A program made the position numbers and the translations under genes. Shown piece after piece: positions 1-64,000 of a stretch of 64,000 nt of DNA; positions within the stretch are counted from its first letter, which is position 1; each line of letters opens with the position of its first letter. Origin of the DNA: Candidatus Omnitrophota bacterium. GTDB taxonomy: Bacteria; Omnitrophota; Gorgyraeia; JABMRN01; RBG-13-46-9. The stretch is from contig JABMQJ010000018.1 in the NCBI GenBank assembly GCA_013203315.1, positions 11,292 to 75,291 of the forward strand, written 5' to 3'. Below the pieces are notes generated by a model. It was not told the origin of the DNA, searched no databases, and saw only the letters and a list, made by a program, of their open reading frames with translations.

Positions 1-339
1 AGATCCATGATGTTTGTAACGCCCTATCCTGGAACGCAGTTATTTGAGGATGCCGTTTCTGGGGGGCGTATTGAAAGGAATAAAATACATGATTTTGTTA
101 TGTCCCTAGAAGATGCTAGGGATTTTACTATTAATTTAACCGATGTATTTACCGATGAGGGTTTAATTTTAAAACGCGCAGAGATGATAAAGAATGTGTG
201 TTCACGAGTTAAATTGGAATCCAAAGAACATTATAAGGCTAAAGTGGAAAGTTTGTTTGGAGATTTAGCCAACGATTATTTTGAAAACGAAGTATTATTA
301 AAACACCGCACCGAACACGGCGGTATGGATATTTTTTAG
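1..339 (+). CDS. C-terminal fragment of a B12-binding radical SAM protein; 5' end lies upstream of the window
   Basis: Frame is open from nt 1 with no start inside the window. The 'TPYPGTQLFEDA' segment resembles the C-terminal region of cobalamin-binding radical SAM enzymes and is paralogous to the C-termini of the full-length B12-rSAMs at 12218, 16020, 23693 and 36227. Confidence 0.4.
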   Translation, partial: RSMMFVTPYPGTQLFEDAVSGGRIERNKIHDFVMSLEDARDFTINLTDVFTDEGLILKRAEMIKNVCSRVKLESKEHYKAKVESLFGDLANDYFENEVLLKHRTEHGGMDIF

Positions 340-344
340 AGACT

Positions 345-1061
345 ATGAAGATATTATCAGTAATCTGTGCACGATCAGGTAGCAAGGGATTGAAGAATAA
401 ATGCGTGACTAGGATTGGAGATAAGATGGTCATCGAGTACTCCATTGATTATTCGCTTTCTCTGGGAAATGACGTAAAGACGGTTGTATCAACGGATATC
501 GATGAGGTGATAACTTATTGTAAAGTTAATGGAGTTGATTACATAGCAAGGGATGAGAGTTTGTGTGGAGATAATACCAAGATCGAAGATGTCCTGGCTG
601 ATGCAATTAAAAAAAAGGGAAGAGGGCGCACATGTTGTAGCCTTGTTTACGGCAACATTCCAGTACGCTATCCACGAATGTTTCACAAGGCAGTGAGGTT
701 TCTGGAGGATAATATCGATTACGATGCAGTAATCAGCATGCAAAGGGTGGAGAAGTTTCACCCGGATTGGATGTTCCCATATAACAATGGACTCTTACCA
801 AAGATGGAAGAGGTCCACTATAGAAGACAAAGTCTATCTCCTAAAATGATACCCGACGGCCATACGCTATTATTCAAAATCAGGAAATTTGTGACAAAAC
901 ACAAAGGAATCCGTCCGTATCGTAAAGAATATAGATATTCCATCTTTGGAGATAAAATCAGGTCGTTAACGACAGATAAACTAATTATTGATATTGATAC
1001 GAAAAAAGACTTACATCTTGCCGAAGCATTCTTACAGGCAAAAAGGTCTTATAAGAAATGA
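345..1061 (+). CDS. Acylneuraminate cytidylyltransferase-family protein (CMP-nonulosonate/ulosonate synthetase-like, CTP_transf_3)
   Basis: N-terminal 'ICARSGSKGLKNK' is the characteristic NeuA/PseF/KdsB-type nucleotide-binding loop. Length is about 238 aa. Confidence 0.7.
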   Translation: MKILSVICARSGSKGLKNKCVTRIGDKMVIEYSIDYSLSLGNDVKTVVSTDIDEVITYCKVNGVDYIARDESLCGDNTKIEDVLADAIKKKGRGRTCCSLVYGNIPVRYPRMFHKAVRFLEDNIDYDAVISMQRVEKFHPDWMFPYNNGLLPKMEEVHYRRQSLSPKMIPDGHTLLFKIRKFVTKHKGIRPYRKEYRYSIFGDKIRSLTTDKLIIDIDTKKDLHLAEAFLQAKRSYKK

Positions 1062-1077
1062 ACGATAAGGAAGTGGT

Positions 1078-2100
1078 TTGAAAATGTACAGATTTGATAA
1101 TCATATTGCTGCTTATGACGAATCGCGGCGCTACAATCGCAAAGGAGAAATAGCAGCCTTCCCTCCTTATGTTACTTTTGAACTGGGAAATAGCTGTAAT
1201 TTTTCGTGCATTATGTGCCGTAAGACCTACATTAAGGAAAAGAAAGAAGAGCTAGATTTTTCAGTATTTAAGAAATGCGTAGACGAAATATCAAATTATG
1301 GAAGTCTGGTGAGATTTATAGGTTACTGCGAGCCGCTTCTCTATAGCAAAATAAAAGATGCTATACGATACGTAAAGAAAAAAGGACTACGTTTGCATAT
1401 TACGACAAATGGTAGCCTTTTAAACAGAGAGATGATAAATGCAATACTCGAAAACGAAGTAGATAGCGTAATTTTTTCTTTTCAAGGATTTACGCAAGAA
1501 GAAGATTGCTTTATGCGAAATATCTCTTGTAAAACCTACTCTAATGTAGTGAATAAAATAAAATTGCTGCATAAAAGTAGAAAATCTGAAAAGCCATATA
1601 TTACCATAAGTACCACAATCACAAGTCGTGATAATCCGGAATATGAAACTGAATTTATAAAAAGACATATGTGTTATGCGGACCAAGTTCAAGTTACTGG
1701 AGCCACGCATTTTGCGTTTATCGAGGATGAGTCCGGTATAAGAGATATAGAGAAAAAACTGGGGCTCAATAAGCCGCGAAAGCTGAAAAATGTGAAATGT
1801 TTTTTAACTAATTATGAGATGAAAATTGCAGAAAATGGAAATGTTTATATGTGTTGCGGTTCATTTACCGATGAACTTAATATCGGCAACATAGAGAAGA
1901 ATACTCTCTTTAATATGTGGCACTCCGAAAAAGCTATGAAAATTAGGGAAACGTTGGCATTCGGCGATCTGGATAAATTCAAGAACTGCAGGGCTTGCCA
2001 GATACGCTACGACTATGACAAAATAGGTAATACGATAATGAATACGATGAAGGGAAAGAACAAAAAAAAGAAGATGGAACTCTATGCAGAAGAAAGATAG
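1078..2100 (+). CDS. Radical SAM protein with C-terminal SPASM/twitch-like Cys cluster
   Basis: CxxxCxxC motif 'CNFSCIMC' near the N-terminus. C-terminal 'CCGS...NCRACQIRYDY' Cys-rich region. RBS AAGGAAG upstream. Confidence 0.65.
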   Translation: MKMYRFDNHIAAYDESRRYNRKGEIAAFPPYVTFELGNSCNFSCIMCRKTYIKEKKEELDFSVFKKCVDEISNYGSLVRFIGYCEPLLYSKIKDAIRYVKKKGLRLHITTNGSLLNREMINAILENEVDSVIFSFQGFTQEEDCFMRNISCKTYSNVVNKIKLLHKSRKSEKPYITISTTITSRDNPEYETEFIKRHMCYADQVQVTGATHFAFIEDESGIRDIEKKLGLNKPRKLKNVKCFLTNYEMKIAENGNVYMCCGSFTDELNIGNIEKNTLFNMWHSEKAMKIRETLAFGDLDKFKNCRACQIRYDYDKIGNTIMNTMKGKNKKKKMELYAEER

Positions 2101-3241
2101 TATAGAAACTTTTCAACGCAACACAAAAGCAATTACGTATTGCACGCGGTGCCTTATGCCCTCGACTCGACCGTGGATTAATCACAACGAACACGGTGCC
2201 TGTAACGCCTGCGAGAATGCCGAGGCCAAAAAAAGAAACATAGACTGGAAGGCAAGATGGAAAGAGCTCGAGAAGATATGCGATAAATACAGATCAAAAG
2301 GCGATACATTTGATTGCATCGTTCCTTGCAGTGGCGGGAAAGACGGTTCTATTGTTGCCTGGAAACTGAAACATGAGATGGGAATGCACCCTTTGTGCAT
2401 AACACTTGCACCACAACTTCCCACAAAAATAGGAATAGAGAATTTGCACAATTTCATAAATTCCGGGTTTGATCATTTATTGATTACACCAAACCCGCAA
2501 AATGAGAAAAAGATCGCTCTATTTGGAATGACTGAACAGGGAAGGCCTCGATTAAGCACCGTGCTTGGACAAACCACTGCTTTGGTGAACGCGGCAGTCA
2601 AGTTTAAGATCCCTCTTATCGTGTACGGCGAAGAAGGGCACAGCGAGTATGGAGGCGTTACCCATATGGGTACAAAATCGCACTTCACAAAAGAAGAAAG
2701 AATACAGCTTTATTTCAGTGGTAATGACCCTGACAAAATTGCCGAAAAGATAGGGATAAAGAGAAAAGACCTTCCGTGGATGCGTTTTCCGACACTACAG
2801 GAGCTACAGAGCGTAGGAATTCTATGGCTTCACTGGTCATATTTTGAAAAATGGAATCAATATGAGCACTATCTGCTTGCCAAGCGGCATTGCGAATTTA
2901 AGACATTACCCCAGCGCAGCATAGGTACGTATACAAATTTTGCGCAACTTGACGATGATATGCAAGACTTGCATGTTTATTTTATGTTTTTAAAATTTGG
3001 ATTTGGAAGGACAACCTCCGATGCATGCATAGATGTGCGCAGGGGAGCGCTTGATAGAAAACAGGCGCTTGCATTAGTAAGAAGATATGATGGAGAATAC
3101 CCAGAATCTTTAATCCCACATTTTCTAGACTATTTTAGCATGACGAAAGAACAATTTGACAGCATCATTGACAAGTGGGCAAATAGAGAAGTTCTGACAA
3201 AAGTAAATGGGATTTGGAAACTAAAAGAACTACCTTCTTAA
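2084..3241 (+). CDS. N-acetyl sugar amidotransferase (WbuX/PseA-like PP-loop amidotransferase)
   Basis: N-terminal zinc-ribbon 'CTRC...CNAC' followed by the PP-loop 'CSGGKDGS'. Directly followed by HisH-like and HisF-like genes, the classic WbuX-WbuY-WbuZ arrangement. Confidence 0.7.
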   Translation: MQKKDSIETFQRNTKAITYCTRCLMPSTRPWINHNEHGACNACENAEAKKRNIDWKARWKELEKICDKYRSKGDTFDCIVPCSGGKDGSIVAWKLKHEMGMHPLCITLAPQLPTKIGIENLHNFINSGFDHLLITPNPQNEKKIALFGMTEQGRPRLSTVLGQTTALVNAAVKFKIPLIVYGEEGHSEYGGVTHMGTKSHFTKEERIQLYFSGNDPDKIAEKIGIKRKDLPWMRFPTLQELQSVGILWLHWSYFEKWNQYEHYLLAKRHCEFKTLPQRSIGTYTNFAQLDDDMQDLHVYFMFLKFGFGRTTSDACIDVRRGALDRKQALALVRRYDGEYPESLIPHFLDYFSMTKEQFDSIIDKWANREVLTKVNGIWKLKELPS

Positions 3242-3252
3242 GAGGATACCAG

Positions 3253-3870
3253 ATGGTTTCTATCGTAAATTATAAGATGGGAAATATCCGTTCGATACAG
3301 AACGCGTTGTCGTATCTGGGTGTTGACTCTCGTGTGATAGATTCGCCCGAGGAGATATTGACCAGTAAGAAACTGATTCTTCCGGGAGTCGGTTCTTTCC
3401 GTGTTGCCATGGAGCACATACGGGCGATGAAGCTCTTTGAGGCCCTGAATGAGGCTGCATTAAAACAAGGAGTTCCTCTCCTTGGTATCTGTTTAGGAAT
3501 GCAGTTATTGGCAACTGAAGGTGAAGAGGAAGGCCCTACCAAGGGTTTTGGCTGGATTCCTGGCAGGGTAAAACGCTTTTCACCTGAAAGATTATCCATA
3601 AAGGTGCCGCACATAGGTTTCAATACAGTATATTTTGAGCCCAAATCCAAAACTCTATTTGAAGGGTTGGAAACTTGCGCTGATTTTTATTTCGTCCATA
3701 GCTACAGAATGATATGTGAGGAGCCCGAAAAATGCGTTTCATCATGGGCAGATTATGGTGAACGTTTTGTAGCCAGCGTAGAGCATCGCAATATCTTCGG
3801 TACTCAATTCCATCCGGAGAAAAGCCAAAGCAACGGCCTGACAGTGCTTAAGAATTTTTGTGCAATTTAA
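3253..3870 (+). CDS. Imidazole glycerol phosphate synthase HisH-like glutamine amidotransferase subunit (WbuY-type)
   Basis: Class I GATase motifs ('GVGSF', 'GICLGMQLL', 'HSY', C-terminal 'FGTQFHPEKS'). Start placed at the ATG after RBS AGAGGA rather than the upstream-extended ORF beginning at 3214. Confidence 0.75.
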   Translation: MVSIVNYKMGNIRSIQNALSYLGVDSRVIDSPEEILTSKKLILPGVGSFRVAMEHIRAMKLFEALNEAALKQGVPLLGICLGMQLLATEGEEEGPTKGFGWIPGRVKRFSPERLSIKVPHIGFNTVYFEPKSKTLFEGLETCADFYFVHSYRMICEEPEKCVSSWADYGERFVASVEHRNIFGTQFHPEKSQSNGLTVLKNFCAI

Positions 3871-3880
3871 GGTGTAATAA

Positions 3881-4711
3881 ATGGCAAAGAACCGTCTAAT
3901 CTTTACTTTGTTGATGCAGGAAGGGACTTACATGCTGAGTCGAAATTTTTCTCTCCAATCAGTAGGTGGGTTAGACTGGATAAAAGAATTCTATAATTTC
4001 GACGCTATAACTTTTTCTATTGACGAGCTTATCGTATTAAATGTAGAAAGAGGAGTGAGAAAAATCGATGAATTTTCGAAGAATCTAGCGGAATTAAACA
4101 AAGGTTGTTTTATGCCTTTGGCTGTCGGAGGAGGCATACGGACAATGGAACACGCCTACTCTCTTTTGAATGCGGGAGCCGATAAATTGATTATAAACAC
4201 CCCTTTGATTGAAGAGCCAAAATTTGTAAGTTCACTGGTTAAGACCTTTGGTAGCCAATGCATCATTGCTTCTATTGATTATAGAGTGAAAAAAGACGGT
4301 GACAATACGGTTTGTATCCGTAACGGATCTCACCCTACAGGTAAAGGGGTGGATGAAGTTGTAAAAATTGCCAGAAATCTTGGTTGTGGAGAAATTTACC
4401 TCACTTCTATAGATAAAGATGGAACAGGCGAGGGGCTTGATTTGGAATTAATTAGACAAGTTACGTCTACGGCCACAGTTCCGGTAATCGCTTCTGGCGG
4501 GGTAGGCAAATTTGGACATTTTACGGAGGGCTTATTACAGGGTAAGGCCGAAGCGGTTTCAACAGCCAACCTTTTCAACTTCATAGAGGATGGATTAATC
4601 GAAGCCAGATCAGATATGCAGAAAGAAGGAATAAAAATGGCTAGCTGGAATTTTAGTTTTTATAGTACAGTTCCGGAAAAAGTCGGATATAGTAAAAAAA
4701 GAAGCCAATAG
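3881..4711 (+). CDS. Imidazole glycerol phosphate synthase cyclase HisF-like subunit (WbuZ-type)
   Basis: TIM-barrel HisF signatures 'GGGIRT' and 'ASGGVG'. Adjacent to the HisH-like gene. Confidence 0.75.
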   Translation: MAKNRLIFTLLMQEGTYMLSRNFSLQSVGGLDWIKEFYNFDAITFSIDELIVLNVERGVRKIDEFSKNLAELNKGCFMPLAVGGGIRTMEHAYSLLNAGADKLIINTPLIEEPKFVSSLVKTFGSQCIIASIDYRVKKDGDNTVCIRNGSHPTGKGVDEVVKIARNLGCGEIYLTSIDKDGTGEGLDLELIRQVTSTATVPVIASGGVGKFGHFTEGLLQGKAEAVSTANLFNFIEDGLIEARSDMQKEGIKMASWNFSFYSTVPEKVGYSKKRSQ

Positions 4712-4759
4712 CATGATTGCTATCGATACATAAAAATAGAATTAGCACTTCGCAAAAAT

Positions 4760-5764
4760 ATGAAAGGAAAGTTTTTTATGAAATGCGGCATTACTCAAAA
4801 CATAGCAAAAAATCTCGTTTTTATTGATGGTATTACTCGTAGCGGCAAGTCAGTTTTTACAGGGATAATACCTTCATTGAGAGATTTTGAACATATACAA
4901 TTTTATCTCCTGATGGAGTTAATGATACCGGCTGTTTCTCTTGGCCTTACGGATGCGGAATACGTAAAAACTGTACTTCGCCTCCATATGGGCGAAGTCG
5001 CATATAATTTGTTATTGGCCAGAGGAATGAATTTCAGGTATGAAGATGAAACAGGGGTTTTGAATTACAAAGATCCTCAAGTTTACTACGAACGCCTAGC
5101 AAGGCAGGAGGGTGATAAGATAATCGAAGACTTGCTTTGCCATAAACGTTTTATCCCTTTCCATACACATGATTTACTTGTAAATCTAGAACATCTTAAT
5201 AAGATGGATATCGACTATAAAATGATATCGGTATTTAGGCACCCAATAGACAATAGTCATTCATGGTGGACGCGGGGCTGGGGAGAGCGTTTTGGCGTTG
5301 ACCCCAGGTCGTTTACTTTTTGCATCGATTACGAAGGAAAGTTAGTGCCATGGTATGTAGCAGGATTTGAGAAAGAATGGCTAGAATTAAATCCCAAGGA
5401 AAGGTGTATAAAAACCTCAATAAGCCTTATAAAGCGTGCCGTTAATCAATATAAAAATACGTCAGAAAAGAATAAAATTCACCTAATAAAGTTTAAGGAT
5501 TTTGTTCAAAATCCTCACGAGCAGATAGAAAAAATTTGTGCTTTTCTTAATACAAACACCACGCAACATACAGAGCATTTTATCCGCAAGGCCAAATGCC
5601 CGCGCGTGCTGAATCTCAAAGAAAGAGATTCGAATCTCGCAGAATTAAAGTCCGGTGTTAAGAAGGAAATATTTGAGTTGTTGTTAGAAACGTCCGAATC
5701 ATATGAGACTGATTTCTACGGCTTGCATAAAAAAGAAAATCTAGCGAAAGAAAAGATGGTTTAA
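4760..5764 (+). CDS. Sulfotransferase-family protein
   Basis: 5'-PSB-like 'GITRSGKS', 3'-PB-like 'RHPIDNSHSWW', and C-terminal 'IKFKDFVQNPHEQIEKICAFLN' resembling the sulfotransferase 'YEDL..DP...I..I..FLG' region. The true start may be the second ATG at 4778, which has RBS AAAGGAAAG. Confidence 0.5.
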   Translation: MKGKFFMKCGITQNIAKNLVFIDGITRSGKSVFTGIIPSLRDFEHIQFYLLMELMIPAVSLGLTDAEYVKTVLRLHMGEVAYNLLLARGMNFRYEDETGVLNYKDPQVYYERLARQEGDKIIEDLLCHKRFIPFHTHDLLVNLEHLNKMDIDYKMISVFRHPIDNSHSWWTRGWGERFGVDPRSFTFCIDYEGKLVPWYVAGFEKEWLELNPKERCIKTSISLIKRAVNQYKNTSEKNKIHLIKFKDFVQNPHEQIEKICAFLNTNTTQHTEHFIRKAKCPRVLNLKERDSNLAELKSGVKKEIFELLLETSESYETDFYGLHKKENLAKEKMV

Positions 5765-5769
5765 ACACA

Positions 5770-6729
5770 ATGGCTAAAAGTGTTGTAAAAAAATATTTTG
5801 AAGAAAATGCAGAATCCTGGGTGGCAGATGGCTACGGAGACGACGGTTATACTTATCCTGTTGGTCACCATCGAACACGCATTGTCCTTAAAGTGCTCTC
5901 AGGGTTAGGCAACTCATTAAAAGTCGTCGATTTAGGTTGCGGAGGAGGTCAGCTTTCTTGCGCATTAGCTGAAAGCGGGCACACCGTTGTCGGAATAGAC
6001 CAATCTGACAAAATGGTTAATATTGCTCAGAAAAACCGAAGTACCTTACCAGCAAAACTTCAGAAAAGAATTAACATAATACGTTGCCCGATAGAAAGTA
6101 ACAATCTTAAAGAGCATTCTTTTGACGCCGTAACGGCAATGGGTCTTATAGGATATCTACGCGATGACAATATACTTTTTAAAATTGCGCACCGGTTATT
6201 AAAACCAAACGGCATTTTTTTAGTGTCATGCAGAAACAGACTTTTTAACATGGTAAGCATAACACCCAAGACGAAAAGAGAGATAAGAAGCAAAACTGCT
6301 ATGCCTTTAATATCAGAGCTGGAAAGCCTGTATAAAACTGTCTCGAAAAAAGATGCTGACGAGCTGGTGCAAAGGTTTAAACACATCACTGCCAGCTTAC
6401 CGAACAAGACAATGTATGGCAAGATGGACATGTTGTCTCCGGCGGAAAAACTTAACGCGAATCCCTATCGCACACAAGTCGAAGCGCGTCAGCATACACC
6501 AAAAAATTTATTGCGCACCGCTATGAAATTTGGTTTTTCCAATAAAGCGTATTACGGCGTTCATCCGCACATAATTGCTCCGCCTGCGAACCGATTGTTA
6601 CCGCCTGGTATTTTTAACAAAATTTCAAATTGCCTGGAAGCACTGGAGCACTTACCTGTTAGTTTAATATGGAGTTCTGTTTTTATAGGTGTTTTTAAGA
6701 AGAAAAAAGAGAAGAATCATGAAAAATGA
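5770..6729 (+). CDS. Class I SAM-dependent methyltransferase
   Basis: Motif I 'VVDLGCGGGQLS' and overall Rossmann methyltransferase layout. Confidence 0.65.
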   Translation: MAKSVVKKYFEENAESWVADGYGDDGYTYPVGHHRTRIVLKVLSGLGNSLKVVDLGCGGGQLSCALAESGHTVVGIDQSDKMVNIAQKNRSTLPAKLQKRINIIRCPIESNNLKEHSFDAVTAMGLIGYLRDDNILFKIAHRLLKPNGIFLVSCRNRLFNMVSITPKTKREIRSKTAMPLISELESLYKTVSKKDADELVQRFKHITASLPNKTMYGKMDMLSPAEKLNANPYRTQVEARQHTPKNLLRTAMKFGFSNKAYYGVHPHIIAPPANRLLPPGIFNKISNCLEALEHLPVSLIWSSVFIGVFKKKKEKNHEK

Positions 6730-8731
6730 AATACTCATCGTTGATATACTTAACATCTATAGCTTATTTTCCGCTGTTACGAGATACAGGGACATTCGTT
6801 TAATCCATTATCTACGTAAAGGCAGATTTGTGAATACAGCGGTTAAACTGCTTACGAAACTGGGCTGGTCATTTGAGTTAATACAGTATTCATTGGATTC
6901 TTTTGGCGGCAAATACCCTTTCAAAGAGCTTAATACGGCTATGCTTGATACGATAACAACATATGGAAAAAAAGTTTTTTCAGGCGAATTAAAAAAATTG
7001 AATATATCAGAATATGAACACAAGCGTTTATTAACTTGCTTTAGTAGTCATATGGGAATGGAGATATACTTCGAGATGCAGCTATTCATTTTGCTTTCAG
7101 TCAACAATCTTTTTGAAAACAAGAACATAAAAGCTATCTTGTTGAGAAAGTCGTTATTTTCTGATGTTTTAAAGGAAATATATGAAAGAAGAAAATTCAG
7201 CACATATTTTTATAGGTCTTTTGATAAGCTATTTATACCACGTGAATTGTATTCTTGGGATAAAGCAATTTTGAGAGCGCGCAAGAAAAATTATCGCAAA
7301 ATTATTAAAATAATTTTATTTTCTTGCTGTTCACTTGTGTTTAAAACGGCCTTACTATTTCTAAAGTCTACCCGTAATATGAAAAAGCATAAGATATGCG
7401 TATTATTGAGTAACAGCTTTGGTACTGTCTTGTCCAATGGCTTGCCATGGGGCGTCGAAGAACCAAGCTATTTAAGAGATGAGACCATCGCATTTTATCG
7501 TGAAACAATGCCAAAAGAGGCTATGGATTTTTATAAGAAGCGTTCAGACAAATTTGTAAAATATAGCTTAAATCCGATAAACTGCGGTAGAAATGTCGAA
7601 ATTGTAAAGCCGTGGTCTGATTTTGCTGGTTTTCTAATAAAAAATATATCGCGTTACCTACCTTTATTCAACTTGCACAAAATAAATCGTTGGCTTTTTG
7701 GGTATATTTTCGATGTTATCGTAGATTTAAGTTTTTTTGAACCTCTATTTCTGTTTAACGGAACAAAGATATTATGGTTTATAGATTCGGATAATACCCA
7801 CATGCAGGTTGCTGCTATAGCAATTAACAGGGTTGGCGGTATTAGTCTTGGTACGTCGGGATCCCTTGCACTCTTACCTGAGTGGAGCATTCACCACAAC
7901 AAAAATGATATTTTCTTTGTTTGGGGCAAACGATTCCTCAATATAAGTATAAACACCAAAGACCAAAGCGATTCTTTTGTGATGACCGGGCATTTTGCGG
8001 ACAAGGCCTTTTTAGATGAGATCAAAAAGGCAGAGGAGTTCCGTTCCTCGCTTACAAAAAAATACCGAATAAAGAATGTAGTTACTTTTTTTGACACCGG
8101 CTCTGGTTGGGATCAGTTTATTACTCCTAGGCGAGTTTTTGAGATATATGAGCAGTTTTTTGCATGGTTGAATGAGGATAACAGCAATTTTCTTGTAATT
8201 AAAGCAAAAGGCCAAAAGACAATAAACAAATATCCTGAATTAAAAAAAGAGATAGACAAATTTTGTACAACTGGACATGCCCTCATTTCTTATGAAAGAT
8301 CCGCTGTATACCCTGGGCTGGCAGCCGACGTTGCTTTAAGCGCATCTCCGACATTATCATCCATAACCGCTATGTTGGGTAGGCCTGTCATATTTTATGA
8401 TATTCAGGGCACATACGATGAATACTCCTTTGCGCTTCCGACTGTTAGTGTCATTGACGATGTGTGCAAGATGCGCGAAGCGATAAATATTGCGATAAGA
8501 AAAAAACAAAATCTTGGGTATCAATACAAGCTAGGGCCGATAAAAGATTCGGCCGTTGATCAATTTGCAGATGGGAAATCTATAGTCAGAATGCGTGCGT
8601 ATATAGAAAATCTATTAGAGGCTTTTGACCAGAAACATTCTAATTCCGCCGCCATAAGATTTGCAAATGATGAGCATAAAAAACAGTGGGGTGAGGGTAC
8701 TGTAACCAGAGGTCCTTTGCCGGTTAAGTAG
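6719..8731 (+). CDS. Large hypothetical protein with TagF/KpsS-like (CDP/CMP-donor GT-B-like) C-terminal domain; paralog of 17489 and 22172
   Basis: C-terminal 'LVIKAKGQ...AADVALSASPTLSSITAMLGRPVIFYD' parallels the TagF-family 'K.HP...aDvLItDYSS...kPiifY' layout. Start placed at the ATG at 6719, which overlaps the preceding gene. Confidence 0.35.
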   Translation: MKNEILIVDILNIYSLFSAVTRYRDIRLIHYLRKGRFVNTAVKLLTKLGWSFELIQYSLDSFGGKYPFKELNTAMLDTITTYGKKVFSGELKKLNISEYEHKRLLTCFSSHMGMEIYFEMQLFILLSVNNLFENKNIKAILLRKSLFSDVLKEIYERRKFSTYFYRSFDKLFIPRELYSWDKAILRARKKNYRKIIKIILFSCCSLVFKTALLFLKSTRNMKKHKICVLLSNSFGTVLSNGLPWGVEEPSYLRDETIAFYRETMPKEAMDFYKKRSDKFVKYSLNPINCGRNVEIVKPWSDFAGFLIKNISRYLPLFNLHKINRWLFGYIFDVIVDLSFFEPLFLFNGTKILWFIDSDNTHMQVAAIAINRVGGISLGTSGSLALLPEWSIHHNKNDIFFVWGKRFLNISINTKDQSDSFVMTGHFADKAFLDEIKKAEEFRSSLTKKYRIKNVVTFFDTGSGWDQFITPRRVFEIYEQFFAWLNEDNSNFLVIKAKGQKTINKYPELKKEIDKFCTTGHALISYERSAVYPGLAADVALSASPTLSSITAMLGRPVIFYDIQGTYDEYSFALPTVSVIDDVCKMREAINIAIRKKQNLGYQYKLGPIKDSAVDQFADGKSIVRMRAYIENLLEAFDQKHSNSAAIRFANDEHKKQWGEGTVTRGPLPVK

Positions 8732-8742
8732 AAGAGGTATAT

Positions 8743-9945
8743 ATGAATTTTACTCGAAAAAAGCTAAATATGGTTGTTGTAGGTGCAGGCATGTATGCTT
8801 GCGGAAGAGGAACGAAAGAATATGGGACAATTATTCCAGCTATCCTTGAATGGAAGAAGAAGGGTAGCCTTGGTGAAGTCTATGTTGTCGGCACAAGTTC
8901 GAAAAATATACGGATATCTAAAAATAAAATAAAAAAGCTTGAAAAATACACGGGTATAAAAGCTCCTTTGACATATTTTCCACAAAATCGAACGAATGAT
9001 TTGCAATGTTACAAAAAAGCGATACGCATGGTTCCCAAGCCTGCAGTCTGCATTATAGCCGTTCCGGATAATCTTCATAGTCGTATCGCAAGCGAAGCAA
9101 TTAAAGCAGGTGTGCATACGTTTGTCGTAAAACCGCTCGCGCCGACAGTAAAAGAAGTTTTGAAGCTAGTTAGCGCTGGCAAGAGAAAAGGTGTTTATTG
9201 CGCCGTAGATTTTCATAAGCGCTTTGACCGCGCTAATATAAAATTAAAAGATACAATCTTGCAGAACGTAATAGGCGATCCTTTGTATTTTCTCGCTGAA
9301 TATAGCCAGCGAAAGAGCATACCGCATAAAAGATTTAGAAAATGGGTTAAAAATACGAATATATTCCAATATCTCGGAATCCACTATCTTGATATCATAT
9401 ATTTTGTTACGGGCGCTACCCCTAAAAGGGCGATGGCAACCGGGCAAAAAGGATGGCTTTTTTCGAAGGGAATAAATACCTACGATTCAATTGAGGCCCA
9501 CATAGAATGGGAGACCTCATCCGGTAAAAAATTCACTTCGCATATATTAACAAATTGGATTGACCCTGAGTCGACATCCGCAATGTCAGACCAGAAAATT
9601 AAAGTAATAGGTACTAAAGGAAGATTTGAGTCAGATCAGAAAAGAAGGGGCATAACGATTGTTACAGATGAAAAAGGCATAGAGGAACCTAATCCATATT
9701 TTTGTTCTGCTTACGGCAAAGACGGAGCAGCTTCTTACCGTGGTTATGGAATAGAGAGCATTCACCAGTTCTTAGAAGATGTAATGCAAATTACCGAATA
9801 CAGGCTAAGCATAGAAGAGCTGGAAGATAAAAGACCTACTTTTAAACAATCTCTAGTACTAACGGCCACTCTGGAAGCTGTAAACAAAAGCCTTAAGAAC
9901 AATAATCAATGGGTAAGGGTTGGGAGCGTGAAGCAATATGACTAA
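8743..9945 (+). CDS. Gfo/Idh/MocA-family NAD(P)-dependent oxidoreductase
   Basis: N-terminal 'MVVVGAG' Rossmann segment. 'VPDNLHSRIASEAIKAGVHTFVVKPLA' matches the Gfo/Idh/MocA consensus (P..H...A..AGKHV..EKP). RBS AAGAGG. Confidence 0.55.
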   Translation: MNFTRKKLNMVVVGAGMYACGRGTKEYGTIIPAILEWKKKGSLGEVYVVGTSSKNIRISKNKIKKLEKYTGIKAPLTYFPQNRTNDLQCYKKAIRMVPKPAVCIIAVPDNLHSRIASEAIKAGVHTFVVKPLAPTVKEVLKLVSAGKRKGVYCAVDFHKRFDRANIKLKDTILQNVIGDPLYFLAEYSQRKSIPHKRFRKWVKNTNIFQYLGIHYLDIIYFVTGATPKRAMATGQKGWLFSKGINTYDSIEAHIEWETSSGKKFTSHILTNWIDPESTSAMSDQKIKVIGTKGRFESDQKRRGITIVTDEKGIEEPNPYFCSAYGKDGAASYRGYGIESIHQFLEDVMQITEYRLSIEELEDKRPTFKQSLVLTATLEAVNKSLKNNNQWVRVGSVKQYD

Positions 9946-11005
9946 GATTCGAATTCCTGTTAATAAACTTAAAAGTTTTGCTAAAGAAGTTTTGTTGAAA
10001 GCGGGTACACGCAAAGATGTGGCGGAATATGTTGCCGAAGGTCTTGCACAAACTTCTTTAAGAGGCGTTGATTCACATGGCATAAGACTTTTTCCTCACT
10101 ATCTTGAAGGTGTCAAAAAAGGGCGAATTAACCCAAAACCAAAATACAAATTTAAAAAAACATCTGCAACTACGGGACTATTTGATGCCGATCATACGTT
10201 TGGTCATGCCGCAGGCATGGAAGCCGCCAAAAAAGCAGTTAAACTTGCTAGTGAAGCAGGCACCGGCCATATCGCTATTTATAACTCAAGTCACTTTGGA
10301 GCGGCGGCGTACTATGCGTTAGAAATAGCGAAACACGATATGATAGGGATGAGTTTTACAAACACAGACGCCCTTGTTAAAACATACGCAGGCAAAAGAT
10401 CCTTTTTAGGTAATAACCCTATATGTTTTGCTGCCCCGTGCAAGGATGAAGAGCCGTTTTGTCTTGATATGGCTACGAGCATAGTAACCTTTAATAAGAT
10501 AAAACAGCTATGTGCAGAAGGTAAAGAAGCTCCACCGGGAGTTGGCACAGATAAAGAAGGGATGGAAACCACCAAGTCATTCGATATAAGTATGCTTTTA
10601 CCCATGGGTACCTATAAAGGCTACGGTCTTAGTATGGTTATAGAAATTTTATGTAGTTTACTGACAGGCGCACCTTACGGACCGCATATTCCAAAGATGT
10701 TTGAGCGGCCTATGAATGAAAAACGTTACCTAGGGCATTTCATAATAGCTATAAATATTGGTTGTTTCCAAAAAATAAATGTTTTTAAAGAACGCTTATC
10801 TTGTATGATGAATGAGCTCAGAAGTGAACCGAGATTGAATGCGGAAATACCTATTCAAATAGCGGGTGATCCCGAGAAAAATGCTGCTAGAAAAAGAACG
10901 ATCGAAGGCATTCCGGTAGATCAAGAAGAGTATGAAAGGTTCAAAAAAATCGCCAATGAATATAAAATTGTTATTGATTTCGATAAAAAAGGAGACCGAC
11001 ATTGA
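9938..11005 (+). CDS. Malate/L-lactate/sulfolactate dehydrogenase family (Ldh_2) oxidoreductase
   Basis: 'RGVDSHGIRLFPHY' and 'TGHIAIYNSSHFGAAAYYA' are signature segments of the Ldh_2 family (AllD/ComC-like). Length is about 355 aa. Confidence 0.55.
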   Translation: MTKIRIPVNKLKSFAKEVLLKAGTRKDVAEYVAEGLAQTSLRGVDSHGIRLFPHYLEGVKKGRINPKPKYKFKKTSATTGLFDADHTFGHAAGMEAAKKAVKLASEAGTGHIAIYNSSHFGAAAYYALEIAKHDMIGMSFTNTDALVKTYAGKRSFLGNNPICFAAPCKDEEPFCLDMATSIVTFNKIKQLCAEGKEAPPGVGTDKEGMETTKSFDISMLLPMGTYKGYGLSMVIEILCSLLTGAPYGPHIPKMFERPMNEKRYLGHFIIAINIGCFQKINVFKERLSCMMNELRSEPRLNAEIPIQIAGDPEKNAARKRTIEGIPVDQEEYERFKKIANEYKIVIDFDKKGDRH

Positions 11006-11127
11006 ATCTATTGAAAGTGCTGATCAAAAAAATAGCAATGTTTTTTGCTAAATATTTTTCAAACGGGAAAAAAAATGATTCGACTCCACCGGATGATTAT
11101 TACCCTCTTTTTTAGAAAGGAAACTTT

Positions 11128-12231
11128 ATGTTTTGGTTAATAATTTTCTTGATTTCAATAATATCTTTAGAAGTTGCATCGTATTTTATATACCGCAGCA
11201 ATAAAGACATAAAGGAAATTTTAAAAGAAATGCTTAAAAGGAGCCAGAAAGGTGACATAAGAACTTTTACGCCCAGATATATAGAGCATCCTTTTCTTGC
11301 ATTTAGCCTAAACCCTGAATTCAAAAATTCTTTTGGAGAAAAAATCCATAACAAATATGGTTTCCGAAGCAATGATGATTTTTCCAACATTAAGGAGAAG
11401 GATCTTATATATTGCGCAGGTGCAAGCTCTACATATTGCAATTTTATCGAAAAAAACGAGGATACTTGGCCTCACATCCTGGAAGGGGAATTACATCAAG
11501 AATTAAACCACGATGACATAAGAGTTATAAACGGCGGCTGCGGTGCTTGGACGAGCTATCAGAGTTTAATAAGGTTTTCTGCCTGGGTAGATGTTATGAA
11601 GCCAAAACTCGTTATTATATATCATGGGAAAAATGATTTTTCACCAATATTAAACGCTAAACCATCGGTGTCAGAAATCTATCCCGATTACGGAAACGTT
11701 ATGCGTTCACTACGATTTGATAGTGTTGCGAGATATCTTCCTCGGCTTGCAAAATATACATATACGGGCAAGGTTTTGTATGGGCGTTACATAAATTCAA
11801 AGTACAGCAACGTATTATGGCACGTATATAATTTAAACAAATTGCTGACGCGAGAAACAGCCTTAAAGAATACACAGAGAATAGGCTCGAGAGAAAAAGA
11901 TATTATATTTTCAAGGTTTAAATCGTTTGCATCCCTGTGTAGCTATAGGGCAATTCCTATTCTTTTTGTTGCCCAGAAAGTAATAAGCGACATCTTCGAG
12001 CCTTACATAAAGGAGCTGAATGAGCGAATAGCGACACTGGAGGACCGTGCCAATGGGTGTTTCGTGTATGATTTCGCTAAAGACGTTGTTGACAAAAAAA
12101 ATCTGCTTTCTGACCACATACACTTTTCAGAAAATGGCACAAAAATTTTCAGTAAACTTTTAAAGAATTATATAGTACGCAATATCACTCCTTTTAAAGA
12201 AGGAAAAGAGAAAGTCCATGTCAGTAAATAG
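11128..12231 (+). CDS. SGNH/GDSL-like hydrolase with N-terminal transmembrane anchor
   Basis: N-terminal hydrophobic helix. Block I-like 'LIYCAGASSTY'. C-terminal 'DHIHFSENG' (DxxH catalytic block). Confidence 0.45.
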   Translation: MFWLIIFLISIISLEVASYFIYRSNKDIKEILKEMLKRSQKGDIRTFTPRYIEHPFLAFSLNPEFKNSFGEKIHNKYGFRSNDDFSNIKEKDLIYCAGASSTYCNFIEKNEDTWPHILEGELHQELNHDDIRVINGGCGAWTSYQSLIRFSAWVDVMKPKLVIIYHGKNDFSPILNAKPSVSEIYPDYGNVMRSLRFDSVARYLPRLAKYTYTGKVLYGRYINSKYSNVLWHVYNLNKLLTRETALKNTQRIGSREKDIIFSRFKSFASLCSYRAIPILFVAQKVISDIFEPYIKELNERIATLEDRANGCFVYDFAKDVVDKKNLLSDHIHFSENGTKIFSKLLKNYIVRNITPFKEGKEKVHVSK

Positions 12232-13888
12232 TAGTATCACAGATTTGGCTATTATTATTCCACCAGCAGGGCCAAAAAATTCAAATTATCCGCCTTACGG
12301 AGCCTTGTATATAGCCGGTGCACTAAAAGAGGCTGGGTACCAGACAGAAATAGTAAACGTTGACACGGAGCGGTATACAAATCAAGAGGTAGTTGAAAAA
12401 ATAAGAAAATTAAACCCTACATATATAGGATTCAGTGGGATAGTGGCGCCATCCTACAAGTACATTAAAGATATAAGTTTTGATTTTAGGAAAGCGTTTG
12501 CGAACAAAGTGCAGATTTTAGGCGGAGGGTTAGCCAGTGCTGCCGAAGCCGTGCTGAAAAACACATCCATAAATATCATCGTCAGAGGCGAAGGAGATAG
12601 AACAATTGTAGAATTAATGGACTGCTTGAAAAAAGGCGGCGATCTGAAAAATGTGCCCGGAATTTGCTATAAAGAAGGAAGCAAGATTGCATATTCTGTC
12701 GATAGACGCTTAATTATGAACCTAGATAGCCTCCCGTATCCCGCATTTGATTTGATAGACATGGATAAATATCTTCCTAACGGAGCTGAATTTATCCAAG
12801 GTTTTACAAGAGGGATAGATGATAAAAGGATCTACCGCTTAAAAAAAAGTGGAAAAAGAAAGATGATTTCTTTTATGACAAGTCGAGGATGCTTTGGCAG
12901 GTGTGCTTTTTGTTTTAGAGCCTATCCCGGCCTAAGAATGTATTCGATAGACTACATTTTTAATTTTATAGACTACTGTATAGAAAAATTTAATGTAGGC
13001 TTTATTACTTTTGCGGATGAATGTTTTGCACCGAATAAGAAAAGGAATTGGGAATTTATAGAAGAGTTTAAAAAAAGAAAACCAGATATTGTTTTTAGAA
13101 TATTAGGAATGCGGGTGGATACTGTAGATAAAGAAATTCTAAAAGCTTATAAAGAAATCGGATGCTGGATGATAGAATACGGCTTCGAATCAGGCAGCCA
13201 AAAAATGCTTAATATAATAAGTAAAGATGTAACAGTAGAAGACAACAGGTGTGCGGCATTGTGGTCAAAAGAAGCAGGAATATTTACCATGCCGACCGCA
13301 GTTTTAGGCATGCCCGGCGAAACAAACGAAACCATACAGGAAACCATAAATTTTCTAAAATCGCTCTCGTTAGATTTCAAGCAATTTCAGTGGTCATATG
13401 CCCTTCCTATACCCGGATCACAACTTTATGACTTTGCAAAGCTAACAGGTGCCATAGATGACGATGATAAATATCTTTCGTCTTTGGTAGGGCCTGTTGG
13501 GCATGCGGGTATTTTTCACATCAATCTTACAGATCAACCGGACGAAGAGGTTGCAAACTGGGCTAGGAAAATAAGCCGAGAGCTGGATAATGATTTTTTT
13601 AATCGAAAGCTTAAGTATAAACATAAATTTATAAAAGAATTGATGCGTCTTATTGCCTTGATAGAGCTTCACCATAGAAAGAAAACCTTGTTTTCTGTGC
13701 TAAGGCTACGGGTTAAAAACTTTTTTAAAAGACACAAAGTCGGAAAAAACCAAAAAGCAGGGATTTGCTTCAGGAAAAAAATAACAATAGACGTAGAACG
13801 ATTTATTAATAAAAATTCATATTTTAATGTAGACAATGAAGTCTCGCTCAAGCGTATTAATAAAAAGCTAAACGAGATAGTAACATAG
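12218..13888 (+). CDS. Cobalamin (B12)-binding radical SAM protein
   Basis: N-terminal B12-binding-like Rossmann region, then radical SAM Cys triad 'TSRGCFGRCAFCF'. C-terminal 'PIPGSQLYD' matches the fragment at 1..339. Confidence 0.7.
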   Translation: MSVNSSITDLAIIIPPAGPKNSNYPPYGALYIAGALKEAGYQTEIVNVDTERYTNQEVVEKIRKLNPTYIGFSGIVAPSYKYIKDISFDFRKAFANKVQILGGGLASAAEAVLKNTSINIIVRGEGDRTIVELMDCLKKGGDLKNVPGICYKEGSKIAYSVDRRLIMNLDSLPYPAFDLIDMDKYLPNGAEFIQGFTRGIDDKRIYRLKKSGKRKMISFMTSRGCFGRCAFCFRAYPGLRMYSIDYIFNFIDYCIEKFNVGFITFADECFAPNKKRNWEFIEEFKKRKPDIVFRILGMRVDTVDKEILKAYKEIGCWMIEYGFESGSQKMLNIISKDVTVEDNRCAALWSKEAGIFTMPTAVLGMPGETNETIQETINFLKSLSLDFKQFQWSYALPIPGSQLYDFAKLTGAIDDDDKYLSSLVGPVGHAGIFHINLTDQPDEEVANWARKISRELDNDFFNRKLKYKHKFIKELMRLIALIELHHRKKTLFSVLRLRVKNFFKRHKVGKNQKAGICFRKKITIDVERFINKNSYFNVDNEVSLKRINKKLNEIVT

Positions 13889-13890
13889 TT

Positions 13891-14634
13891 ATGAAAAAAA
13901 TACTTTCCGGAAAACAGAAAATACTAGCCATGATACCTGCAAGAATGGGCAGTACAAGGCTTTCCATGAAAAATCTTGCACTTATCAATAAAAAACCTCT
14001 TATTTATTATGCTGTTGGAGCCGCCAAAGCGTCAAAGATATTTGATGACATAATTATCAATTCCGAGGATGGTATATTCAAAAAAATAGCAGCGCGCTAT
14101 AAAGTAAAATTTTATAAAAGGCCTATTAAATTAGGCGGTTCCTCTGTTAAATCCGATATGGTTGTATATGATTTTATCAAGAAAAACCCCTGTGATATCG
14201 TCGTATGGGTTAATACTATAGCACCGCTTCAAGTCGGGGAGGAAATTAAAAATATAGTAAAATATTTTGTTAATAAAAAACTCGATTCACTCATAACGGT
14301 TAAAGACGAACGAGTTCACTGTATATATAAAGGCAAGCCCGTTAATTTCAAGAAAGAAGCCACTTTTGCTAAAACGCAGGATCTTTTGCCGGTTCAACCC
14401 TTTGTATATTCGGTTATGATGTGGCGAACGGATGTCTTTATGAGCACCTTCAAGAAAAAAGGGCACGCGCTTTTCTGCGGCAAGACAGCTTTTTATCCGG
14501 TAAGCAAGCTATCAACATTTATAATCAAGAGAAAAGAAGACCTTGCATTGGCAGATTTTATTATGCGTGCGATGAAAAAAAGATACAGGGTGTGCTATGA
14601 CAAAGTTCTCAAAAATAGGAGAACAGGGAATTGA
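13891..14634 (+). CDS. Acylneuraminate cytidylyltransferase-family protein (CMP-sugar-acid synthetase-like)
   Basis: 'LAMIPARMGSTRLSMKNL' N-terminal nucleotide-binding loop typical of NeuA/PseF/LegF-type cytidylyltransferases. Confidence 0.7.
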   Translation: MKKILSGKQKILAMIPARMGSTRLSMKNLALINKKPLIYYAVGAAKASKIFDDIIINSEDGIFKKIAARYKVKFYKRPIKLGGSSVKSDMVVYDFIKKNPCDIVVWVNTIAPLQVGEEIKNIVKYFVNKKLDSLITVKDERVHCIYKGKPVNFKKEATFAKTQDLLPVQPFVYSVMMWRTDVFMSTFKKKGHALFCGKTAFYPVSKLSTFIIKRKEDLALADFIMRAMKKRYRVCYDKVLKNRRTGN

Positions 14635-16016
14635 AAAACTATAATGTCTCAATTATCATAAGAACCAAAAATGAAGAGCGCTGGATATCACAGTGCCTGA
14701 ACGCTGTTTTGAGCCAAACCTATAGGGATTTCGAAATCATCATAGTTGATAACGAAAGTCAGGACAAAACAATAGAGAAGGCAAAACAATTTAAGGAACG
14801 GCTTAGCGATAAAAATAGGCTGAAAGTCATAGAATGCAGTGACTATCTTCCGGGAAAAGCGTTAAACATGGGAATAGAAAAAGCTACCGGGACATTTATT
14901 GCATGTCTATCTGGGCATTGTATTCCTGCAAACGATAAATGGCTGGAAAGTCTTTTAGAGCCTTTTGGTACAGACCAGCGTGGCGTTATAGCCGGGGTAT
15001 ACGGACGGCAGCAGCCGATGTCTTTTACGTCTGACTCTGATAAAAGAGATTTGACCCTGGTTTTCGGGATGGACAAGAGGGTCCAGAAAAAGGATAGCTT
15101 CTTCCACAATGCCAACAGCATGATAAGGCGGGATGTATGGAAAGATGTGCGATTCGATGACAAGGTCACGAATATTGAAGACAGGGTATGGGCAAAAGAG
15201 GTACTGGATAGAAAAAAGGAGATTGTATATACACCCGATGCCAGCGTATATCATTATCACGGGATACACCAAAATGGAAATAGCGAAAGATGTGCCAACG
15301 TAGTTCGAATAATGGAAGGCATGCATTCCGATTACAGCAAAAAATACATCGAAATCGAAAAGCTGAACATAGTTGCCCTAATACCCATAAAAGACGAAAT
15401 CAAATACTTAAATAAAAAACCTCTTATTGAATACACCGTAAAAAGGGCCTTGGATTCAAAATATGTTAAAAAAGTAGTAGTTTCAACCGATAATGAAAAA
15501 ATGGCCAGCCTCGCAAAAAAACTCGGAGCAGAAGCACCCTTTATAAGAGACCCGTATCTTTCAAAAGAAGACGTAAGTATAAGTAATGTGCTAGAATTTT
15601 CACTCAAAAAAATGGAAGAAGAAAAAATATTTCCAGATCTTATTGTATCACTCGAGGCTACCTTTCCGTTCCGGCCAAGCGGTCTGATAGACGGGATGAT
15701 AATAGAGCTGGCAAAAAGAGGGTTAGATAGTATAAGGGCCGTCAAAACGGAAAATAAGGCTATTTGGAAAGAAGAACGCGATAGGAATATAAAACAGCTT
15801 GATGAGGGAGTAACACCCCGCAAATTAAAGGACCCAACTTTCATAGAACTCAGGGGAGTGGGGACCGTAACACACCCAGAGTTCTTAAGAAACGGTTCTC
15901 TTTTTGGGCAAAAAAATGGTATTTACGAAGTAAATAACCCCTATTCGCACATTGAGGTAAGAGACGAGGAGGATTTTGAAATGGCTTCGGTTCTCATGAA
16001 GGAATGGTTTAAATAA
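14631..16016 (+). CDS. Two-domain protein: GT2 glycosyltransferase N-terminal domain fused to a cytidylyltransferase-like C-terminal domain with a degenerate P-loop; apparent TTG start
   Basis: N-terminal 'VSIIIRTKNEE...DFEIIIVDNESQD' GT2 signature. C-terminal half 'IVALIPIKDEIKYLNKKPLIEY...VVVSTDNEKMASLAKKLGAE' has CTP_transf_3 architecture but lacks the GS(K/R)G loop. In-frame start is TTG at 14631, preceded by AGGAG. Confidence 0.5.
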   Translation: MKNYNVSIIIRTKNEERWISQCLNAVLSQTYRDFEIIIVDNESQDKTIEKAKQFKERLSDKNRLKVIECSDYLPGKALNMGIEKATGTFIACLSGHCIPANDKWLESLLEPFGTDQRGVIAGVYGRQQPMSFTSDSDKRDLTLVFGMDKRVQKKDSFFHNANSMIRRDVWKDVRFDDKVTNIEDRVWAKEVLDRKKEIVYTPDASVYHYHGIHQNGNSERCANVVRIMEGMHSDYSKKYIEIEKLNIVALIPIKDEIKYLNKKPLIEYTVKRALDSKYVKKVVVSTDNEKMASLAKKLGAEAPFIRDPYLSKEDVSISNVLEFSLKKMEEEKIFPDLIVSLEATFPFRPSGLIDGMIIELAKRGLDSIRAVKTENKAIWKEERDRNIKQLDEGVTPRKLKDPTFIELRGVGTVTHPEFLRNGSLFGQKNGIYEVNNPYSHIEVRDEEDFEMASVLMKEWFK

Positions 16017-16019
16017 AAC

Positions 16020-17492
16020 ATGAAAATTTATTTTGTATACCCAGACATCTCATCCTTTCACGGTCTTCCGTACCATGCTGGACTTGCGTCGATTGCATCA
16101 ACACTGATTGAGCATGGTCACGAAGTCAGGGTAAGCTATTTCGATAATATCAATAAGACGAAAGACATCGTACAAGATATACGCGCTTTTAAAGCTAAGT
16201 TGGTTGGCTTTACTACCGTTGAAACTCAATCTCGATATGCAAAACACCTCGCCTCGGAAATAAAAAAAACGCATCCTTGCTTTATTGTCTCTGGTGGTCC
16301 TCATGCAACATTAGCACCGGAAAGCATGCTTGATAATAATAGTTCTATTGACGCGGTTATTATCGGAGAGGGAGAGCGTGCAGTGACGGAACTAGTTGAA
16401 AAACTTGAAAAAGGCGAAAGCTGGTCGCACCTGAATAACATTGTTTATCGTGATAAAAAAACAGAGCACTTGATAAAGAACCGGTTAAATCCCCTTATTG
16501 ATAATCTTGACTCCTTAAGCTACCCGGCTACAGAGCTTTTTCCGTATCAAGATATAATAAACCGCCATAATATAGCGATGTTCCATTTTAATAGAGGGTG
16601 CCCTTATCGGTGTGGTTTTTGCTCGAACGTTGCCCTTGGCAAGATCTACGATTTGCCGTCGAATCGTGTAAGATTCCGGTCAGTTGAAAGCGTGATTGAT
16701 GAGATTAATGCTACGCTTTCGAAATATAGATTACGTGATGACACGGTTCTGCATTTCAGCGACGATTTGTTCACATTAAATAAAAAGTGGATAACTCATT
16801 TCTGCGATCTTTACAGAGAAAAAATCGGTAGACCATTCTGGTGCACCGGAAGATCAAATCTTATGACCGAAGAGATATGTGCGGTTCTAAAAAAGGCAGG
16901 GTGTGTATTACTTATGATGAGTGTTGAGTCGGGCAACGATTACATTCGCAACAAAGTGATGTTGCGTGATATAGACAGGGAGACAATGTTCAGGTCCTTT
17001 GATTTGTGCCACAAGCACGGAATCAATACCTTGGCAACGTGTATTATAGGGCTTCCGTTCGAAACAATAGAGATGATAGAGGATTCCATCAAGACCGTGA
17101 CCAAGCTCAAGTCCATTACTTCATACGGTATCAATATTTTTTATCCATATCAGGGGACATATTTGAGGAAAGTTTGTGAAGAGAAGGGGCTCATGTCGTC
17201 ACGAATCGAGAATGATTTTATAGAACGTAAGGGTTCGATTTTAAACCTGCCCGATTTGCCTAATGATAAACTGTTATACTATTATAACAATTGGATAAGT
17301 CTGATTATGCGACATAAGCTGGCAAAGGAAAGAATAAAATATGCGCTACGTAACTGGTGGCAAGTGGTTAGAAAAACAGCCTTTGGCGACAAAATACGCC
17401 ACATTATAAACAACACAAGGCTTGGGAAAGCATTCAAAAAATATATAATGAAACACGTTTGGAGCCGCAATTACGCGGAAAGAACTGTATGA
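16020..17492 (+). CDS. Cobalamin (B12)-binding radical SAM protein
   Basis: B12-binding-like N-terminal region, then 'NRGCPYRCGFCSN' radical SAM Cys triad. Confidence 0.7.
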   Translation: MKIYFVYPDISSFHGLPYHAGLASIASTLIEHGHEVRVSYFDNINKTKDIVQDIRAFKAKLVGFTTVETQSRYAKHLASEIKKTHPCFIVSGGPHATLAPESMLDNNSSIDAVIIGEGERAVTELVEKLEKGESWSHLNNIVYRDKKTEHLIKNRLNPLIDNLDSLSYPATELFPYQDIINRHNIAMFHFNRGCPYRCGFCSNVALGKIYDLPSNRVRFRSVESVIDEINATLSKYRLRDDTVLHFSDDLFTLNKKWITHFCDLYREKIGRPFWCTGRSNLMTEEICAVLKKAGCVLLMMSVESGNDYIRNKVMLRDIDRETMFRSFDLCHKHGINTLATCIIGLPFETIEMIEDSIKTVTKLKSITSYGINIFYPYQGTYLRKVCEEKGLMSSRIENDFIERKGSILNLPDLPNDKLLYYYNNWISLIMRHKLAKERIKYALRNWWQVVRKTAFGDKIRHIINNTRLGKAFKKYIMKHVWSRNYAERTV

Positions 17493-19378
17493 AAATAAAG
17501 AAGCTTGTATTTGTCGATAATATCACTGGCTGCGGAAAAGGGGATGCCGATACATTATATATTGCGTTAAAACCAGCTGCATATTCCTATCTCAAAAAGC
17601 AGGGCGCGAATGTGCATTCCACGATTAATTATTTTACCAACGATTCGCACAAAAAAGCGTTAGAGAAATCCGAAGCACTTATGAAATGGATAAGAAGGGA
17701 ATTGAAATTTAAGAGCCTTGACATAGGTGTGAACCGGGCATACAGCGATCTTTTTTCTTTCTGGATGCGGCTCGAGATCCACTATTTTTTATGGACAACG
17801 GAGATTATCAGGAATGCAGCTATTCTGCATAAACCCGAGATAATCGCCGCTGCCCTTCCGGGTAAATACGCCAGCATGAAGCTATCCATAGAGTCCGAAG
17901 AATGCTATTTAGGTACCCTAGCACAGGCAATGGCACGTAACGAAAATATAGAATTCGAAAATCTCAGTAAAAGCAGAATTAAACACGCAAAAAATTTTCC
18001 AGATATCGATACGAGAAGAATAAAACACCTTATAAAATTTATATTGAAATACGTTAAGTTTTACATATGGCAAAGGGTCTTATATTTTAGAAATATGAAT
18101 AATAAAAAACGTCCTGTTTTTTTTGCGACGATGCACTACAATATGCACAGTCTCGCCAATGACTTAAAGAAAGCAATTCCGGATAGAAAATTTTACCTAT
18201 TCACAGGCCCGATTCTTTCTTACACAAAAATACCGCGCATATTTATAAAAATGTTTGAAAGACGTTTTGCAAAAACTATACTAGGACAGAAAGAACTATT
18301 GGATGGTTTTGCGACAAAACTTGGCAAAGAAACAACTCTTTTTTCCTCAAATGGCATTTCTTTTTCTTCCATGCTTTCCCATAAAATAAAGGCCAATATC
18401 ACAGACCACATAATAAGTTTCTATCTTTGGACGGCAAAACTTGATAGTTGTCTGGATATTATAAAACCTGGCATGGTCATATCAAACGGTAACCGTTCAG
18501 ACGATATCGCCCTCGCAGAGCTATGTTTAAGAAAAAAAATCCCTGACATATTAATATCGCACGGTTCTCATGTATGTCCGAAAAACAAATACGAATGCAT
18601 AGAATGGGGTGAGCATGGGGTAGCTTTTTTAAAGGCGCCGTTTTCATCCCTGGTATTGCAGTCGCCTCTTGCAGAAGGATATATTAAAGCCTTTCCAACG
18701 CAAAGCAATATATTTCGTAGCAAACCCATTCTTTGGGGTAAGCCGGCAGAACCTAATATAAAGGCGAATTTATCCAAGGAATTGCTCGAGTTAAAACATG
18801 AAAAGCAGAATGTAAAAATCATAGTGCACGCGGGCACACCCAAAATGAGCAATAATCTACGATTATATGTTTACGAAACGCCCGATGAATATCTGGAAGC
18901 GCTTTCTGATCTGGCGAATACAGTGAAGAGCATGAAAGAGACAGTTCTCATCGTAAAGTTTCGGCCGTCACCTGAAATCAGCGTTAATAACCTTAGAGAG
19001 CGTATACCTTTTTCAGAAAACGTGATTTTAAGTGTGGAGGAACCGTTCAATGCTGTACTGGAAATGGCGGATGTATTGATAAGCTTTTCTTCTACCACTA
19101 TCGAAGAGGCATTGCAAAAAAAGATTCCTGTTTTGCTTTACGGCGGACAAGGTAGGTATAAACACGTTTCTGCCGGAAGCATTACACTCGGAGATCCCGT
19201 TAAGCCGGAAGCCGTTTATCATGTGGAAAATAAGCAAGACTTGAAATATGCTATAAAAACGATTTTGGGGTTAAATATCAATGGTAAAAATAGAGATAAC
19301 GATTTATTTAAACCGTATATATATCCTGACCACGAGACGAAACCGCTTCTTAATTTGATAGAAAAAGAGGTCGGATGA
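17489..19378 (+). CDS. Large hypothetical protein with TagF/KpsS-like GT-B C-terminal domain (paralog of 6719 and 22172)
   Basis: ATGA overlap with the preceding gene. C-terminal 'LIVKFRPSPE...MADVLISFSSTTIEEALQKKIPVLLYG' aligns by eye with the equivalent blocks of the other two large proteins. Confidence 0.35.
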   Translation: MKIKKLVFVDNITGCGKGDADTLYIALKPAAYSYLKKQGANVHSTINYFTNDSHKKALEKSEALMKWIRRELKFKSLDIGVNRAYSDLFSFWMRLEIHYFLWTTEIIRNAAILHKPEIIAAALPGKYASMKLSIESEECYLGTLAQAMARNENIEFENLSKSRIKHAKNFPDIDTRRIKHLIKFILKYVKFYIWQRVLYFRNMNNKKRPVFFATMHYNMHSLANDLKKAIPDRKFYLFTGPILSYTKIPRIFIKMFERRFAKTILGQKELLDGFATKLGKETTLFSSNGISFSSMLSHKIKANITDHIISFYLWTAKLDSCLDIIKPGMVISNGNRSDDIALAELCLRKKIPDILISHGSHVCPKNKYECIEWGEHGVAFLKAPFSSLVLQSPLAEGYIKAFPTQSNIFRSKPILWGKPAEPNIKANLSKELLELKHEKQNVKIIVHAGTPKMSNNLRLYVYETPDEYLEALSDLANTVKSMKETVLIVKFRPSPEISVNNLRERIPFSENVILSVEEPFNAVLEMADVLISFSSTTIEEALQKKIPVLLYGGQGRYKHVSAGSITLGDPVKPEAVYHVENKQDLKYAIKTILGLNINGKNRDNDLFKPYIYPDHETKPLLNLIEKEVG

Positions 19379-20367
19379 TACAAAAGAAAGAATTGTTAAA
19401 TGAAATGAAGAATTCAAAGGCATTAAAATCGCTTGCTGTTTTTGGCAAAAAGCGTTTTTACAACATATATCATAGGGCAAGGCTGATTAAAACCGAATTT
19501 CCATCAGAAATCTGGATTGAAAATACCAATTGTTGTAACGCCTCTTGCGTGATGTGCCCTCGTGAAAAACATACAAGAGCGCAGGGGTTCATGGATTTTT
19601 CACTTTTTGAAAAGCTAGCTAAGGAAATATCGCATTTTGGCAATATTGTAAAGAGGGTACATTTACACAACTATGGTGAACCCTTACTAGATAGAGACCT
19701 TGCCCGGCGCATAAGAACGGCGAAAGATTGCGGTATTAAGCATACATATATTGTTACCACTGCTTCGCTTCTTACCGTCGCGAAATCCAAAGAGATTATA
19801 GAAGCAGGCCTTGATGAGATGAAAATTAGTTTCTATGGGACCGATCAAAAAACGTATAACGATACAATGGTAGGACTTGACTTTTACAAGACACTTACCA
19901 ATGTGGCCGATTTTTTTAAAACAAGAAAGAAAATTGGGAAAAAGAATCCCCGAGTAGTCTTGCAATATCTGCCAACAGACAGCAATAAATCAAAGACAGA
20001 AGATTTTTTCCGTATCTTAAAACCGCTTATCGAAGAAGAAGTGGGAGATTGTTTCAATATTTTTGAACTCCACAATTATGGGTCCGGAAGATCCTATGTT
20101 AAATTGGGAGATATAACGCGGATTTGTCATTTTCCCTGGCGCACCATGGTTATTTTGCATGATGGGAAAGCAGTGCTCTGTTCACCCGATTATAATGGAT
20201 TGCAGGTAGTTGGTGACACTAACACGAACACGATAAAAGAAATATGGAACGGTAATAAATATAAAAAGGTAAGGCAGGATTTTAAAAAATTAGAGTATCA
20301 AAATTACTCAGTTTGTAAAGAGTGTACCGCTGTGCGAGAAACTATGTACCCTAAAATAAATAGATAG
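19375..20367 (+). CDS. Radical SAM protein with SPASM/twitch-like C-terminal Cys motif
   Basis: 'NTNCCNASCVMCPR' CxxxCxxC motif. C-terminal 'CSPDY...CKECTAV'. ATGA overlap with the preceding gene and GAGG RBS. Confidence 0.6.
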   Translation: MIQKKELLNEMKNSKALKSLAVFGKKRFYNIYHRARLIKTEFPSEIWIENTNCCNASCVMCPREKHTRAQGFMDFSLFEKLAKEISHFGNIVKRVHLHNYGEPLLDRDLARRIRTAKDCGIKHTYIVTTASLLTVAKSKEIIEAGLDEMKISFYGTDQKTYNDTMVGLDFYKTLTNVADFFKTRKKIGKKNPRVVLQYLPTDSNKSKTEDFFRILKPLIEEEVGDCFNIFELHNYGSGRSYVKLGDITRICHFPWRTMVILHDGKAVLCSPDYNGLQVVGDTNTNTIKEIWNGNKYKKVRQDFKKLEYQNYSVCKECTAVRETMYPKINR

Positions 20368-20378
20368 GATCATATCAA

Positions 20379-22175
20379 ATGAAGGTTACAAAATTTGTAT
20401 TTCGTTATCTCAAAGTTTATCCGGCTCTCTCATTAACGATTTTAGCGCTTATCATTATAACATCACTTTTTGAAGGTGCAAGTTTTAGCGTCCTTATTCC
20501 GCTAATACAAAGCATGATTGGTGGAAGCACTAACCTGTTTGATAAAATCCCATTCATAAACACCTTATGGCAGCCTTTTTCATCTATGGGGCAAGCAGAA
20601 ACGGTGTCACTTATCTTTATTTTGATGCTTGGGCTGCTTTTGATAAAAAATGTATTTGTGTATTTTTCCGGCGTTCTCATAGCAAAATTAGGATTTGGAG
20701 CGACACGGGACTTCAGAGTAAAACTTATGGACAATTTACTTGATTACGATATGCGTTTTTTTGATAGCGCTAAAACAGGCCACATAATAGCCAGCATTAA
20801 TACCGAAACCGAGCGTATGGGGAATTTTATAAAGGCAGTTCTTCAGCTTATTGCCTTTTCCGGAAAAGTAATTGCATATATGGTGCTTTTATTTCTAATA
20901 TCATGGAAGGTAAGCATCTTGGTATTTTCATTGGTTGCAATAGTTTTAATACCTATTGAGTCTATCATGAAGAAGATAAGGGACGTAAGCATGTTTATAT
21001 CAAGCGCTGTCGCAAATTATAATTATAAATTAATAGAATTACTCAGCGGTATACGACTTATAAGGGCATGCGGTACCGAGAGTTTGGAGAAAAAAGCTTT
21101 TAAAACCAAAGCGGACGACATCTTTAATTTTCGCTATAAAGGGCATAAGTATATAAATCTTATCATACCCTTGTCGGAGGTTTTAATATTCACCCTTATC
21201 GTGATTAGCGTTCTGGTCCTTATTAATGTTGTAAAAGTAGATATTGCAAGCACGTTCCCTTTGATGGCTACATATCTACTCGCTATGGTAAGGATGCTTA
21301 CGCAGATAAACACGCTAAACAATAACCGCTCTGCTGCATTGAAGAAATTAGCATCATTTACGGTCTACGATAGATTTTATGACGAAAGAGGTAAAAAGGC
21401 GATAAAAAACGGGCAGAAAAAAATCAATGTTTTTTCTAATTCAATAGAATTTAAAAAAGTAAATTTTTCTTACACAAAGGACAAAGAAGTCTTGAGAGAT
21501 GTAAGCATGAAAGCCCCAAAAGGAAAAGTAACCGCCCTTGTGGGTGCCTCCGGAGCAGGCAAGAGTACAATTGTTAATTTAATATTGAGGTTTTACGAAG
21601 TTAATTCGGGAGATATATTGGTTGACGGAGTAAGTTTAAAAAGTTTTGATTTGAAAAGCTGGAGGCAAAAAATCGGTCTTGTTTCGCAGGATGTATTTAT
21701 TTTTAACACAAGCGTGAAAGATAATATTGCCTATGGCCACGCGCGAATAGAGGAAGAAAAAATAGTCGCCGCTGCCAAAACAGCTAATGCGCATGATTTT
21801 ATAATGAGCTTCCCCAATCAGTATGACACAATTTTAGGGGAAAGAGGCGTGAGACTTTCAGGCGGACAAAAACAGCGAATTTCCATAGCCAGAGCCATCA
21901 TACATAATCCCGAGATACTAATTCTTGACGAGGCAACCAGTTCGCTTGATACAAAAACAGAAATATTAATAAATGAAGCTGTTGACAGACTTACTAAAGA
22001 CCGAACAGTTATAGCTATTGCGCATCGGCTATCTACGATTCTGCATGCAGACAATATTATTGTTTTAGACGAAGGCAGGGTTGTTGAAAGCGGCACACAT
22101 CCAAGTCTGATAAGCGAAAAGGGTCTTTATAAACAATTATATGATGTGCAGTTTAGTTCTCAGGTAGCAAGATGA
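20379..22175 (+). CDS. ABC transporter, fused permease/ATP-binding protein (MsbA-like exporter)
   Basis: Six predicted N-terminal TM segments. Walker A 'GASGAGKST', ABC signature 'LSGGQKQRISIARAI', Walker B 'ILILDEATS'. Confidence 0.85.
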   Translation: MKVTKFVFRYLKVYPALSLTILALIIITSLFEGASFSVLIPLIQSMIGGSTNLFDKIPFINTLWQPFSSMGQAETVSLIFILMLGLLLIKNVFVYFSGVLIAKLGFGATRDFRVKLMDNLLDYDMRFFDSAKTGHIIASINTETERMGNFIKAVLQLIAFSGKVIAYMVLLFLISWKVSILVFSLVAIVLIPIESIMKKIRDVSMFISSAVANYNYKLIELLSGIRLIRACGTESLEKKAFKTKADDIFNFRYKGHKYINLIIPLSEVLIFTLIVISVLVLINVVKVDIASTFPLMATYLLAMVRMLTQINTLNNNRSAALKKLASFTVYDRFYDERGKKAIKNGQKKINVFSNSIEFKKVNFSYTKDKEVLRDVSMKAPKGKVTALVGASGAGKSTIVNLILRFYEVNSGDILVDGVSLKSFDLKSWRQKIGLVSQDVFIFNTSVKDNIAYGHARIEEEKIVAAAKTANAHDFIMSFPNQYDTILGERGVRLSGGQKQRISIARAIIHNPEILILDEATSSLDTKTEILINEAVDRLTKDRTVIAIAHRLSTILHADNIIVLDEGRVVESGTHPSLISEKGLYKQLYDVQFSSQVAR

Positions 22176-23686
22176 AAAAAACAATTCTTTTTAATCCCGT
22201 TGGCATTGTCCACGATAGAAATATCGAGAAATTCGAAAATGTATTATCAGAGTGGAATATAAGGCGTCTATACAATCCAAATCTTCCATGGACATCGTCT
22301 TTCAGGAAAGACAAAGCCGACACGCATTATTTTACCGGCGGAAGGGTACCTGATAGTGCCTTCAAAGATGTAAGAGCAGTTATTTGCTTTTCAGCGCAAC
22401 CACGGATTCCGTTTTCAGTTCTTGCGGAAAAGGCGTTGCTTCGATCCATCCCGGTAATCGCCATAGAAGAGGTGTATCAAATGGCTTTGCAGCAGGGCCA
22501 CGTGAACGAATATTTTTTGCCTGTTGATCATCTTTTTGTCGGTTCGGATTACGAAAAAGACGCGTTTCTTAAAATAGGTGTACCGGAAAATGTTGTCGAG
22601 GTAACGGGTTGCCCGTTTCGGATAAGCAAAGAGAAGGGCACATCGGATATAGAAGAAAAGTATAATATTAAAAGAATACTCGGTTGTGATCCGAAAAAAC
22701 CCCTTGCCGTGATTTGCCTTACACTTCTTACTCCTGACGGAGAAACAAGAGAAGTGAGACAAAGGATTCTGGGCATGGCAAGCAAAGAAGTGCCCGAAAG
22801 CTATGAATTGATCGTAAAGGCGCATCCCGCAGAAGACAAAAAGAATCTTGAGGAATTCGTGAAAGAATTCGCACCCAGGGCAAGGGTAGTTGATTCGCAT
22901 ATACCAATCGAAAGAATATTAAAGGCTACCGATGTATTATTTAACAGAAGCAATTCACAGGTTGTCATAGATGCGCTTGACAAGCACGTCCCTGTAATCG
23001 CGTTGCCGCTGGGTAAAAGAAGTATATTTCACGGATTAATAGAAGAGGTTATAGCGGATAAGCCGGAAGACATTAAAAACATATTAGAGCTTATAAAAGC
23101 GAAGGGCATGGCCCTCTATAAGCCTATTTTTGAAAAATACCTTTATATAACACCTGAGGAATCATTAAGCAAGGTGGCCTCGCGTATTGCCGAGATAGCG
23201 GAGAACGGTGATCTCTACAAGCCCGAAGAGCGTTTGTTAGAATTTGGATTGTTTTGGGCATGGATGGGGTACCCGTCACAGTCGTTTAGGGTTTTTGATG
23301 CGCTTCCGAGAGTTTTTAAAAGGACAAATGAACATCTTGACGCGGCGCGTCAGCTCGTTTCCTGCAAAGCAACTCATGAAAATATCGATTCTTTGAAGAA
23401 GTGGGCATCGCGCAGCTACAGGGAGTGGATAGTAAAAAGCTTGTGGATCAGGTCTTTATATCTAAACCGGAGTAAGATGAATGATTTCGACGTGCAATGG
23501 CTTGCCGATTTTCCTCCGAGGATGAATAGATACCATTTTCTGCCATTTACGCGCATGCTCGGATGGTGCTATAAACGGTCCGGATTGCAATTTGATAAAA
23601 ACATCAGCAGCTGGCGGGAGCAAGTTAGTTCTAATTTAAAAACGTCACTTAAAGATATTGTGTTTAGCCACAAAATGAGGCATTAG
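22172..23686 (+). CDS. Hypothetical protein with TagF/KpsS-like GT-B domain (paralog of 6719 and 17489)
   Basis: 'LIVKAHPAED...ATDVLFNRSNSQVVIDALDKHVPVIALP' matches the shared K.(H/R)P...aDV..S.S...PVi block. ATGA overlap with the ABC transporter gene. Confidence 0.3.
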   Translation: MKKTILFNPVGIVHDRNIEKFENVLSEWNIRRLYNPNLPWTSSFRKDKADTHYFTGGRVPDSAFKDVRAVICFSAQPRIPFSVLAEKALLRSIPVIAIEEVYQMALQQGHVNEYFLPVDHLFVGSDYEKDAFLKIGVPENVVEVTGCPFRISKEKGTSDIEEKYNIKRILGCDPKKPLAVICLTLLTPDGETREVRQRILGMASKEVPESYELIVKAHPAEDKKNLEEFVKEFAPRARVVDSHIPIERILKATDVLFNRSNSQVVIDALDKHVPVIALPLGKRSIFHGLIEEVIADKPEDIKNILELIKAKGMALYKPIFEKYLYITPEESLSKVASRIAEIAENGDLYKPEERLLEFGLFWAWMGYPSQSFRVFDALPRVFKRTNEHLDAARQLVSCKATHENIDSLKKWASRSYREWIVKSLWIRSLYLNRSKMNDFDVQWLADFPPRMNRYHFLPFTRMLGWCYKRSGLQFDKNISSWREQVSSNLKTSLKDIVFSHKMRH

Positions 23687-23692
23687 GCAAAG

Positions 23693-25213
23693 ATGCGAGT
23701 GTTATTCGTTAATTTTAATCTTAATTCGACGCCGGGCATAAATAACGGGTTGGCAATTCTGTCTTCTGTTTTAAAGAAAAAAAACCACGAGGTCAGGCTT
23801 CTTTTTCTTTGCAATGAGCTCGGTTATGATTTAGATTTTGCACGTATAAAAAAAGATGTATTGGATTCCAGGCCGGATATCATAGGAATTTCTCTGATGG
23901 AAACACAACTCAAGCACATGAAGGCTTTTTTAAAAAACCTGAGAAAATATTATAAGGGTTTAGTTGTCTGCGGAGGGCCGCATCCTACGATGAATCCCGA
24001 AGACGTGCTTTCTATAAAAGGCATAGATGTTGTGTGCGTCGGAGAAGGCGAGGGCGCTATTCTTGAATTTATCGAAGCATTAAAAGCCGGAAGGGATTAT
24101 AAAGACATAAAGAACTTATGGTTCAATTCAGATAACGGTAAAATCATCAAAAACAGGCTGCGTTTTTTCACATCGCTTGAGACCTTGCCCCCGGAGGATA
24201 AAGAACTCTTCGACCTTGATAAGTTGCTCCCTCTAAAAAATTATCAACTGGAGGTTATGCTTGGAAGGGGATGTATGTATCAATGCACCTACTGTATTAA
24301 TAAGCCCTTTATAGAGCAGTATAGACAGTTGTGTGAAAATGAGATTACTGCAAAAGATTATATGCGAGTTAAAAAAAGTTGTACCGTAATAGAAGAAATT
24401 AAGAATAGCGTGTTACGGCATCCTGAGATCAAAAAAATAGCTTTTATTGATGACGATTTTCTTATGTATACAAATTTCGCGAATGACTTTTTTGAAAAAT
24501 ACAAAAAAGAAATCAATCTCCCATTCATGTGCAATATAAATCCTGTGTCGTTTAATGTGTCCAAGGGGCATCTGTTAAAGGAAGCCGGTTGTGATGATAT
24601 ACGTTTTGGCGTAGAGAGCGGTAGCGAGAGGGTAAAAAATGACATCATGAAAAGGCCTATTCGTAACAGGAGCATTATAAGCGCTTTTAATATCACTAAA
24701 AAACTAGGTTTAATGACCAGCTCATTTAACATGATAGGCTTGCCTACGGAAACCAAGGAAGAGATTCTCGAAACCCTGAAACTCAATGCTGCCATAGGGC
24801 CCGATAGCATGAAGGTAATGACTTTCTACCCGTTTAAAAATACACCTCTTTATGATGTATGCCGAGAAATGGATCTAATAGATGAAGAAAAAAAGATGGA
24901 GCTGGATAATTACGATACTTTTACCTGTCTTAGATTTCCTGCGGAACATCAGCTCTTTTTAAGGAAGGTTCAGAGTGTATTTAACTGGTACATCAATGCA
25001 TTTTTAGAGAATGAAGCCTCCGGGGAGTACTCAAAAATGATAAGGGATGTAGAAAAGATGACAGAAAGTCGTTGGGACAAGTTCGACCATCTCTCTTGCG
25101 ATAAGGAACTGTCAGAGAAAATGAGAAGAAAAAACGCGCCGCATTATTCAAAATTCGTAAATAGAAGTTTAGCAGTAAAATATCCAAGTAAACATTGTGA
25201 GAAAAAAAGGTGA
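23693..25213 (+). CDS. Cobalamin (B12)-binding radical SAM protein
   Basis: 'LGRGCMYQCTYCIN' radical SAM triad after an N-terminal B12-binding-like region ('VVCGGPHPT'). Confidence 0.7.
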   Translation: MRVLFVNFNLNSTPGINNGLAILSSVLKKKNHEVRLLFLCNELGYDLDFARIKKDVLDSRPDIIGISLMETQLKHMKAFLKNLRKYYKGLVVCGGPHPTMNPEDVLSIKGIDVVCVGEGEGAILEFIEALKAGRDYKDIKNLWFNSDNGKIIKNRLRFFTSLETLPPEDKELFDLDKLLPLKNYQLEVMLGRGCMYQCTYCINKPFIEQYRQLCENEITAKDYMRVKKSCTVIEEIKNSVLRHPEIKKIAFIDDDFLMYTNFANDFFEKYKKEINLPFMCNINPVSFNVSKGHLLKEAGCDDIRFGVESGSERVKNDIMKRPIRNRSIISAFNITKKLGLMTSSFNMIGLPTETKEEILETLKLNAAIGPDSMKVMTFYPFKNTPLYDVCREMDLIDEEKKMELDNYDTFTCLRFPAEHQLFLRKVQSVFNWYINAFLENEASGEYSKMIRDVEKMTESRWDKFDHLSCDKELSEKMRRKNAPHYSKFVNRSLAVKYPSKHCEKKR

Positions 25214-25225
25214 GGTAGGTGCAAT

Positions 25226-26206
25226 ATGTTCAATAAGAACCCAAGTGTTTCCATTGTTTTTCCGATTTTTAACGAAGAAGAGACTATAAAACTTCTATAT
25301 CAACTTGTGAGAGATGTCTGCACAAAGTCCAACGTTGACTATGAGATGATATTCGTGGATGACGGCAGTACGGATAATTCACTAAATGTGGTCAAAGATT
25401 TGAAGAACCAAGACAAAAAAGTTGCCTTTGTTTCGTTATCGCGCAATTTTGGTCATCAAAGTGCGCTTTTTGCAGGCATGTCTTATGCCACAGGGGATGC
25501 CGTAATTACAATGGACGCCGACTTGCAGCATTCACCGTCATTAATCCCAAAAATGATCGATTTATGGCGCAACGGCTACGAAGTTGTATATACGATGAAG
25601 AAAAAATATGATTTACCGTTTATAATGTCATTAGTGATAAAGCTTTTCTATTGGTTTATTTCGAAGATATCCGACATACGTTTGAGCTTCGGTCAATCCG
25701 ACTTTAGATTGCTCGACAGAAAGGTTCTTGATGCTATTTTGGAAATTCCGGAATACCATAAATTTTTACGTGGGCAAATTGAATGGGTGGGTTTTCGACA
25801 ATACGGTCTTATGTATGATGTAGAAAAGCGTCACAGCGGTAAATCTAAAATTTCTTATCGAAAGCGCCTTTCGTTTGCCTTAGACGGCATTTTTGCATTT
25901 TCCAGTTATCCGTTACATTTATTAATGTCTTTTAGCATTGGCGTGGCAATATTATCTTTTCTTTATATATGCATCGAGTTAACCGGATGGATGCTGAAGG
26001 CATTAAATATTTGCCCCAATTTAATCATACCCCATGGGTGGGTTACTCTAATCGTTTCGGTGTTTTTCCTGGGAAGCTTGCAACTTATGGCCATAGCCCT
26101 TGTTGGCGGATATATCGGAAGAACCTACGACCAAACGAAGGGGCGCCCCGTTTTCATCATAAAAGAGTCGTCGGTTCAGAAGAAAACCCAAGCAGGAGCT
26201 CGCTGA
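25226..26206 (+). CDS. Polyprenol-phosphate glycosyltransferase (GT2; GtrB/ArnC/DPM1-like) with C-terminal TM helices
   Basis: 'VSIVFPIFNEEETI...FVDDGSTDNS...MDADLQHSP' GT2 catalytic region followed by two C-terminal hydrophobic helices, as in GtrB/ArnC. RBS GAGGTAGG. Confidence 0.7.
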   Translation: MFNKNPSVSIVFPIFNEEETIKLLYQLVRDVCTKSNVDYEMIFVDDGSTDNSLNVVKDLKNQDKKVAFVSLSRNFGHQSALFAGMSYATGDAVITMDADLQHSPSLIPKMIDLWRNGYEVVYTMKKKYDLPFIMSLVIKLFYWFISKISDIRLSFGQSDFRLLDRKVLDAILEIPEYHKFLRGQIEWVGFRQYGLMYDVEKRHSGKSKISYRKRLSFALDGIFAFSSYPLHLLMSFSIGVAILSFLYICIELTGWMLKALNICPNLIIPHGWVTLIVSVFFLGSLQLMAIALVGGYIGRTYDQTKGRPVFIIKESSVQKKTQAGAR

Positions 26207-27048
26207 TGAATAAATGCGGAATTTGCAGTGGCACTTTCACTAAATCCATGTATGACGGGATACGAAAATGCCAGAAATGCGATCATGTTTTTTTTGATTT
26301 AAACTTGAACGATGAGGAATTGCACAAGCTCTATGGCAGAAATTATTTTTTTGGAGGCGAATATAATAATTACCTAAAAGACAAAAAAATATTGCAAAAG
26401 AATTTTAAATTACGCATGAGAATTCTGCAGAAATTTCTTGAACCGGCGCGTCATAAGCATCTTCTTGAAATTGGTTGCGCGTATGGCTTTTTTCTTGATA
26501 TAGCAAAGAACCAATTCCATACAACGCAGGGAATAGATATTGCCGAAGACGGCGTTTCTTATGCGCGTACTCAATTAAAACTCGACGCTATCAATGCTAA
26601 TTTTACACAGTATAATTGGGGCAACCAAAAATTTGATGTAGTATGCATGTGGGACACCATAGAACACTTACGGGATCCGGATATCTATCTAGAGAAAATC
26701 AGTAATCTTATGGAAAAAGGATCTTTACTAGCCCTAACAACAGGAGATATAGAAAGTCTTAATGCAAGAATTAGAAAAAAGAAATGGCGATTAATGCATC
26801 CCCCGACGCATATACACTATTTTTCCAGAAGAACATTGACTAAGCTTTTAGATAATCATGGGTTTGATGTAATATATAATCGATACTGCGGTTTTTACCG
26901 CAGTATCGACCTTATTGCATACCGCACGTTGATGTTGAATAAAAAAAGGCCATGGCTCTATAATATTTTGCAGAAAAGCGGTATTGCCAATATCGGTATA
27001 TACTCAAATCTCTATGATATTATGTGTGTTGTAGCGCGTAAACGTTAG
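26206..27048 (+). CDS. SAM-dependent methyltransferase with N-terminal zinc-ribbon (C-methyltransferase-like architecture)
   Basis: N-terminal 'CGICSG...CQKCDH' zinc ribbon. Motif I 'LLEIGCAYGFF'. Start overlaps the previous stop (TGATG). Confidence 0.55.
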   Translation: MNKCGICSGTFTKSMYDGIRKCQKCDHVFFDLNLNDEELHKLYGRNYFFGGEYNNYLKDKKILQKNFKLRMRILQKFLEPARHKHLLEIGCAYGFFLDIAKNQFHTTQGIDIAEDGVSYARTQLKLDAINANFTQYNWGNQKFDVVCMWDTIEHLRDPDIYLEKISNLMEKGSLLALTTGDIESLNARIRKKKWRLMHPPTHIHYFSRRTLTKLLDNHGFDVIYNRYCGFYRSIDLIAYRTLMLNKKRPWLYNILQKSGIANIGIYSNLYDIMCVVARKR

Positions 27049-27121
27049 TGGCTTGCATATTTAGCGGCTGATAATAGTTAGGCATTTTTAAGTTTTTTAT
27101 AAAAAGAAAGAGGTGTCGACG

Positions 27122-29092
27122 ATGTGTGGGATATTTGGTTTTACGATAAAAAATAAACCAAACTTGACTAAAGAAGACTTAAAGGATATGGCCTCCATTT
27201 TATTCAAGTTGTCTGCGCGCCGCGGCCATGAAGCAACAGGCTTGGCTATCGCTCATCATGGCAAGATATCGGTTTATAAGCAACCGACAAGCTATAGAGA
27301 GATGCTCGAGGGGGAAGGATTTAATAACTTTCTTAATCGCTTCCAAACCTCTTCAGCTTCTCCCGGACGGCCAAAGCATATTACAACGCCGATAACGCTT
27401 ATTGGCCATACGCGACTTGTTACAAGCGGAATCCAGGTTTTGCATGAGAACAATCAGCCAATTATTTCAAATCACATAGTCGGTGTTCACAACGGCATTA
27501 TAGCAAATGACGATAACTTGGCTAAACGGCATCTTCCTTCGAAAAGAATGCCAAGGAGCGATTCCACTCTTTTGTTCGAACTGATCGACAAATTTTACTC
27601 TGACACAGGAGAACTCAAAGCGGCAATTTCAAAAGTATACAGTGAAATTTTAGGATCAGCTTCAATTGCGTTGTTTAGTGATGATCAATCCGGGCTAACC
27701 CTTGCGACAAACACAGGTTCTTTATATCACAGTTACAATGATGAGGCCGGCTTTTTTGTGTTTGCATCCGAACATTATATAGTTGAACAATTTCTCAAGA
27801 AAAGCATTCTCGCAAGAGGCTACGATTCCCACAATATCCAATGTCTTAATCCGGCCACCGGCGCTTTTGTCAAATTCGAAAATGTTATACCTGAAATTTT
27901 CCAGCTAAAAGAACCCATGGACAAGCAAGCGCCCGCGCCTACGGATAGAAAAAAGAACATCTATGAAATTATCAATGCCAGTTCACCTCGAAAATCTTTA
28001 CGCCATTGCACGCGTTGTGTATTACCGGAAACCTATCCCTTTATTTCGTTTGACGAGAATGGCGTCTGCAATTATTGCAGAAAATACAAAAAACAGGAAT
28101 TTCTTGGTTATGATGCACTTGAAAATATCCTAAGTAAATACCGTTCGAAGGACGGCAGGCCTGATTGTATTGTTGGGTTTAGCGGTGGCCGAGATAGTTC
28201 ATATGCGTTACATGTTTTGAAGACAAAGCTTGGCATGCATCCGATCGCATATACTTACGACTGGGGATTGGTCACGGACCTTGCGAGGCGCAATCAGGCA
28301 AGGGTTACCGGAAAGCTCGGTATTGAGCACCTTATCCGTGCGGCTGATATTCATACGAAACGGCGGCATATCAAAAAACATATTTATGCATGGCTTGAAA
28401 AACCCGAATTGGGAATGGTCCCGCTTTTTATGGCCGGTGATAAAATGTTTTATTACTATGGCGGGCAACTTCGCAAGGAAACAGGTATAAAGCTTACGGT
28501 TTTTGCAGCCGGGCAGCAACTAGAGCAAATGGAGTTCAAGGTTGGTTTTTGCGGAATCGATGAGCACCTAGAGAATAATACAAAACTATATCATTTTAAA
28601 CTCATATCAAAGGTTCGTTTGGCATTGTGGTATCTAAAGCAATACTGCTTAAATCCACGTTATTTCAACGAATCTTTTTTTGATAGCGCTTTTGCTTTTT
28701 ATGTGTCCTTTCTGAATAAAGACGATTATACTTACCTCTATCGTTATATTCCGTGGGATGAAAAGGTAATAGAGCGAACTTTGAAAGAAGAATATGACTG
28801 GGAGTTGGATAGTAAATACGGTAAAAATCAATGGCGTATGGGCGACGGCCAAACAGCATTTACAAACTACATATATTACGCCATAGCCGGTTTTTCCGAG
28901 TTTGATAGCTTTCGCAGCAACCAGATCCGTGAAGGTCTGATTACTAGGGAAGAAGCTGTGGAACTTCTGAAAGATGATAACAGGCTGCGTATTGGAATGT
29001 TGCAGGATTTTAGCCAGCTAATCGGTTTTAATCTTGAAGAAGTCCTGCTAAAAATTAATAAAATTCCTAAATTGTACCAAGAGAAAAAATAA
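27122..29092 (+). CDS. Fusion protein: class II (Ntn, AsnB-like) glutamine amidotransferase domain + N-acetyl sugar amidotransferase (WbuX-like PP-loop) domain
   Basis: Start chosen so Cys is residue 2 ('MCGIFGF'), preceded by RBS AAAGAGG. 'RRGHEATG', 'IGHTRLVTSG', 'NQPI' and 'VHNGIIAND' parallel AsnB GATase motifs. C-terminal half has the zinc ribbon 'CTRCVLPE...CNYC' and PP-loop 'FSGGRDSS', paralogous to the CDS at 2084. Confidence 0.6.
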   Translation: MCGIFGFTIKNKPNLTKEDLKDMASILFKLSARRGHEATGLAIAHHGKISVYKQPTSYREMLEGEGFNNFLNRFQTSSASPGRPKHITTPITLIGHTRLVTSGIQVLHENNQPIISNHIVGVHNGIIANDDNLAKRHLPSKRMPRSDSTLLFELIDKFYSDTGELKAAISKVYSEILGSASIALFSDDQSGLTLATNTGSLYHSYNDEAGFFVFASEHYIVEQFLKKSILARGYDSHNIQCLNPATGAFVKFENVIPEIFQLKEPMDKQAPAPTDRKKNIYEIINASSPRKSLRHCTRCVLPETYPFISFDENGVCNYCRKYKKQEFLGYDALENILSKYRSKDGRPDCIVGFSGGRDSSYALHVLKTKLGMHPIAYTYDWGLVTDLARRNQARVTGKLGIEHLIRAADIHTKRRHIKKHIYAWLEKPELGMVPLFMAGDKMFYYYGGQLRKETGIKLTVFAAGQQLEQMEFKVGFCGIDEHLENNTKLYHFKLISKVRLALWYLKQYCLNPRYFNESFFDSAFAFYVSFLNKDDYTYLYRYIPWDEKVIERTLKEEYDWELDSKYGKNQWRMGDGQTAFTNYIYYAIAGFSEFDSFRSNQIREGLITREEAVELLKDDNRLRIGMLQDFSQLIGFNLEEVLLKINKIPKLYQEKK

Positions 29093-29103
29093 GTAATAAC
29101 AAA

Positions 29104-31020
29104 ATGAATTTTAGTAAAACAAAGATATTGGTTCTGATAGTAGTTTGCGCTGCTAATTTACTATTATTACTCCCTACCATGGGGAATAATGTCGACAATC
29201 CCAACCTAATTACTTATTTTAGCGGCGATGAAGGCTATACGATGGATGTTTTGTGGTTTTATTATAGCGGAGAAAAGAGGGAGAGTTACCAGGGGGACGT
29301 TGATTATGGAATTGAGTGGTTTTATGTTTCACGCTTTGCGCGTTTGATATTATCAAAATTCATAGATTTTGGACCAGGTACCCTTATCTTATTATTAAAA
29401 TGGATTCATTTGATTGCTTGGATCGGCGCTTTAATCGCACTGTGGTTTTTTGTGGGTTATCATTTTGGGAAAGGATGGCAACAGATAGTGGCCGTTCTTT
29501 TGCTGGCAACCAGGCCTTCATTGGATTATGTTTTTAATAGTGCTAAACCAGAACCGCTTGTTTTGCTAATCATGCTGCTTGGGTTCCATTTTGTTTTAAG
29601 AATTATAGAAAAACCATCGATTAAATACTTTTTATTTTCTATATTATGTGTCGTAACCGCATTCGCTATAAAGTTTGCAGGTATTTTTCTGCTTCCTGCA
29701 ATAATTGCTGCCATGTATTATTCAAAACAATATCAGAACGATCTTGGCAGAAAAAATTATATTGGGCCTTTCCCGAAATTTAAACACAACTGGATATTTG
29801 AGTTTCTAATAGGCATATTTTTTATTACAATTCCGTTTTTATTTATCTTTTCTTATGTTCGTAAATCGACAGGTCTTACTTTCTACAATGAATTTGGTAT
29901 TTTAGGAAGCCTTGCAAAGAACAAAATATCTTTTTTAGCCTTTTTTACGGGCGCAGTTTTTTTGTTTATCTCGGCCATATTATTTTTCCTAAATAAAAGT
30001 AGAAAATTTTCCAATAAAAAAATTACAGAAACGATTAACGAAATAAATTCATATGCCTTACTGTCAGGAGGACTATTTTTCATTTTTTTGTTATTAATCG
30101 AGTTTAAATGGATTTTATCTAGTCCGGATCTATTTCGCACAACATATTTCTATAATATTTCTGACTTTATAGGCGTATTTGCCACCAGAACCGTTACTGT
30201 CAGTAACATTCTAGGAAGATATTCAGGAATTGTTATTTCGAAAATAAAGGGGTTCGATCCTATAATACTTCTTTTATTTGGCATTTATCTAATTGTGGAG
30301 TTACGTTTACGTAAGCAGAAATCAAACATTGAGAGACGATCATTCTATAAAAGATTATCCTTAGACTTCATGCTTATACCGATTTTTATAGCCATCTTTA
30401 CCATGGGTAGATTTACGCATCATCATATGCTGCCATTTTTTTGCGTAGCATCTATTTTAGCAATTAAAGGGGTTGATATGTTTAGAACTGCGTTTAAAGG
30501 TCCGAGATTGATAAAAATGGCATTTTTATTCTTTGTCAGTATCTTATTTACGATTAGTATAGTGACGCATGGGGCAGAGTTAATAAAGCTAAGGTTGTAT
30601 CAGTACAGACAGAGGGAGGATGTTGTTTTCGAGATAGAAAAGTGGTGGAGACAAAATGTTCCCCTAGATGAAACCGTTGTAGCAGATCATCATTCAATGG
30701 TTTACATGCCTCCAGAGTATAAAAACGTGACATTTATTAAAATTTCCCATGATAAAATCGAACAAATAAAAGATCTTGTGCGTACGGTAAAGCCAAAATA
30801 TGTTTATTATAACAGTGGGCATGATGAAAAGCACATAGTGCCGCCCATTGAATCAGTTTTGCCCGATTTAAAAGTAAAATTGGTCGCATCTTTTAATAGC
30901 GTAGGTAGATTGTATAGAAGGCTTCCGAACTCGCAATTTCTAATATATGAAGTAATCTCCTACGACAAAACAAGTAAAATAGACGATGTGGAACTCTATT
31001 TAAAAACAGGGGATATATGA
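29104..31020 (+). CDS. Polytopic membrane protein, putative GT-C (PMT_2/ArnT-like) glycosyltransferase
   Basis: More than 10 predicted TM helices. Loop motif 'GDEGY' near the N-terminus. Soluble C-terminal domain. Positioned after the polyprenol-P sugar synthase at 25226. Confidence 0.35.
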   Translation: MNFSKTKILVLIVVCAANLLLLLPTMGNNVDNPNLITYFSGDEGYTMDVLWFYYSGEKRESYQGDVDYGIEWFYVSRFARLILSKFIDFGPGTLILLLKWIHLIAWIGALIALWFFVGYHFGKGWQQIVAVLLLATRPSLDYVFNSAKPEPLVLLIMLLGFHFVLRIIEKPSIKYFLFSILCVVTAFAIKFAGIFLLPAIIAAMYYSKQYQNDLGRKNYIGPFPKFKHNWIFEFLIGIFFITIPFLFIFSYVRKSTGLTFYNEFGILGSLAKNKISFLAFFTGAVFLFISAILFFLNKSRKFSNKKITETINEINSYALLSGGLFFIFLLLIEFKWILSSPDLFRTTYFYNISDFIGVFATRTVTVSNILGRYSGIVISKIKGFDPIILLLFGIYLIVELRLRKQKSNIERRSFYKRLSLDFMLIPIFIAIFTMGRFTHHHMLPFFCVASILAIKGVDMFRTAFKGPRLIKMAFLFFVSILFTISIVTHGAELIKLRLYQYRQREDVVFEIEKWWRQNVPLDETVVADHHSMVYMPPEYKNVTFIKISHDKIEQIKDLVRTVKPKYVYYNSGHDEKHIVPPIESVLPDLKVKLVASFNSVGRLYRRLPNSQFLIYEVISYDKTSKIDDVELYLKTGDI

Positions 31021-31760
31021 GTCCGAAAAGGGATACCGAGAAAGATGATGTAGTGATACTTTGCGGAGGCATGGGCACGCGCCTGCGTGAAGAAACGGAA
31101 ACAAAGCCTAAGCCAATGGTGGAAATAGGCGGAAAGCCGATATTATGGCACATTATGAAGTATTATGCAGCTTATGGATTTACGAGATTCATTTTGGCTC
31201 TCGGATATAAAGGCGCTTATATCAAGGATTATTTTCGTGATTACAACAATGAAAAACAATGGGAAATCGCATGCGTCGATACCGGCCAAAAAACCCTTAA
31301 AGGCGGCCGCATAAAAAGATTGGAACCCCATATAAAAAGCAAAAATTTCCACCTTACATACGGTGATGGCCTGGGTAGGGTGGACCTTAAGCGCCTGGCG
31401 AACTTCCACTTTTCGCGTAAAAAAATAGGCACAGTTACCGCCGTTCGCCCGCCATCGCGCTTTGGGGAATTGCTGTTAAAAGGCAATTATGTTAAGGAAT
31501 TCGAAGAAAAACCGCAACTCACCAGAGGATATATAAACGGCGGATTTTTCATATTTAATAAGAAACTTCTTGAATATCTGACGCCCGATGAAAATTGCGA
31601 TCTGGAATTCGGCGCGTTACAGAAACTAGCATCCGAGGGCCAACTTACCGCATATAAGCATGACGGTTACTGGCAGTGCATGGATACGGCCAGGGACATG
31701 AATTACCTTAATGAGTTATGGGAAAACGGCGACCCGCCATGGAGGATATGGAACAAATGA
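31017..31760 (+). CDS. rfbF: Glucose-1-phosphate cytidylyltransferase
   Basis: 'VVILCGGMGTRLREETETKPKPMVEIGGKPILWHIMKYY' closely matches the RfbF/DdhA N-terminus. Length is about 247 aa. ATGA overlap with the upstream gene. Confidence 0.8.
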   Translation: MSPKRDTEKDDVVILCGGMGTRLREETETKPKPMVEIGGKPILWHIMKYYAAYGFTRFILALGYKGAYIKDYFRDYNNEKQWEIACVDTGQKTLKGGRIKRLEPHIKSKNFHLTYGDGLGRVDLKRLANFHFSRKKIGTVTAVRPPSRFGELLLKGNYVKEFEEKPQLTRGYINGGFFIFNKKLLEYLTPDENCDLEFGALQKLASEGQLTAYKHDGYWQCMDTARDMNYLNELWENGDPPWRIWNK

Positions 31761-32809
31761 AGCCCACTGTATTAATTACGGGGAACACAGGCTATATCGG
31801 GACGGTCATGGCGAAGCACTTTAAAGAGGCCTCTTACAATGTCGTGGGCCTGGATAATGATTTATACCGTGAAAACTCTCTCTTTTCTTCCGGCGATGAG
31901 GCAAAGCCGCAAAAACAAATTATAAAGGATATCCGACAGGTTACAGCAAATGACCTAGAAGGCGTAGACGCAGTGATACATCTTGCGGGGCTCTCAAATG
32001 ATCCCCTGGGGGAGTTGAACCCCGGACTAACCGATGAGATAAATTGCGTATCCACATTGCAGTTGGCACGTTTGGCAAAGTCAAAAGGGATAAAACGCTT
32101 TCTTTTTTCTTCTTCCTGCAGTATTTATGGGATATCTTCCGTAGATTTTTCAATAAATGAGACAGGGCGCCTTAAGCCCCTGACCGCCTATGCCAAGGCA
32201 AAGGTTGATGCGGAATCAGGACTCGCAAAACTTGCGGATGAAAATTTTCATCCTGTTTTTATGCGTAACGCGACAGTCTACGGCCTCTCCCCGAAGATGA
32301 GGCTGGATCTTGTCGTGAATAACCTTACCGCATGGGCATATTTAAAGGGTGAAATTGCAATAATGAGCGACGGCACGCCATGGAGGCCTATTGTGCACGT
32401 CGAAGATCTGTCCCGTGCCTTCAAAACGGTTCTTGAGGCGCCACATAAAAAAATTCATTGCCAGGCTTTTAATATCGGGTCAAATACCGAGAATTATCAG
32501 GTTAAAGATATAGCGCTAAAAGTCGGAAGTGCCGTACCCGAAGCCAGCATAAAGATACTGAATAAAATGGGACCCGATGAAAGAACCTATAAAGTAGATT
32601 TTTCCAAGTTTAAAGACGCGTTTCCGGAATTTAAATGGCTATGGAACGTAGAGAAAGGAATAGAAGCGCTTCTGGATGCATACAAAAGATATTCCTTGAG
32701 CGTAGATGACTTTGAATCTGACAAATATTTCCGCGTAAGGACAATTAAGTCACTACTTGAATCAGGCAAAATAGATGAAAATCTTAAAATTAAGGGAGGC
32801 CAGGCATGA
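31748..32809 (+). CDS. NAD-dependent epimerase/dehydratase-family SDR (candidate CDP-hexose 4,6-dehydratase or epimerase)
   Basis: 'VLITGNTGYIGTVMAKH' Rossmann motif and 'YAKAKVDAE' YxxxK. Start at the ATG after GGAGGAT at 31748. Confidence 0.6.
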   Translation: MEQMKPTVLITGNTGYIGTVMAKHFKEASYNVVGLDNDLYRENSLFSSGDEAKPQKQIIKDIRQVTANDLEGVDAVIHLAGLSNDPLGELNPGLTDEINCVSTLQLARLAKSKGIKRFLFSSSCSIYGISSVDFSINETGRLKPLTAYAKAKVDAESGLAKLADENFHPVFMRNATVYGLSPKMRLDLVVNNLTAWAYLKGEIAIMSDGTPWRPIVHVEDLSRAFKTVLEAPHKKIHCQAFNIGSNTENYQVKDIALKVGSAVPEASIKILNKMGPDERTYKVDFSKFKDAFPEFKWLWNVEKGIEALLDAYKRYSLSVDDFESDKYFRVRTIKSLLESGKIDENLKIKGGQA

Positions 32810-33255
32810 TAGAAGGGGTAAAGTTAGTTCCGCTTAAAAGAATATCCGACGAAAGAGGCATGATCATGCATATGCTAAAATGCACGGATCCGCATTTCGA
32901 ACAATTCGGAGAAGTGTATTTTTCTACGGCCCATCCCGGTGTTATCAAGGGTTGGCACGAGCACACCAAACAAGTCCAGTTCTACGCGGTAGTAAAAGGC
33001 ATGATAAAGCTTGTCCTTTATGACGCGAGAAAAAAATCCCCAACCCACGGTGAGCTCATGGAACTGTTTATCGGAGACGACAATTATCAGCTCGTACGAA
33101 TTCCTGCCGGCATAATTAACGGCTACAAAAATATAGGCACTGAGACGATAATTCTGGCGAATTGCGCAACGCTACCACACCAACCAGATGAGATGCTTCG
33201 ATATGACCCGCACGGGAGTAAAGTACCTTATAAGTGGACAAGGGCAGATAAGTAA
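32806..33255 (+). CDS. Cupin-fold sugar epimerase/ketoisomerase (RmlC/FdtA-like)
   Basis: 149 aa. 'DERGMIMH...FGEVYFSTAHPGVIKGWHEHTKQ' resembles the RmlC/WxcM-like cupin core. GGAGG RBS and ATGA overlap. Confidence 0.5.
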   Translation: MIEGVKLVPLKRISDERGMIMHMLKCTDPHFEQFGEVYFSTAHPGVIKGWHEHTKQVQFYAVVKGMIKLVLYDARKKSPTHGELMELFIGDDNYQLVRIPAGIINGYKNIGTETIILANCATLPHQPDEMLRYDPHGSKVPYKWTRADK

Positions 33256-33256
33256 T

Positions 33257-34162
33257 ATGAGTAGCAGTGAAAGCAAACTTCAAGCCGTAGTGATCGGCGC
33301 AAACGGTTTAGTAGGCAGGTGCGTCATTAACCTGCTTACACAAAAGGGCATAGAGTGCATAGGCACATGCAACAAGAGGCCACGCAATAAGCTTTTCAAG
33401 CTGGATATTACAGACCCCGAAGAAATAAACAGGTTTTTTTCTAAATTTTCGCCCGAAGTAGTTTTTCATTGCGCAAATCTTGCGGGTGGCGTAAACTTTT
33501 GCCAGTCAAACCCAAAAATCGCCACTGATTTTCACCTTAATGCCACCAAGAGAATAGGGAACGCCTGCAACGCCAATAACGCAACTATGTTTTTCATATC
33601 AACGGACTACGTATTTGACGGCACGAAGGCCCCCTACAAAGAGAATGACCCTACAAATCCTTTAAACTTATACGGAAAGCTGAAGCTTGAAGCGGAGGAA
33701 TGGATAAAAGGCAACATTTCGAAGTTTGTAATAGTTAGGACAACCAACGTTTACGGCTGGGACCCCGAAACGGTAACCCCGAATTATGTTATGGGCTTAT
33801 ACAGAACGCTTAAAGAGGGTAAACCGTTTAATGCGCCGTCGTTCCTTCGCGGAAATCCCACATACGCAAACGATTTGGCAGAGGCAATTGTAGAATTGTA
33901 CGTAAAAAATGCACATGGGCTTTTTCATGTGGTCGGAAAAAGTTTTGTCGACAGGCTCGAATGGGCAAACGCCGCATGCGAGATTTTTGAGTTAAACAAA
34001 TCATTGCTGAATGAAACAAAGGTGCCGTCGCCGGACATGGTTCCGAGACCACTGGAATCAAACCTTACTTCCGACAAATTTATGCGAGCCTATAAAAGCA
34101 CTTTGCACGACCTTGCAAGCGGTCTCAAGCTCATGAAATCCGACATGAAAACTTTAGGTTAA
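33257..34162 (+). CDS. RmlD-like NAD(P)H-dependent 4-keto-sugar reductase (SDR)
   Basis: 'AVVIGANGLVGRCV' N-terminal Rossmann motif, 'YGKLKLEAEE' YxxxK, about 300 aa. Position after the cupin epimerase mirrors RmlC-RmlD order. Confidence 0.5.
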   Translation: MSSSESKLQAVVIGANGLVGRCVINLLTQKGIECIGTCNKRPRNKLFKLDITDPEEINRFFSKFSPEVVFHCANLAGGVNFCQSNPKIATDFHLNATKRIGNACNANNATMFFISTDYVFDGTKAPYKENDPTNPLNLYGKLKLEAEEWIKGNISKFVIVRTTNVYGWDPETVTPNYVMGLYRTLKEGKPFNAPSFLRGNPTYANDLAEAIVELYVKNAHGLFHVVGKSFVDRLEWANAACEIFELNKSLLNETKVPSPDMVPRPLESNLTSDKFMRAYKSTLHDLASGLKLMKSDMKTLG

Positions 34163-34164
34163 AA

Positions 34165-35067
34165 ATGCAACAACCCCTTTTTACCGTAATAATTTCAACC
34201 TATAATCGTAAAGACATATTGCCGCGCGCGATTGAAAGCGTCTTGAACCAGACCTTCCCGAATTTTGAGCTTTTGGTAATTGACAATGGCTCGACGGATT
34301 CAACCGCTTCCGTTTGCGACCGCGTAAAAGATGATCGCTTCACGTATGTCCGGAATCCCAAGCCAACAGATTCCTGCGACGGCCCAAGAAACCTCGGCAT
34401 AGAAATGGCCCAGGGTAACCTCATCGCTTTTCTCGACGACGATGACATATGGTATCCCACGAGGCTTGAAAAAGTAAAAAAGGCATTTGAGGAAAATCCG
34501 GACGTATCCTGCGTGTGCCATAATGAAAATAAAAACGTGGACGGTAAGATAACCGAAACATTCAGGTATGGGCCGTGGTCACCTGATTTGTACGAACGCT
34601 TGCTCTACGAAGGGAACTGTCTCTCTTCCTGTGCGACAACGATAAAGCGTGATTTATTGAAGAAACTGGACGGTTTCGATTTGAGAAAAGAATTTTGTAA
34701 GGCGGCAGATTACGATTTGTGGATAAGAATGGCCAAGAGAGGCGTGAAGATTTATTTTATTGATGAGCCGCTCGGAGAATTTTTCCTGACAGGGCATAAC
34801 TGGAGTACGGCCGATCCGACATTCAGAGGAAAGCTTGCCAATCTTCTCGAAATGCACATTCTTCAACATGAAAAAAAGCCCATTTTACAAATTTCAAAAA
34901 GAGGCATGTGGCAACTATTTAAACTAAATGCGATTGCCGGCAAAAGATATACGAAGGCCGGGGATTACAGAAACGCCCTGCGTCATTATCGTAAAGCAGC
35001 TTTATTTGTCATGAAAAAACCAAGTTTAATAAGTACCCTATTCTCAGGAACGGTCAAAAATGATTGA
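34165..35067 (+). CDS. Glycosyltransferase family 2
   Basis: 'FTVIISTYNRKDILPRAIESVLNQTFPNFELLVIDNGSTD...FLDDDD' GT2 DxD architecture. Confidence 0.7.
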   Translation: MQQPLFTVIISTYNRKDILPRAIESVLNQTFPNFELLVIDNGSTDSTASVCDRVKDDRFTYVRNPKPTDSCDGPRNLGIEMAQGNLIAFLDDDDIWYPTRLEKVKKAFEENPDVSCVCHNENKNVDGKITETFRYGPWSPDLYERLLYEGNCLSSCATTIKRDLLKKLDGFDLRKEFCKAADYDLWIRMAKRGVKIYFIDEPLGEFFLTGHNWSTADPTFRGKLANLLEMHILQHEKKPILQISKRGMWQLFKLNAIAGKRYTKAGDYRNALRHYRKAALFVMKKPSLISTLFSGTVKND

Positions 35068-36181
35068 AAATAAATTACCCGCATACAAGAAGGAAAAATG
35101 CACCTTTTTCGCCTTGGGGAGAAATGCAATGTATGCTGCCTGCAACGCACTGGGCCTCAAAAAAGGCGACGAGATTCTTACCCCTGCATTTGATTGTGAC
35201 GGGTCATTGCAACCCTTCAGGGTCTTGGAGTATAAACCAATATTCTTCCGTTCCGACCCGCGAACGTTTTCCGCGGATTTAGAAGACATAAAAAAGAAAA
35301 TTACCCCAAAAACGAAATTACTGCACATAATAAACCATTTTGGAATGCCGCAACCTTGGAATGACATCTTGAGCCTTCAAAGAGAGGTAAATATTCCCAT
35401 CATGGAAGATAATGCCTATTCGCTTTTTTCAAGCCTTGACGGGAAACCCTTTGGAACGTTCGGGGACGCGGCAATATTTTCACTACGAAAAAACTTACCA
35501 CTCGCTGATGGAGGAATGCTACGCATCAATAACCCGCGATACAAATTCACTGAAGATTCAAAAAAAAGTAAATTCATTTATAAAGAGGACTTGGAAAGTC
35601 TCGCAGTTGTAATAAAAAATAGAGTTGGTTTAAGTACAGTTTTCCGTTCTTTGAGGCAGGGACCCCCTCCGCCGCTTTATTCGAATGGCAACCTGGAATA
35701 TCCCGTCTGGGCCGGCCGCGATCATATCGGAAAAGAATTTTCCTGCAATTACACAAGATCCATGTCACGATTTTCAAGACAAGCCTTGGATACGTTTTTA
35801 CACAATGACTACGAGGCTATGATAGAAAAAAAACGCAAGTTCTATTCGATTCTGTCAAAGGGCCTTAAAGGTATTAGAGGGATAGAGGTTTTGTGGCCGG
35901 AATTACCGGAAGGTATAGTGCCTTTCTCATTATCATTTTTGGTATCAAACCACCGAGATGCATTTTTCGACTTTTTGCGAAAAAAATACGACGTTATGGC
36001 CTGGCCGACGTTATCTGCATTAGTGCTGGAGCAACTTAAAGATTTCCCCGATGTAGAACTTTTGGGAAGGCGTCTCTTACAACTAAATTTACCTTCGGAT
36101 AAGGTAAAGAAAACGAATTTTCCGCAGTATATCGAAAATGTCGTAGAGGATATCCACAAGTTAGCGCAAAAATATATTTAG
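35060..36181 (+). CDS. DegT/DnrJ/EryC1/StrS-family PLP-dependent sugar aminotransferase/dehydratase
   Basis: 'GRNAMYAACNALGLKKGDEILTPAFDCD' and 'AIFSLRKNLPLADGGML' resemble DegT-family motifs including the Lys-bearing segment. Length is 373 aa. Confidence 0.45.
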   Translation: MIENKLPAYKKEKCTFFALGRNAMYAACNALGLKKGDEILTPAFDCDGSLQPFRVLEYKPIFFRSDPRTFSADLEDIKKKITPKTKLLHIINHFGMPQPWNDILSLQREVNIPIMEDNAYSLFSSLDGKPFGTFGDAAIFSLRKNLPLADGGMLRINNPRYKFTEDSKKSKFIYKEDLESLAVVIKNRVGLSTVFRSLRQGPPPPLYSNGNLEYPVWAGRDHIGKEFSCNYTRSMSRFSRQALDTFLHNDYEAMIEKKRKFYSILSKGLKGIRGIEVLWPELPEGIVPFSLSFLVSNHRDAFFDFLRKKYDVMAWPTLSALVLEQLKDFPDVELLGRRLLQLNLPSDKVKKTNFPQYIENVVEDIHKLAQKYI

Positions 36182-36226
36182 TTACACTAGTGCGGAGTTT
36201 CACAAAAAAGTAGAATAGGTTTAATT

Positions 36227-37558
36227 ATGAAAAAAATATTATTAATTATGCAATCCCCCGTAAACAAAGAGAATTACATTAACGTCTTGCCTCCTCTGGG
36301 AATATTATACATTTGCTCTTTTCTTAAATCCAAAGATATACCCTCAGATATCATTGACTACAATGTGTCGAATATCGATTATTCTGTGGTTCAGGATTAT
36401 GACTTGATAGGTTTTAGCATAAACTGTGCAAATATTACCAATACCCTAAACATGGCAAAGGCTATCAAAAAGCAATATGGCAAGGAAATAATCGTAGGTG
36501 GTCCTCAGGTAACGGGTGATCCGACATTTTTCTTAGACAAGGACTATATCGATGGTGCAGTTGTTGGTGAAGGAGAACACGCCTTATATGAATATTTAAT
36601 AAAAGGAAAAGTAGTACCAGGTTTGTATTTAAAAGAAAAAAATAAAAAAATAGTTTTTGGAGAACCACGTCCAGGTAATAAAAACTTAGATTCCTTACCG
36701 TTTCCGGCTTTCGATAAGATTGATATAAGAAAATATAATACGGTTCCCAAAAAAAGAAATCCAGTCTCGACAATAGTTACATCCAGAGGTTGTCCGTTTA
36801 AGTGTATATTTTGTTTTCATTCGTTGGGATATTCATTCAGGTCACGTAGTGCCGAGAATATTGTTGATGAGATAGAGTGGCAGGTCAAAAATTTTGGTGT
36901 AAAAGAAATTTGTTTTCTAGATGATAATCTAAGCCTGGATATCAATAGAGCGAAAAAAATATTCAAAGGTATCATAGATAAGAATCTCGATGTAGTGTTT
37001 CAGATACACAACGGTATCAGGGTAGATAAGGTAGATGACGAGTTGTTAAGCTTGATGAAACAAGCAAGATTATGGTTTATGATTATATGCCCCGAAAGCG
37101 GCGACTCGAAAACCATAGAATTGATAAAAAAAGGATTTGATAAAGAAATTGTTAGAAAAGTTGTTAAAACCAGTAAGAAAATGGGATTTTTTACATATGC
37201 CTGTTTTATGATTGGATTCCCATGGGAAACCGAAGAACGCATAAAGAGAACCGTTGATTTCGCCAAAGAATTAGACACAGATATGGTACAATTCTCGAGG
37301 GTAACCGCATTCCCTGGAACTGAATTATACGATATGTGTAATTTAAATTATAAAATAGAAAAAGATAGCGGCTTATTCTACGGTGATCCCAGATTCAATA
37401 TAAGCAAGTTAACTGATTCCAGAATAAATCAAATAATTAAAGAAGCATATAGAAAGTGTTATTTAAAACCAAGAAAGATACTAAAATTATTAACATCTTT
37501 GAAATGGCGAAACGTATACTTATTAGCAAAATATTCTGTAACAACCAAGAGCATCTAA
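36227..37558 (+). CDS. Cobalamin (B12)-binding radical SAM protein
   Basis: 'TSRGCPFKCIFCFH' radical SAM triad after a B12-binding-like N-terminal domain ('IIVGGPQVT'). Confidence 0.7.
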   Translation: MKKILLIMQSPVNKENYINVLPPLGILYICSFLKSKDIPSDIIDYNVSNIDYSVVQDYDLIGFSINCANITNTLNMAKAIKKQYGKEIIVGGPQVTGDPTFFLDKDYIDGAVVGEGEHALYEYLIKGKVVPGLYLKEKNKKIVFGEPRPGNKNLDSLPFPAFDKIDIRKYNTVPKKRNPVSTIVTSRGCPFKCIFCFHSLGYSFRSRSAENIVDEIEWQVKNFGVKEICFLDDNLSLDINRAKKIFKGIIDKNLDVVFQIHNGIRVDKVDDELLSLMKQARLWFMIICPESGDSKTIELIKKGFDKEIVRKVVKTSKKMGFFTYACFMIGFPWETEERIKRTVDFAKELDTDMVQFSRVTAFPGTELYDMCNLNYKIEKDSGLFYGDPRFNISKLTDSRINQIIKEAYRKCYLKPRKILKLLTSLKWRNVYLLAKYSVTTKSI

Positions 37559-37564
37559 TCCAAA

Positions 37565-38695
37565 ATGGTACATAATTGGATAGAAGATATTAACAAATTT
37601 CGCGATGTCAGTAACGATTGGGATAAAGCCCTTATCGCATCTGATAACTACAATCCTTTTTTACTTTCGGATTTTCTAATAACGTGGTGGAAATATTATT
37701 CCAAGGGGCATAGGCTGGCGATTTTTGTCCTTTACGAAAAAGGCAGCATTATCGGCGGCATACCGCTTTACATCAGAAAAAGCAGTATTCGTACAGGTTT
37801 TGCCAATGTGCTATTTTACGTTGGGGACGTAGCGGCCAATCATACGGAACCTTTTTTTGCGAGCAAGAAAGAATCTTTCTTACATGTCCTCACCGAGGCC
37901 CTGGCGCAAAGAAAAGATTGGGATGCGTTGCATCTTAAAAACGTTCGTTCCGGAAACCGTATGCTCTCGGAACATAAAAACAACGCATTTCTTAATAAAT
38001 TTTCCATTTATGAAATACAAGACCACTTCGATTGGTCGATTGATATTTCGATGGGAAAGGGTGAATACCTTGCCTTCGTTTCGAAGAAATTAAAAAGAGA
38101 TTTAAGATCTAAACGGCGATTCGCAACAAAAAATTACGGCGAGATATCCTTGAAGCAAATGAAAGGCACCGAAGAAATAGAGCGCCTTTTTGATCTCTAC
38201 GTAAAATTTTCCATTAATGCCTTTGCTTCCAGAGACGTGAAAAGTAATTTTAAAAACTCAGAATATTGCGGCTTTTTCAAAGAATTTTTAGCGCTTATGG
38301 AAGAAAAAGGCAGGCTATATGCTCACGCGCTTTTAGCCGGCGAAAAAGTCCTCGCAATAAGCTTTGCCTACCGCTTTGGCAAGGGATTTAAGTGGATATT
38401 AAACGCCTTTGATTATGAATATCGATACGTGAGGCCCGGATATCTTTTAATCGAGGAATTGATTGAGAAAATTGAGAAACTTGGCGAAACCGAATATAAC
38501 TGGTATGGACATGAGAGGTTCTATAAAACGCAGTGGTGCAACAAAAAGACCCCGCTCTCACAGTTTCTTATAATTGACAAGACACTTGCCGGGCAGCGTT
38601 ACAGGGCACGACAGCTTGTCGAACGTGCGCTAAAATCGAACAAAACCGCCAGGAACCTAATCCGAAGCTTAAGAAAAGTGACACCTACCGTCTAA
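37565..38695 (+). CDS. GNAT-superfamily acetyltransferase, FemAB/CelD/BioF2-like (Acetyltransf_6-type)
   Basis: About 376 aa with duplicated acyltransferase-like halves. C-terminal 'AISFAYRFGKGFKWILNAFDYEYRYVRPGYLLIEELIE' resembles CelD-like GNATs. Weak call. Confidence 0.3.
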   Translation: MVHNWIEDINKFRDVSNDWDKALIASDNYNPFLLSDFLITWWKYYSKGHRLAIFVLYEKGSIIGGIPLYIRKSSIRTGFANVLFYVGDVAANHTEPFFASKKESFLHVLTEALAQRKDWDALHLKNVRSGNRMLSEHKNNAFLNKFSIYEIQDHFDWSIDISMGKGEYLAFVSKKLKRDLRSKRRFATKNYGEISLKQMKGTEEIERLFDLYVKFSINAFASRDVKSNFKNSEYCGFFKEFLALMEEKGRLYAHALLAGEKVLAISFAYRFGKGFKWILNAFDYEYRYVRPGYLLIEELIEKIEKLGETEYNWYGHERFYKTQWCNKKTPLSQFLIIDKTLAGQRYRARQLVERALKSNKTARNLIRSLRKVTPTV

Positions 38696-38713
38696 GCTAC
38701 TTCCAATTTATGT

Positions 38714-38742
38714 ATTGTCACAAAAGGCTCCTTATGCTACAA
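38714..38742 (+). promoter_or_regulatory. Sigma70-like promoter (-35 TTGTCA, 17-nt spacer, -10 TACAAT) in the 103-nt gap upstream of the GT4-DUF218 gene
   Basis: This is one of the few intergenic gaps in the window. Near-consensus hexamers with optimal 17-bp spacing. A second TATAAT-like element 'TATATAATG' lies about 20 nt downstream. Confidence 0.4.
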
Positions 38743-38798
38743 TATCCTTTCGCTATTGTGTATATAATGCTATATATTAGCTACATATAGGGGCAAAT

Positions 38799-40646
38799 AT
38801 GCTGCATGGGAAGAACATAATCTGCATATCTTCAATTGACTGGGACTTTATCTGGCAGGGCCACCAGGAGATAATGTCGGTCCTTGCCAAAAACGGAAAT
38901 CGAGTTCTTTTCATAGAGAACACGGGTGTTCGCATACCGACAATAAAGGATACCGATAGGCTCTGGAAGCGATTTAGTAACTGGAAAAAGGGCTATAAGG
39001 GTATCCGTAAACTACGCGACAATCTATACGTATATTCACCGCTTGTAGCGCCTTTCCCGTATCTGAAACCCGCCATAAAACTTAATAAATTCTTAATGCT
39101 GTCTGTCATCAAAAGATGGATGAAGGTGATGGAGTTTCACGATCCTGTTGTGTGGACTTTTTTGCCTACGCCGCTGGTGCTGGATATGGTGGATGAACTG
39201 GACCCAAGCATTTTCATTTATTATTGCATAGACGATTTTAGCTCAAGCTCTGAGGGCGCAAGGGGCATTAAAAAAATAGAAAGAAAAGTCTTTAAAAGGG
39301 CAGATTTAGTCTTCGTGACATCACACAAGCTATATGAATACGCTGCCTCAGAGAACAAGGAAACGCACCTGTTTCCTTTTGGCGTTAGTGTGGATAATTA
39401 TAACAAGGCCCGGGAAAGTGATACAGCTATACCAGCGGAAATGCGCGACATAAAAAAACCGATTATCGGTTACGTGGGCGGTATACATAAATGGGTTGAC
39501 ATGGAACTGGTGAAAAAAATAGCAATTGCTAGAAAAGATCTATCAGTTGTTCTCATAGGGCCGAAACAGACTGATCTTTACGGCATTGATAAATTGGATA
39601 ACGTATTTATGCTGGGAAAGAAAGAACCTAAGGATCTGCCCAAGTTTGTAAAGTTTTTTGACGCGGGCATAATTCCATACCGAAAAACAAGCTATACGGA
39701 AAACGTCTATCCTACGAAAATAAATGAATACCTGGCCATGGGAAAACCCGTTATATCTACAGAAATACCCGAAGTTCTGCGATTCGATAAAGAAAACGGA
39801 GGAGATTTTATTTATTTCCTAAAAGACAAAAAAGACATAAATCCAGTTATAGACAGGGCGCTAGGGGAAAATAGTTCTCTCCGGAATCCTAAACGAATAA
39901 AAGTTGCAAACCAGAATTCCTGGTTAGTCAAAATAGAGGGAATGTGTGGTCTAATAGAGAATAAGCTTAAAAACATAGAGCTGCAAATAGGCCGGGACTG
40001 GCTGGGAAGATTCAAGGGCTTTTATGCAAGGGCCCGCAAGAAGGCGATACTGGTTGTGGGTGCAGTGGCCATCATGTATTTTGTGATATTTTACAGTCCG
40101 CTCGTATGGCTCCTGGCCGCTCCGCTTGAAATTTTTGATAGTCCGCAAAAAGCCGATGCCATAGTAGTTTTAGGAGGCGGGGTAGGCGAGACAGGTTCGC
40201 CCGGCAAGAGCACTATAGAGAGGGCGATGTTTAGCGCAGAGTTATATAAAAAAGGCCTTGCGGAATACATGATATATTCGTCCGGTTATACATGGAAATA
40301 CAACGATGCGGAGAGCATGATGCAGCTTGCTGTTTCGATGGGGGTGCCGAAAAAAAATATTATTTTAGAGAAAAAAGGAGATTTCACCTATACCAATATC
40401 GAATATACGACCGAAATTTTACGAAAGAAAAATCTTCATAAGATACTACTCGTTAGTTCATCATACAACATGAGAAGGGCATCGCTGGTTTATGAACATA
40501 TCGCAAAAGATATAAATGTAACATATGTTCCGGTTCCGAATCCACAGTTTTACCAAAGAGAAAAGAAGGTCAGGCTGGAACAAATAAAGGCAATTGTGCA
40601 CGAATATCTGGGAATAATCTATTACTACCTTAAAGGCTACATTTAA
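38799..40646 (+). CDS. Fusion protein: GT4-type glycosyltransferase (TuaH-like N-terminus) + C-terminal DUF218/YdcF (ElyC/SanA-like) domain
   Basis: N-terminal 'IICISSIDWDFIWQGHQEIM' and GT1/GT4 'PYRKTSYTENVYPTKINEYLAMGKPVIST'. Then a TM segment and 'DAIVVLGGGVGETG...LVSSSYNMRRASLVYE', which matches the DUF218 pattern. Confidence 0.55.
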   Translation: MLHGKNIICISSIDWDFIWQGHQEIMSVLAKNGNRVLFIENTGVRIPTIKDTDRLWKRFSNWKKGYKGIRKLRDNLYVYSPLVAPFPYLKPAIKLNKFLMLSVIKRWMKVMEFHDPVVWTFLPTPLVLDMVDELDPSIFIYYCIDDFSSSSEGARGIKKIERKVFKRADLVFVTSHKLYEYAASENKETHLFPFGVSVDNYNKARESDTAIPAEMRDIKKPIIGYVGGIHKWVDMELVKKIAIARKDLSVVLIGPKQTDLYGIDKLDNVFMLGKKEPKDLPKFVKFFDAGIIPYRKTSYTENVYPTKINEYLAMGKPVISTEIPEVLRFDKENGGDFIYFLKDKKDINPVIDRALGENSSLRNPKRIKVANQNSWLVKIEGMCGLIENKLKNIELQIGRDWLGRFKGFYARARKKAILVVGAVAIMYFVIFYSPLVWLLAAPLEIFDSPQKADAIVVLGGGVGETGSPGKSTIERAMFSAELYKKGLAEYMIYSSGYTWKYNDAESMMQLAVSMGVPKKNIILEKKGDFTYTNIEYTTEILRKKNLHKILLVSSSYNMRRASLVYEHIAKDINVTYVPVPNPQFYQREKKVRLEQIKAIVHEYLGIIYYYLKGYI

Positions 40647-40669
40647 CAAGCAAAGGAGGAAGGGCAGGA

Positions 40670-41170
40670 ATGAAATTACTGGACGAGAAGGGACGATTAT
40701 TCGGAAAAATTAATGTTATTGATTTTTTTATTATTACGCTTCTTGTAATCATTATTCCGGCTTTTTTTCAAGTATATAAGATAATGGGTAAGTCCCCTAC
40801 GCGCATTTCTCATGAGTGGATTAAAGTTAAAGCCATAACATTTACACTGCCACACATCGCCGACCTTATCGCGCCCGGCCAGCTTGCGTCTGATGGGTTC
40901 GAGGGCGTTCGCGGAAAGATACTGAAGGTTACCAAGGCTGATAACGAATATGGCAACAAAATGAAGTCGATGATGGGAAAAAACGTTCTATCGGAATATG
41001 AATATAGAATACCCGTGTTTTTAGAATTGGAGTTATCGTGTACCCAAAGTGCGAAAGGCGAATCGTGGTACTACAATAGAATACCGATAGTTGTCGGCAT
41101 GGAAAAGATTCTTTACTTCACTACCGATAAATATGAGATACAGTGTTATACTCTAGAGGTCGAAGAATGA
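40670..41170 (+). CDS. Hypothetical protein with N-terminal signal/TM anchor
   Basis: Strong RBS AAAGGAGGAAGG. N-terminal hydrophobic helix 'FFIITLLVIIIPAFF'. No recognisable catalytic motifs. Confidence 0.4.
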   Translation: MKLLDEKGRLFGKINVIDFFIITLLVIIIPAFFQVYKIMGKSPTRISHEWIKVKAITFTLPHIADLIAPGQLASDGFEGVRGKILKVTKADNEYGNKMKSMMGKNVLSEYEYRIPVFLELELSCTQSAKGESWYYNRIPIVVGMEKILYFTTDKYEIQCYTLEVEE

Positions 41171-41493
41171 AGAGCAAACCCAGTAGGGATTTGACTAAAA
41201 CTATTATATTATATTTCCGTAGCAGCAAAACGTACGAACTTTTTGTGGCATTCAATCAATTTTTTAGAGAAATATTGAAAGCAAAAAACACAAGTTGCAC
41301 TATCAATTTTCTAAAAAAACTGGGAAAACAAATAACATTAAAAGACGTTGGGGTATTCGTTATTCTAACGGTTTTATTTAATACGGCGGCAAGATTTGCG
41401 TTAAACGGGACGTTCGACATATTTTCAATCTCGTCCAGAATTTTCTTCCTTTTCCTGGGTTTAGTTTTATTTTTTAGTAGAAAGCAAAAATGA
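41167..41493 (+). CDS. Possible small membrane protein (low confidence)
   Basis: ATGA overlap with the upstream gene and TGA/ATG coupling to the downstream GT4. Hydrophobic C-terminal half. Could be a non-coding spacer. Confidence 0.2.
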   Translation: MKSKPSRDLTKTIILYFRSSKTYELFVAFNQFFREILKAKNTSCTINFLKKLGKQITLKDVGVFVILTVLFNTAARFALNGTFDIFSISSRIFFLFLGLVLFFSRKQK

Positions 41494-42677
41494 AAAAGTT
41501 GAAAATACTGCGAATAATAACAAGGCTGAATATTGGCGGGCCCGCCATACATGCAGCGCTTCTTACAAAAGAGTTTAACAACGGTGAGTTTGAATCAAGG
41601 CTTTTGTGTGGGCGTATTTCCGAGAAGGAAGGCGATATGGGGTATGTTGCCCGTGATTACGGCGTAGATCCTATCTACATATCATCGCTCAGAAGGGAAA
41701 TTAGCCCTTTTTCCGATATTGCGGCATTTTTTCGCATCGCTTTCGTTATGCTAAGAATTAGGCCCGATATTGTCCACACACATACGGCAAAGGCAGGTAC
41801 CCTAGGTCGCATTGCGGCTGTACTGACAGGGGTGCCCGTAAAAATTCATACGTTCCACGGTAACGTGTTTCAGGGGTATTTCAAGACTTCCGAAGCAAGG
41901 TTTTTTATGTTCACAGAACGCTTGCTAGCTAAATTCACGGATGCGATTATAGCGATATCCCCAAGTCAAAAAAAAGATATAGTAGAGAAATACCGAATAA
42001 CAGAAGAGAAAAAATGCCACGTTATTCAACTAGGGTTTGACCTGCAAAAGTTCTTAAATCCGGGCCAGAAGCGGAAAGCCTTCCGTGAAAAATACAAGCT
42101 TAAAGATAACGATATTTTCGTTGGTATAATAGGCCGCCTTGTCCCGATAAAAAACCATAAAATGTTTATCGATGCGGTTTATCACATGAATAAGAATGCC
42201 ACAGAGAACCTGGCAGACAGAATGAAATTTGCCATAATAGGGGATGGTTACATGAAAGAGGAGGTTCTGGCGTACAGTAAGTTCAGGGGACTTGCAGATA
42301 AGATATTGTGTATTGGTTGGGCCCGGGACATCGATGAGGTTTACGCAGGATTGGACATCGTCGCGCTTACATCGATAAACGAAGGCACGCCCGTAAGCCT
42401 AATAGAAGCAATGTCTTCAGAGAAGCCCGTAGTGTCTACCGACGTCGGTGGCGTAAAAGACGCACTCGGAGAGGCGGGGATTCTTGTAAAAAGCGAAGAC
42501 TATAAACGTTTGGGTGTGGAAATATCCCTGCTTGCAGCATCTCCCGAAAAAAGAGAAAAACTTGGACGTCTTGGCAGGGATTTTGTGAAAACGAGATTCT
42601 CAAAAGAACGGCTCGTATCGGAATTAAAAGAACTCTATAAAGATTTAATGTCAAAAAAGAGAGGAACAAAAGCATGA
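41490..42677 (+). CDS. Glycosyltransferase family 4 (GT1/GT4 retaining GT-B)
   Basis: N-terminal 'ITRLNIGGPAIHAALL' and C-terminal 'EGTPVSLIEAMSSEKPVVSTDVGG' E-x7-E-like motif. Confidence 0.7.
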   Translation: MKKLKILRIITRLNIGGPAIHAALLTKEFNNGEFESRLLCGRISEKEGDMGYVARDYGVDPIYISSLRREISPFSDIAAFFRIAFVMLRIRPDIVHTHTAKAGTLGRIAAVLTGVPVKIHTFHGNVFQGYFKTSEARFFMFTERLLAKFTDAIIAISPSQKKDIVEKYRITEEKKCHVIQLGFDLQKFLNPGQKRKAFREKYKLKDNDIFVGIIGRLVPIKNHKMFIDAVYHMNKNATENLADRMKFAIIGDGYMKEEVLAYSKFRGLADKILCIGWARDIDEVYAGLDIVALTSINEGTPVSLIEAMSSEKPVVSTDVGGVKDALGEAGILVKSEDYKRLGVEISLLAASPEKREKLGRLGRDFVKTRFSKERLVSELKELYKDLMSKKRGTKA

Positions 42678-43642
42678 GAGCACTAGTTACAGGAGGAGCG
42701 GGTTTTATAGGAAGCCATCTTTCCGAGGCCCTTCTAAAGAAAAAACATGAAGTTTATGTTGTCGATAATTTATCCACCGGCAGTATCAAAAACATAAAGC
42801 GCCTGAAAAAAAGAAAGGCGTTCCATTTTCACATTGACGACATAATGAATGAGAAAATAATGAAGCGGCTAATCAAGAAGGTCGATGTTATTTTTCATCT
42901 GGCAGCCGCTGTCGGTGTTAAATATATTCTGGATAATCCCCTGGAATCAATAAGAACGAATGTCAAGGGCACCGAAGTAATTTTAGAATTCGCCAATTCC
43001 CTGGGAAAGAAAAAAGTCTTTTTAGCTTCCACATCGGAAATCTACGGAAAGAACCAGGACGGAGCCGCATCGTTTAAAGAGACCGATGACAGGCTTTTGG
43101 GTTCCACGACCAAGTGGAGATGGAGCTATTCCTGCACGAAGGCGCTGGACGAATTTTTAGCACTTGCCTATCACAGAGAAAAGGAGTTGCCTGTTACGAT
43201 AGCGAGGTTTTTTAATACATGCGGTCCCAGACAGAGCGGCCGTTACGGTATGGTCATACCGCGTCTCATTAAGCAAGCACTCATGAATAAGCCGCTCACC
43301 GTATACGGAGACGGAAAGCAGACGCGATGTTTTTTGTATGTAGATGATGCGGTAAATGCAATTCTAGGATTGGTTGAAAAAAAGAAAGCATTGGGAGAAA
43401 TTTTCAATATAGGAAATCCAAGAAGCATATCTATACTTGACCTCGCAGAAAAAATTAAAAAGTTTACGGGGTCCTCGTCCAAAATTGAGTTTGTCCCGTA
43501 TGAAAAGGCGTACGAGAAGGGATTTGAGGACATGCGCCATAGAAAGCCGGACATCTCCAAGATAAAAGCGCTTTTGAAATTCTCTCCCAAGGTTGATATG
43601 GATGAATTGTTGAAAAGAACAGTAACTTATTTTCAAAAATAA
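42674..43642 (+). CDS. NAD-dependent epimerase/dehydratase, UDP-glucuronate decarboxylase (UXS)/ArnA-C-like SDR
   Basis: 'ALVTGGAGFIGSHL', 'YSCTKALDE' YxxxK, and 'VYGDGKQTRCFLYVDDAVNAI' resembling the UXS 'GDGSQTRSF.YVSDLV' block. Confidence 0.65.
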   Translation: MRALVTGGAGFIGSHLSEALLKKKHEVYVVDNLSTGSIKNIKRLKKRKAFHFHIDDIMNEKIMKRLIKKVDVIFHLAAAVGVKYILDNPLESIRTNVKGTEVILEFANSLGKKKVFLASTSEIYGKNQDGAASFKETDDRLLGSTTKWRWSYSCTKALDEFLALAYHREKELPVTIARFFNTCGPRQSGRYGMVIPRLIKQALMNKPLTVYGDGKQTRCFLYVDDAVNAILGLVEKKKALGEIFNIGNPRSISILDLAEKIKKFTGSSSKIEFVPYEKAYEKGFEDMRHRKPDISKIKALLKFSPKVDMDELLKRTVTYFQK

Positions 43643-43648
43643 CAGGTT

Positions 43649-44674
43649 ATGATTACAACGCAAGACATATTCGGCGCGTTTTTTATAGCGATTATAATAT
43701 CTTACGGCTTTACGCCCCTTGCAAGGCAAATAGCTTTTAAGATAAAATTGTTGGACCACCCTAGCTCTAAGAAGTCGCATGCGCACCCTACGCCTCTTTT
43801 GGGAGGGCTTTCGATACTTCTGGCCTTTTTTACGGCTGTTTTCTTTACCACTAACATCAATAGCCAAATGTACGGTATTTTAGCAGGGGGCATAATTCTT
43901 ATGACCCTGGGCATGATTGATGACAAACTCGGCATGATGCCAAAAATGAAGCTCTCGGGACAAATCTTGGCAGCGCTTATTGTATACAAAGCAGGCGTCA
44001 GGGTTATTACGTTTGAAGACTATTACGTAAGCATGTTTTTTACGGTTTTTTGGATTGTGGGTATCACGAACGCTTTTAACCTTCTGGATAATTTAAACGG
44101 TCTTTCAAGCGGTATTGCTGGCATTTCCGCTATTTTCTTTGGTGTAATGGCCCTATTAAATTCCCAGGTTTATGTTGCGGTTCTTGCATTTGCTTTAGCA
44201 GGGGCGTGCTTCGGATTTTTGAAACATAATTTCCCGGAAGCGAAGATTTTCATGGGAGATTCCGGCAGCATGTTCCTGGGTTTCACGTTGGCATGCATAG
44301 CAATACTAGGAAGCTGGGAAACCGAAAAGATAAGCCTGTCTTTCTGCCTGCCTATTCTTGTTCTCGGATATCCGATTTTTGACACGACACTGGTTACATT
44401 CTTAAGAATCAAAGAAAAAAGGTCTATTTTTATAGGCGGTAAGGATCATTCATCACATATACTTGCGTCACTGGGATTTAAGAAAAAAAGAGCGGTCGTG
44501 CTCATATATGTTATATGCATGATGCTCGGCCTTGCTGCGTTTCTAATATCGGTCTTTTCTCTTGCAATAGGTACGACGATATTTGTGATTACTACTTTAA
44601 GCATGTTCGGTTTCGGTATCTATCTATGGATTATACGCTCAAAAAGCGCCAAATTACGGAGAAAGCACAAGTAA
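43649..44674 (+). CDS. wecA: Polyprenol-phosphate N-acetylhexosamine-1-phosphate transferase (MraY/WecA family, GT4 initiating enzyme)
   Basis: About 10 TM segments. 'NAFNLLDNLNGLSSG' (NxxNxxDGxDGL-type motif) and 'DHPSSKKSHAHPTPLLGG' typical of WecA/TagO. The wecA symbol reflects family membership only. Confidence 0.75.
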   Translation: MITTQDIFGAFFIAIIISYGFTPLARQIAFKIKLLDHPSSKKSHAHPTPLLGGLSILLAFFTAVFFTTNINSQMYGILAGGIILMTLGMIDDKLGMMPKMKLSGQILAALIVYKAGVRVITFEDYYVSMFFTVFWIVGITNAFNLLDNLNGLSSGIAGISAIFFGVMALLNSQVYVAVLAFALAGACFGFLKHNFPEAKIFMGDSGSMFLGFTLACIAILGSWETEKISLSFCLPILVLGYPIFDTTLVTFLRIKEKRSIFIGGKDHSSHILASLGFKKKRAVVLIYVICMMLGLAAFLISVFSLAIGTTIFVITTLSMFGFGIYLWIIRSKSAKLRRKHK

Positions 44675-45912
44675 TGGATAAAGACAAAATCATACGCGCC
44701 TTAGATAAGGTTACGGAGTGGTCGATTTATCTACTTATTTTTTGTGTGCCTTTCTCAAAAACAATGATCGAGGGTTGTATCACGATAGGGTTTATTGCCT
44801 GGATTTCAAAGAAGATTTTAACACGAGATTTCCGGATTAAAAAGACCCCGCTCAATAATTTATTATTCATATTCTTTGTTGTCGCTGCCATATCGTTCGT
44901 GAACGCGGATCTTAAAATGCTTTTCATGAGGTCACTGGTCTCCAAATGTTTAAAGTTCATAATTTTGTATTTTCTAATCGTTGAAACGATAAATTCCAAA
45001 ACAAAGCTCAAAAATCTACTTAAGATGGCCATTATATCGGCGGTCATCGTTATGATAGACGGTTATATTCAGCGATATTTCTATAATCTGGACCTTTTTC
45101 GCTTTTATCCTGCCTTCAAATCCAGGGCTGCGGATCACTATATGGGATTTGCTCGCGGAGCGCCAACAGGTCCTTTTCCTTTTCCGAATGATCTCTCTGC
45201 GTGGATGCTTATGATTATTATGCCAGTCACATCATTACTGATATGGGGCCGAAGGAGTGTGCGCGAAAAATTTGCGCTAACCTCTTTTCTGGCTCCTTTT
45301 CTTTTTTTATTTTATTTGGCAAATGCCCGAAGCGCGTGGGGTGGTTTTATTATTTCCTTTTTTACAATTCTTTCTATGCAAAGCAAGAAGCTTTTTTTAG
45401 TATTTCTGGTACTTCTTTTATCGGTATCAGCTATTGTGCTTATCTTGCCCAAAGAAAAGACCATTAACATTCTTGGCCTTTCAAGTATGCAGGACAGATT
45501 AGGAATGTGGCAGATAGGGTGGAAAGCATTTACCGAACACCCGATCATAGGAAACGGCCTTAATATGGGCTTTAGAAAATTTCAGGAGTATCGTGAAGAT
45601 GAATACAAAAATAAAAAAGGCGCCTATTTTCATAACGGTTTTTTACAAATAGCCGTTGAAATGGGGCTAATAGGTCTCACAGTTTTTTTATTAATTATAA
45701 TAACAACTTTTAAAAGCGCGATTGAACATATCCGGAAGGCGTCCGGGACATTTGACAGGGCTTTGTGCTTAGGTTTAACAGGAGCAATTTTGGCATTTTT
45801 GGTGCATAGTTTCTTTGACACAAATTTGCAGTCTCTTCCGCTTGTTTCACTATTCTGGTTTGCCATGGGCACTCTATTTAGTTTGCAGAACATATATGCA
45901 CGAAAAATATAA
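44674..45912 (+). CDS. O-antigen ligase/polymerase-family membrane protein (WaaL/Wzy_C-like)
   Basis: Polytopic membrane protein with a periplasmic-loop segment 'RSAWGGFIISF...' and C-terminal 'HNGFLQIAVEMGLIGL', resembling the Wzy_C/O-antigen ligase domain (H...G..Q...E.G..G). TAATG overlap start. Confidence 0.5.
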   Translation: MDKDKIIRALDKVTEWSIYLLIFCVPFSKTMIEGCITIGFIAWISKKILTRDFRIKKTPLNNLLFIFFVVAAISFVNADLKMLFMRSLVSKCLKFIILYFLIVETINSKTKLKNLLKMAIISAVIVMIDGYIQRYFYNLDLFRFYPAFKSRAADHYMGFARGAPTGPFPFPNDLSAWMLMIIMPVTSLLIWGRRSVREKFALTSFLAPFLFLFYLANARSAWGGFIISFFTILSMQSKKLFLVFLVLLLSVSAIVLILPKEKTINILGLSSMQDRLGMWQIGWKAFTEHPIIGNGLNMGFRKFQEYREDEYKNKKGAYFHNGFLQIAVEMGLIGLTVFLLIIITTFKSAIEHIRKASGTFDRALCLGLTGAILAFLVHSFFDTNLQSLPLVSLFWFAMGTLFSLQNIYARKI

Positions 45913-46996
45913 AAAAATACTTATCATCAATACCTTTGGCATCGGAGACGTTTTATTTGCTACGCCCATGGTAAGGGCTTTAAAGCGTGCTATCCCGAAC
46001 GCGCATATAGATTTCATGTGCAATCAAAGGTGTCGGCATATCGTGCGGAATAACAGGAATATTGACGATATTTTGGTATTTGAGAAGGATGCATTCCGCG
46101 AAGCGTTCAGGGAATCAAAAATAAAGTTCGTGAAAAAAATGTCAGGTTTTTTGGGGACTATATTGCGTAAAAAGTATGATCTCGCGATAGATTTATCTCT
46201 GGGTTACCAAATTTCTTTGCTTTTGAAACTACTGGGCGTTAAACGAAGAGTCGGTTTTAATTACAGGGATCGCGGCAGATTTTTGACCGACAAGTTAGAT
46301 ATCGATAACTTTAGCTCGAAGCACGTGATAGAGTACTACTTAAGTATTCCCAAACTTTTAGGGATAGATGGTACCACGCAAAAAAATCTCGAAATTACTT
46401 TATCCCCGCAGCAGGATCAGTGGGCGGATGATTTTGTGTCCGAAAATAAACTTGAAAGCTCGGTGATCATCGGCATCGCACCCGGGGGCGGCAAAAGCTG
46501 GGGAAAATACGCTAAGTTTAGGAGATGGGACCCTCTCAATTTTGCTTATGTTGCGAAAAAATTAACCAAAGAAAATAAAGACTTATCTTTTTTGATCTTC
46601 GGTTCCAGGGATGAAAAATCCCTCGGTCGAAAAATCGAAGAAGCGATGGGGGGCGTTCCCAGCGGAAAATGCTTAAATCTATGCGGTAAATTATCACTTC
46701 CGCATTCAATTGCCCTTATAAAGAAGTGCAGGCTCTTGCTGTGTAATGACGGGGGGCTTCTCCACATAGCGGTTAGCCAGGCGATAAATACAATTTCCAT
46801 TTTTGGGCCGGTAGACGACAAGATATACGGGCCGTATCCGCCGTCTTCCAAACACAAGGTTGCGAAAGCCGAAGGCGTGAAATGCAGGCCATGTTACAAG
46901 AATTTTAAGCACAAAATGTGCGGAATCCACGATTGCCTAATAAAAATAGACAAGGACAAAGTATTGAAGCTTGCCAAGGAGAGTATAGAATTATGA
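45896..46996 (+). CDS. Glycosyltransferase family 9 (LPS heptosyltransferase-like)
   Basis: 'KKILIINTFGIGDVLFATPMVRALKRAIPNAHIDFM' is the hallmark GT9 N-terminus. C-terminal 'NDGGLLHIAVSQAINTISIFGP' matches the GT9 'NDSGPMHLAAA.G.P.V.LFGP' block. Confidence 0.65.
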   Translation: MHEKYKKILIINTFGIGDVLFATPMVRALKRAIPNAHIDFMCNQRCRHIVRNNRNIDDILVFEKDAFREAFRESKIKFVKKMSGFLGTILRKKYDLAIDLSLGYQISLLLKLLGVKRRVGFNYRDRGRFLTDKLDIDNFSSKHVIEYYLSIPKLLGIDGTTQKNLEITLSPQQDQWADDFVSENKLESSVIIGIAPGGGKSWGKYAKFRRWDPLNFAYVAKKLTKENKDLSFLIFGSRDEKSLGRKIEEAMGGVPSGKCLNLCGKLSLPHSIALIKKCRLLLCNDGGLLHIAVSQAINTISIFGPVDDKIYGPYPPSSKHKVAKAEGVKCRPCYKNFKHKMCGIHDCLIKIDKDKVLKLAKESIEL

Positions 46997-49200
46997 AATG
47001 TGACCTTGTTCTGGTGTCATGGAACCACCTGGAACACCTGCGCCCATGCGTAGAGCATATTGTGCGGAATACCCACTACTCTTACAGGCTTATAATAGTT
47101 GACAACGCCAGCGATTCGGAAACCATAAACTATCTTGAGGTTCTGGAAAAAAGCGCCCCTTGTGAAATCATTGTAATTAAAAACAAGGACAATCGCGGTT
47201 TTGTCAAAGCGGTGAATCAGGGGCTCAAGATTTCCACCGCACCCTATGCGTGTATTTTTAACAATGATACCCTGCCGGGAAATAGCTGGCTTACCGAAAT
47301 GGTAGAATTCGCAGAAAAAAGGCCGGACGTCGGGCTTCTGAACCCCATGTCTAGCGGCCATAACGCAAACGGCTTGACAGTGAATGAATATGCCGGGAAA
47401 CTCTTACCCAACAAGGGTAAGTACATGGAGATGAATCAGTGCCAGGGCTATTGCATGCTTGTAAAACGTGAAGTTATGGAAAAAATAGGGTATCTGGACG
47501 AACGCTTTGACACTGTGGGCTTTGATGATACGGATTATTCGATGAGGGCGCACTTGGCCGGGTATAGATCAGTTTGTGTTCACTCATCTTACGTGTTTCA
47601 TAGATTGCATGCCTCGTTTAGTAAGATGGGGGATAGGAAGACAATACAATCTGTTCTCGAAAATAGGTATTTTGCAAAATGGCCCAGACACCTTCGGGTC
47701 GCAATTGCATTTTCCCTATCGAAAGATACCCGCGATATTCAAGTAGAGAATTTCCTGAATTCCGCGCTTTTTCTGGCAAGGGAATGGTGCTGGGTAAATC
47801 TCATGATATTCGGGGATAAAACCGCAGGAAAAAGAATAGATACGATTAGGGAAAGAATGAATTCCCCACTTCACCAAAACATAAAATTCAATTATTTAAA
47901 TCCGAGATTTAAATTTATGGAGATCGCGGTGCGTATATTGGAACGCTCTTTCGGAAGAAAGAAAAGAAAAAAGTACGATACCTTTATAAGCGATGACGCA
48001 AGGCTCTTACGCGGCGTGAAGGTTTTGTGCGGCTTGCAAAAAAGTAATGCGCTATCGCTCGATTTTCATGAATTTTCGGAAAAAAAGCTAAAAGAATCCA
48101 TGAAACCTTTCAGAAAGGACGGCTTAAAAGAAAAAAATACAGGCTCCCTAAGATGCGATATTATTCTGCCTGTATGCGACGAGTATGAGTTTACGAAAAA
48201 CTGCATAGATAGCATAGTTAAAAATACCGACACACCGTACAGGCTTATCATCATAAACAACGGAAATAACCCCAAAACGCGTAAACTCCTGGATGAGTTG
48301 GAAGCCGCCAAAAATGTAGAGACTAGCATTGTGCATAACGGGCGTAACATCGGATGGGTTAAAGCCCTGAACGTGGGGATTGAGATTTCCGATGCGCCTT
48401 ACGTGTGTTTCCAGAACGACGATACCGTGGTAACACAGGGGTGGCTTCGAAAGATGATAGCCACGCTAAAATCCGGCGAAGATTTCGGCATGATTAACCC
48501 TACCTGGGAGGGAAGACCGCCAAGCGTTTCAATAGATAGGTACAATGCTATGCTGGAGACAAGCGCCAAGAAATTCATAAAGACGGATTGGTGCAGGGGG
48601 TTTTCGGCTCTCATGAAAAGGTCCGTAATCGAAAAGGTGGGCAAGGTGGATGAGGTTTACGGCCTGGCATATTTTGACGACGTGGATTATGCTGTCCGCG
48701 CCGCTTATGCAGGATTTCAAATTTTACGGGCACTTGATACCTATGTTTATCATCACAGAAACGTTACATTTTTTGAAGTTTTAAAAGGAAAAAGGTGGAA
48801 CGAGCTCCATGAGAAAAATAAACTTATCTACTATAAAAAATGGGGTAGGCCCCTTAAGCTTGTCATGGTTCTGGATGAAAAAACTTGCAAAGACCCCGAA
48901 AGAATAGAAAAAGCAGAAGACACAATGTTTTATTTGGCGCGAAAACAACATCATATTGATATCTGGGCTCCTCGGAGAATAAAAGGCAGGTTTGAGCACA
49001 CAAACATACGTCTTAGGATATGCCCATGGCCGTTCCATCTTGTATGGCTTCCTTTTAATTTGCATCTGAATAAAAGAAAAAGAAACGAAAAGCGTTATAG
49101 CGCCGTGTTTAATTACAATTCCGTATCTGACAAGTTTATAAAAGAAACTGTCGATGACATGAAAGAAAAGACAAAGGAATCTATAAATGTCGAGCTGTGA
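46993..49200 (+). CDS. Two-domain glycosyltransferase with tandem GT2 domains
   Basis: Domain 1 'LVLVSWNHLEHL...YRLIIVDNASDSETINYL...IFNNDT'. Domain 2 'CDIILPVCDEYE...YRLIIINNGNNPKT...CFQNDDT'. ATGA overlap start. Confidence 0.6.
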   Translation: MKCDLVLVSWNHLEHLRPCVEHIVRNTHYSYRLIIVDNASDSETINYLEVLEKSAPCEIIVIKNKDNRGFVKAVNQGLKISTAPYACIFNNDTLPGNSWLTEMVEFAEKRPDVGLLNPMSSGHNANGLTVNEYAGKLLPNKGKYMEMNQCQGYCMLVKREVMEKIGYLDERFDTVGFDDTDYSMRAHLAGYRSVCVHSSYVFHRLHASFSKMGDRKTIQSVLENRYFAKWPRHLRVAIAFSLSKDTRDIQVENFLNSALFLAREWCWVNLMIFGDKTAGKRIDTIRERMNSPLHQNIKFNYLNPRFKFMEIAVRILERSFGRKKRKKYDTFISDDARLLRGVKVLCGLQKSNALSLDFHEFSEKKLKESMKPFRKDGLKEKNTGSLRCDIILPVCDEYEFTKNCIDSIVKNTDTPYRLIIINNGNNPKTRKLLDELEAAKNVETSIVHNGRNIGWVKALNVGIEISDAPYVCFQNDDTVVTQGWLRKMIATLKSGEDFGMINPTWEGRPPSVSIDRYNAMLETSAKKFIKTDWCRGFSALMKRSVIEKVGKVDEVYGLAYFDDVDYAVRAAYAGFQILRALDTYVYHHRNVTFFEVLKGKRWNELHEKNKLIYYKKWGRPLKLVMVLDEKTCKDPERIEKAEDTMFYLARKQHHIDIWAPRRIKGRFEHTNIRLRICPWPFHLVWLPFNLHLNKRKRNEKRYSAVFNYNSVSDKFIKETVDDMKEKTKESINVEL

Positions 49201-50209
49201 TATTATCATTCCCGTTTGGAACCGGCAGGAAGACCTTAAGGCTTGCGTTGATTCAATTGAAAAAAACACGCAGTATCCGTACAGGCTTCTTATCGTTGAT
49301 AATGCGAGCGACTCCGAAACAGCAGGCTATATCAATGATTTAAAAAAGGACCGGGGCGAAAATCTTCAGCTAATTAGAAACGAAGAAAACCTCGGGTTTA
49401 TAAAAGCGGTGAATAAGGGTATCGCAGCTTCGCTTGCGGAGTACGTGTGCTTATTAAACAATGATACCATTGTGACTCCCGGTTGGTTGGGAGAGATGGT
49501 AGCGCTTATGGAAAAGCGTCCCGATATCGGCATAGTAAACCCTTCGAGCAACGGCCTTGGCCAGAATCTGCCGAAAGGGGTAACACCGAATGAGTATACT
49601 TTGAGGTCGAAGAGCCAAAGCGGTCAATTTGTAGAGCTTGGAAGTGCTTTCGGGTTTTGCATGTTAATGAGGAGGAAGCTATTTGGCGAAATAGGCCTTT
49701 TTGACGAGGTTTACGGCATGGGAAACTTTGAAGATACGGATTTTTCCCTACGCGCTAAAGAAAAGGGGTATAAATCGGTGCGGGCGTTAGCCTCATACGT
49801 TTACCATAAAGAGAGCAGTTCTTTCAAGCTCCGCAGGAGTTTCAATAAAGACTTTGAAAGAAATAAAAAGATATTTGAATCTAAATGGGGCGCCACCAAA
49901 AGAGTGGTTATCGTGTTAAAAGATGCCGATAAGCAATTTCAACGCCTCGAGGGCATGCTTCGTGAGTTCGCAAAAGATAGATCCTGGATACATGTCATTT
50001 CCCCGGTTTTCCGGACAGAGAAACTGTTTAAGAAATATTCAAATCTCTCGATCTCACACTTTAAAAACTTTTTTTACGTAAAGGCCTTCTTTAAGGTTGC
50101 GTTTAAAAAGAAAAAACCCGATATCGTATATTGTGACGACAAGACGTTCCTAAATGTTTTAAAGGTATTCAACGACGCAGATAAAAAATTAATAAATGAG
50201 GTGACCTGA
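49187..50209 (+). CDS. Glycosyltransferase family 2 (paralog of the GT2 domains in 46993)
   Basis: 'CDIIIPVWNRQEDL...YRLLIVDNASDSETAGYI...LLNNDT'. Near-identical motif string to domain 1 of the preceding gene. Confidence 0.7.
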   Translation: MSSCDIIIPVWNRQEDLKACVDSIEKNTQYPYRLLIVDNASDSETAGYINDLKKDRGENLQLIRNEENLGFIKAVNKGIAASLAEYVCLLNNDTIVTPGWLGEMVALMEKRPDIGIVNPSSNGLGQNLPKGVTPNEYTLRSKSQSGQFVELGSAFGFCMLMRRKLFGEIGLFDEVYGMGNFEDTDFSLRAKEKGYKSVRALASYVYHKESSSFKLRRSFNKDFERNKKIFESKWGATKRVVIVLKDADKQFQRLEGMLREFAKDRSWIHVISPVFRTEKLFKKYSNLSISHFKNFFYVKAFFKVAFKKKKPDIVYCDDKTFLNVLKVFNDADKKLINEVT

Positions 50210-50988
50210 TGCAGAAAGTTCCCGTAACTGTTGCAGTAATAACCAAAAACGAGGAAAGCAAAATTGCGAAGTGTCTTGAAAGCCTTAAGTGGGCAGATGA
50301 AATTGTCGTTGTTGATGACGAGAGCCGCGACAAGACAGTAGAAATAGCCAAACGCTATACGGATAGGGTAGTGACAAAAAAGATGGAAGTCGAGGGAAAA
50401 CACAGGAATTACGCCTATTCATTGGCAAGAAATAACTGGGTTCTGAGCCTGGACGCGGACGAGGTTGTGTCAGACGGGCTCGAGGCGGAACTTCGGGAAT
50501 TATTTAAAACGGAGCCAAAAGACGCGGCTATCACTATACCCATCAAGACTTTTATCGGAGATTATTGGATAAGATATGGTGGCTGGTATCCTGCGTCCAA
50601 GGTAAGGCTGTTCCGAAAGGATAAATTTAAGTATGAAGAGGTCGAGGTGCATCCGCGGGTATTCATTGACGGTTCATGCGGCCACCTCAAAAAAGATATT
50701 GTTCATTATTCATATCGAGACTTTCATGACTTTTTCACAAGCCTGAACAATCAAACAACGCAGGAAGCGAAAAAATGGTTTAACGAAAAGCGAAAAATAG
50801 GTTTTCTTAAAATGATGCGCAAGTTCTACGACAGATTTTTCAGGAGTTATTTTAGGAAAAAGGGTTATAAGGACGGACTCATAGGTTTTACGGTAGCTTA
50901 CGGAAATTCACTCTATCAGCTTATGAGTTATGTTAAGTATCAATTCATGTTACGCGAGGAGCGAGGAAAATGCGAAAAGCAAAAATAA
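50209..50988 (+). CDS. Glycosyltransferase family 2, WaaE/KdtX-like (LPS-core-type)
   Basis: 259 aa. 'VAVITKNEESKIAKCLESLKWADEIVVVDDESRDKTVEIAKRY' matches WaaE/KdtX-type GT2. TGATG overlap and GAGGTGA RBS. Confidence 0.6.
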   Translation: MQKVPVTVAVITKNEESKIAKCLESLKWADEIVVVDDESRDKTVEIAKRYTDRVVTKKMEVEGKHRNYAYSLARNNWVLSLDADEVVSDGLEAELRELFKTEPKDAAITIPIKTFIGDYWIRYGGWYPASKVRLFRKDKFKYEEVEVHPRVFIDGSCGHLKKDIVHYSYRDFHDFFTSLNNQTTQEAKKWFNEKRKIGFLKMMRKFYDRFFRSYFRKKGYKDGLIGFTVAYGNSLYQLMSYVKYQFMLREERGKCEKQK

Positions 50989-51749
50989 CAGCAGGTATAA
51001 TAACAAAAAACGAGGAAAAAAATATCGCCGAGTGTATTAACCGCATCAAGGGCTGGGCAGACGAGATAATCGTAGTTGACGGATATAGCGAAGATAAAAC
51101 TGTCCCCATAGCCCAAGATTTGGGCGCCAAGGTTATAATGCACCGCTTCGAGGGCGATTTTTCAAAAGAAAGAAATGCTGTTATTGATAATGCAAAAGGC
51201 GAATGGGTGCTCCATCTGGACGCAGATGACCGCGTTACTTCTGAGTTTAAAAAGCATGTAGATGAGGTTATTGATACCGACAAGAGCGTGGATATCTATA
51301 AGTTCAAAAGAAAAAGTTTCTTTCTCGGGCATTTCATGGAAACAGGAGGATGGTACCACTACATACCGAACCTTGTGAAGCGCACGAGCGGAAGGTTTGA
51401 AGGCGTTTTACACGAAAAAGCAGTATGCCCCGGTAAGGTCGGCGTGATCGAAGCTGATATCGAGCACCACCCCTTCCAGAACATCACGCAGTTTATGGAA
51501 AGACATAACCGCTATACGTCCATAGTGGCCAAGAAAATGTTTACCGATTTCGGAAATTCTAAATTAAATGAAGTAAAGAAGAATGCCATAAGGAAAACAT
51601 TTAAAATTTTCTGGAAAATGTATGTAAAGAAAAAGGGATACAAAGGGGGCATGCACGGCCTCATTTTTTCGATACTTTTCGCATTTAATAATTTTCTCTC
51701 GTGGATTAAATACTGGGAATTGTGCCAGGAATACAAAGGAGGAGCGTGA
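50970..51749 (+). CDS. Glycosyltransferase family 2, WaaE/KdtX-like (tandem paralog of 50209)
   Basis: 259 aa. 'AGIITKNEEKNIAECINRIKGWADEIIVVDGYSEDKTVPIAQDLGAKV' is collinear with the preceding paralog. Confidence 0.6.
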   Translation: MRKAKITAGIITKNEEKNIAECINRIKGWADEIIVVDGYSEDKTVPIAQDLGAKVIMHRFEGDFSKERNAVIDNAKGEWVLHLDADDRVTSEFKKHVDEVIDTDKSVDIYKFKRKSFFLGHFMETGGWYHYIPNLVKRTSGRFEGVLHEKAVCPGKVGVIEADIEHHPFQNITQFMERHNRYTSIVAKKMFTDFGNSKLNEVKKNAIRKTFKIFWKMYVKKKGYKGGMHGLIFSILFAFNNFLSWIKYWELCQEYKGGA

Positions 51750-51750
51750 C

Positions 51751-52863
51751 GTGAAAAAGATACTAGTAACTGGAGGGGCCGGATTTATAGGCTCGCACTT
51801 GGTTGACAGATTGGTAAAAGACGGTGAAGACGTTGTCGTTTTGGATAATTTTGAACCTCAGGTTCACCAGGGTAAAAAACCCGATTATCTAAATAAGAAC
51901 GCTCGTTACGTCGATGGAGACATAAGGAATGAAAAGGCTCTGAAGGAGTCACTGGTCGGCGTCGACTCCGTATATCACCTCGCGGCCAAGGTAGGCGTTG
52001 GGCAGTCCATGTATGAAATAAAAGATTACGTTGACGGGAATACACTGGGGACAGCCTCTCTTTGGGATTACATCATAAACAAAAAAGCAAACATAAAGAA
52101 GTTTGTTGTTGCCAGCTCCATGTCCATTTACGGCGAAGGCGCGTATAAATGCGCCAAGTGCGGTGTGGCATTTCCGCATTTAAGAAATGAAGCCGACTTA
52201 AAGAAAAAAAACTGGGAACCTTTTTGCCCGGATTGCGGCGCACCCCTTGCGTCAGTTCCTACAGGTGAAGACAAAAAGCTGCTCGCCACTTCCGTATATG
52301 CCATTACAAAAAAAGACCAGGAAGAGCTTTCGCTTAATATCGGTGAAAGTTATAAGATTCCGACCGTAGCCCTACGGTTTTTCAACGTATATGGCCCCAG
52401 GCAGTCTCTCTCCAATCCCTACACCGGGGCGTGCGCAATATTTTCCTCCAGGGTTAAGAACGATAACCCGCCGATTATTTATGAGGATGGCCTACAAACA
52501 AGGGATTTTGTGGATGTCAGAGACATCGTAGAGGCATGCGTCTTAGCCATGAAAAGCGAAAAAGCCGACTATGGCAATTTTAACGTTGGTACGGGCCGGG
52601 CAATGACGATAAAAAAAGTGGCCGAGACGTTAATTGATTTATACGGTAAGGATATAAAGCCTGAAATTACAAATCAATACCGCGTGGGTGACATAAGGCA
52701 CTGCTACGCGGGCATAGAAAAAATAAAGGCAATCGGATTCGAGCCCAAGATAGACATCAAGTCCGGCTTAAAAAATTTAGTAGAATGGGGTAAAGTTGCG
52801 AAGGCAGTTGATAAAAGCGCCCAGGCGCACGAGGAACTAAAAAAGCGCCGTCTCACTTTATAG
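51751..52863 (+). CDS. NAD-dependent epimerase/dehydratase SDR with an internal zinc-ribbon insertion; GTG start
   Basis: 'ILVTGGAGFIGSHLVDRL', 'YAITKKDQE' YxxxK. An inserted 'CAKCGVAFPHL...FCPDCGAP' CxxC...CxxC segment lies between the Rossmann and substrate lobes. GTG start at 51751 after AAGGAGGAG. Confidence 0.6.
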   Translation: MKKILVTGGAGFIGSHLVDRLVKDGEDVVVLDNFEPQVHQGKKPDYLNKNARYVDGDIRNEKALKESLVGVDSVYHLAAKVGVGQSMYEIKDYVDGNTLGTASLWDYIINKKANIKKFVVASSMSIYGEGAYKCAKCGVAFPHLRNEADLKKKNWEPFCPDCGAPLASVPTGEDKKLLATSVYAITKKDQEELSLNIGESYKIPTVALRFFNVYGPRQSLSNPYTGACAIFSSRVKNDNPPIIYEDGLQTRDFVDVRDIVEACVLAMKSEKADYGNFNVGTGRAMTIKKVAETLIDLYGKDIKPEITNQYRVGDIRHCYAGIEKIKAIGFEPKIDIKSGLKNLVEWGKVAKAVDKSAQAHEELKKRRLTL

Positions 52864-52869
52864 AAATCC

Positions 52870-54987
52870 ATGATTAAATCCTTAAAAAAAGAAGCGCTAG
52901 TCGTTATGCTGGGTAGTTTTGCCGTAACGGTTAAAGCGCTTCTTTTTTTTAAAAGTTTTCTACATTTCGAGCTTGGTGATGATTACGGCATAGTAAGCTG
53001 GGTAACGATAAATAACTATCCCATGCAGTCTCACGTCTATTACTATGCGCTCTCATTTATAGCGGCGGCTTTGGGAGCGCTCATCTTTTACCTCTTTTGG
53101 AATTTTACGGGCATTATAATGGCTAAGATTTCAAAACTTTCCGCACGCGACGCATTAAAAATAGATGCTGCTACTTATGTGTTCGGTATCATAGGACTCC
53201 TTATCTTTTTTATAGACAAGGACCTTTTTCTTAAAACACTCACTTCTTTCATTACCCTTATTTTTGTGTCTAAACTTTTTGCTGTTCCATGTTATAGATT
53301 CTTTGTGAGAAATAAGGTGATAGACAATACCCGAGATGCGTTTTATGCGATTATAAAGAGACTAAAGAGAAGGCGGAAAATTATAAAAAGACAAAAGGCG
53401 TCAGTTTTCCTACAGAAACTTTTTATCTATGCCATAATACCGGTTATAATTTATTTCCTTTTTTACAAGCCTGGCTTAAACAGGCCCCTTGACTTTGTGC
53501 ACGAAGGGGATCTTTTGGCGCCGTATCAGGCGATAGAAGCCGGAGGGGTTCCGTATAGAGATTTTCACATTCCGCATGGTATTATACACGATGTCTGGCT
53601 GCCTTACGTAGGGCTTAAGCTCTTTGGCGCTACTCTCGAAGGTTTTAGAAGGTTTTACGATTTTGCAGAATGCGGGCTTATAGCGCCTTTCGGGTATATT
53701 GCTTTTTATTTTCTTTGCCTTTCATTATTCCGAAGAAAGCTTACTATTTTTCTCACGTTTTTATTTTTTACCAGCGCAACCGGTATCGCGACCCTGGCAG
53801 GCCGCCAGCTTTTCCCGATCATGGCCCTTACATTTCTGGTTTCCTTTATCGATAAAAATAAGTCCTGGAAACTCTTTGCCTCAGGAATCTCGGTAGCGAT
53901 AGCCATCATGTTTTCCATAGACTTAGGGATGCTCTCACTTGCCGCAATAACGCTTTTTCTTATTTTTTATTTCTTTGCGATGTATTTCAAGCCAAAGAGC
54001 TATAGCATAAAGTATTTTTTCACCTTCGCGGGAGGCGTTGCAGCAGGGATTTTGCCTCTCATGCTTTATCTTGCCAAGACGGGCGGCCTCAGGCAGTACT
54101 TCGATATTATAGTCAGTAATTCGATGAAGCTTTACTTCGTGATTTGTGGGTCTCCTTTCGGGGCTTACCATGAAGAAAAATATTTTCCTATCATCGTATA
54201 CCTTATAGTCACGGTGTGGCTGGTGCGGGACATTGTCTTTAGGAATTTTACAAAAACAAATCTTAAAGCTACGGCTTTGCTTATAGCGGGGGTATTCTAT
54301 TTCTATACGGCACTCCTAAAACCCGACGGTCCACACATCATATTTGCGACCTTCCCGGTGTATCTACTTGTGTTTATACCGGTTGAATCATTTTTTCTCT
54401 ACATGGGCCGAATTACGACTTGCGACAAAAAGAAACTGTGGCGCCGCGATTTTGGCAATATAGTTATCGCTTTTCTTTGTATTGTAGCGATTTTGGGGTG
54501 GGCAATAGGAAGATTCTCACCCAAACACGTAATAGAGAAGTTCGCCGAGAGAATCCAGGCGCGCAACGTCATCCCGGAAGGATACGTGCGGATTGGCATC
54601 GAACGGGCGGGCAATATCTACGTGCCGAAACCGCAAGCAGAAAAGGTACGCGCTATTGTGGAGTTTATACAAGATAACACAGAAGACGGTGACTATATAT
54701 ATGACTTTAGCAGCCAACCGCTCTATTATTTTTTGACAAACAGGAATAATCCAACCCGATACGCTTTTTTGCATTACTCCAGTACGCCGGGTCAGCAAGC
54801 GGAAGTTATCAAAGACCTTAAAGAGAATAGGCCTCAATATGTTCTTTTCGAAAATTCCGAATACGGTGGTATAGAATTTAAAAAAAGGTGTTATATAATC
54901 TGGCCGTACATAGACACAAATTATGAACCTGTTTTTGAAAAAGACGGCTTTTATATCCTAAAGATTAAGGAGGGAGTGAACTTATGA
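52870..54987 (+). CDS. Large polytopic membrane protein, putative GT-C (PMT_2/ArnT-like) glycosyltransferase paralog
   Basis: More than 12 predicted TM helices. 'HEGDLLAPYQAIEAGGVPYRDFHIPHG' is collinear with the 'DEG...PYKDFF...PPG' motif of the downstream paralogs. C-terminal soluble domain 'YIYDFSSQPLYYFLTNR' is paralogous to the C-termini of 59199 and 60791. Confidence 0.35.
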   Translation: MIKSLKKEALVVMLGSFAVTVKALLFFKSFLHFELGDDYGIVSWVTINNYPMQSHVYYYALSFIAAALGALIFYLFWNFTGIIMAKISKLSARDALKIDAATYVFGIIGLLIFFIDKDLFLKTLTSFITLIFVSKLFAVPCYRFFVRNKVIDNTRDAFYAIIKRLKRRRKIIKRQKASVFLQKLFIYAIIPVIIYFLFYKPGLNRPLDFVHEGDLLAPYQAIEAGGVPYRDFHIPHGIIHDVWLPYVGLKLFGATLEGFRRFYDFAECGLIAPFGYIAFYFLCLSLFRRKLTIFLTFLFFTSATGIATLAGRQLFPIMALTFLVSFIDKNKSWKLFASGISVAIAIMFSIDLGMLSLAAITLFLIFYFFAMYFKPKSYSIKYFFTFAGGVAAGILPLMLYLAKTGGLRQYFDIIVSNSMKLYFVICGSPFGAYHEEKYFPIIVYLIVTVWLVRDIVFRNFTKTNLKATALLIAGVFYFYTALLKPDGPHIIFATFPVYLLVFIPVESFFLYMGRITTCDKKKLWRRDFGNIVIAFLCIVAILGWAIGRFSPKHVIEKFAERIQARNVIPEGYVRIGIERAGNIYVPKPQAEKVRAIVEFIQDNTEDGDYIYDFSSQPLYYFLTNRNNPTRYAFLHYSSTPGQQAEVIKDLKENRPQYVLFENSEYGGIEFKKRCYIIWPYIDTNYEPVFEKDGFYILKIKEGVNL

Positions 54988-55679
54988 ATGCAGAGTGCTT
55001 ATCAATCGTCATGCCTGTTTATAACGAAAAAAATACGGTTTTGGAGATTGTAAATAAGGTATTAAAGCTCGAGAGTTTAAAAGAGCTCATAATTGTCGAT
55101 GACGGCTCTACGGATGGCACGAAAGAACTTATACAAAAAACCGAGTTCGACCCAAAAGTGCAAAAAGTCTTTCATGAAAAAAATACGGGCAAAGGAGCCT
55201 GTTTACGAACAGGGTTTGAAAGGGCCGAAGGAGAGATCGTAGGCATACAGGACTCGGACTTAGAATACGACCCTAATGAATTCTCCGAACTTATAGCCCC
55301 GATTCAAAAAGGCGTTGCCGATGTGGTGTATGGCTCCAGGCTCTGGGGCGGAAAACCCCAACGCGCGCATATGTTCTGGCACTTGGTAGGGAATAGGTTT
55401 TTAACCCTGGTTGCCGATGTGCTTTACAATACCACGCTCACTGACATCGAAACCTGTTATAAGGTTTTTAGACGGGACGTATTAAAGGAAATCCGCATCG
55501 AGTCCAACGGCTTCTCGGTTGAACCGGAACTCACGGCTAAAATCCTAAAAAAGAAACTTAAGGTCTATGAAATGCCTATTTCCTATTATGGCAGAACCTA
55601 TGAAGAAGGGAAGAAGATAAGCTGGAAGCACGGTTTTAGCGCGTTATGGACGCTTATAAAATATAGATTTGTCGATTAA
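54984..55679 (+). CDS. Polyprenol-phosphate sugar synthase-like GT2 (DPM1/GtrB-type, soluble form)
   Basis: 'LSIVMPVYNEKNTVLEIV...IIVDDGSTDGT...GIQDSDLEYDPNEF' is typical of dolichyl/undecaprenyl-phosphate glycosyltransferases. GGAGGGAG RBS and ATGA overlap. Confidence 0.65.
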   Translation: MNAECLSIVMPVYNEKNTVLEIVNKVLKLESLKELIIVDDGSTDGTKELIQKTEFDPKVQKVFHEKNTGKGACLRTGFERAEGEIVGIQDSDLEYDPNEFSELIAPIQKGVADVVYGSRLWGGKPQRAHMFWHLVGNRFLTLVADVLYNTTLTDIETCYKVFRRDVLKEIRIESNGFSVEPELTAKILKKKLKVYEMPISYYGRTYEEGKKISWKHGFSALWTLIKYRFVD

Positions 55680-55680
55680 T

Positions 55681-56073
55681 ATGAAGAAACTCACTCTTAT
55701 AGCCATTATAGCCTGGATAGCGATCTGGGCAAATTTTGTTGCAAGAGACTTGTTTGTAAAAGGATATTTTAAGGAGTACAAAACCCTTGCCTTACAAGAT
55801 AGCCGCGGCAAGGCGTCTTTTACGTATGGTAAACGGTTATTTGATTTCTTAAATTTTTGCAAAGAAAGCTTACCTCAATCCGCAGATTACGATTTTGTAG
55901 GTATAAAGGAACCTTCGATAGCGGGCCGCCGCGCTATTTATTATTTGTACCCGCACGTTAAAAAACGTAATGCCAGATTCTTACTAGTTTTTGAAAAATC
56001 GGGGTTAGAAAAAAAAGGCTATAAATTATTTAAAAAACTGGATGACTCCAGGTTCATACTTAAACGGATGTAA
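55681..56073 (+). CDS. Hypothetical small protein with N-terminal signal/TM helix
   Basis: Starts at the ATG at 55681 rather than the upstream TTG. 'MKKLTLIAIIAWIAIWANFVA' hydrophobic N-terminus. No other recognisable motifs. Confidence 0.3.
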   Translation: MKKLTLIAIIAWIAIWANFVARDLFVKGYFKEYKTLALQDSRGKASFTYGKRLFDFLNFCKESLPQSADYDFVGIKEPSIAGRRAIYYLYPHVKKRNARFLLVFEKSGLEKKGYKLFKKLDDSRFILKRM

Positions 56074-57467
56074 TGATAATGGGATTTTTAAGTACAATTC
56101 TTTTCATAGTCGTAACGACTTTTGCGGGATTTAACGTAATAATTCTTTTTGACAGGCAGGGTGTGCTTACCATGCTTGAGAAAATAGGGCTTTCCTATTT
56201 ATTCGGCATCGGGGCCATATCCCTGGAGCTTTTTTTCCTGTGGATTTTCGGAATCAAGCTTAACATGCTATTCATTCTCTTGCCCTGGCTATTTCTGATA
56301 GTATTAAACGTGTTAACCCGTTCGATTGGAAACGTTTTTTCACCGGCCAAACGCAGTGTCGATACGGAGAACACCCCAATTAGCATCTTCGAAAAATGGA
56401 TACTTTCGCTATTATCCTTCGAAGTCCTTTATACATTTTTTAGAAGCCTAATGCGCCCCGTAGAGGCTTACGACAGCGTTGCGATATGGTCGCTGAAGGG
56501 AAAGATTCTCTATCTTACGAAAACTCTACCCGGTGAATTTTTTAATATGCTAAGTGCGACTTTCCACGGCGTACATCCCGATTACCCGCTTCTTGTGCCT
56601 TTTTCAGAAGCTTGGTTCTATACGCTTTTTAATAATTTTAATGATTACCTGGTGAAAATTATTTTTCCGCTGAATTTTACGGCATTTTTACTTGTTTTTT
56701 ATTCGGTTTTAAGAAGGGTAACGCATAAAAGAAACCTCGCACTATTTTTTACATTTGCATTAGCTTCCGTGAAACAATTTAACGATTATGCCACGATCGG
56801 GGTCGCTGACCTGCAAACGGCAATTTACGCGTTCCTGGCATTCGGATTTTTGTTTATATGGGCAAGAGAAAAAAACACCGTGTATCTTTTTATAAGCGGC
56901 CTCTCTTGCGTATTTGCCTTTTTTACAAAGAACGAGGGAAGTGTTGTTCTTTTGACAATGGTGGGCATGCTTCTTGCCTTCGCTGTCAGGCCGTTTTTCG
57001 GAAAGAAGCTTTCGCTGAATAGCAGAGCTATAATTTTTGCAATTTTTACCCTATCCGCCTTATTGCTTGGCTGGTCATTGTTTAAGGCCGGCATGCACCT
57101 TGAGAACGATGTTATTAATGCGGAAACTTTTCGGAATATTAGGCTTGTTACTATGTCAAAAAGATTGATACCGATAGCTTACGAATACCAAAAACATATA
57201 TTCGGTTTTAAAAAGTGGAATTTAATATGGATAGCTTTTCTATGCGCGATTTTTGTAAAATCACCGAAATTATCGTTTGGAAGACATAAGCTTATACTTT
57301 TCCCTACACTGGCTATTTTGGCAGGGTACACGGTCATTTATTTAATAACACCGCAGAGCATAAGCTGGCACTTAGCAGCATCGGCAAGCCGTCTTCTCAT
57401 TCACATTCTTCCGCTTGCCGTATTTTTTGTAGCACTTAGAATAAACGACTTATATTATGAAAAATAG
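56073..57467 (+). CDS. Polytopic membrane protein (possible glycan-processing GT-C/O-antigen-related protein)
   Basis: About 11 predicted TM segments. TAATG overlap start. Sits inside the GT-C paralog array but lacks the clear DEG...PPG motif. Confidence 0.3.
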   Translation: MIMGFLSTILFIVVTTFAGFNVIILFDRQGVLTMLEKIGLSYLFGIGAISLELFFLWIFGIKLNMLFILLPWLFLIVLNVLTRSIGNVFSPAKRSVDTENTPISIFEKWILSLLSFEVLYTFFRSLMRPVEAYDSVAIWSLKGKILYLTKTLPGEFFNMLSATFHGVHPDYPLLVPFSEAWFYTLFNNFNDYLVKIIFPLNFTAFLLVFYSVLRRVTHKRNLALFFTFALASVKQFNDYATIGVADLQTAIYAFLAFGFLFIWAREKNTVYLFISGLSCVFAFFTKNEGSVVLLTMVGMLLAFAVRPFFGKKLSLNSRAIIFAIFTLSALLLGWSLFKAGMHLENDVINAETFRNIRLVTMSKRLIPIAYEYQKHIFGFKKWNLIWIAFLCAIFVKSPKLSFGRHKLILFPTLAILAGYTVIYLITPQSISWHLAASASRLLIHILPLAVFFVALRINDLYYEK

Positions 57468-59199
57468 CGCCAAAAAACATAAAGGATTCATGATTGCAGC
57501 CCTTGTAATATTTGCTTTTCTTTATTTTTTGTTTTTTGCAAGGTTCGATTTAATGGCCGGAGATGAGGGGTATTTTAACATCGTAAGCTACAGGATGATA
57601 GAAGGCGAGGTTCCATATAGAGATTTTTTTCTGCACACACCACCGGTCTCTTATCTTCTAGAGACGGGTGTTTTTAGCGTATTTGGGCAGGACTTTATTG
57701 TGGGCAGGGTTACGACCGCGATTACGGGCGTTTTAATAACCATTCTTTTATTTTTAGTAGCATCGCGTGTTTCTGATGTGCCGTTCTCTCTTGTGCCCGG
57801 CTTAGTTTTCATATTTTGGGGCACCTCCCACATACCGTATCCGTCGTTTAACTGGCATGGCCTTCTGGTGGCCCTTGGGGTCATGCTCGCTCTATTTAAA
57901 TTTACGGATTCCGGAAAACGTAAATTTCTCGTAGCGGTGGGGATTCTCGTAGGGCTTCTTTGTCTTATCAAACAGAATCTTGGCGCAGCTGCTATTATTT
58001 CCGTAGCGATTTATCTATGGCTTTATAGGCCAAAAAAGATTGACGTTTTTATCGATTATGCGTTTACAGGCATAGGAGGCGTTCTCGCAGGTTTTCCGAT
58101 AATACTATATTTTTACAAAAACGGCGCGTTACAAAGCATGCTTTTTTACCTCTTTAATTTTTCTTCGGATACCCTGAAATTAAGAATGGAACTCTTTCCG
58201 TTTCCGCACCTTAAGCCCATGACTTTTTTTCTGTTAGGCTTATATCTTTTACTGGGCTACGCGCTCGTAAGAGCGAGCTTCCGAAAAAAATACGTCTTAT
58301 TTTTTGCGACGATTTCTACAATTGTTTTAGGGACTGCATTTTTTTATGGATTTGCCACCAAGAACGCTGTTCTCTACGCGAATGATCACATAAAAGAGGG
58401 CATTATAAACGGATTTTTTAATCTCCCTGCTTTTTGCATTATAATGATTTTATTTTTGCTGTTATCAAAAGCTATAAAAAAAGTTGCAACCAGCCAAAGG
58501 GACCTATATTTACGCTTTGCGGTCATATTTTCCATTTTCTATATCTGGTTCGGCCTTATTAAGTCACGCGATCTTTTGCACCTGATACCGACGATGCCGA
58601 TAGCGTACCTCTTTTTTGGATATTTACTGGCTTTTGCGTACAACGCATATAAGGCGAAATTGGGGCAGAGCATGATGCTAAAAACATATTATTTTATTGT
58701 GCCAGTTATTTTCTTTTGCCTTTTCGGGTTATATACAAATATGAATAACGAAACATTCAAGTTTTCTTCCACGCCGCTTACAGAAATGAATTATTCTCCG
58801 GCTATTGAAAGAGCGAAACACCTCATAGTTGAAAAGAAAAAAGGAAAAGACATGGAGGAGCTTGTAAAATACATAGATTCCCACACGCGCCCCAATGAGA
58901 AGATATTCCTTTTTCACATAGACTCCTCCTTTTATATACTGGCTGACAGGTCCCCTGCCACTTTTCATACGTTTTTTATACCGGATGCCTTTCGGTCAGA
59001 AGACCAGGAGAGGGTAATAAGGGAATTAGACGGGAACAAGGTAAGACTCGTCGTTTGCAAGAAAAGAATATACGATAGGTGGGAGGCCGTGGGTGATGCA
59101 AAGAAAGACTGGCCCACAGCCCGCATCGAGAAATTTCTACGTACAAATTTCTATGTAAAAAAGATCATGGGCCTAAATTATATTTTGATGAGAAAATAA
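57457..59199 (+). CDS. Putative GT-C (PMT_2/ArnT-like) membrane glycosyltransferase, paralog 1 of 3 tandem copies
   Basis: 'MAGDEGYFNIVSYRMIEGEVPYRDFFLHTPPVSYL...FGQDFIVGRVTT' matches the PMT_2/ArnT first-loop DE...PP...FG.S..R pattern. Multi-TM core plus C-terminal soluble domain. Confidence 0.4.
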   Translation: MKNSAKKHKGFMIAALVIFAFLYFLFFARFDLMAGDEGYFNIVSYRMIEGEVPYRDFFLHTPPVSYLLETGVFSVFGQDFIVGRVTTAITGVLITILLFLVASRVSDVPFSLVPGLVFIFWGTSHIPYPSFNWHGLLVALGVMLALFKFTDSGKRKFLVAVGILVGLLCLIKQNLGAAAIISVAIYLWLYRPKKIDVFIDYAFTGIGGVLAGFPIILYFYKNGALQSMLFYLFNFSSDTLKLRMELFPFPHLKPMTFFLLGLYLLLGYALVRASFRKKYVLFFATISTIVLGTAFFYGFATKNAVLYANDHIKEGIINGFFNLPAFCIIMILFLLLSKAIKKVATSQRDLYLRFAVIFSIFYIWFGLIKSRDLLHLIPTMPIAYLFFGYLLAFAYNAYKAKLGQSMMLKTYYFIVPVIFFCLFGLYTNMNNETFKFSSTPLTEMNYSPAIERAKHLIVEKKKGKDMEELVKYIDSHTRPNEKIFLFHIDSSFYILADRSPATFHTFFIPDAFRSEDQERVIRELDGNKVRLVVCKKRIYDRWEAVGDAKKDWPTARIEKFLRTNFYVKKIMGLNYILMRK

Positions 59200-60776
59200 T
59201 GTCCAAAGACAATAAAATAGTTATTTTACTTGTAATCGTAAGCCTTTTTACATTTTTACTGGCTCTCAACAAGTACTGGGCGCCGTATGACGAGGGGATC
59301 GTTACGGTAGGTGCAGAAAGAATCCTGCACGGTGAGATTCCCTATAAAGATTTTTTTATCATCATGTACCCGCCGGGCCAGTTTTACCTAATTGCGTTTT
59401 TGTATAAAATTTTCGGAACTTCATTAGAAACGGGAAGAATATATACCTGCTTTATTCATGTCTTAATAGCCATGTGTGTCTTCCTTATAGGGAGAGCGCT
59501 TACCAAAAAAACAGTTGTACCGCTTATACTGTGGATAATAAGTCTCTCATGCCTGGCGCCCCGCATGGGCCTTGCGCCGTTTCCAATTTGGCCGGGTATG
59601 GCTTTCTCACTTCTTTCCGTATTTTTGTTTATGAAGTATCTTGAAAAAGGAAAACTTAATTTTGTAGTATTTTCAGGCCTTGCGGTAGGGTTAGCTGCGC
59701 TTTTCAGGCACGATATGGCATGTTATGCATTTCTTGCAATACTGGCAGGTTTTATTCTTTATAGAAGAAGGATTAAAGAAGCATCGGTTTTTATATTATC
59801 CTCATTCGTTGTGCCGTTGCCGGTTTTTCTGTATCTCTCCTTGAAGTCAGCCTTTCGGGACATGTTCGAGTCTTTACTTGTTTTTACTTTTTCCCATCAC
59901 GAAGCTGCCGCGCTTTCTTTCCCGAAACCATGCTTTAACCTAAACATGATATTCCACCAGAGCCTCTACTTTATCAAGGTAAACCAGTACTACATCCCCT
60001 TAATAATATTTGCTTTTGTAGCCATTTTCCTTATAAAAGAGTTCCTGGTAAAAAGGAAATTCGGCAAAAAAGAAATCACACTTTTTGTGTTGCTTGTTTT
60101 CGGGGCATTATGCTTTAACCAGGTAAGGGTAAGGACCGATCCGGCGCACCTTTTAACTTCAATCTACCCGGCTATTTTACTTTTCGGATTTATCCTGGAT
60201 AACGCCCTTTTCAACCGCCGAATGACGCGCGCCGAAAGAGTTGCATTCCGGTCCTTCGCGATTCTTATAGGAGCGCTTTTTCTATTGCTTTTTGTAAAAA
60301 ATGTAGATAAATCTTTCAAAAACGTCTTCAGGAAACCGTATAGGGGAGACGTCTTGTTAACCAGGTTCGACAGGGGCGCTGTTTATATACCGAAGGCTCA
60401 AAGGGACGACATTGTAAATACCGTTTCGTTTATCAAGGCTAACACGAGTGTCGATGAATCAATTTATGTAGGCAACATTGTTCACTGGAGGGATGAGTAC
60501 GGTGGAAATATGCTTCTTTATTTTCTATCGGAACGGCTTCCACTAACCAAGTATTACGAGTTGGCCCCGGGCCTTACCACGCAACCGCATGTACATGCGG
60601 AAATCATCGAATCACTCTCGAATGAAAAGATAAATATTATCGTACTGCAGGACATAGCGCTTCCCGAGGAAGGGCCGGTTGACAGTGATTTATTGTCTCT
60701 AGACGAGCATATAAAGCGCAATTTTAAACAGGTTAAAAAATTCGGTAAATATAATATTTATAAAAGGAAAAGATAA
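59199..60776 (+). CDS. Putative GT-C (PMT_2/ArnT-like) membrane glycosyltransferase, paralog 2
   Basis: 'WAPYDEGIVTVGAERILHGEIPYKDFFIIMYPPGQFYL...FGTSLETGRIYT' is collinear with 60791. TAATG overlap start. Confidence 0.4.
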   Translation: MSKDNKIVILLVIVSLFTFLLALNKYWAPYDEGIVTVGAERILHGEIPYKDFFIIMYPPGQFYLIAFLYKIFGTSLETGRIYTCFIHVLIAMCVFLIGRALTKKTVVPLILWIISLSCLAPRMGLAPFPIWPGMAFSLLSVFLFMKYLEKGKLNFVVFSGLAVGLAALFRHDMACYAFLAILAGFILYRRRIKEASVFILSSFVVPLPVFLYLSLKSAFRDMFESLLVFTFSHHEAAALSFPKPCFNLNMIFHQSLYFIKVNQYYIPLIIFAFVAIFLIKEFLVKRKFGKKEITLFVLLVFGALCFNQVRVRTDPAHLLTSIYPAILLFGFILDNALFNRRMTRAERVAFRSFAILIGALFLLLFVKNVDKSFKNVFRKPYRGDVLLTRFDRGAVYIPKAQRDDIVNTVSFIKANTSVDESIYVGNIVHWRDEYGGNMLLYFLSERLPLTKYYELAPGLTTQPHVHAEIIESLSNEKINIIVLQDIALPEEGPVDSDLLSLDEHIKRNFKQVKKFGKYNIYKRKR

Positions 60777-60790
60777 GTTACTTCAAAAGT

Positions 60791-62404
60791 ATGGACACAA
60801 AAAGATTTTTAAATAGATATGGTATGTTTCTGGCAGTTATAGTGAGTTTTCTTGCATTCCTGCCCGCATGCAACAAATTCTGGGCGCCCTATGACGAGGG
60901 GTTTATATTAGAGGCATCGCGCATGGCCGCAAAGGGGATGGTTCCTTATAAAGATTTTTTTATACTCATGTATCCGCCGGGTCAAATTTATACACTGGCA
61001 GGGCTTTTTAGTATTTTCGGCACAAGTTTAGCGGCAGGAAGGATATACACGATTTTTCTGCAGTCTATCATTACGGCCTGTGTTTTTTATGCCGTAAAAA
61101 AGTTCTCCGGACTTTTGTGGGGAATAGTCGCATTTATAATATGCGTGAGCACTCTTGCGTCACTTGGCCGAGCCATTCCCCGGCCTACATGGCCCGGGAT
61201 TGCGCTTAGCCTGCTCGCGGTATTATTTCTTTTATCGTTCATAGATAAGGAGAAATATAGGCACCTCATGTGCGCGAGTTTTTTTACAGGGCTCTCGGTT
61301 ATTTTCAGGCACGATATCGGAATTCTTACATTTAGCGCATGCTTAGCCGGCCTTTCGCTTTATACGGTATATAAATTCCAGGAAGGACATATTGCGAAAA
61401 CAAAAGTTGCCCCAAAGGCATTACAGCTTTACGGAATCTATTCGATTTTTCCGTTTCTATTTATTGTAACAGCGATTTTTATGCTATATAAGGCAGGCGC
61501 TTATCCCGATGTGGTCAAATCTCTTATAATATTCCCCCGGGAATTCTTGAAAGGCGCATATATTCCTTTTCCCGCGTTCTCCTTTGATGTGAAGAGCATA
61601 TTTTACGGGGGGTGCCTCTTTATAGAGAAGAACCGCTTCTATATACCGATAATAACCTATGCCGCTACGGCTATATTAATTTTTGCGGAATTTGTACCGG
61701 AAAAGAAATTAACAAAAAGGTGCGTTTCCCTGGTAACCCTTTTATTTTTAGGTATATTTTATATGCAGCAGGTCATGGTAAGGGCAGATGATGGGCACCT
61801 CGCCTCTGCCAGCGCCCCTTTTATAATTTTATTCGGAATTATACCCTCATTTAAAGTAAGCCGGGGAAAGAATCCATTGAAGGCATTTAAAGTTTTAGTC
61901 ATGATCTTTTTGTCATTTCTGATGGCGCTTTTTGTTTTCAAGAACACAGAAGAGCTTTACAAGCATTTTTATAAAAGGGCGTATGTCAAAAAAACGATAA
62001 ATCCGGTAACATTCGGAAAAAGCACTGTCTACATCCCAGATGACACGAGAGATGAATTTTTGTCCTTAATGAGATACGTTGAGCAGAATACGGATTCCAA
62101 CGATACGATTTATATAGGGAGCCTGAACCATTCGGTTCCGCAATACGGCCGGTATGAACTGATTTATTTTTTGACCGGTCGAACACCGGGGGTTAAATAT
62201 TATGAAATTCATCCCGGATTGCAGGACAAGAAAAATATACAGGAAGAGATGATCTTGTCGCTTGAGAAGAGCAAGCCCAGGGTGCTACTCCTCAGGGACT
62301 TTAAAACTAACGCAGCGCGTCCGGGCCCCCTTGACAAATATATACGAAAAGTGTATAAACGTAATAAAATTATAGGATCATATCACATTTATGAAAAAGA
62401 ATAG
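60791..62404 (+). CDS. Putative GT-C (PMT_2/ArnT-like) membrane glycosyltransferase, paralog 3
   Basis: 'WAPYDEGFILEASRMAAKGMVPYKDFFILMYPPGQIYT...FGTSLAAGRIYT'. C-terminal 'YELIYFLTGRTPGVKYYEIHPGL' parallels 59199 'NMLLYFLSERLPLTKYYELAPGL'. Confidence 0.4.
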   Translation: MDTKRFLNRYGMFLAVIVSFLAFLPACNKFWAPYDEGFILEASRMAAKGMVPYKDFFILMYPPGQIYTLAGLFSIFGTSLAAGRIYTIFLQSIITACVFYAVKKFSGLLWGIVAFIICVSTLASLGRAIPRPTWPGIALSLLAVLFLLSFIDKEKYRHLMCASFFTGLSVIFRHDIGILTFSACLAGLSLYTVYKFQEGHIAKTKVAPKALQLYGIYSIFPFLFIVTAIFMLYKAGAYPDVVKSLIIFPREFLKGAYIPFPAFSFDVKSIFYGGCLFIEKNRFYIPIITYAATAILIFAEFVPEKKLTKRCVSLVTLLFLGIFYMQQVMVRADDGHLASASAPFIILFGIIPSFKVSRGKNPLKAFKVLVMIFLSFLMALFVFKNTEELYKHFYKRAYVKKTINPVTFGKSTVYIPDDTRDEFLSLMRYVEQNTDSNDTIYIGSLNHSVPQYGRYELIYFLTGRTPGVKYYEIHPGLQDKKNIQEEMILSLEKSKPRVLLLRDFKTNAARPGPLDKYIRKVYKRNKIIGSYHIYEKE

Positions 62405-62966
62405 AAAAACCATATTTTTAGACAGAGACGGCGTAATAAATAAAGACCCCGGTGGCTGGACAGAGCACAGCTATGTTACCCACTGGGAATATTTTAAGTT
62501 TTTACCGAATTCGATAGAGGCTATAAAGAAACTAAACGATGCCGGTTACGATATAGCACTTATATCCAACCAGGGCGGTATCAGTAAAGGGTATTACAGT
62601 GAGGATAAGCTACGGGAAATCAATAAAAAGATGATGGCCGAACTGGAAAAAAAAGGCGCAAAAATAAAAAAGGCATATTATTGTCTTCACCAGGATAGTG
62701 ATAATTGCGATTGCAAGAAACCAAAAACCGGCCTTTTCGAAAAGGCAGAAAAAGAATTAAATATTAAGGCCCAAGGAAATTTCTTTATCGGTGACGGCAA
62801 GATGGATGTCGAGGCCGCCGAAAAAATGGGACTTAAATCTATTTTGGTTTTAAGCGGAAAATCAGACCTTGCAGGCGTCCGGGACTGGGAATTAAAGCCG
62901 GATTATATTTTTGACAATCTATCCGAGGCGGTAAATTTTATATTAAAACAAAAGGAGCAAAAATGA
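62391..62966 (+). CDS. gmhB: D-glycero-D-manno-heptose 1,7-bisphosphate phosphatase (HAD family)
   Basis: 'IFLDRDGVIN' HAD motif I, 'ISNQGG' motif II, 'CLHQDSDNCDCKKP' zinc-binding insert characteristic of GmhB, and 'GDGKMD' motif IV. Confidence 0.75.
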   Translation: MKKNRKTIFLDRDGVINKDPGGWTEHSYVTHWEYFKFLPNSIEAIKKLNDAGYDIALISNQGGISKGYYSEDKLREINKKMMAELEKKGAKIKKAYYCLHQDSDNCDCKKPKTGLFEKAEKELNIKAQGNFFIGDGKMDVEAAEKMGLKSILVLSGKSDLAGVRDWELKPDYIFDNLSEAVNFILKQKEQK

Positions 62967-64000
62967 AAATACTAATAACGGGTGGGGCAGGCATGGTAGG
63001 TAGCCACACCGCTTTGCACTATGCTTCAAAAGGGGATGAGGTCATAGTTTTTGACAACCTGATGCGCTCAAAACTATTCGGGTATGACAAAAAAAGCGTA
63101 GAATACAACTGGAACTTTCTGGCGGGACAGAAAAACATAAAAAGGGTGTTGGGCGACGTAAGGAATCCCAAGGACCTAAAAAAGGTCGTTTCCGCAGATT
63201 TGGACGCTATAATACATACGGCGGGTCAACCAGGTGTAGGATTTTCAATAAATGATCCGGCAGAGGATTATTCGATAAACGCATTCGGAAGCTTCAACGT
63301 GCTTGAGTGTGTGCGTAAGGTTTGCCCGAAAACCACTTTCGTATATTGCTCAACCAACAAGGTTTACGGTGAAAATGTAAGCGAATTAGCCTTAGCCGAA
63401 GAAAGCAAAAGATATTCCTTTAGGGATATAAAGGCCATTAGTGAAACGTTTAATCTGGATTTAACCGGACATACGCCATACGGGGTAAGTAAGTACGTAG
63501 GTGATCTCTATGCGCAGGAGTATGGTTATTCCTATGGCCTGAAGGCCGGTATATTTCGCATGAGTTGTACGTACGGGACGCGACAGTTTGGTTTCGAGGA
63601 CCAGGGGTGGCTTGCGCACTTTATCATATCGAACCTGACCGACAAACCCATTACCATTTATGGTGACGGCAAGCAGGTCCGGGACATATTGTATGTAGAG
63701 GATTTAGTCCGCGCCTTTGATTTATTTATAAAATCAGACCTAAAAACAGAAGTTTTTAATATTGGGGGAGGCCCGGATAACACCATATCGCTTCTTGAAT
63801 TCATAGAAATGATAGAGCAAAAAACAGGCAACAAAATGAAGAAGGGTTTTGACAAATGGAGGCCCTCGGATCAGAAGGTGTACATATCCGACATATCGAA
63901 AGTGAAAAAGATTTTATCGTGGCAGCCCCAGATCGATGCGAGCCGGGGCATAGATAAGCTCATATCGTGGGTGAAAGAGAACCTTTCTTTCTTTAAATAA
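62963..64000 (+). CDS. NAD-dependent epimerase SDR, CDP-paratose 2-epimerase (tyvelose epimerase)-like
   Basis: 'ILITGGAGMVGSH', 'STNKVYGE', 'YGVSKYVGD' YxxxK, 'RQFGFEDQGW', and 'YGDGKQVRDILYVEDL' follow the pattern I recall for CDP-tyvelose 2-epimerases. Complete ORF with stop at 63998-64000. Confidence 0.55.
   Translation: MKILITGGAGMVGSHTALHYASKGDEVIVFDNLMRSKLFGYDKKSVEYNWNFLAGQKNIKRVLGDVRNPKDLKKVVSADLDAIIHTAGQPGVGFSINDPAEDYSINAFGSFNVLECVRKVCPKTTFVYCSTNKVYGENVSELALAEESKRYSFRDIKAISETFNLDLTGHTPYGVSKYVGDLYAQEYGYSYGLKAGIFRMSCTYGTRQFGFEDQGWLAHFIISNLTDKPITIYGDGKQVRDILYVEDLVRAFDLFIKSDLKTEVFNIGGGPDNTISLLEFIEMIEQKTGNKMKKGFDKWRPSDQKVYISDISKVKKILSWQPQIDASRGIDKLISWVKENLSFFK

Follow-up and report, generated by a model that had tools for sequence, protein, structure and literature searches.

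Fom3, of the fosfomycin pathway, is a methylcobalamin-dependent class-B radical SAM (rSAM) C-methyltransferase that methylates CMP-activated 2-hydroxyethylphosphonate at an unactivated sp3 carbon, and its gene is coupled to that of the cytidylyltransferase Fom1. GenK and GenD1 (gentamicin) C-methylate aminoglycoside sugars, their substrates being free pseudo-oligosaccharide antibiotics of actinomycete secondary metabolism. AprD4 (apramycin; PDB 6FD2) is a radical SAM 1,2-diol dehydratase of an amino-sugar substrate with a cobalamin-free B12-like domain, and MgmA (PDB 9CCB) uses cobalamin to methylate an sp3 carbon in a protein side chain, that of a glutamine of methyl-coenzyme M reductase. BtrN (butirosin; PDB 4M7T) is a twitch rSAM dehydrogenase with a carbohydrate-type substrate, and BlsE also acts on carbohydrates. 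The legionaminic acid pathway of Campylobacter jejuni consists of LegB, C, H, G, I and F with PtmE and PtmG/PtmH modification; to our knowledge, the characterised pathway includes no rSAM.

The window analysed here (64,000 nucleotides) comes from an uncultivated and presumably anaerobic Omnitrophota bacterium. Its positions 1-37558 encode six rSAM enzymes in full and, of a seventh, the C-terminal end, surrounded by sugar-nucleotide and glycosyltransferase genes. We read this region, with a probability of about 0.6, as the left part of a cell-envelope glycan super-locus in which three sugar-precursor modules each have their own rSAM tailoring enzymes. The super-locus is more than 74 kb long and uses one strand only; in the window, the gene-like ORFs of at least 100 aa are tightly packed and all on the + strand, and no intergenic gap of the rSAM region exceeds 122 nt. 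The first 32 genes include all seven rSAM genes and the following 23 include none, a clustering with a binomial probability of 3e-8 to 4e-5 if rSAMs are taken to make up 1-3% of genes. An assembly artefact is excluded because independent JGI, Logan and NCBI assemblies have the matching gene arrangement. The features of the region are these:

1..339, + strand: G1, last 112 aa of a class-B rSAM of 479 aa (full gene L001:6817-8256)
345..1061, + strand: G2, CMP-sugar synthetase-like cytidylyltransferase (PF02348, 48 bits vs cutoff 22.6)
1078..2100, + strand: G3, BtrN-like twitch rSAM (PF04055 and PF13186)
2084..4711, + strand: G4-G6, WbuX N-acetyl-sugar amidotransferase with HisH-like and HisF-like subunits (TIGR03573, PF00117, PF00977)
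4760..6729, + strand: G7 sulfotransferase and G8 class-I SAM methyltransferase (Pfam)
6689..8731, + strand: G9, conserved protein of 680 aa in the legionaminic-type operon (44% full-length identity to an L089 protein)
8743..11005, + strand: G10 GFO/IDH/MocA oxidoreductase and G11 Ldh_2 dehydrogenase, first cassette genes (Pfam)
11128..12231, + strand: G12, GDSL/SGNH hydrolase or acyl-esterase (PF13472)
12218..13888, + strand: G13, class-B rSAM (PF02310 and PF04055)
13891..16016, + strand: G14 cytidylyltransferase (PF02348) and G15 GT2-cytidylyltransferase fusion (PF00535 and PF02348)
16020..17492, + strand: G16, class-B rSAM (PF02310 and PF04055; best PDB match AprD4, 1e-17)
17459..19378, + strand: G17, 639-aa GT-B-fold nucleotide-sugar enzyme, cassette member (AF2 model, Foldseek)
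19375..20367, + strand: G18, BtrN-like twitch rSAM (PF13186 and PF04055)
20379..22175, + strand: G19, fused TMD-NBD ABC exporter, cassette member (PF00664 and PF00005)
22172..23686, + strand: G20, 504-aa protein faintly similar to the polysialyltransferase and Capsule_synth families (sub-threshold Pfam only)
23693..25213, + strand: G21, class-B rSAM (PF02310 and PF04055)
25226..31020, + strand: GT2, class-I methyltransferase, AsnB-type amidotransferase fused to a WbuX-like domain (this segment 35% identical to G4), PMT_2/ArnT-like GT-C (Pfam)
31017..36181, + strand: NDP-6-deoxy-aminohexose module of six genes, namely nucleotidyltransferase, 4,6-dehydratase-type SDR, RmlC-like cupin, RmlD-like reductase, GT2 and DegT aminotransferase (Pfam)
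36227..37558, + strand: G32, class-B rSAM directly after the DegT aminotransferase (PF02310 and PF04055; best PDB match AprD4, 5e-20)
37565..38695, + strand: FemAB-type (Acetyltransf_6) acyltransferase (PF13480), probably the last gene of the amino-sugar module

The original prediction of seven rSAM genes among sugar genes in about 37 kb was confirmed by Pfam, by the sugar-gene context and by the CxxxCxxC motif, present exactly once in each of the seven proteins. All of them pass PF04055 (G1 through its full-length gene), and the five said to be of the cobalamin-binding type (G1, G13, G16, G21 and G32) do have the class-B architecture, with PF02310 and PF04055 above gathering score in the four complete ones. 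The first 339 nucleotides had rightly been called a partial B12 rSAM: the complete 479-aa gene lies in L001, from the same contig (overlap 13241/13241 identical), and it has both domains (precomputed Pfam) and CxxxCxxC at residue 205. The fragment alone had no Pfam or NCBIfam match and no BLASTP match to the other rSAMs of the window, so the window alone does not allow this call to be verified. The motif check of the rSAMs found no DxHxxG, which does not discriminate, since known class-B enzymes also lack it. The window contains neither a cobalamin riboswitch nor a cobalamin gene that we could find.

None of the seven proteins (0/7) reached a curated NCBIfam cutoff. All scores were 2- to 6-fold under the cutoffs, and on these grounds membership in the bacteriochlorophyll, hopanoid, ladderane, RiPP and phosphonate equivalogs was rejected. 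In the three families that were traced, G1, G13 and G32, the orthologues belong to sugar pathways of several phyla. Identity among the five B12-type proteins is 24-30% (BLASTP), and at least three of their families have orthologues of their own, 60-80% identical, elsewhere; by sequence they are old, distinct families, each in its own sugar module. Iterative alkylation by five paralogs was therefore an over-reading: such divergence, separate orthologues and the spread over three different precursor modules argue for several different reactions on different sugars, not for repetition on one.

The rSAMs might instead mature a RiPP, a cofactor or a membrane lipid of the hopanoid or ladderane type and be merely co-located with the glycan genes. 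RiPP clusters often contain B12-rSAM and SPASM/twitch enzymes, the locus has an ABC_membrane-type exporter, and a 37-aa TTG ORF occupies the sole sizeable gap (11002-11115). However, this is very improbable, as the partial HMM similarities to ApyD, rSAM_ocin_1, ladderane rSAM and HpnJ/HpnR are all far under cutoff, the tight packing leaves no room for a credible precursor-peptide gene, the locus has no lipid, peptidase or cyclase genes, and the G1, G13 and G32 families retain their sugar-gene neighbours across phyla and rearrangements.

Turning to the glycan modules, the first would begin ca. 6.5 kb before the window, end at 8731 and encode a legionaminic-acid-type 5,7-diamino-nonulosonic-acid pathway. 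Its upstream part contains an SDR, LegC (TIGR04181, 471 against a cutoff of 420), a PglD/NeuD-family acetyltransferase (210 against 161), a PtmE-like nucleotidyltransferase (CBS-nucleotidyltransferase) and the NeuC hydrolysing 2-epimerase (465 against 236). There follow G1, the CMP-synthetase G2, the twitch enzyme G3, WbuX (TIGR03573, 338 bits, cutoff 203) with HisH and HisF, the sulfotransferase, the methyltransferase and G9. The set from LegC to WbuX/HisH/HisF, here in one operon, is what the locus shares with the C. jejuni and WbuXYZ systems; the class-B and twitch rSAMs, the sulfotransferases (PAPS-synthesis genes lie upstream on the same contig) and the 680-aa protein are additions, whereas NeuB/LegI was not found within 74 kb. 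By sequence G4-G6 would act in acetamidino formation. G9 has no Pfam or NCBIfam match; its counterpart in L089 is a 676-aa protein that ends a Leg operon.

The arrangement around G1 recurs in dozens of metagenome contigs, anammox bacteria among them, and the family (62-82% identity) comprises more than 120 clusters. Operons of the order LegC-PglD-NeuB-NeuC-PtmE-[B12 rSAM]-CMP synthetase-HisF/H-WbuX are found in Ca. Wujingus californicus (Brocadiaceae) and in many metagenome contigs. Of the 24 orthologous loci whose flanks are long, 23 have a CMP-synthetase; NeuB, NeuC and LegC occur in 20 each, and the WbuX/HisH/HisF genes in 16. A cytidylyltransferase (CTP_transf_3) stands directly 3' of the G1 orthologue in 45 of 60 loci; G2 is thus its conserved downstream partner, with a weak score against the PseF model (52 bits, cutoff 205). 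The AF2 model of G1 (pLDDT 86) has a predicted class-B fold, with MgmA, AprD4, TsrM, OxsB, CysS and TokK as top Foldseek matches.

Neither the window nor the 10 kb upstream contains a detectable NeuB synthase, so this genome is only a putative producer of a nonulosonic acid. As LegC, PglD, NeuC, PtmE and the CMP-synthetase are all there and G1 lies between the NeuC and CMP-synthetase genes, G1 could be imagined to replace NeuB/LegI, building the nine-carbon backbone by radical C-C coupling, and two other loci (L130 and L156) also have no NeuB. But these two derive from one metagenome, and NeuB could be elsewhere in the genome, the 74 kb covering less than half of the 158-kb contig. NeuB accompanies G1 orthologues in 20/24 long-flank loci, so the family is no general NeuB substitute, and we hold this replacement to be the least probable of the readings considered.

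In keeping with the reading as three tailored precursor modules, the second (8743 to ca. 25213) would activate another acidic sugar with CMP, transfer it and export the product. G13 is the core of a seven-gene cassette with two oxidoreductases, two cytidylyltransferases (one fused to a GT2), a GT-B protein and an ABC exporter. Its synteny, at 51-73% identity, extends over Omnitrophota, Brocadiales/Planctomycetia and Saganbacteria; it was found in 14 of the 16 assessable loci, often with NeuB genes nearby. The two oxidoreductases are syntenic and 53-73% identical in L004-L016, L021 and L024, G14 and G15 are 51-64% identical in all cassette loci, and the exporter is 44-61% identical in L008, L010, L011, L021 and L024. 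Orthologues of the hydrolase G12 (47-54%) occupy the equivalent position in L012 and L021, and one of G20 (38%) follows the ABC gene in L024. G17 has no significant sequence-family match, its family counts 824 representatives, and its AF2 model (pLDDT 91.6) matches NeuC/WecB 2-epimerases and VldE/OtsA GT-B transferases in Foldseek. The CxxxCxxC of G13 (C225/C229/C232) is invariant across its family, and an Omnitrophica MAG protein is a 100% match. In this genome the cassette contains three extra rSAMs (G16, G18 and G21), of which G16 is an insertion absent from that place in the other cassette loci.

G18 and G3 had been described as SPASM/twitch-type. With only 4 and 5 cysteines in the C-terminal domain, respectively, they are of the twitch type and not full 7-Cys SPASM proteins; the spacing is C-18-C-45-CxxC, which we take to be that of BtrN. 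BtrN, with which they have the single auxiliary-cluster Cys pattern in common, is the best solved relative of both (G18, 6e-13; G3, 1.8e-10, followed by BlsE), although these E-values of just 1e-10 to 1e-13 cover partial lengths and G3 and G18 are ca. 70 aa longer. In NCBIfam, the models of the tungsten-cofactor maturase and AhbD come nearest to them, with scores far under cutoff. The BtrN-like class favours alcohol oxidation over cross-linking, one of the chemistries that had been suggested. By analogy with BtrN, the two enzymes probably convert a secondary sugar alcohol into a ketone, needing neither oxygen nor NAD, and these ketones would be sites for amination or epimerisation. The one orthologue of G3 encountered (51%) lies next to the cassette in L012.

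The third module (31017 to 38695) would make an NDP-6-deoxy-aminohexose that G32 modifies after transamination and before N-acylation. The position of G32 right after the DegT aminotransferase is that expected for amino-deoxy-sugar tailoring, and in this the module recalls the amino-sugar C-methylation of GenK and GenD1; the likeness is one of gene position, and the setting here, among genes for nucleotide sugars and cell-envelope glycans in uncultivated anaerobes, differs from theirs. In bacterial contigs, orthologues of G32 (48-63%) have DegT, NTP_transferase, 4,6-dehydratase and FdtA genes as neighbours; another orthologue is found with similar sugar-gene neighbours in an archaeal contig that bears STT3.

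As to substrates, cobalamin use and reaction types, we infer that the five class-B enzymes would cleave SAM reductively, that the resulting 5'-deoxyadenosyl radical would abstract hydrogen from an unactivated sugar C-H, and that a methyl group would then most probably be transferred from methylcobalamin, by analogy with Fom3, GenK and MgmA. C-methyl-branched or chain-extended sugars would be the products. The window has three adjacent B12-rSAM/cytidylyltransferase pairs, which suggests that the enzymes recognise a CMP-linked sugar, much as Fom3 recognises CMP-HEP. This resemblance to Fom3/Fom1 comes from architecture and gene coupling; the cytidylyltransferases of this locus are members of the CMP-Kdo/CMP-NulO synthetase family (PF02348), the pathway is one of sugar acids instead of phosphonates, and PhpK-type models score far below cutoff.

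Alternatively, CMP- or NDP-sugars may be the substrates of cobalamin-independent or non-methylating radical chemistry in the B12-domain enzymes, for example dehydration of a 1,2-diol leading to deoxygenation, as with AprD4, epimerisation of unactivated carbons, or, as with HpnJ or OxsB, contraction of a ring or formation of a carbocycle. We consider this possible, though less likely. AprD4 is the best PDB sequence match of G1 (1.6e-24), G16 and G32, is tied with MgmA at 1.6e-14 for G13, and catalyses its diol dehydration free of cobalamin; OxsB (8e-10) is the second match of G21; and the highest NCBIfam similarities of the B12-type proteins are to BchE and HpnJ, both non-methylases, the latter acting on a sugar moiety. 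On the other hand, the methylase MgmA scores about as well as AprD4 for G1, leads its Foldseek matches and is the best PDB match of G21 (2e-13), most characterised class-B enzymes are methyltransferases, and for deoxygenation the locus already encodes SDR dehydratases and reductases of the ordinary kind. Identity to structures of the AprD4, MgmA and OxsB type is just ca. 14-22% (ca. 20% for AprD4), and no AprD3-type partner reductase was identified here. The NCBIfam AprD4 model gives 71-95 bits for G1, G13, G16 and G32 and 27 bits for G21 (cutoff 500), and on the side of MgmA the TIGR04014 model gives 68-117 bits against a cutoff of 360.

With no curated cutoff reached and MgmA and AprD4 about equally near, sugar tailoring by the rSAMs has good support, whereas for the B12-type enzymes C-methylation is no more than the likeliest chemistry; the label of C-methyltransferase is not established. 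The original prediction thus stands as an observation, and its interpretation is upheld for the architectures and the sugar context and not for iteration or the methyltransferase label.

Seven oxygen-sensitive radical enzymes within sialic-acid-like and amino-deoxy sugar pathways would mean a sugar chemistry new for bacterial surface glycans, most likely carbon methylation. That the glycan is of an undescribed kind agrees with our search of open-access and bioRxiv papers, which found none that connects nonulosonic, legionaminic or pseudaminic acids, O-antigen or flagellin glycosylation with rSAM enzymes. However, glycan loci with several rSAMs recur among uncultivated anaerobes, so the locus is not a one-off; in L171, for example, the single orthologue of G21 encountered (63%) adjoins an orthologue of G32.

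The ca. 55 genes of the window (GC ca. 0.40) are tightly packed and run throughout on the + strand, with seven radical SAM (rSAM) genes among the first 32 and none among the other 23. Taking a background rSAM share of 1-3% of genes, this clustering is far beyond chance. The protein encoded at 12218-13888 (G13, one of the seven) has a 100% identical counterpart in a 'Candidatus Omnitrophica bacterium' MAG, and it occurs on NCBI, JGI and Logan contigs that reach 158 kb in length. A JGI contig (L001) was identical to the window over all of the 13,241 shared bases, and a second locus of the source contig (L087) adds 10 kb upstream of the window. Since the identical protein and sequence are found in separate assemblies, the arrangement of the rSAM genes is real and independently assembled. 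The tRNA and Rfam scans of the window returned no tRNA and no Rfam match, cobalamin riboswitches included, and the promoter and terminator scans gave a signal no higher than the shuffled expectation.

Each of the seven rSAM proteins contains one CxxxCxxC motif, the signature of the [4Fe-4S] cluster that binds SAM. The radical SAM family PF04055 was recovered above its gathering score in all six genes that are complete in the window, and the B12-binding family PF02310 together with it in four (G13; G16, 16020-17492; G21, 23693-25213; G32, 36227-37558), at 54-71 bits for PF02310 against a cutoff of 32. For G1, the gene that ends at 339, both are precomputed assignments. Fragment 1-339 alone matched no family and, by BLASTP, none of the other rSAMs of the window; the upstream contig sequence shows it to be the C-terminal part of a 479-aa protein that combines a B12-binding with a Radical_SAM domain and whose AlphaFold model (pLDDT 86) superposes on MgmA, AprD4, TsrM, OxsB, CysS and TokK. 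By their domain content these five proteins have the class-B architecture, an N-terminal Rossmann-type B12-binding domain fused to an rSAM barrel, with cobalamin binding only predicted. AprD4 has the same B12-type domain and works without cobalamin. We know of no sequence motif that is diagnostic of cobalamin binding or methyl transfer; DxHxxG is absent from the B12-type proteins, as it is from known class-B members. The unusual density of rSAM genes in a glycan cluster, which was the starting observation of the original prediction, is therefore confirmed by Pfam architectures, CxxxCxxC motifs and independent assemblies.

The five B12-type assignments stood, but the remaining two genes (G3, 1078-2100, and G18, 19375-20367), which had been called SPASM/twitch-type, can be described more narrowly. 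Both exceed the gathering scores of PF04055 and PF13186 (SPASM), the latter with 45 and 51 bits. Their C-terminal domains contain five (G3) and four (G18) cysteines, spaced C-18-C-45-CxxC, which we take to agree with the pattern of BtrN, and neither has the seven-cysteine SPASM motif that goes with two auxiliary clusters. The closest solved relative of both is BtrN (1.8e-10 and 6e-13, partial matches), followed by BlsE. These features fit predicted twitch-type enzymes with a single auxiliary cluster rather than SPASM enzymes.

None of the seven rSAMs, the twitch pair included, reached a curated NCBIfam cutoff. The class-B equivalogs scored were BchE, HpnJ, HpnR, PhpK, TsrM, MgmA, AprD4, KedN5, BzaD, ArsL, ApyD and the ladderane rSAM, and the best scores were 112-189 bits against cutoffs of ca. 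480-750 for the top-scoring models. The highest similarities were to BchE, HpnJ, ApyD, PhpK-type models and MgmA, all of them (including the PhpK-type models, which are related to GenK/GenD1 and Fom3) 2- to 6-fold under the cutoff. The four complete B12-type proteins of the window are mutually only 24-30% identical, and the rSAMs belong to distinct families found in different modules, which argues against the iterative C-alkylation by paralogs originally envisaged.

That the rSAM enzymes belong to sugar pathways we can say firmly, with their chemistry left unfixed, and the idea of radical tailoring of sugars is supported by the sugar-gene neighbours that the traced families keep. For the B12-type enzymes we place C-methylation, by analogy, at just under even odds. 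It is favoured because most characterised class-B rSAM enzymes are methylases, because dehydratases and reductases of the conventional kind are already encoded in the locus, and because these rSAMs are repeatedly paired with cytidylyltransferases, a parallel to Fom3, whose substrate for methylation is CMP-tagged. The main rivals are dehydration, ring contraction and epimerisation: among solved structures AprD4, a cobalamin-free sugar diol-dehydratase, and MgmA, a cobalamin-dependent C-methylase, are about equally close to the B12-type rSAMs, so that the C-methylation of the original prediction is plausible but unproven. The twitch pair would most plausibly oxidise sugar alcohols in the manner of BtrN. 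A role of the rSAMs in RiPP or lipid modification is unlikely, as no gap could hold a precursor gene and the sugar-gene surroundings are kept from phylum to phylum. Within the rSAM region only one intergenic gap is of any size, and it contains a 37-aa ORF with a TTG start (11002-11115) that has no signs of a precursor peptide.

The family of G1 comprises more than 120 clusters, with members 62-82% identical. In Ca. Wujingus californicus, an anammox bacterium of the Brocadiaceae, the gene order is SDR, LegC, PglD, NeuB, NeuC, PtmE-like, B12-rSAM, CMP-synthetase, HisF/H, WbuX homologue and a 676-aa protein, and a metagenome scan provided 78 further loci of the family. Of the 24 loci whose flanks were long, 23 have a CMP-synthetase, and NeuB, NeuC and LegC are each found in 20; a cytidylyltransferase gene was located immediately 3' of the G1 orthologue in 45 of 60 loci. 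The source contig has a similar legionaminic-type operon. Upstream of the window LegC (TIGR04181, 471 against a cutoff of 420), a PglD/LegH-type N-acetyltransferase of the NeuD/PglD family (TIGR03570, ca. 211 against 161) and a NeuC/LegG hydrolysing 2-epimerase (TIGR03568, 465 against 236) all pass their models. WbuX passes TIGR03573 (338 against 203), PF00117 and PF00977 are found in the two genes after it, and the predicted WbuXYZ/PseA-type gene set for acetamidino formation (WbuX with HisH- and HisF-like partners) is complete. PF02348 was passed by the candidates for a CMP-nonulosonate synthetase of the LegF/PseF type (345-1061, 13891-14634 and the C-terminal half of 14631-16016), these cytidylyltransferases scoring only 52-61 bits with the PseF equivalog (cutoff 206). 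The operon closes with a 680-aa protein (6689-8731) that shares 44% identity with the 676-aa protein of Wujingus. In addition, the source contig has the twitch rSAM G3, sulfotransferases and PAPS-synthesis genes.

No window gene matched the Pfam family (PF03102) of NeuB/LegI, the synthase that joins the hexose to PEP; tblastn for NeuB was negative in the window and in L001 (about 8 kb upstream), and gene calls for the 10 kb upstream (L087) included no NeuB, which leaves the whole 74 kb without NeuB/LegI. Related operons mostly have NeuB between PglD and NeuC; on the source contig PglD and the PtmE-like gene overlap, which leaves no NeuB remnant. A general rule by which G1 replaces NeuB is ruled out, since the G1 family and NeuB co-occur in 20 of the 24 loci. 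One sulfotransferase (4760-5764) is found within the operon, and just upstream (L087:1223-4914) there are an APS kinase, a fusion of a pyruvate-kinase (PK) domain with ATP-sulfurylase, and a second sulfotransferase. The Brocadiaceae operon L089 likewise has a sulfotransferase and a PK-domain gene. The sulfation genes in and beside the operon suggest a sulfated glycan.

Nonulosonic acids (sialic, legionaminic, pseudaminic) cap bacterial surface glycans and govern phage, host and immune recognition, and their modifications known to us are N- and O-linked groups introduced by conventional enzymes. A conserved rSAM step in the pathway would bring carbon-level editing of the sugar skeleton and would also single out a concrete gene that may account for the C10 ulosonic acids, which are so far unexplained. 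In Magnetospirillum gryphiswaldense, mass spectrometry detected CMP-activated ulosonic acids whose backbone is extended to C10, and Methanococcus gave a trace of an extended-backbone ulosonic acid; these higher-carbon acids form a series spaced by CH2, the biosynthetic pathway of which is unexplained (PMC8157484; bioRxiv 10.64898/2026.04.20.719630). The S-layer glycans of anammox bacteria also contain undescribed nonulosonic-acid variants, of 261, 275 and 289 Da (bioRxiv 10.1101/2020.12.03.409086). For adding such carbons, the class-B rSAM of the legionaminic operon readily suggests itself as a candidate. Specifically, the G1 family would be a methylcobalamin-dependent C-methyltransferase acting on the legionaminic-acid backbone and would represent the route to CMP-activated higher-carbon (C10 and larger) ulosonic acids, a proposal to which we give roughly one chance in five. 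The substrate could be the CMP-linked sugar or its 6-deoxyhexose precursor, e.g., with the terminal C9 methyl becoming an ethyl, and the B12-rSAM/cytidylyltransferase pairs in the cassette around G13 may, by the same logic, perform a reaction of the same kind. If this is true, anaerobes, among them anammox bacteria, Omnitrophota and lineages of CPR and DPANN, would have a widespread, oxygen-independent means of surface diversification in the radical chain extension of sialic-acid-like sugars. Our full-text search of the open-access literature and bioRxiv found no paper tying rSAM enzymes to nonulosonic, legionaminic or pseudaminic acids, O-antigen loci or flagellin glycosylation. What is new here is the presence of built-in rSAM steps, widespread in uncultivated anaerobes and uncharacterised, in known nonulosonic-acid and deoxy-amino-sugar pathways. 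A conserved rSAM step of this kind would also yield new class-B rSAMs whose small, chemically defined, nucleotide-tagged substrates lend themselves to mechanistic enzymology and chemoenzymatic synthesis.

The G13 cassette has the order GFO-type oxidoreductase, Ldh_2 dehydrogenase, (GDSL), B12-rSAM, cytidylyltransferase, GT2-cytidylyltransferase fusion, 639-aa protein and ABC exporter. It was present in 14 of the 16 assessable loci with a G13 orthologue, often with NeuB close by, and its proteins are 51-73% identical across MAGs of Omnitrophota, Brocadiales/Planctomycetia and Saganbacteria. In the window, G16 and G18 are inserted into the cassette, and a 504-aa protein (G20) and G21 come after it. 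The 639-aa protein had no sequence-family match and no sequence-level match to a solved structure, either alone or as a 41-sequence profile, and is confidently predicted to adopt a GT-B fold (pLDDT 91.6). The fusion at 14631-16016, in which a GT2 is joined to a CMP-sugar-synthetase-type cytidylyltransferase, is kept in every cassette locus, and no characterised example of it is known to us. Beside the cassette of a Saganbacteria contig (L006:417-2747) there is a 776-aa GT2-radical SAM fusion, with CxxxCxxC at residue 446, that physically links glycosyl transfer with radical chemistry. Several cassette loci (L004:18423-21674, L014, L016 and L171:1373-3870) have a 580-aa HMGL-like protein (pyruvate carboxyltransferase/aldolase family) followed by a cytidylyltransferase, and in L004 a DHDPS/NanA-type aldolase comes after both. 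Such an arrangement may provide a CMP-activated keto-acid sugar without NeuB; the HMGL-like protein has no homologue in the window.

G32 is part of an Rml-like NDP-6-deoxyhexose module, where it comes after a DegT aminotransferase. Its orthologues (48-63% identical) adjoin DegT, NTP_transferase, dehydratase and FdtA genes on marine bacterial contigs and on an archaeal contig bearing STT3, often with two to four more B12-rSAMs nearby. In L171 a G21 orthologue (63%) adjoins that of G32, and this locus has three consecutive B12-rSAMs with a fourth after a DegT gene (6449-15358). Among the 72 loci of at least 15 kb, 39 had at least two rSAM homologues and 21 at least three, a count biased upward as each locus was chosen for carrying one family member. 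Glycan loci with several rSAM genes thus recur in uncultivated anaerobic lineages and are not the curiosity of one contig. Like L171, other contigs have sets denser still than that of the window: a Deltaproteobacteria MAG (L079) has seven rSAM homologues within 20.6 kb, and an archaeal contig with STT3 (L169:8001-12540) combines two B12-rSAMs with a SPASM enzyme next to amino-sugar genes.

Membrane glycosyltransferases of the lipid-linked-donor type are present in the window at unusual multiplicity, with five paralogues in a run (mutually 21-34% identical) and a sixth apart:

29104-31020, + strand, sixth PMT_2/ArnT-like GT-C
52870-54987, + strand, PMT_2/ArnT-like GT-C, first of the run
56073-57467, + strand, PMT_2/ArnT-like GT-C, second of the run
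57457-59199, + strand, PMT_2/ArnT-like GT-C, third of the run
59199-60776, + strand, PMT_2/ArnT-like GT-C, fourth of the run
60791-62404, + strand, PMT_2/ArnT-like GT-C, fifth of the run

The right part of the window (43649-46996 and 62391-64000) encodes a WecA-like initiating transferase, a Wzy_C/O-antigen-ligase-domain protein, a GT9 heptosyltransferase, a GmhB-like HAD phosphatase and an SDR epimerase, and given these LPS-type genes at least part of the glycan is probably LPS-linked. A 659-aa protein (27113-29092) combines an AsnB-type glutamine amidotransferase domain with a PP-loop segment resembling WbuX, which shares 35% identity with 2084-3241 over 130 aa, and may be a second, self-contained sugar amidotransferase. 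Other multidomain proteins include one with two tandem GT2 domains (46918-49200), to which the adjoining 49187-50209 is a paralogue (35-39% identical), and a GT1-DUF218 fusion (38799-40646).

Follow-up and report, generated by a model that had tools for sequence, protein, structure and literature searches.

The window analysed here, a 64,000-nucleotide stretch of contig JABMQJ010000018.1 (assembly GCA_013203315.1) from a Candidatus Omnitrophota bacterium, carries at its 5' end the genes listed in Table 1. Among them are three NeuA-family (PF02348) cytidylyltransferase domains, named CT1, CT2 and CT3, the last forming the C-terminal half of a fusion protein (GT2::CT3), and each lies next to a gene for a B12-binding radical SAM enzyme (B12-rSAM), respectively B12z, B12a and B12b.

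Table 1. Features of the window discussed in the text, with their supporting matches
Feature	Coordinates	Strand	Remarks
B12z, C-terminal 112 codons	1..339	+	479-aa B12-binding radical SAM enzyme; remainder upstream of window
CT1	345..1061	+	Putative NeuA-type CMP-nonulosonate synthetase (LegF-like step); PF02348
Radical SAM/SPASM enzyme	1078..2100	+	PF04055 + PF13186; second radical enzyme flanking CT1
WbuX-type N-acetyl sugar amidotransferase	2084..3241	+	TIGR03573 at 338 bits (cut-off 203)
HisH-like glutamine amidotransferase subunit	3214..3870	+	PF00117
HisF-like cyclase/synthase subunit	3881..4711	+	PF00977 at 145 bits
U680, conserved 680-aa protein	6689..8731	+	No recognisable family; travels with CT1- and CT2-type loci
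GFO/IDH/MocA oxidoreductase	8743..9945	+	Pfam; core CT2 partner
Ldh_2-family 2-hydroxy/2-oxo-acid dehydrogenase	9938..11005	+	PF02615 at 349 bits; core CT2 partner
GDSL-family esterase/acylhydrolase	11128..12231	+	Pfam; immediate upstream neighbour of CT2 in 4/74 loci
B12a, 556-aa B12-binding radical SAM	12218..13888	+	PF02310 (B12-binding) + PF04055 (Radical_SAM)
CT2	13891..14634	+	PF02348 at 53.9 bits; NeuA fold, CTP P-loop intact
GT2::CT3 fusion	14631..16016	+	Pfam: GT2 residues 7-172, CTP_transf_3 residues 257-378
B12b, 490-aa B12-binding radical SAM	16020..17492	+	Pfam: B12-binding + Radical_SAM; not a conserved neighbour
U639, GT-B-fold putative glycosyltransferase	17459..19378	+	AF2 pLDDT 92; Foldseek matches NeuC/WecB, GT-B transferases
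Second radical SAM/SPASM enzyme	19375..20367	+	Pfam
ABC exporter, fused transmembrane + ATPase	20379..22175	+	Pfam; after U639 in close relatives (synteny)

The layout that the sequence-only reading claimed for these genes is real, and all of its coordinates are confirmed. The B12z stop (TAG, 337-339) is separated by 5 nt from the ATG of CT1 (pair 1) and the B12a stop (TAG, 13886-13888) by 2 nt from the ATG of CT2 (pair 2), while the CT2 stop overlaps the TTG start of GT2::CT3 by 4 nt and the stop of the fusion (16014-16016) precedes the ATG of B12b by 3 nt. This was taken to represent repeated units of a B12-rSAM and a NeuA-like cytidylyltransferase, each making a differently modified CMP-ulosonic acid. 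The arrangement does occur twice, with a third flanking case, in a single window, and when the 54 window genes (5 B12-rSAM, 3 CT) were permuted the probability was 0.02 that at least two CT genes would directly follow a B12-rSAM and 0.005 that all three CT genes would be flanked. Two more NeuA-like paralogs, in other loci (L017 and L031), also have an upstream B12-rSAM, but this is the case for only 2/16 other NeuA-like paralogs. The units are, moreover, not homologous copies, which removes the sense of a duplicated module from the word recurrent: CT1 and CT2 find no BLASTP match in each other at 1e-3, and B12z and B12a are only 27% identical. Together with the neighbourhood data, which largely refute the model for pair 2, and the lack of essential NeuA residues in CT2 and CT3 (both detailed below), this makes repeated units highly improbable.

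Conservation sets the two pairs apart. In a neighbourhood census anchored on CT1 and CT2, in which adjacency is counted per CT1 or CT2 homolog and not per B12z, 43/48 CT1-homolog loci have a B12z ortholog immediately upstream, mostly after a gap of 3-22 nt, as do 31/36 clusters after de-duplication at 90% identity; these loci come from a range of metagenomes and genomes, and the pair is also found in three NCBI assemblies. By contrast, the immediate upstream neighbour of CT2 is a B12-rSAM in only 2/74 scored loci, and a B12-rSAM follows GT2::CT3 directly in only 4/53, so that the general model of modular rSAM and cytidylyltransferase partners is supported for pair 1 but not for pair 2 or the third arrangement. 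It could be argued that even the B12z-CT1 adjacency is inherited operon order without metabolic coupling, B12z acting elsewhere in the glycan, for instance on an acyl group or an adjacent sugar. The glycan cluster of the window contains five scattered B12-rSAMs along with several SAM methyltransferases, so rSAM genes are common there, and the CT1 loci are not fully independent because many come from related, similar marine samples. We nevertheless find this very unlikely, because the adjacency holds down to 44% CT1 identity (pair 1 being retained where identity falls to 44-48%) in Omnitrophota, in Scalindua and in an assembly carrying the label Thermoplasmata, and survives rearranged or interrupted flanking genes, as in Scalindua, where an ATPase gene is inserted between PtmE and B12z. 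B12z orthologs (53-72% identical) are also more conserved than CT1 (44-64%), and in CP070672.1 the pair is found without a Leg core nearby.

CT1 is a putative NeuA-type CMP-nonulosonate synthetase. It matches PF02348 at 48.3 bits (cut-off 22.6), and its family profile aligns full-length with Neisseria meningitidis NeuA (1eyr), with CARAGSKGLxNKC (P-loop), RRQSLPQ (within RRQxLP) and IDIDT opposite the matching residues. Equivalents of Arg12 and Lys21 in the P-loop, Arg165 (with Gln166) and the metal ligands Asp209 and Asp211, residues whose roles were defined in NeuA (PMC2901514), are all kept, which amounts to the full catalytic signature, whereas a Tyr replaces NeuA Gln104. Although PF02348 is common to CT1, CT2, CT3 and the NeuA/KdsB synthetases (PDB 1eyr, 6ifd, 9ftb, 1vh1), all three domains score far under the NCBIfam cut-offs (for CT1, 52 bits versus 206 for the PseF equivalog) and are not generic KdsB orthologs.

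The surroundings of CT1 are those of a pathway of legionaminic-acid (Leg) type. Just upstream of the window lie genes for a LegB-like protein (only 53 bits against the LegB-specific model, cut-off 475), LegC (TIGR04181, 471.5 bits, cut-off 420), a NeuD/PglD-type N-acetyltransferase (TIGR03570, 210.6 bits, cut-off 160.8), a PtmE-like CBS-NTP-transferase and a NeuC/LegG-type hydrolysing 2-epimerase (TIGR03568, 464.6 bits, cut-off 235.9); apart from LegB, this is the gene set by which a legionaminic locus was recognised. CT1-homolog loci are likewise of legionaminic-acid type (LegC, NeuB, LegG, PtmE-like), and among the 18 long ones B12z is found in 17, LegC in 16, NeuB (PF03102) in 16 and LegG in 14, while none of the 18 has a second NeuA-like gene, CT1 being the sole NeuA-like ORF. 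These loci share with the canonical pathway of Campylobacter and Legionella (LegB, LegC, LegH, LegG, LegI, LegF, PtmE) a single operon with LegC, the acetyltransferase, NeuC/LegG, the CBS-NTP-transferase, NeuB/LegI (in relatives) and one NeuA-like gene, and differ from it in the near-obligatory extra B12-rSAM before the CMP-synthetase gene. The source organism itself departs further, with no NeuB within 74 kb, which means that the local pathway is incomplete or that the gene is sited elsewhere. Downstream of CT1, the HisF-HisH-WbuX trio is present in most relatives, and the position of the first radical SAM/SPASM gene is also occupied in Scalindua L152 and in L125/126/128. U680, which has no match in Pfam, NCBIfam or the PDB, is encoded at 8/18 of the long CT1 loci and at 7/74 of the CT2 loci. 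Pair 1 is thus strongly conserved within legionaminic-acid-type pathways of many uncultured microbes and apparently undescribed, our literature search having found no paper on the B12z-CT1 pair or on B12z acting on nonulosonates of Leg type or on their CMP esters.

What B12z might do can be approached through its relatives. The fragment in the window has no Pfam or NCBIfam match on its own, but its 112 residues recur unchanged at the C-terminus of a 479-aa protein on a contig of the same organism (L089:8475-9914) with PF02310, PF04055 and the cluster motif CPFSCTFC. B12z therefore shares with B12a and B12b the N-terminal PF02310 domain (above the Pfam cut-off in B12z) and the PF04055 core with CxxxCxxC that define class B rSAM enzymes. 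Its closest solved relatives by sequence, both distant phmmer matches, are the rSAM diol dehydratase AprD4 (6fd2, E 1.6e-24, bit score 90) and the B12-rSAM glutamine C-methyltransferase QCMT/MgmA (9ccb, E 2.8e-23, bit score 86). In all three, the rSAM core comes after an N-terminal Rossmann/B12-like domain, but the substrates of AprD4 (an aminoglycoside) and QCMT/MgmA (a protein) are unrelated and neither enzyme is linked to a cytidylyltransferase, unlike B12z. Since AprD4 is a dehydratase, sequence alone cannot decide methyl transfer. B12z could instead use radical chemistry as a dehydratase, an epimerase or a rearrangement enzyme (AprD4-, BchE- or HpnJ-like), changing the stereochemistry of the nonulosonate or its degree of deoxygenation and giving, for instance, an epi- or further-deoxy Leg that CT1 then activates; the non-methylases BchE and HpnJ are its best partial NCBIfam matches, AprD4 its best structure match, and 4-epi- and 8-epi-legionaminic acids are known natural sugars with incompletely defined routes. 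This alternative is rather unlikely, because QCMT, a true B12 methylase, matches almost equally well over a longer stretch (residues 65-396), the B12-binding domain is recognised above the Pfam cut-off, and characterised B12-binding rSAMs are mostly methylases.

The preferred reading of pair 1 is that B12z uses radical chemistry to modify, probably by methylation, either a nonulosonate of Leg type or the corresponding CMP ester. Module A would be a Leg-type nonulosonic acid pathway ending in the linked B12z and CT1, with the rSAM-SPASM enzyme and the WbuX/HisH/HisF amidotransferase as tailoring genes after the pair. B12z would radically modify the sugar acid or its CMP ester, most likely by cobalamin-dependent C-methylation, and CT1 would either supply the CMP-linked substrate or be specialised to activate the modified acid, either order being conceivable. 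The former order has a precedent in fosfomycin biosynthesis, in which the B12-dependent rSAM methylase Fom3 acts on a CMP ester made by the cytidylyltransferase domain of Fom1 (PMC8158854). B12z and CT1 are tightly linked genetically and would follow the same two-enzyme logic, but they belong to a nonulosonic sugar acid pathway, whereas the Fom substrate is a phosphonate; no Pfam match of PEP-mutase type was found among 50 window proteins, the scan covering all but four ORFs between 55.7 and 64.0 kb. The link between rSAM and CMP-sugar that the earlier reading drew from this precedent is plausible for pair 1, because its adjacency is conserved within a nonulosonic acid pathway, and is not supported for pair 2 or the third arrangement.

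Pair 2 belongs to a different context. Directly 5' of CT2 (n=74) are most often genes for Ldh_2 (19), GFO/IDH/MocA (12) or a methyltransferase (6), and within -5 to +6 genes of CT2 the census finds GT2::CT3 in 60/74 loci (directly adjacent in 26), GFO/IDH/MocA in 59, Ldh_2 in 49, U639 in 37 and any B12-rSAM in 24. These recurrent partners outline module B (8.7-19.4 kb), a separate and widely distributed cassette of GFO/IDH/MocA, Ldh_2 (which scores under all NCBIfam equivalog cut-offs), CT2, GT2::CT3 and U639. Orthologs of B12a above 670 bits are restricted to nine loci of Omnitrophota/Planctomycetota, where they precede CT2 by 0-2 genes, and B12a is also found in marine CT1 loci without CT2. 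B12a is thus an accessory that the CT2 module has in certain lineages, and it and B12b are lineage-specific additions rather than conserved partners; pair 2 is a local coincidence beside a different, catalytically odd module. We moderately favour, for the region as a whole, two unrelated glycan-precursor modules, A and B, joined in this Omnitrophota genome, with pair 1 in the Leg-type pathway.

The oddity of module B lies in its cytidylyltransferases. CT2, which is 100% identical to the Candidatus Omnitrophica protein HQ549_04560, has an AF2 model that superposes on 1eyr (Foldseek E 1.5e-17, TMt 0.73) and 6ifd, with TMt 0.73-0.78 over the two, and has a dimerisation arm that is poorly modelled as a monomer. 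By hmmsearch and hhalign, it lacks equivalents of Arg165 (Thr162), Asp209 (a gap) and Asp211 (an invariant Lys213), so that the acidic Mg2+ ligands of NeuA, or of KdsB (Asp98/Asp225), are not found, and it has Asn108 and Thr110 in the region of NeuA Gln104 and KdsB Asp100. CT3 (residues ~244-461) keeps an Arg165 equivalent (Arg397) but has Glu442 and Arg444 at the Asp209 and Asp211 positions, and an 8-residue deletion (hhalign versus CT1) removes 'SKGLxNKC' and with it the P-loop and the Lys21 equivalent. These calls of missing residues come from profile alignments in a divergent C-terminal half, one of the CT2 alignments having a low posterior and the hhalign probability being 88-93%. They weaken the claim of three parallel CMP-sugar synthetases, the complete NeuA set being found only in CT1. 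The GT2 domain of the fusion (PF00535, 106.7 bits) is unusual too, with no DXD but an invariant S94-G-H96 (SGH) opposite the 'DCD' of chondroitin synthase.

Since the missing part of the catalytic set differs between CT2 and CT3, the two probably cooperate or perform non-standard CMP-sugar chemistry. They might form a heterodimer with a composite active site, the P-loop coming from CT2 and the Arg165 equivalent from CT3, that activates an ulosonic acid formed by an aldolase-free route (GFO/IDH/MocA oxidising an aldose to an aldonate, Ldh_2 the aldonate to a 2-oxo acid), which the DXD-less GT2 and/or U639 would transfer from the CMP donor. In NeuA, Arg165 presumably acts across the dimer interface. 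The complementary degeneracy, the strict co-occurrence of CT2 and GT2::CT3, the CT2 arm, the SGH in place of DXD, the absence of NeuB from most CT2 loci (present in 23/~80) and the report that NeuA Arg165 binds the sugar-acid carboxylate and is needed for activity (PMC2901514) are in line with this idea. It is doubtful all the same, because even a composite site would be missing the two metal-binding Asp residues, mutation of which (D209A, D211A) cripples the meningococcal enzyme (PMC2901514), and the aldolase-free substrate comes from chemical reasoning only. The boldest combination, in which B12z C-methylates or radically remodels CMP-legionaminic-type sugars while CT2 and GT2::CT3 form a split heterodimeric cytidylyltransferase with a DXD-less GT-A transferase for CMP-dependent glycosylation with an ulosonic acid of aldolase-free origin, is one that we entertain only tentatively. 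If true, its first half would add a hitherto unknown class of modified nonulosonic acids that is widespread among uncultured bacteria, and possibly archaea, of marine and subsurface habitats, and its second half a new CMP-dependent glycosylation machine. As for U639, the frequent module member that might share in the transfer step, 7/34 of its members show weak matches to DUF6716.

The entire 64-kb window is taken up by polysaccharide genes, which form a single + strand array with a GC content of ~40%, and the 10 kb lying upstream are covered by another contig of the same organism (L089). The arrangement proposed in the sequence-only reading, in which B12-binding radical SAM (rSAM) genes adjoin genes for NeuA-type cytidylyltransferases, is present as described. 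Gaps are 5 nt in pair 1 (B12z-CT1), 2 nt in pair 2 (B12a-CT2) and 3 nt before B12b, while the GT2::CT3 fusion gene overlaps CT2 by 4 nt, and permuting the genes of the window yields P = 0.02 for a B12-rSAM in front of two cytidylyltransferase genes and P = 0.005 for one flanking each of the three. Judged by their sequences, neither pair is a copy of the other, since CT1 and CT2 have no mutual BLASTP match and B12z is only 23-28% identical to the four other B12-rSAMs of the window. CT2 is 100% identical to HQ549_04560, a protein of a Candidatus Omnitrophica MAG. With five B12-binding rSAM genes (mutual identity 23-30%) and two rSAM-SPASM genes inside ~39 kb, this polysaccharide locus is unusually rich in radical SAM.

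Features of the window and of the upstream contig L089, in gene order (coordinates are window positions unless prefixed by L)
Feature	Position	Strand	Remark
PAPS-synthesis genes and sulfotransferase	L089:1-3388		first in the upstream order
LegB-like dehydratase, then LegC			LegC above TIGR04181 cut-off
NeuD/PglD-type acetyltransferase, then CBS-NTP-transferase			the latter PtmE-like
NeuC/LegG			above TIGR03568 cut-off; followed by B12z, CT1
B12z (B12-binding rSAM), whole gene	L089:8475-9914		479 aa
B12z, C-terminus	1-339	+	first gene of window
CT1 (cytidylyltransferase)	345-1061	+	PF02348
rSAM-SPASM	1078-2100	+
WbuX amidotransferase	2084-3241	+	TIGR03573, 338 bits
HisH-like, HisF-like, sulfotransferase, methyltransferase	4760-5764 (sulfotransferase)	+	in this order
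U680	6689-8731	+	no family
GFO/IDH/MocA oxidoreductase (GFO), Ldh_2 dehydrogenase, GDSL esterase		+	in this order
B12a (B12-binding rSAM)	12218-13888	+
CT2 (cytidylyltransferase)	13891-14634	+
GT2::CT3 fusion	14631-16016	+	GT2 domain 14631-15250
B12b (B12-binding rSAM)	16020-17492	+
U639	17459-19378	+
rSAM-SPASM	19375-20367	+	followed by ABC exporter
B12-binding rSAM	23693-25213	+
GT2 ORF	25226-26206	+
Methyltransferase ORF	25969-27048	+
B12-binding rSAM	36227-37558	+
GT2 paralog series	46918-51749	+
Five large membrane proteins	52870-62404	+	first 52870-54987, last 60791-62404

Only the last 112 aa of B12z fall within the window, a fragment for which Pfam and NCBIfam give no family match by itself. 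Contigs of this organism, to which the HisF-like protein and the public gene call of CT1 (P0121) gave access, identify it as the end of a protein that combines a CPFSCTFC motif with B12-binding and Radical_SAM domains. The public gene call is 211 aa long and its later start, which cuts away the CTP P-loop, accounts for the lack of a match in an exact-sequence lookup of CT1; the N-termini of homologs agree with the 238-aa ORF starting at ATG 345.

Adjacency of rSAM and cytidylyltransferase genes, which had been expected to be kept across genomes, is indeed kept for pair 1 but not for pair 2. A CT1-family profile scan of metagenomes returned 60 loci (many drawn from related marine samples), 48 of which have an ORF upstream of CT1. 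In 43 of these 48 that ORF is a co-oriented B12z ortholog, usually at a distance of 3-22 nt, and the same holds for 31 of 36 informative clusters when CT1 is clustered at 90% identity. The pair is also found in three NCBI assemblies, CP070672.1 (without the Leg core in the vicinity), a Candidatus Scalindua MAG and GCA_041643055.1. In Scalindua, an AAA-ATPase gene (L152:6942-8519) sits between the PtmE-like gene and B12z, the B12z-CT1 junction being intact; at 2 kb downstream there is a transposase fragment. CP070672.1 is labelled as a Thermoplasmata archaeon, yet it is a single 4.2-Mb contig with bacterial-type glycan genes, and the label may merit checking. B12z is the better conserved of the two partners (53-72% identity, against 44-64% for CT1), and its orthologs score 580-814 bits, whereas ORFs away from CT1 genes never exceed 190 bits in the loci examined, all of which were anchored on cytidylyltransferases. 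No CT1 relative was found in the viral contigs scanned, and tblastn of plasmids with B12z returned paralogs only (<=32% identity). B12z and CT1 are probably co-translated.

This conserved pair closes a legionaminic acid (Leg)-type pathway, the usual gene order being LegC, LegH, NeuB, LegG, PtmE, B12z, CT1, HisF, HisH, WbuX, in which NeuB (PF03102) corresponds to ORFs of 342-360 aa. Where the upstream sequence extends to 6 kb or more (18 loci), B12z is present in 17, LegC in 16, NeuB in 16 and LegG in 14. Since none of the 18 holds a second NeuA-like gene, CT1 is the predicted CMP-activating enzyme of the pathway. In our organism, which has LegC, LegH, PtmE-like, LegG, B12z and CT1 genes, no NeuB/LegI-type synthase was detected in 74 kb (window plus L089:1-10000; tblastn, best E 0.47). 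That B12z substitutes for this missing NeuB is ruled out by relatives, whose clusters carry both; Scalindua L152 and marine L100 are examples of complete loci with NeuB. The Leg-type genes are flanked by APS kinase, ATP sulfurylase and two sulfotransferase genes, pointing to a sulfated glycan. In relatives, too, a sulfotransferase gene comes after WbuX (CP070672.1) or close to CT1 (L153).

A very different picture comes from CT2, for which a family profile scan of genomes gave 80 loci (74 scored) spanning Omnitrophota, Planctomycetota, Desulfobacterota, Nitrospirota, SAR11, Legionellaceae, Bacteriovoracaceae and CPR lineages, and including the cultured Marinomonas piezotolerans YLB-05. CT2 is immediately preceded by Ldh_2 in 19 scored loci, by GFO in 12, a methyltransferase in 6, U639 in 5 and GDSL in 4, and by a B12-rSAM in only 2 of the 74, although coordinates indicate direct B12a-CT2 adjacency in one further Omnitrophota locus outside the scored set. 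A B12-rSAM directly follows GT2::CT3 in 4 of 53 loci and precedes 2 of 16 other NeuA-like paralogs of these loci. The idea of a general, repeated rSAM-cytidylyltransferase module is not supported. B12a orthologs above 670 bits occur at only nine CT2 loci (Omnitrophota/Planctomycetota, 0-2 genes upstream of CT2), and also in marine CT1 loci without CT2. The conserved partners of CT2 are instead GT2::CT3, GFO, Ldh_2 and U639, found from five genes before to six genes after CT2 in 60, 59, 49 and 37 of the scored loci, respectively, against 24 for any B12-rSAM.

The three cytidylyltransferases are not generic KdsB orthologs, which would have undermined the original proposal, as all scores are far below equivalog cut-offs. 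CT1 alone resembles a canonical CMP-sugar synthetase. Its family profile aligns full-length to N. meningitidis NeuA and keeps the P-loop, RRQxLP (Arg165/Gln166) and IDIDT (Asp209/Asp211), residues that NeuA needs for activity (PMC2901514). An invariant Tyr occupies the position of the sugar-binding Gln104 of NeuA, which would fit a different sugar. CT2 is modelled with a NeuA fold, and in its family the KdsB-like P-loop (IPARMGSTRLxMKNL) is intact. According to both hmmsearch against the NeuA structure 1eyr and hhalign against CT1, however, Thr162 stands in for Arg165, Asp209 is deleted and Asp211 is replaced by an invariant Lys213. CT3 is defective the other way round: the lysine region of its P-loop is lost to an 8-residue deletion, but it keeps Arg397 (equivalent to Arg165), with Glu442 and Arg444 at the two Asp positions. 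In the GT2 domain of the fusion, the Ser-Gly-His of an invariant Ser94-Gly-His96-Cys97 region aligns to the DCD (DXD) of chondroitin synthase, and an invariant His-rich stretch (YHYHGIH, ~206-213) hints at a different metal site or chemistry. These missing-residue calls for CT2, CT3 and GT2, which come from profile alignments of divergent regions, are strong hints rather than proof. Because their defects are complementary, CT2 and CT3 may form a heterodimer with one composite site, or have a function other than CMP-sugar synthesis. By chemical reasoning, GFO and Ldh_2 could yield a 2-oxo sugar acid without an aldolase.

As for pair 1, B12z would introduce a radical modification into a Leg-type sugar acid. 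Methylation is the default reaction of B12-binding rSAMs, but a non-methylating reaction is a serious alternative, because the best solved relatives of B12z, the dehydratase AprD4 and the methylase QCMT, score nearly equal. The sugar might be modified first, with CT1 specialised for the modified product. Action of B12z on the CMP ester is nonetheless attractive, given that no other Leg gene is linked to it as tightly as CT1, that amidotransferase genes come after CT1 and that Fom1/Fom3 offer a precedent (PMC8158854). A Fom-like phosphonate pathway itself is rejected, there being no PEP mutase among the proteins scanned.

Full-text literature searches returned no paper that connects the biosynthesis of legionaminic, pseudaminic or nonulosonic acid with radical SAM enzymes, and nothing relevant on CTP_transf_3 with Ldh_2. 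Each component falls into a known superfamily (NeuA-type synthetases, B12-binding rSAMs, Leg pathway enzymes); none of the retrievable papers describes an rSAM as a near-obligatory partner of a CMP-nonulosonate synthetase. Nonulosonic acids (sialic, legionaminic, pseudaminic) are surface and flagellar decorations that control how cells are recognised by phages, hosts and the immune system. If true, a near-obligatory B12-rSAM partner of the CMP-activating enzyme would (i) bring radical carbon chemistry to these sugars, (ii) carry the logic of a cytidylyl handle for a class B rSAM past phosphonates and (iii) point to cobalamin-dependent surface glycan synthesis in uncultured lineages. The CT2 module (GFO, Ldh_2, CT2, GT2::CT3 and the GT-B protein U639), which ranges from SAR11 to Legionellaceae and at least one cultured strain (M. 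piezotolerans YLB-05), is a tractable unknown owing to its non-canonical active sites.

An AF2 model of U639 was made because a profile search against PDB sequences gave nothing significant; it shows a GT-B fold (pLDDT 92), with NeuC/WecB 2-epimerases and GT-B transferases as nearest structures at low TM-scores. U680, a conserved 680-aa protein that travels with CT1-type and CT2-type loci, often just ahead of B12a, lacks a match in Pfam, NCBIfam and PDB sequences, also when a 17-sequence profile is used; what PDB returned were spurious antibody matches only.

Elsewhere in the window, the listed GT2 and methyltransferase ORFs share 238 nt, and the latter probably starts further downstream. The GT2 paralog series opens with a 760-aa double-GT2 protein, each half of which shares 35-39% identity with the next gene. 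Two 259-aa GT2 paralogs with a mutual identity of 32% follow. Further on there is a row of five large membrane proteins that are paralogs of one another (pairwise identity 21-34%). Three match PMT_2 (ArnT/PMT-like) with 22-40 bits, one above the Pfam cut-off, and BLASTP joins to them the first, which has no Pfam match, and the last, which lay outside the Pfam scan.

Follow-up and report, generated by a model that had tools for sequence, protein, structure and literature searches.

Several described groups of GT-B enzymes use cytidine-nucleotide donors or lie beside genes that make them. BFO_1060 and Tanf_01245 of Tannerella forsythia (BFO_1060_trans; NF046086) represent the family to which the genetically proven transferases of Pse/Leg derivatives belong, whose members have a TagB-like GT-B fold, carry an HP motif along with an acidic pair, and are encoded beside CMP-nonulosonate genes (PMC5420450). 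The KpsC/KpsS beta-Kdo transferases (PF05159) and the GT-B sialyltransferases of families GT38, GT52 and GT80 are CMP-ulosonate-dependent and also possess the HP motif, and TagF/TarL (PF04464; 3L7I, 8VA1) add a long N-terminal extension and membrane-binding helices to the GT-B core, and employ a cytidine-nucleotide donor. The B. subtilis protein SpsB combines a TagB domain with DEG and HP motifs and is encoded beside CMP-Leg genes, yet Leg transfer does not depend on it (PMC7439481). The GT-B fold is also found in the UDP-GlcNAc 2-epimerases NeuC and WecB (PF02350) and in the UDP-glucose enzyme UgtP, of the MGDG-synthase type (GT28; 9WDE).

Here, we describe three large proteins, denoted A, B and C, that are encoded in a single operon-like array of a Candidatus Omnitrophica metagenome-assembled genome, within an analyzed window of 64,000 nucleotides. 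The initial annotation regarded them as paralogous TagF/KpsS-like transferases, possibly one for each of three NeuA-family cytidylyltransferases. The open reading frames, all on the forward strand, were confirmed as first described: A at 6719-8731 (670 aa), B at 17489-19378 (629 aa) and C at 22172-23686 (504 aa). All three proteins are basic, and A and B are identical to the NCBI hypothetical proteins HQ549_04535 and HQ549_04575, respectively. The array belongs to a surface-glycan locus in which nonulosonic (legionaminic-acid-like) sugars are made in CMP-activated form, with all genes listed here on the forward strand. The NeuA-type cytidylyltransferase CT1 (345-1061; Pfam CTP_transf_3, 1.4e-12; PDB NeuA 1eyr, 7.8e-6) is part of the upstream legionaminic-acid-like module and is preceded by a CBS-NTP_transferase gene and an Epimerase_2 gene. 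Pfam searches further identified, between A and B, a GFO/IDH/MocA oxidoreductase (8743-9945), an Ldh_2 dehydrogenase (9938-11005), the CTP_transf_3 protein CT2 (13891-14634) and CT3 (14631-16016), a GT2-CTP_transf_3 fusion with the CTP_transf_3 domain as its C-terminal half. NeuA is the nearest solved structure for all three CTP_transf_3 domains, in agreement with the initial count of NeuA-type enzymes. Between B and C, Pfam searches detected a SPASM radical SAM gene (19375-20367), the start of which overlaps B by 4 nt, and an ABC exporter gene (20379-22175), the end of which overlaps C by 4 nt; the operon structure is marked by overlaps of 4-11 nt at gene ends. Downstream of C are a B12-binding radical SAM gene (23693-25213) and a GT2 gene (25226-26206), also identified with Pfam and constant downstream partners of the close C-family genes.

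The C-terminal blocks from which the similarity of the three proteins had been proposed are indeed collinear: LVIKAKGQ (A), LIVKFRPSPE (B) and LIVKAHPAED (C) occupy the same columns in profile-profile alignments, as do AADV..GRPVIFYD (A), MADV..IPVLLYG (B) and ATDV..VPVIALP (C). Comparison of the C-terminal-half family profiles with hhalign yielded E values of 1.1e-5 for A/B (261 columns), 8.5e-5 for A/C and 1.9e-4 for B/C, with alignments spanning 191-261 columns, compared with 0.04-0.6 for mismatched-half controls; single-sequence BLASTP among the three proteins produced an E value of 0.03 or nothing collinear. As judged from sequence, the similarity is above chance at the profile level only. 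What the three proteins share is the C-terminal nucleotide-binding domain generic to GT-B enzymes, in which a first beta-strand ending in K-x-(H/R/K)-(P/G) would face the donor phosphate, and a subsequent strand-helix-strand unit of the form xDxxxS(S/T)xxxEAL..PV would hold the phosphate and the ribose. In profile comparisons, A, B and C are no closer to one another than to other GT-B families: the A family is closer to a NeuC-like (Epimerase_2) profile (hhalign E 4.5e-7, 269 columns) than to B or C, and for C, both UgtP and the NeuC-like profile are closer relatives than A or B. In their N-terminal halves, which the initial annotation called divergent, A and B have no detectable sequence similarity (hhalign E 0.18) but are similar in the order of predicted secondary-structure elements. 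All three proteins missed the curated Pfam/NCBIfam thresholds for TagF (Glyphos_transf), KpsS/KpsC (Capsule_synth), Epimerase_2 and BFO_1060, so that membership in the TagF/KpsS families is not upheld, and the sub-threshold matches are confined to the generic nucleotide-binding portion of each profile. A, B and C are GT-B-fold enzymes with two Rossmann-like domains that are related at the superfamily level only, and rather than being paralogs, each belongs to a separate ortholog family.

In protein A, an additional alpha/beta region at the N-terminus and a hydrophobic helix (195-213) come before the GT-B core (approximately residues 222-660); the protein represents a large family without a Pfam model (480 relatives in an exhaustive HMMER search). 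The AF2 models of A and B (pLDDT 93.6 and 92.6, respectively) each produced more than 160 matches in the PDB at E<=1e-3, all to GT-B enzymes; together with the profile match of C to UgtP, this corroborates the GT-B-like fold proposed initially. In the Foldseek search, NeuC was the best match of A (3.9e-8), with TarL (4.3e-8) and TagF (1.3e-7) at ranks 2-3; the suggested structural likeness to TagF was therefore recovered, but the TM-scores of 0.3-0.5 were equal to or below those of the epimerases. For B, the best matches were NeuC/WecB (~1e-8), with Cps3D at rank 32. That UDP-GlcNAc 2-epimerases provide both the best match of A and the best matches of B is an observation that runs against a transferase reading. 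The alignment of the A family with the NeuC-like profile includes a C-terminal DPFxDGxAxxR-type (NPYGxG-like) motif, whereas A has not retained the catalytic positions of the epimerases and lacks the HP histidine, with K-x at that site. A-family genes adjoin CT1-like, NeuB and N-acetyl-sugar amidotransferase genes in two loci (L006 and L007), and A is often the upstream end of the gene group around B.

Protein B adopts a GT-B fold with a basic amphipathic helix (175-195), and its family alignment contains the invariant motifs ISHGSH, HAGTPK, YETPDEY, FRP, SFSSTTIEEAL and GRYxH; the HP histidine is absent, with R-P at the corresponding site. Across 23 related B loci, the partners of B were CT2 (22/23), GT2-CT3 (21/23), GFO/IDH/MocA (20/23) and Ldh_2 (19/23), and the same loci encoded A in 9/23 cases and C in 2/23. 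These genes are best read as a conserved, previously undescribed cassette, consisting of GFO/IDH/MocA, Ldh_2, CTP_transf_3, GT2-CTP_transf_3 and B, the signature gene. Genes for NeuB and for canonical NeuC-like, PtmE-, LegB- and LegC-like proteins share loci with B. The whole C-domain signature of B was also detected in a 398-aa protein of Rhizobium sp. WL3 (FVA81_RS03340; HMM E 3e-33), in a locus where PGAP annotates neuC, neuB, an acylneuraminate cytidylyltransferase, an amidotransferase with WbuZ and HisH, and an ABC transporter.

In protein C, a GT-B core (approximately residues 1-340) is followed by an aromatic-rich C-terminal helical domain of ~160 aa. The C family has an invariant E99-E100 pair and an invariant HP motif (H218-P219), and its closest solved relative is UgtP (9wde), which the family profile matches across both domains (E 6.4e-8, 225 residues); UgtP differs in lacking both the HP motif at the aligned strand and the additional helical domain. 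TIGR04326 was matched by 32/37 family members and BFO_1060 by 18/37 (up to 3.7e-9), all below the cut-offs. The gene order B-ABC/SPASM-C recurs in L002, L010, L091 and L093.

Taken with the locus, these features make it moderately probable that A, B and C are different transferases, each associated with the membrane and each using CMP-activated sugars of the nonulosonic type. Each protein may act as a peripheral-membrane glycosyltransferase that transfers a CMP- or cytidine-nucleotide-activated acidic sugar to a lipid-linked or growing glycan, with the hydrophobic helix of A and the amphipathic helix of B as clues to membrane association. B would be the dedicated transferase of its five-gene cassette, in which the sugar is probably re-tailored by the GFO/IDH/MocA and Ldh_2 enzymes and may be activated or held by the two cytidylyltransferase domains. 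C, which is shorter, nearest to GT28 and HP-bearing, is coupled to the SPASM radical SAM, ABC exporter, B12 radical SAM and GT2 genes. Core HMM similarity in the C-terminal domain links all three families to the Pse/Leg transferases, since BFO_1060_trans was matched, below threshold, by 34/51 B-family and 4/60 A-family members in addition to the C-family matches, and C shares the HP motif and the acidic pair; however, the curated cut-off of that model is 200 bits, the three score ~18-35 and match only positions ~200-290 of 365, and A and B exceed the length of that family by ~250-300 aa and have K-x and R-P, respectively, in place of H-P. The initial proposal of cytidine-activated donors accordingly finds support in the NeuA-type locus and the sub-threshold matches to CMP/CDP-dependent families, but the transferase activity itself is something we infer; SpsB, with the same motifs and a similar neighborhood, is not the Leg transferase (PMC7439481).

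The initial model of three paralogous TagF/KpsS-type transferases, each serving the product of one cytidylyltransferase, appears highly improbable. It draws on the equal counts in the window, on TagF and TarL being among the top structural matches of A, and on C, which scores 15.3 bits against Capsule_synth (cut-off 20) and 17.7 against the polysialyltransferase model A-2_8-polyST (cut-off 23.3) and has 3/37 relatives with sub-threshold Glyphos_transf matches (up to 9.4e-5); A and B match neither the KpsC/KpsS nor the sialyltransferase models. The missed Pfam thresholds and the closer affinities of A to Epimerase_2 and of C to UgtP and the NeuC-like profile argue against this model, as does the pairing of B with two CTP_transf_3 genes and its infrequent company of A and C. 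Moreover, one locus (L018) encodes A, B and C but, within 22 kb, no more than two CTP_transf_3 genes, and extra CTP_transf_3 domains can serve as tailoring modules, as exemplified by EpaA (PMC12053666). The three-versus-three count is a coincidence of the window. Least probable of the readings considered here is that the proteins are TagF/TarL-like phosphotransferases or polymerases, which would transfer alditol-phosphate or sugar-phosphate from a CDP donor to a phosphodiester polymer exported by the ABC transporter. The exporter in the array, the TarL and TagF matches of A (E 4e-8 to 1e-7), the Cps3D match of B and the TagF-like long N-terminal extensions and membrane helices of A and B are compatible with it, and the motifs SFSST and PVIFYD presumably resemble DYSS and PiifY.D of the TagF family. 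Nevertheless, no adjoining CDP-alditol-forming cytidylyltransferase of the TagD/IspD type was found, all three cytidylyltransferase domains are of the NeuA type that makes CMP-ulosonates, not CDP-alditols, A and B have no Glyphos_transf match, and A lacks the HP histidine.

It is unlikely, although less so, that B especially, and possibly A, acts in the synthesis of the unusual sugar as a NeuC-/LegG-/PseG-like GT-B enzyme, with a nucleotide sugar as its substrate for hydrolysis or epimerisation. Consistent with such an activity are the top Foldseek matches, the profile similarity and common C-terminal motif of the A family and NeuC, and the Epimerase_2 matches of 5/51 B-family members (up to 2.5e-5, threshold unmet); GNRxDD, ISHGSH and HAG of B also align with the catalytic motifs GDRFE, HIHGG and HP of NeuC, but this alignment is non-significant (E 0.011). 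Canonical NeuC-like genes coexist with B in L001, L068/L069 and L082, and therefore B is no replacement for the pathway's own epimerase. The loss of the catalytic positions in A, the 250-300 aa by which A and B exceed epimerases, their membrane-type helices and the far more frequent matches of the B family to the Pse/Leg transferase model than to Epimerase_2 likewise argue against such an activity. For C alone, an ordinary NDP-sugar (e.g. UDP-hexose) glycosyltransferase of the GT28/GT1-like kind, with no special link to CMP-sugars, is a possible, if still not a likely, alternative. The affinity to UgtP and the matches of the C family to diglucosyl-DAG synthase and macrolide glycosyltransferase models point in this direction, as do the rarity of C among the B loci and the occurrence of distant C relatives without a CTP_transf_3 gene within 10 kb; the NCBIfam equivalog score, however, is 19.7 against a cut-off of 500. 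Transfer of a CMP-activated sugar by C is favored by the invariant HP motif and EE pair, by the BFO_1060 matches and the weak matches of the family to polysialyltransferase, Kdo-transferase N-terminal, Capsule_synth and Glyphos_transf models, and by gene context: close C relatives are always encoded downstream of CT2, GT2-CT3 and B, and in L092 a C relative is paired with CTP_transf_3, aldolase and HAD phosphatase genes.

The three open reading frames for which a trio of paralogous TagF/KpsS-like transferases had been proposed in the initial annotation are present as claimed, all on the + strand: A (6719-8731, 670 aa), B (17489-19378, 629 aa), and C (22172-23686, 504 aa). They belong to a long co-directional gene array with gene ends overlapping by 4-11 nt, and A and B are identical to the NCBI "hypothetical proteins" HQ549_04535 and HQ549_04575, respectively, of a Candidatus Omnitrophica MAG. 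The three NeuA-family cytidylyltransferase domains noted in the same annotation were likewise found, as CTP_transf_3 domains for each of which NeuA is the nearest solved structure: CT1 (345-1061), CT2 (13891-14634), and CT3, which forms the C-terminal half of a protein (14631-16016) with a fused GT2 domain. Upstream of the window, the contig encodes a CBS-NTP_transferase, an Epimerase_2 protein, and a further B12 radical SAM protein, a combination that, by the established model of the Campylobacter ptm/leg genes, would fit a legionaminic-acid-type pathway.

Pairwise BLASTP comparison yielded E-values of 0.029 for A and B and 0.026 for B and C, and nothing collinear between A and C. Homologues number about 120 for B (mainly Omnitrophota, but also Nitrospirae, Methylomirabilales, and Dehalococcoidales), 58 for C, and 480 for A, the last by an exhaustive search that rules out the impression, left by a word-index search, that A is an orphan. 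Profile-profile alignment of the families superimposed exactly the sequence blocks quoted in the initial annotation, and hhalign comparison restricted to the C-terminal halves gave E-values of 1.1e-5 across 261 columns (A/B), 8.5e-5 (A/C), and 1.9e-4 (B/C), against 0.04-0.6 for the mismatched halves that served as negative controls. Given this difference, the C-terminal similarity, visible at the profile level only, is genuine. A control profile built from five canonical NeuC-like epimerases encoded in these same loci, however, aligned with the A family at an E-value of 4.5e-7 (probability 93%, 269 columns), which places A closer to this profile than to B or C, and with the C family at 4e-5, and the profile of the ordinary GT4 gene of the window matched A (4.7e-5) and C (7e-4). 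Because these controls align as well, the kinship among A, B, and C is that of GT-B superfamily members only, not of a paralogous trio, and the block they share is the generic GT-B nucleotide-binding domain. LIC12162-type proteins (PF27859) are remote GT-B relatives, too, matching the A family at 1.6e-4 and a GT4 profile at 9e-5.

Membership in the TagF/KpsS families was not borne out, with none of the three proteins reaching the gathering score of Glyphos_transf (PF04464) or Capsule_synth (PF05159). Glyphos_transf produced no match to A, B, or C at E ≤ 10 and none among 51 B-family and 60 A-family members, and matched 3 of 37 C-family members, all below the threshold (best 9.4e-5). Capsule_synth matched neither A nor B, scored 15.3 bits for C (E = 0.014; cut-off 20), and gave sub-threshold matches to 4/37 C-family members. 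The BFO_1060 family (NF046086) consists of Tannerella forsythia transferases for Pse/Leg derivatives, identified by genetic demonstration and described as carrying the motifs D/E-D/E-G and HP in a TagB/GT-B domain (PMC5420450). This model scored 23.4 bits for B and 18.3 bits for C, far from the curated cut-off of 200, and did not match A; across the families, partial sub-threshold matches to BFO_1060_trans were found in 34/51 B, 18/37 C (best 3.7e-9), and 4/60 A members. DUF6716 was matched below the threshold by 31/51 B-family members, and Epimerase_2 (PF02350), with a score of 14.1 bits for B (cut-off 30.6), by 5/51 (best 2.5e-5) and by no A-family member. For C, scores also fell below the cut-offs with the A-2_8-polyST HMM (17.7 bits, cut-off 23.3), NF010135, the UgtP/diglucosyl-DAG synthase equivalog (19.7 bits, cut-off 500), and TIGR04326, "surface carbohydrate biosynthesis" (23 bits, cut-off 250); the UgtP-type model and TIGR04326 had sub-threshold matches in 12/37 and 32/37 C-family members, respectively, and the models for polysialyltransferase, the Kdo-transferase N-terminus, Capsule_synth, and Glyphos_transf each matched a few members. 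Of two further "surface carbohydrate biosynthesis" models, TIGR04417 did not match A itself but was matched below the cut-off by 5/60 A-family members, with E-values down to 2e-11, and TIGR04396 by 3/60. Thus, A, B, and C exceed no curated threshold among the families tested.

The fold is clear. AlphaFold2 models derived from the family alignments had a pLDDT of 93.6 and a pTM of 0.93 for A, and 92.6 and 0.92 for B, and Foldseek searches of the PDB with these models retrieved exclusively GT-B enzymes (166 matches for A and 208 for B at E ≤ 1e-3). The matches of A included NeuC (3.9e-8), TarL (4.3e-8), TagF (1.3e-7), and more epimerases; those of B included NeuC/WecB UDP-GlcNAc 2-epimerases (about 1e-8), VldE, and a trehalose transferase, with the TagF-like Cps3D at rank 32. 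Profile searches of PDB sequences returned no meaningful match for the A and B families, and for the C family the GT28 enzyme UgtP (E = 6.4e-8), aligned from the end of the N-domain through the entire C-domain, a match best read as homology and not as family membership. All three proteins accordingly have the two Rossmann-like alpha/beta domains and the C-terminal nucleotide site of the GT-B fold. Judging from strand order and alignment with the NeuC-like profile, the GT-B core would start at about residue 222 in A and 205 in B. Ahead of it, both proteins have an additional alpha/beta region and then a long helix, which is hydrophobic in A (195-213; Kyte-Doolittle 2.09) and basic and strongly amphipathic in B (175-195). 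C has no N-terminal extension and instead carries an aromatic-rich helical C-terminal domain of about 160 aa.

At the position of the HP motif of sialyltransferases, KpsS, and TagF, C has an invariant H218-P219, B has R492-P493, with R492 invariant, and A has K497-x. C also possesses an invariant E99-E100, followed by V where the D/E-D/E-G motif of sialyltransferases has G. We take H444, the catalytic histidine in the N-domain, and H584, which binds phosphate, as the reference residues of TagF. At the level of sequence, an N-domain loop of B contains the invariant H358 and H361, and A has neither a histidine pair like that of B nor an H-P like that of C.

The genomic context of B was surveyed by fetching 80 metagenome loci with B relatives and searching their ORFs with the family HMMs and the proteins of the window; counts refer to the 23 of these that are 15 kb or longer, gene contexts span 10 kb on each side of the gene, and neighbours are identified by similarity to the window proteins. 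A CT2-like cytidylyltransferase was present in 22/23 loci, the GT2-CT3 fusion in 21, a GFO/IDH/MocA oxidoreductase gene (GFO) in 20, and an Ldh_2 dehydrogenase gene in 19, whereas the A family was represented in 9, LIC12162-type large proteins in 4, and the C family in 2. By these counts, B is part of a conserved five-gene cassette, with two cytidylyltransferase domains for each B gene. In the window, the cassette spans 8743-19378 and comprises GFO (8743-9945), Ldh_2 (9938-11005), CT2, GT2-CT3, and B; elsewhere, it occurs on surface-glycan loci of several phyla, with two or more gene orders, among hosts that include Omnitrophota, Nitrospirota, and Methylomirabilota as well as many uncultured bacteria of marine and freshwater habitats. 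Searches of the accessible literature returned no account of the cassette or the A, B, and C families. Acinetobacter aciABCD was considered as a precedent for the GFO/Ldh_2 redox pair and rejected, AciB and AciE being SDRs.

The same counts, together with two distant C relatives that have no CTP_transf_3 gene within 10 kb, indicate that the match of three transferases to three cytidylyltransferases, from which the initial annotation suggested that there may be one dedicated transferase for each, is not a conserved feature. Another distant C relative is accompanied by a CTP_transf_3 gene, an HpcH-type aldolase, and a HAD phosphatase. Additional CTP_transf_3 domains can, by analogy, belong to tailoring enzymes rather than mark separate activated sugars, as in EpaA, a fusion of CTP_transf_3 with an aldo-keto reductase that, with the SDR EpaB, epimerises pseudaminic acid (PMC12053666).

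A tblastn search of plasmids with B produced a single match, FVA81_RS03340 (618485-619681 on plasmid NZ_CP042825.1), a hypothetical protein of 398 aa from Rhizobium sp. WL3, and searches with A and C produced none. This protein has the full signature of the B C-domain (HAG, ETxEE(F/Y), RP, FSTT(V/I)ExAL, and PVLL(W/Y)G..RY), with an HMM E-value of 3e-33. Its locus encodes, by PGAP annotation, neuC, neuB, an acetyltransferase, a nucleotidyltransferase, a Gfo/Idh/MocA protein, an acylneuraminate cytidylyltransferase, and an SDR, along with an N-acetyl sugar amidotransferase with WbuZ and HisH, an ABC transporter, and then a second neuB and neuC. This gene content strengthens the tie of the B domain to nonulosonic-acid glycans, and FVA81_RS03340 offers an experimental handle on B in a cultured Rhizobium. 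A PtmF-like identity of GFO was discarded, the Rhizobium Gfo/Idh/MocA protein having no match to the GFO of the window at E ≤ 1e-3. FVA81_RS03340 is followed by a run of four hypothetical proteins (621533-627382; 449-513 aa), one of which weakly matches the C-family profile (8e-5).

The A gene often forms the upstream end of the cassette, in the order A-GFO-Ldh_2-...-CT2-GT2/CT3-B (the window, L002, L017, L018, and L026), and in loci L006 and L007 it adjoins a CT1-like gene, NeuB, an ABC exporter, and amidotransferase genes; a profile search of genome contigs identified three A-family loci. The short L006 contig carries two A-family genes (4883-6976 and 8136-9872), each beside its own amidotransferase-like gene, which suggests duplication of an A-plus-amidotransferase pair. 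Where the A-family gene is absent, LIC12162 large proteins are encoded directly upstream of B (L004, 4316-6076; L058-L062) and may be functional substitutes for A. Close relatives of C always occur in the gene order B-ABC/SPASM-C-B12 radical SAM-GT2. Nearly all of the examined loci with close relatives have a radical SAM gene beside the C-family gene or close to it, most commonly one of SPASM type immediately upstream; in the window, the ABC exporter is inserted between the SPASM gene and C. Radical SAM genes are unusually dense for a glycan locus, with two SPASM and four B12-binding genes in the window (1078-2100, 12218-13888, 16020-17492, 19375-20367, 23693-25213, and 36227-37558) and one more just upstream (2182-3621 of L001), which suggests C-methylation or other radical tailoring of sugars.

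As the most likely mechanism, we infer a transferase activity, with donor and residue roles as follows. The C-domains of A, B, and C would bind a cytidine-nucleotide sugar, with the strand ending in K-x-(H/R/K) directed towards the phosphate and the S-S/T...E helix gripping phosphate and ribose, and conserved loops of the N-domain, for which ISHGSH and EWGEHG in B, IAIEEV in C, and GGxSxG...S in A are candidates, could offer the acceptor site and the catalytic base. Given their membrane-type helices and net positive charge, the proteins may act on a lipid-linked or growing glycan at the inner membrane face, with the product then passing to the adjacent ABC exporter. More broadly, and with considerable reservation, the B family can be seen as the signature of a widespread, undescribed five-gene cassette that makes and installs a CMP-activated nonulosonic-type sugar, possibly altered by B12/SPASM radical SAM enzymes, with A, B, and C, along with the LIC12162-type proteins, representing three or four glycosyltransferase families that are new and act on sialic-acid-like sugars of bacteria, a reading that we consider possible but not probable.

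The main rival is that these proteins, chiefly B, are no transferases but hydrolases or epimerases akin to NeuC/LegG or PseG. NeuC heads the structural matches of B, and the B motifs GNRxDD, ISHGSH, and HAG coincide with the NeuC catalytic motifs (GDxxE, HxEAG/HIHGGE, and a C-domain His) in an alignment that is itself non-significant (E = 0.011), but genuine NeuC-like genes co-occur with B, so that replacement of the NeuC/LegG of the pathway by B is rejected. A retains an epimerase-like DPFxDGxAxxR at its C-terminus, yet in its hhalign alignment with the NeuC-like profile the epimerase catalytic positions are not conserved; furthermore, large extensions and membrane helices are present in both A and B, and matches to the Pse/Leg transferase model far outnumber those to Epimerase_2. 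Caution with regard to the transferase reading also comes from Bacillus subtilis SpsB, which has a TagB domain with DEG and HP motifs and is encoded beside CMP-Leg genes but is dispensable for legionaminic acid transfer (PMC7439481). That the proteins are phosphotransferases similar to TagF is less likely, given the NeuA type of the cytidylyltransferases nearby, and it is quite possible that C is an ordinary NDP-sugar GT28-like enzyme.

Bacterial transferases of sialic-acid-like sugars, such as pseudaminic, legionaminic, and related acids, are notoriously difficult to identify, and few have been proven. The fold and the general enzyme type described here are known, but the A, B, and C families have no Pfam model and are annotated as hypothetical only, and these three uncharacterised families now gain a confident fold assignment and a reproducible neighbourhood around NeuA-type cytidylyltransferases. 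Should the function proposed for them be correct, they would be new glycosyltransferase families and markers of a cassette for an acidic sugar in poorly known phyla. The observation in the initial annotation is thus partly confirmed, in its ORFs and shared block, and its interpretation partly supported, without the paralogy, the TagF/KpsS membership, and the attractive but unsupported one-to-one correspondence of transferases and cytidylyltransferases, which the analysis corrects.

Several other genes of the window are of note. The 705-aa ORF at 52870-54987 had no Pfam match at E ≤ 1e-5 and could not be related to any of the profiles for A, B, C, NeuC-like, or LIC12162 proteins. A mechanically predicted ORF at 25969-27048 overlaps the GT2 gene at 25226-26206 by 238 nt; its methyltransferase domain is consistent with initiation at 26206, and the more distal start at 25969 is therefore probably unused. 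Within the nonulosonic-acid module, a sulfotransferase-domain gene (4760-5764) hints at a sulfated glycan. The products of 2084-3241 and 27113-29092 share a Cys-rich, PP-loop-like block (BLASTP, 4e-21), and the latter has an N-terminal class-II glutamine amidotransferase domain fused to it. The 2084-3241 product is similar (4e-70) to the Rhizobium sp. WL3 protein that PGAP annotates as N-acetyl sugar amidotransferase and is followed by a HisH/WbuZ-like pair (3214-4711), which together imply an acetamidino-type sugar modification.
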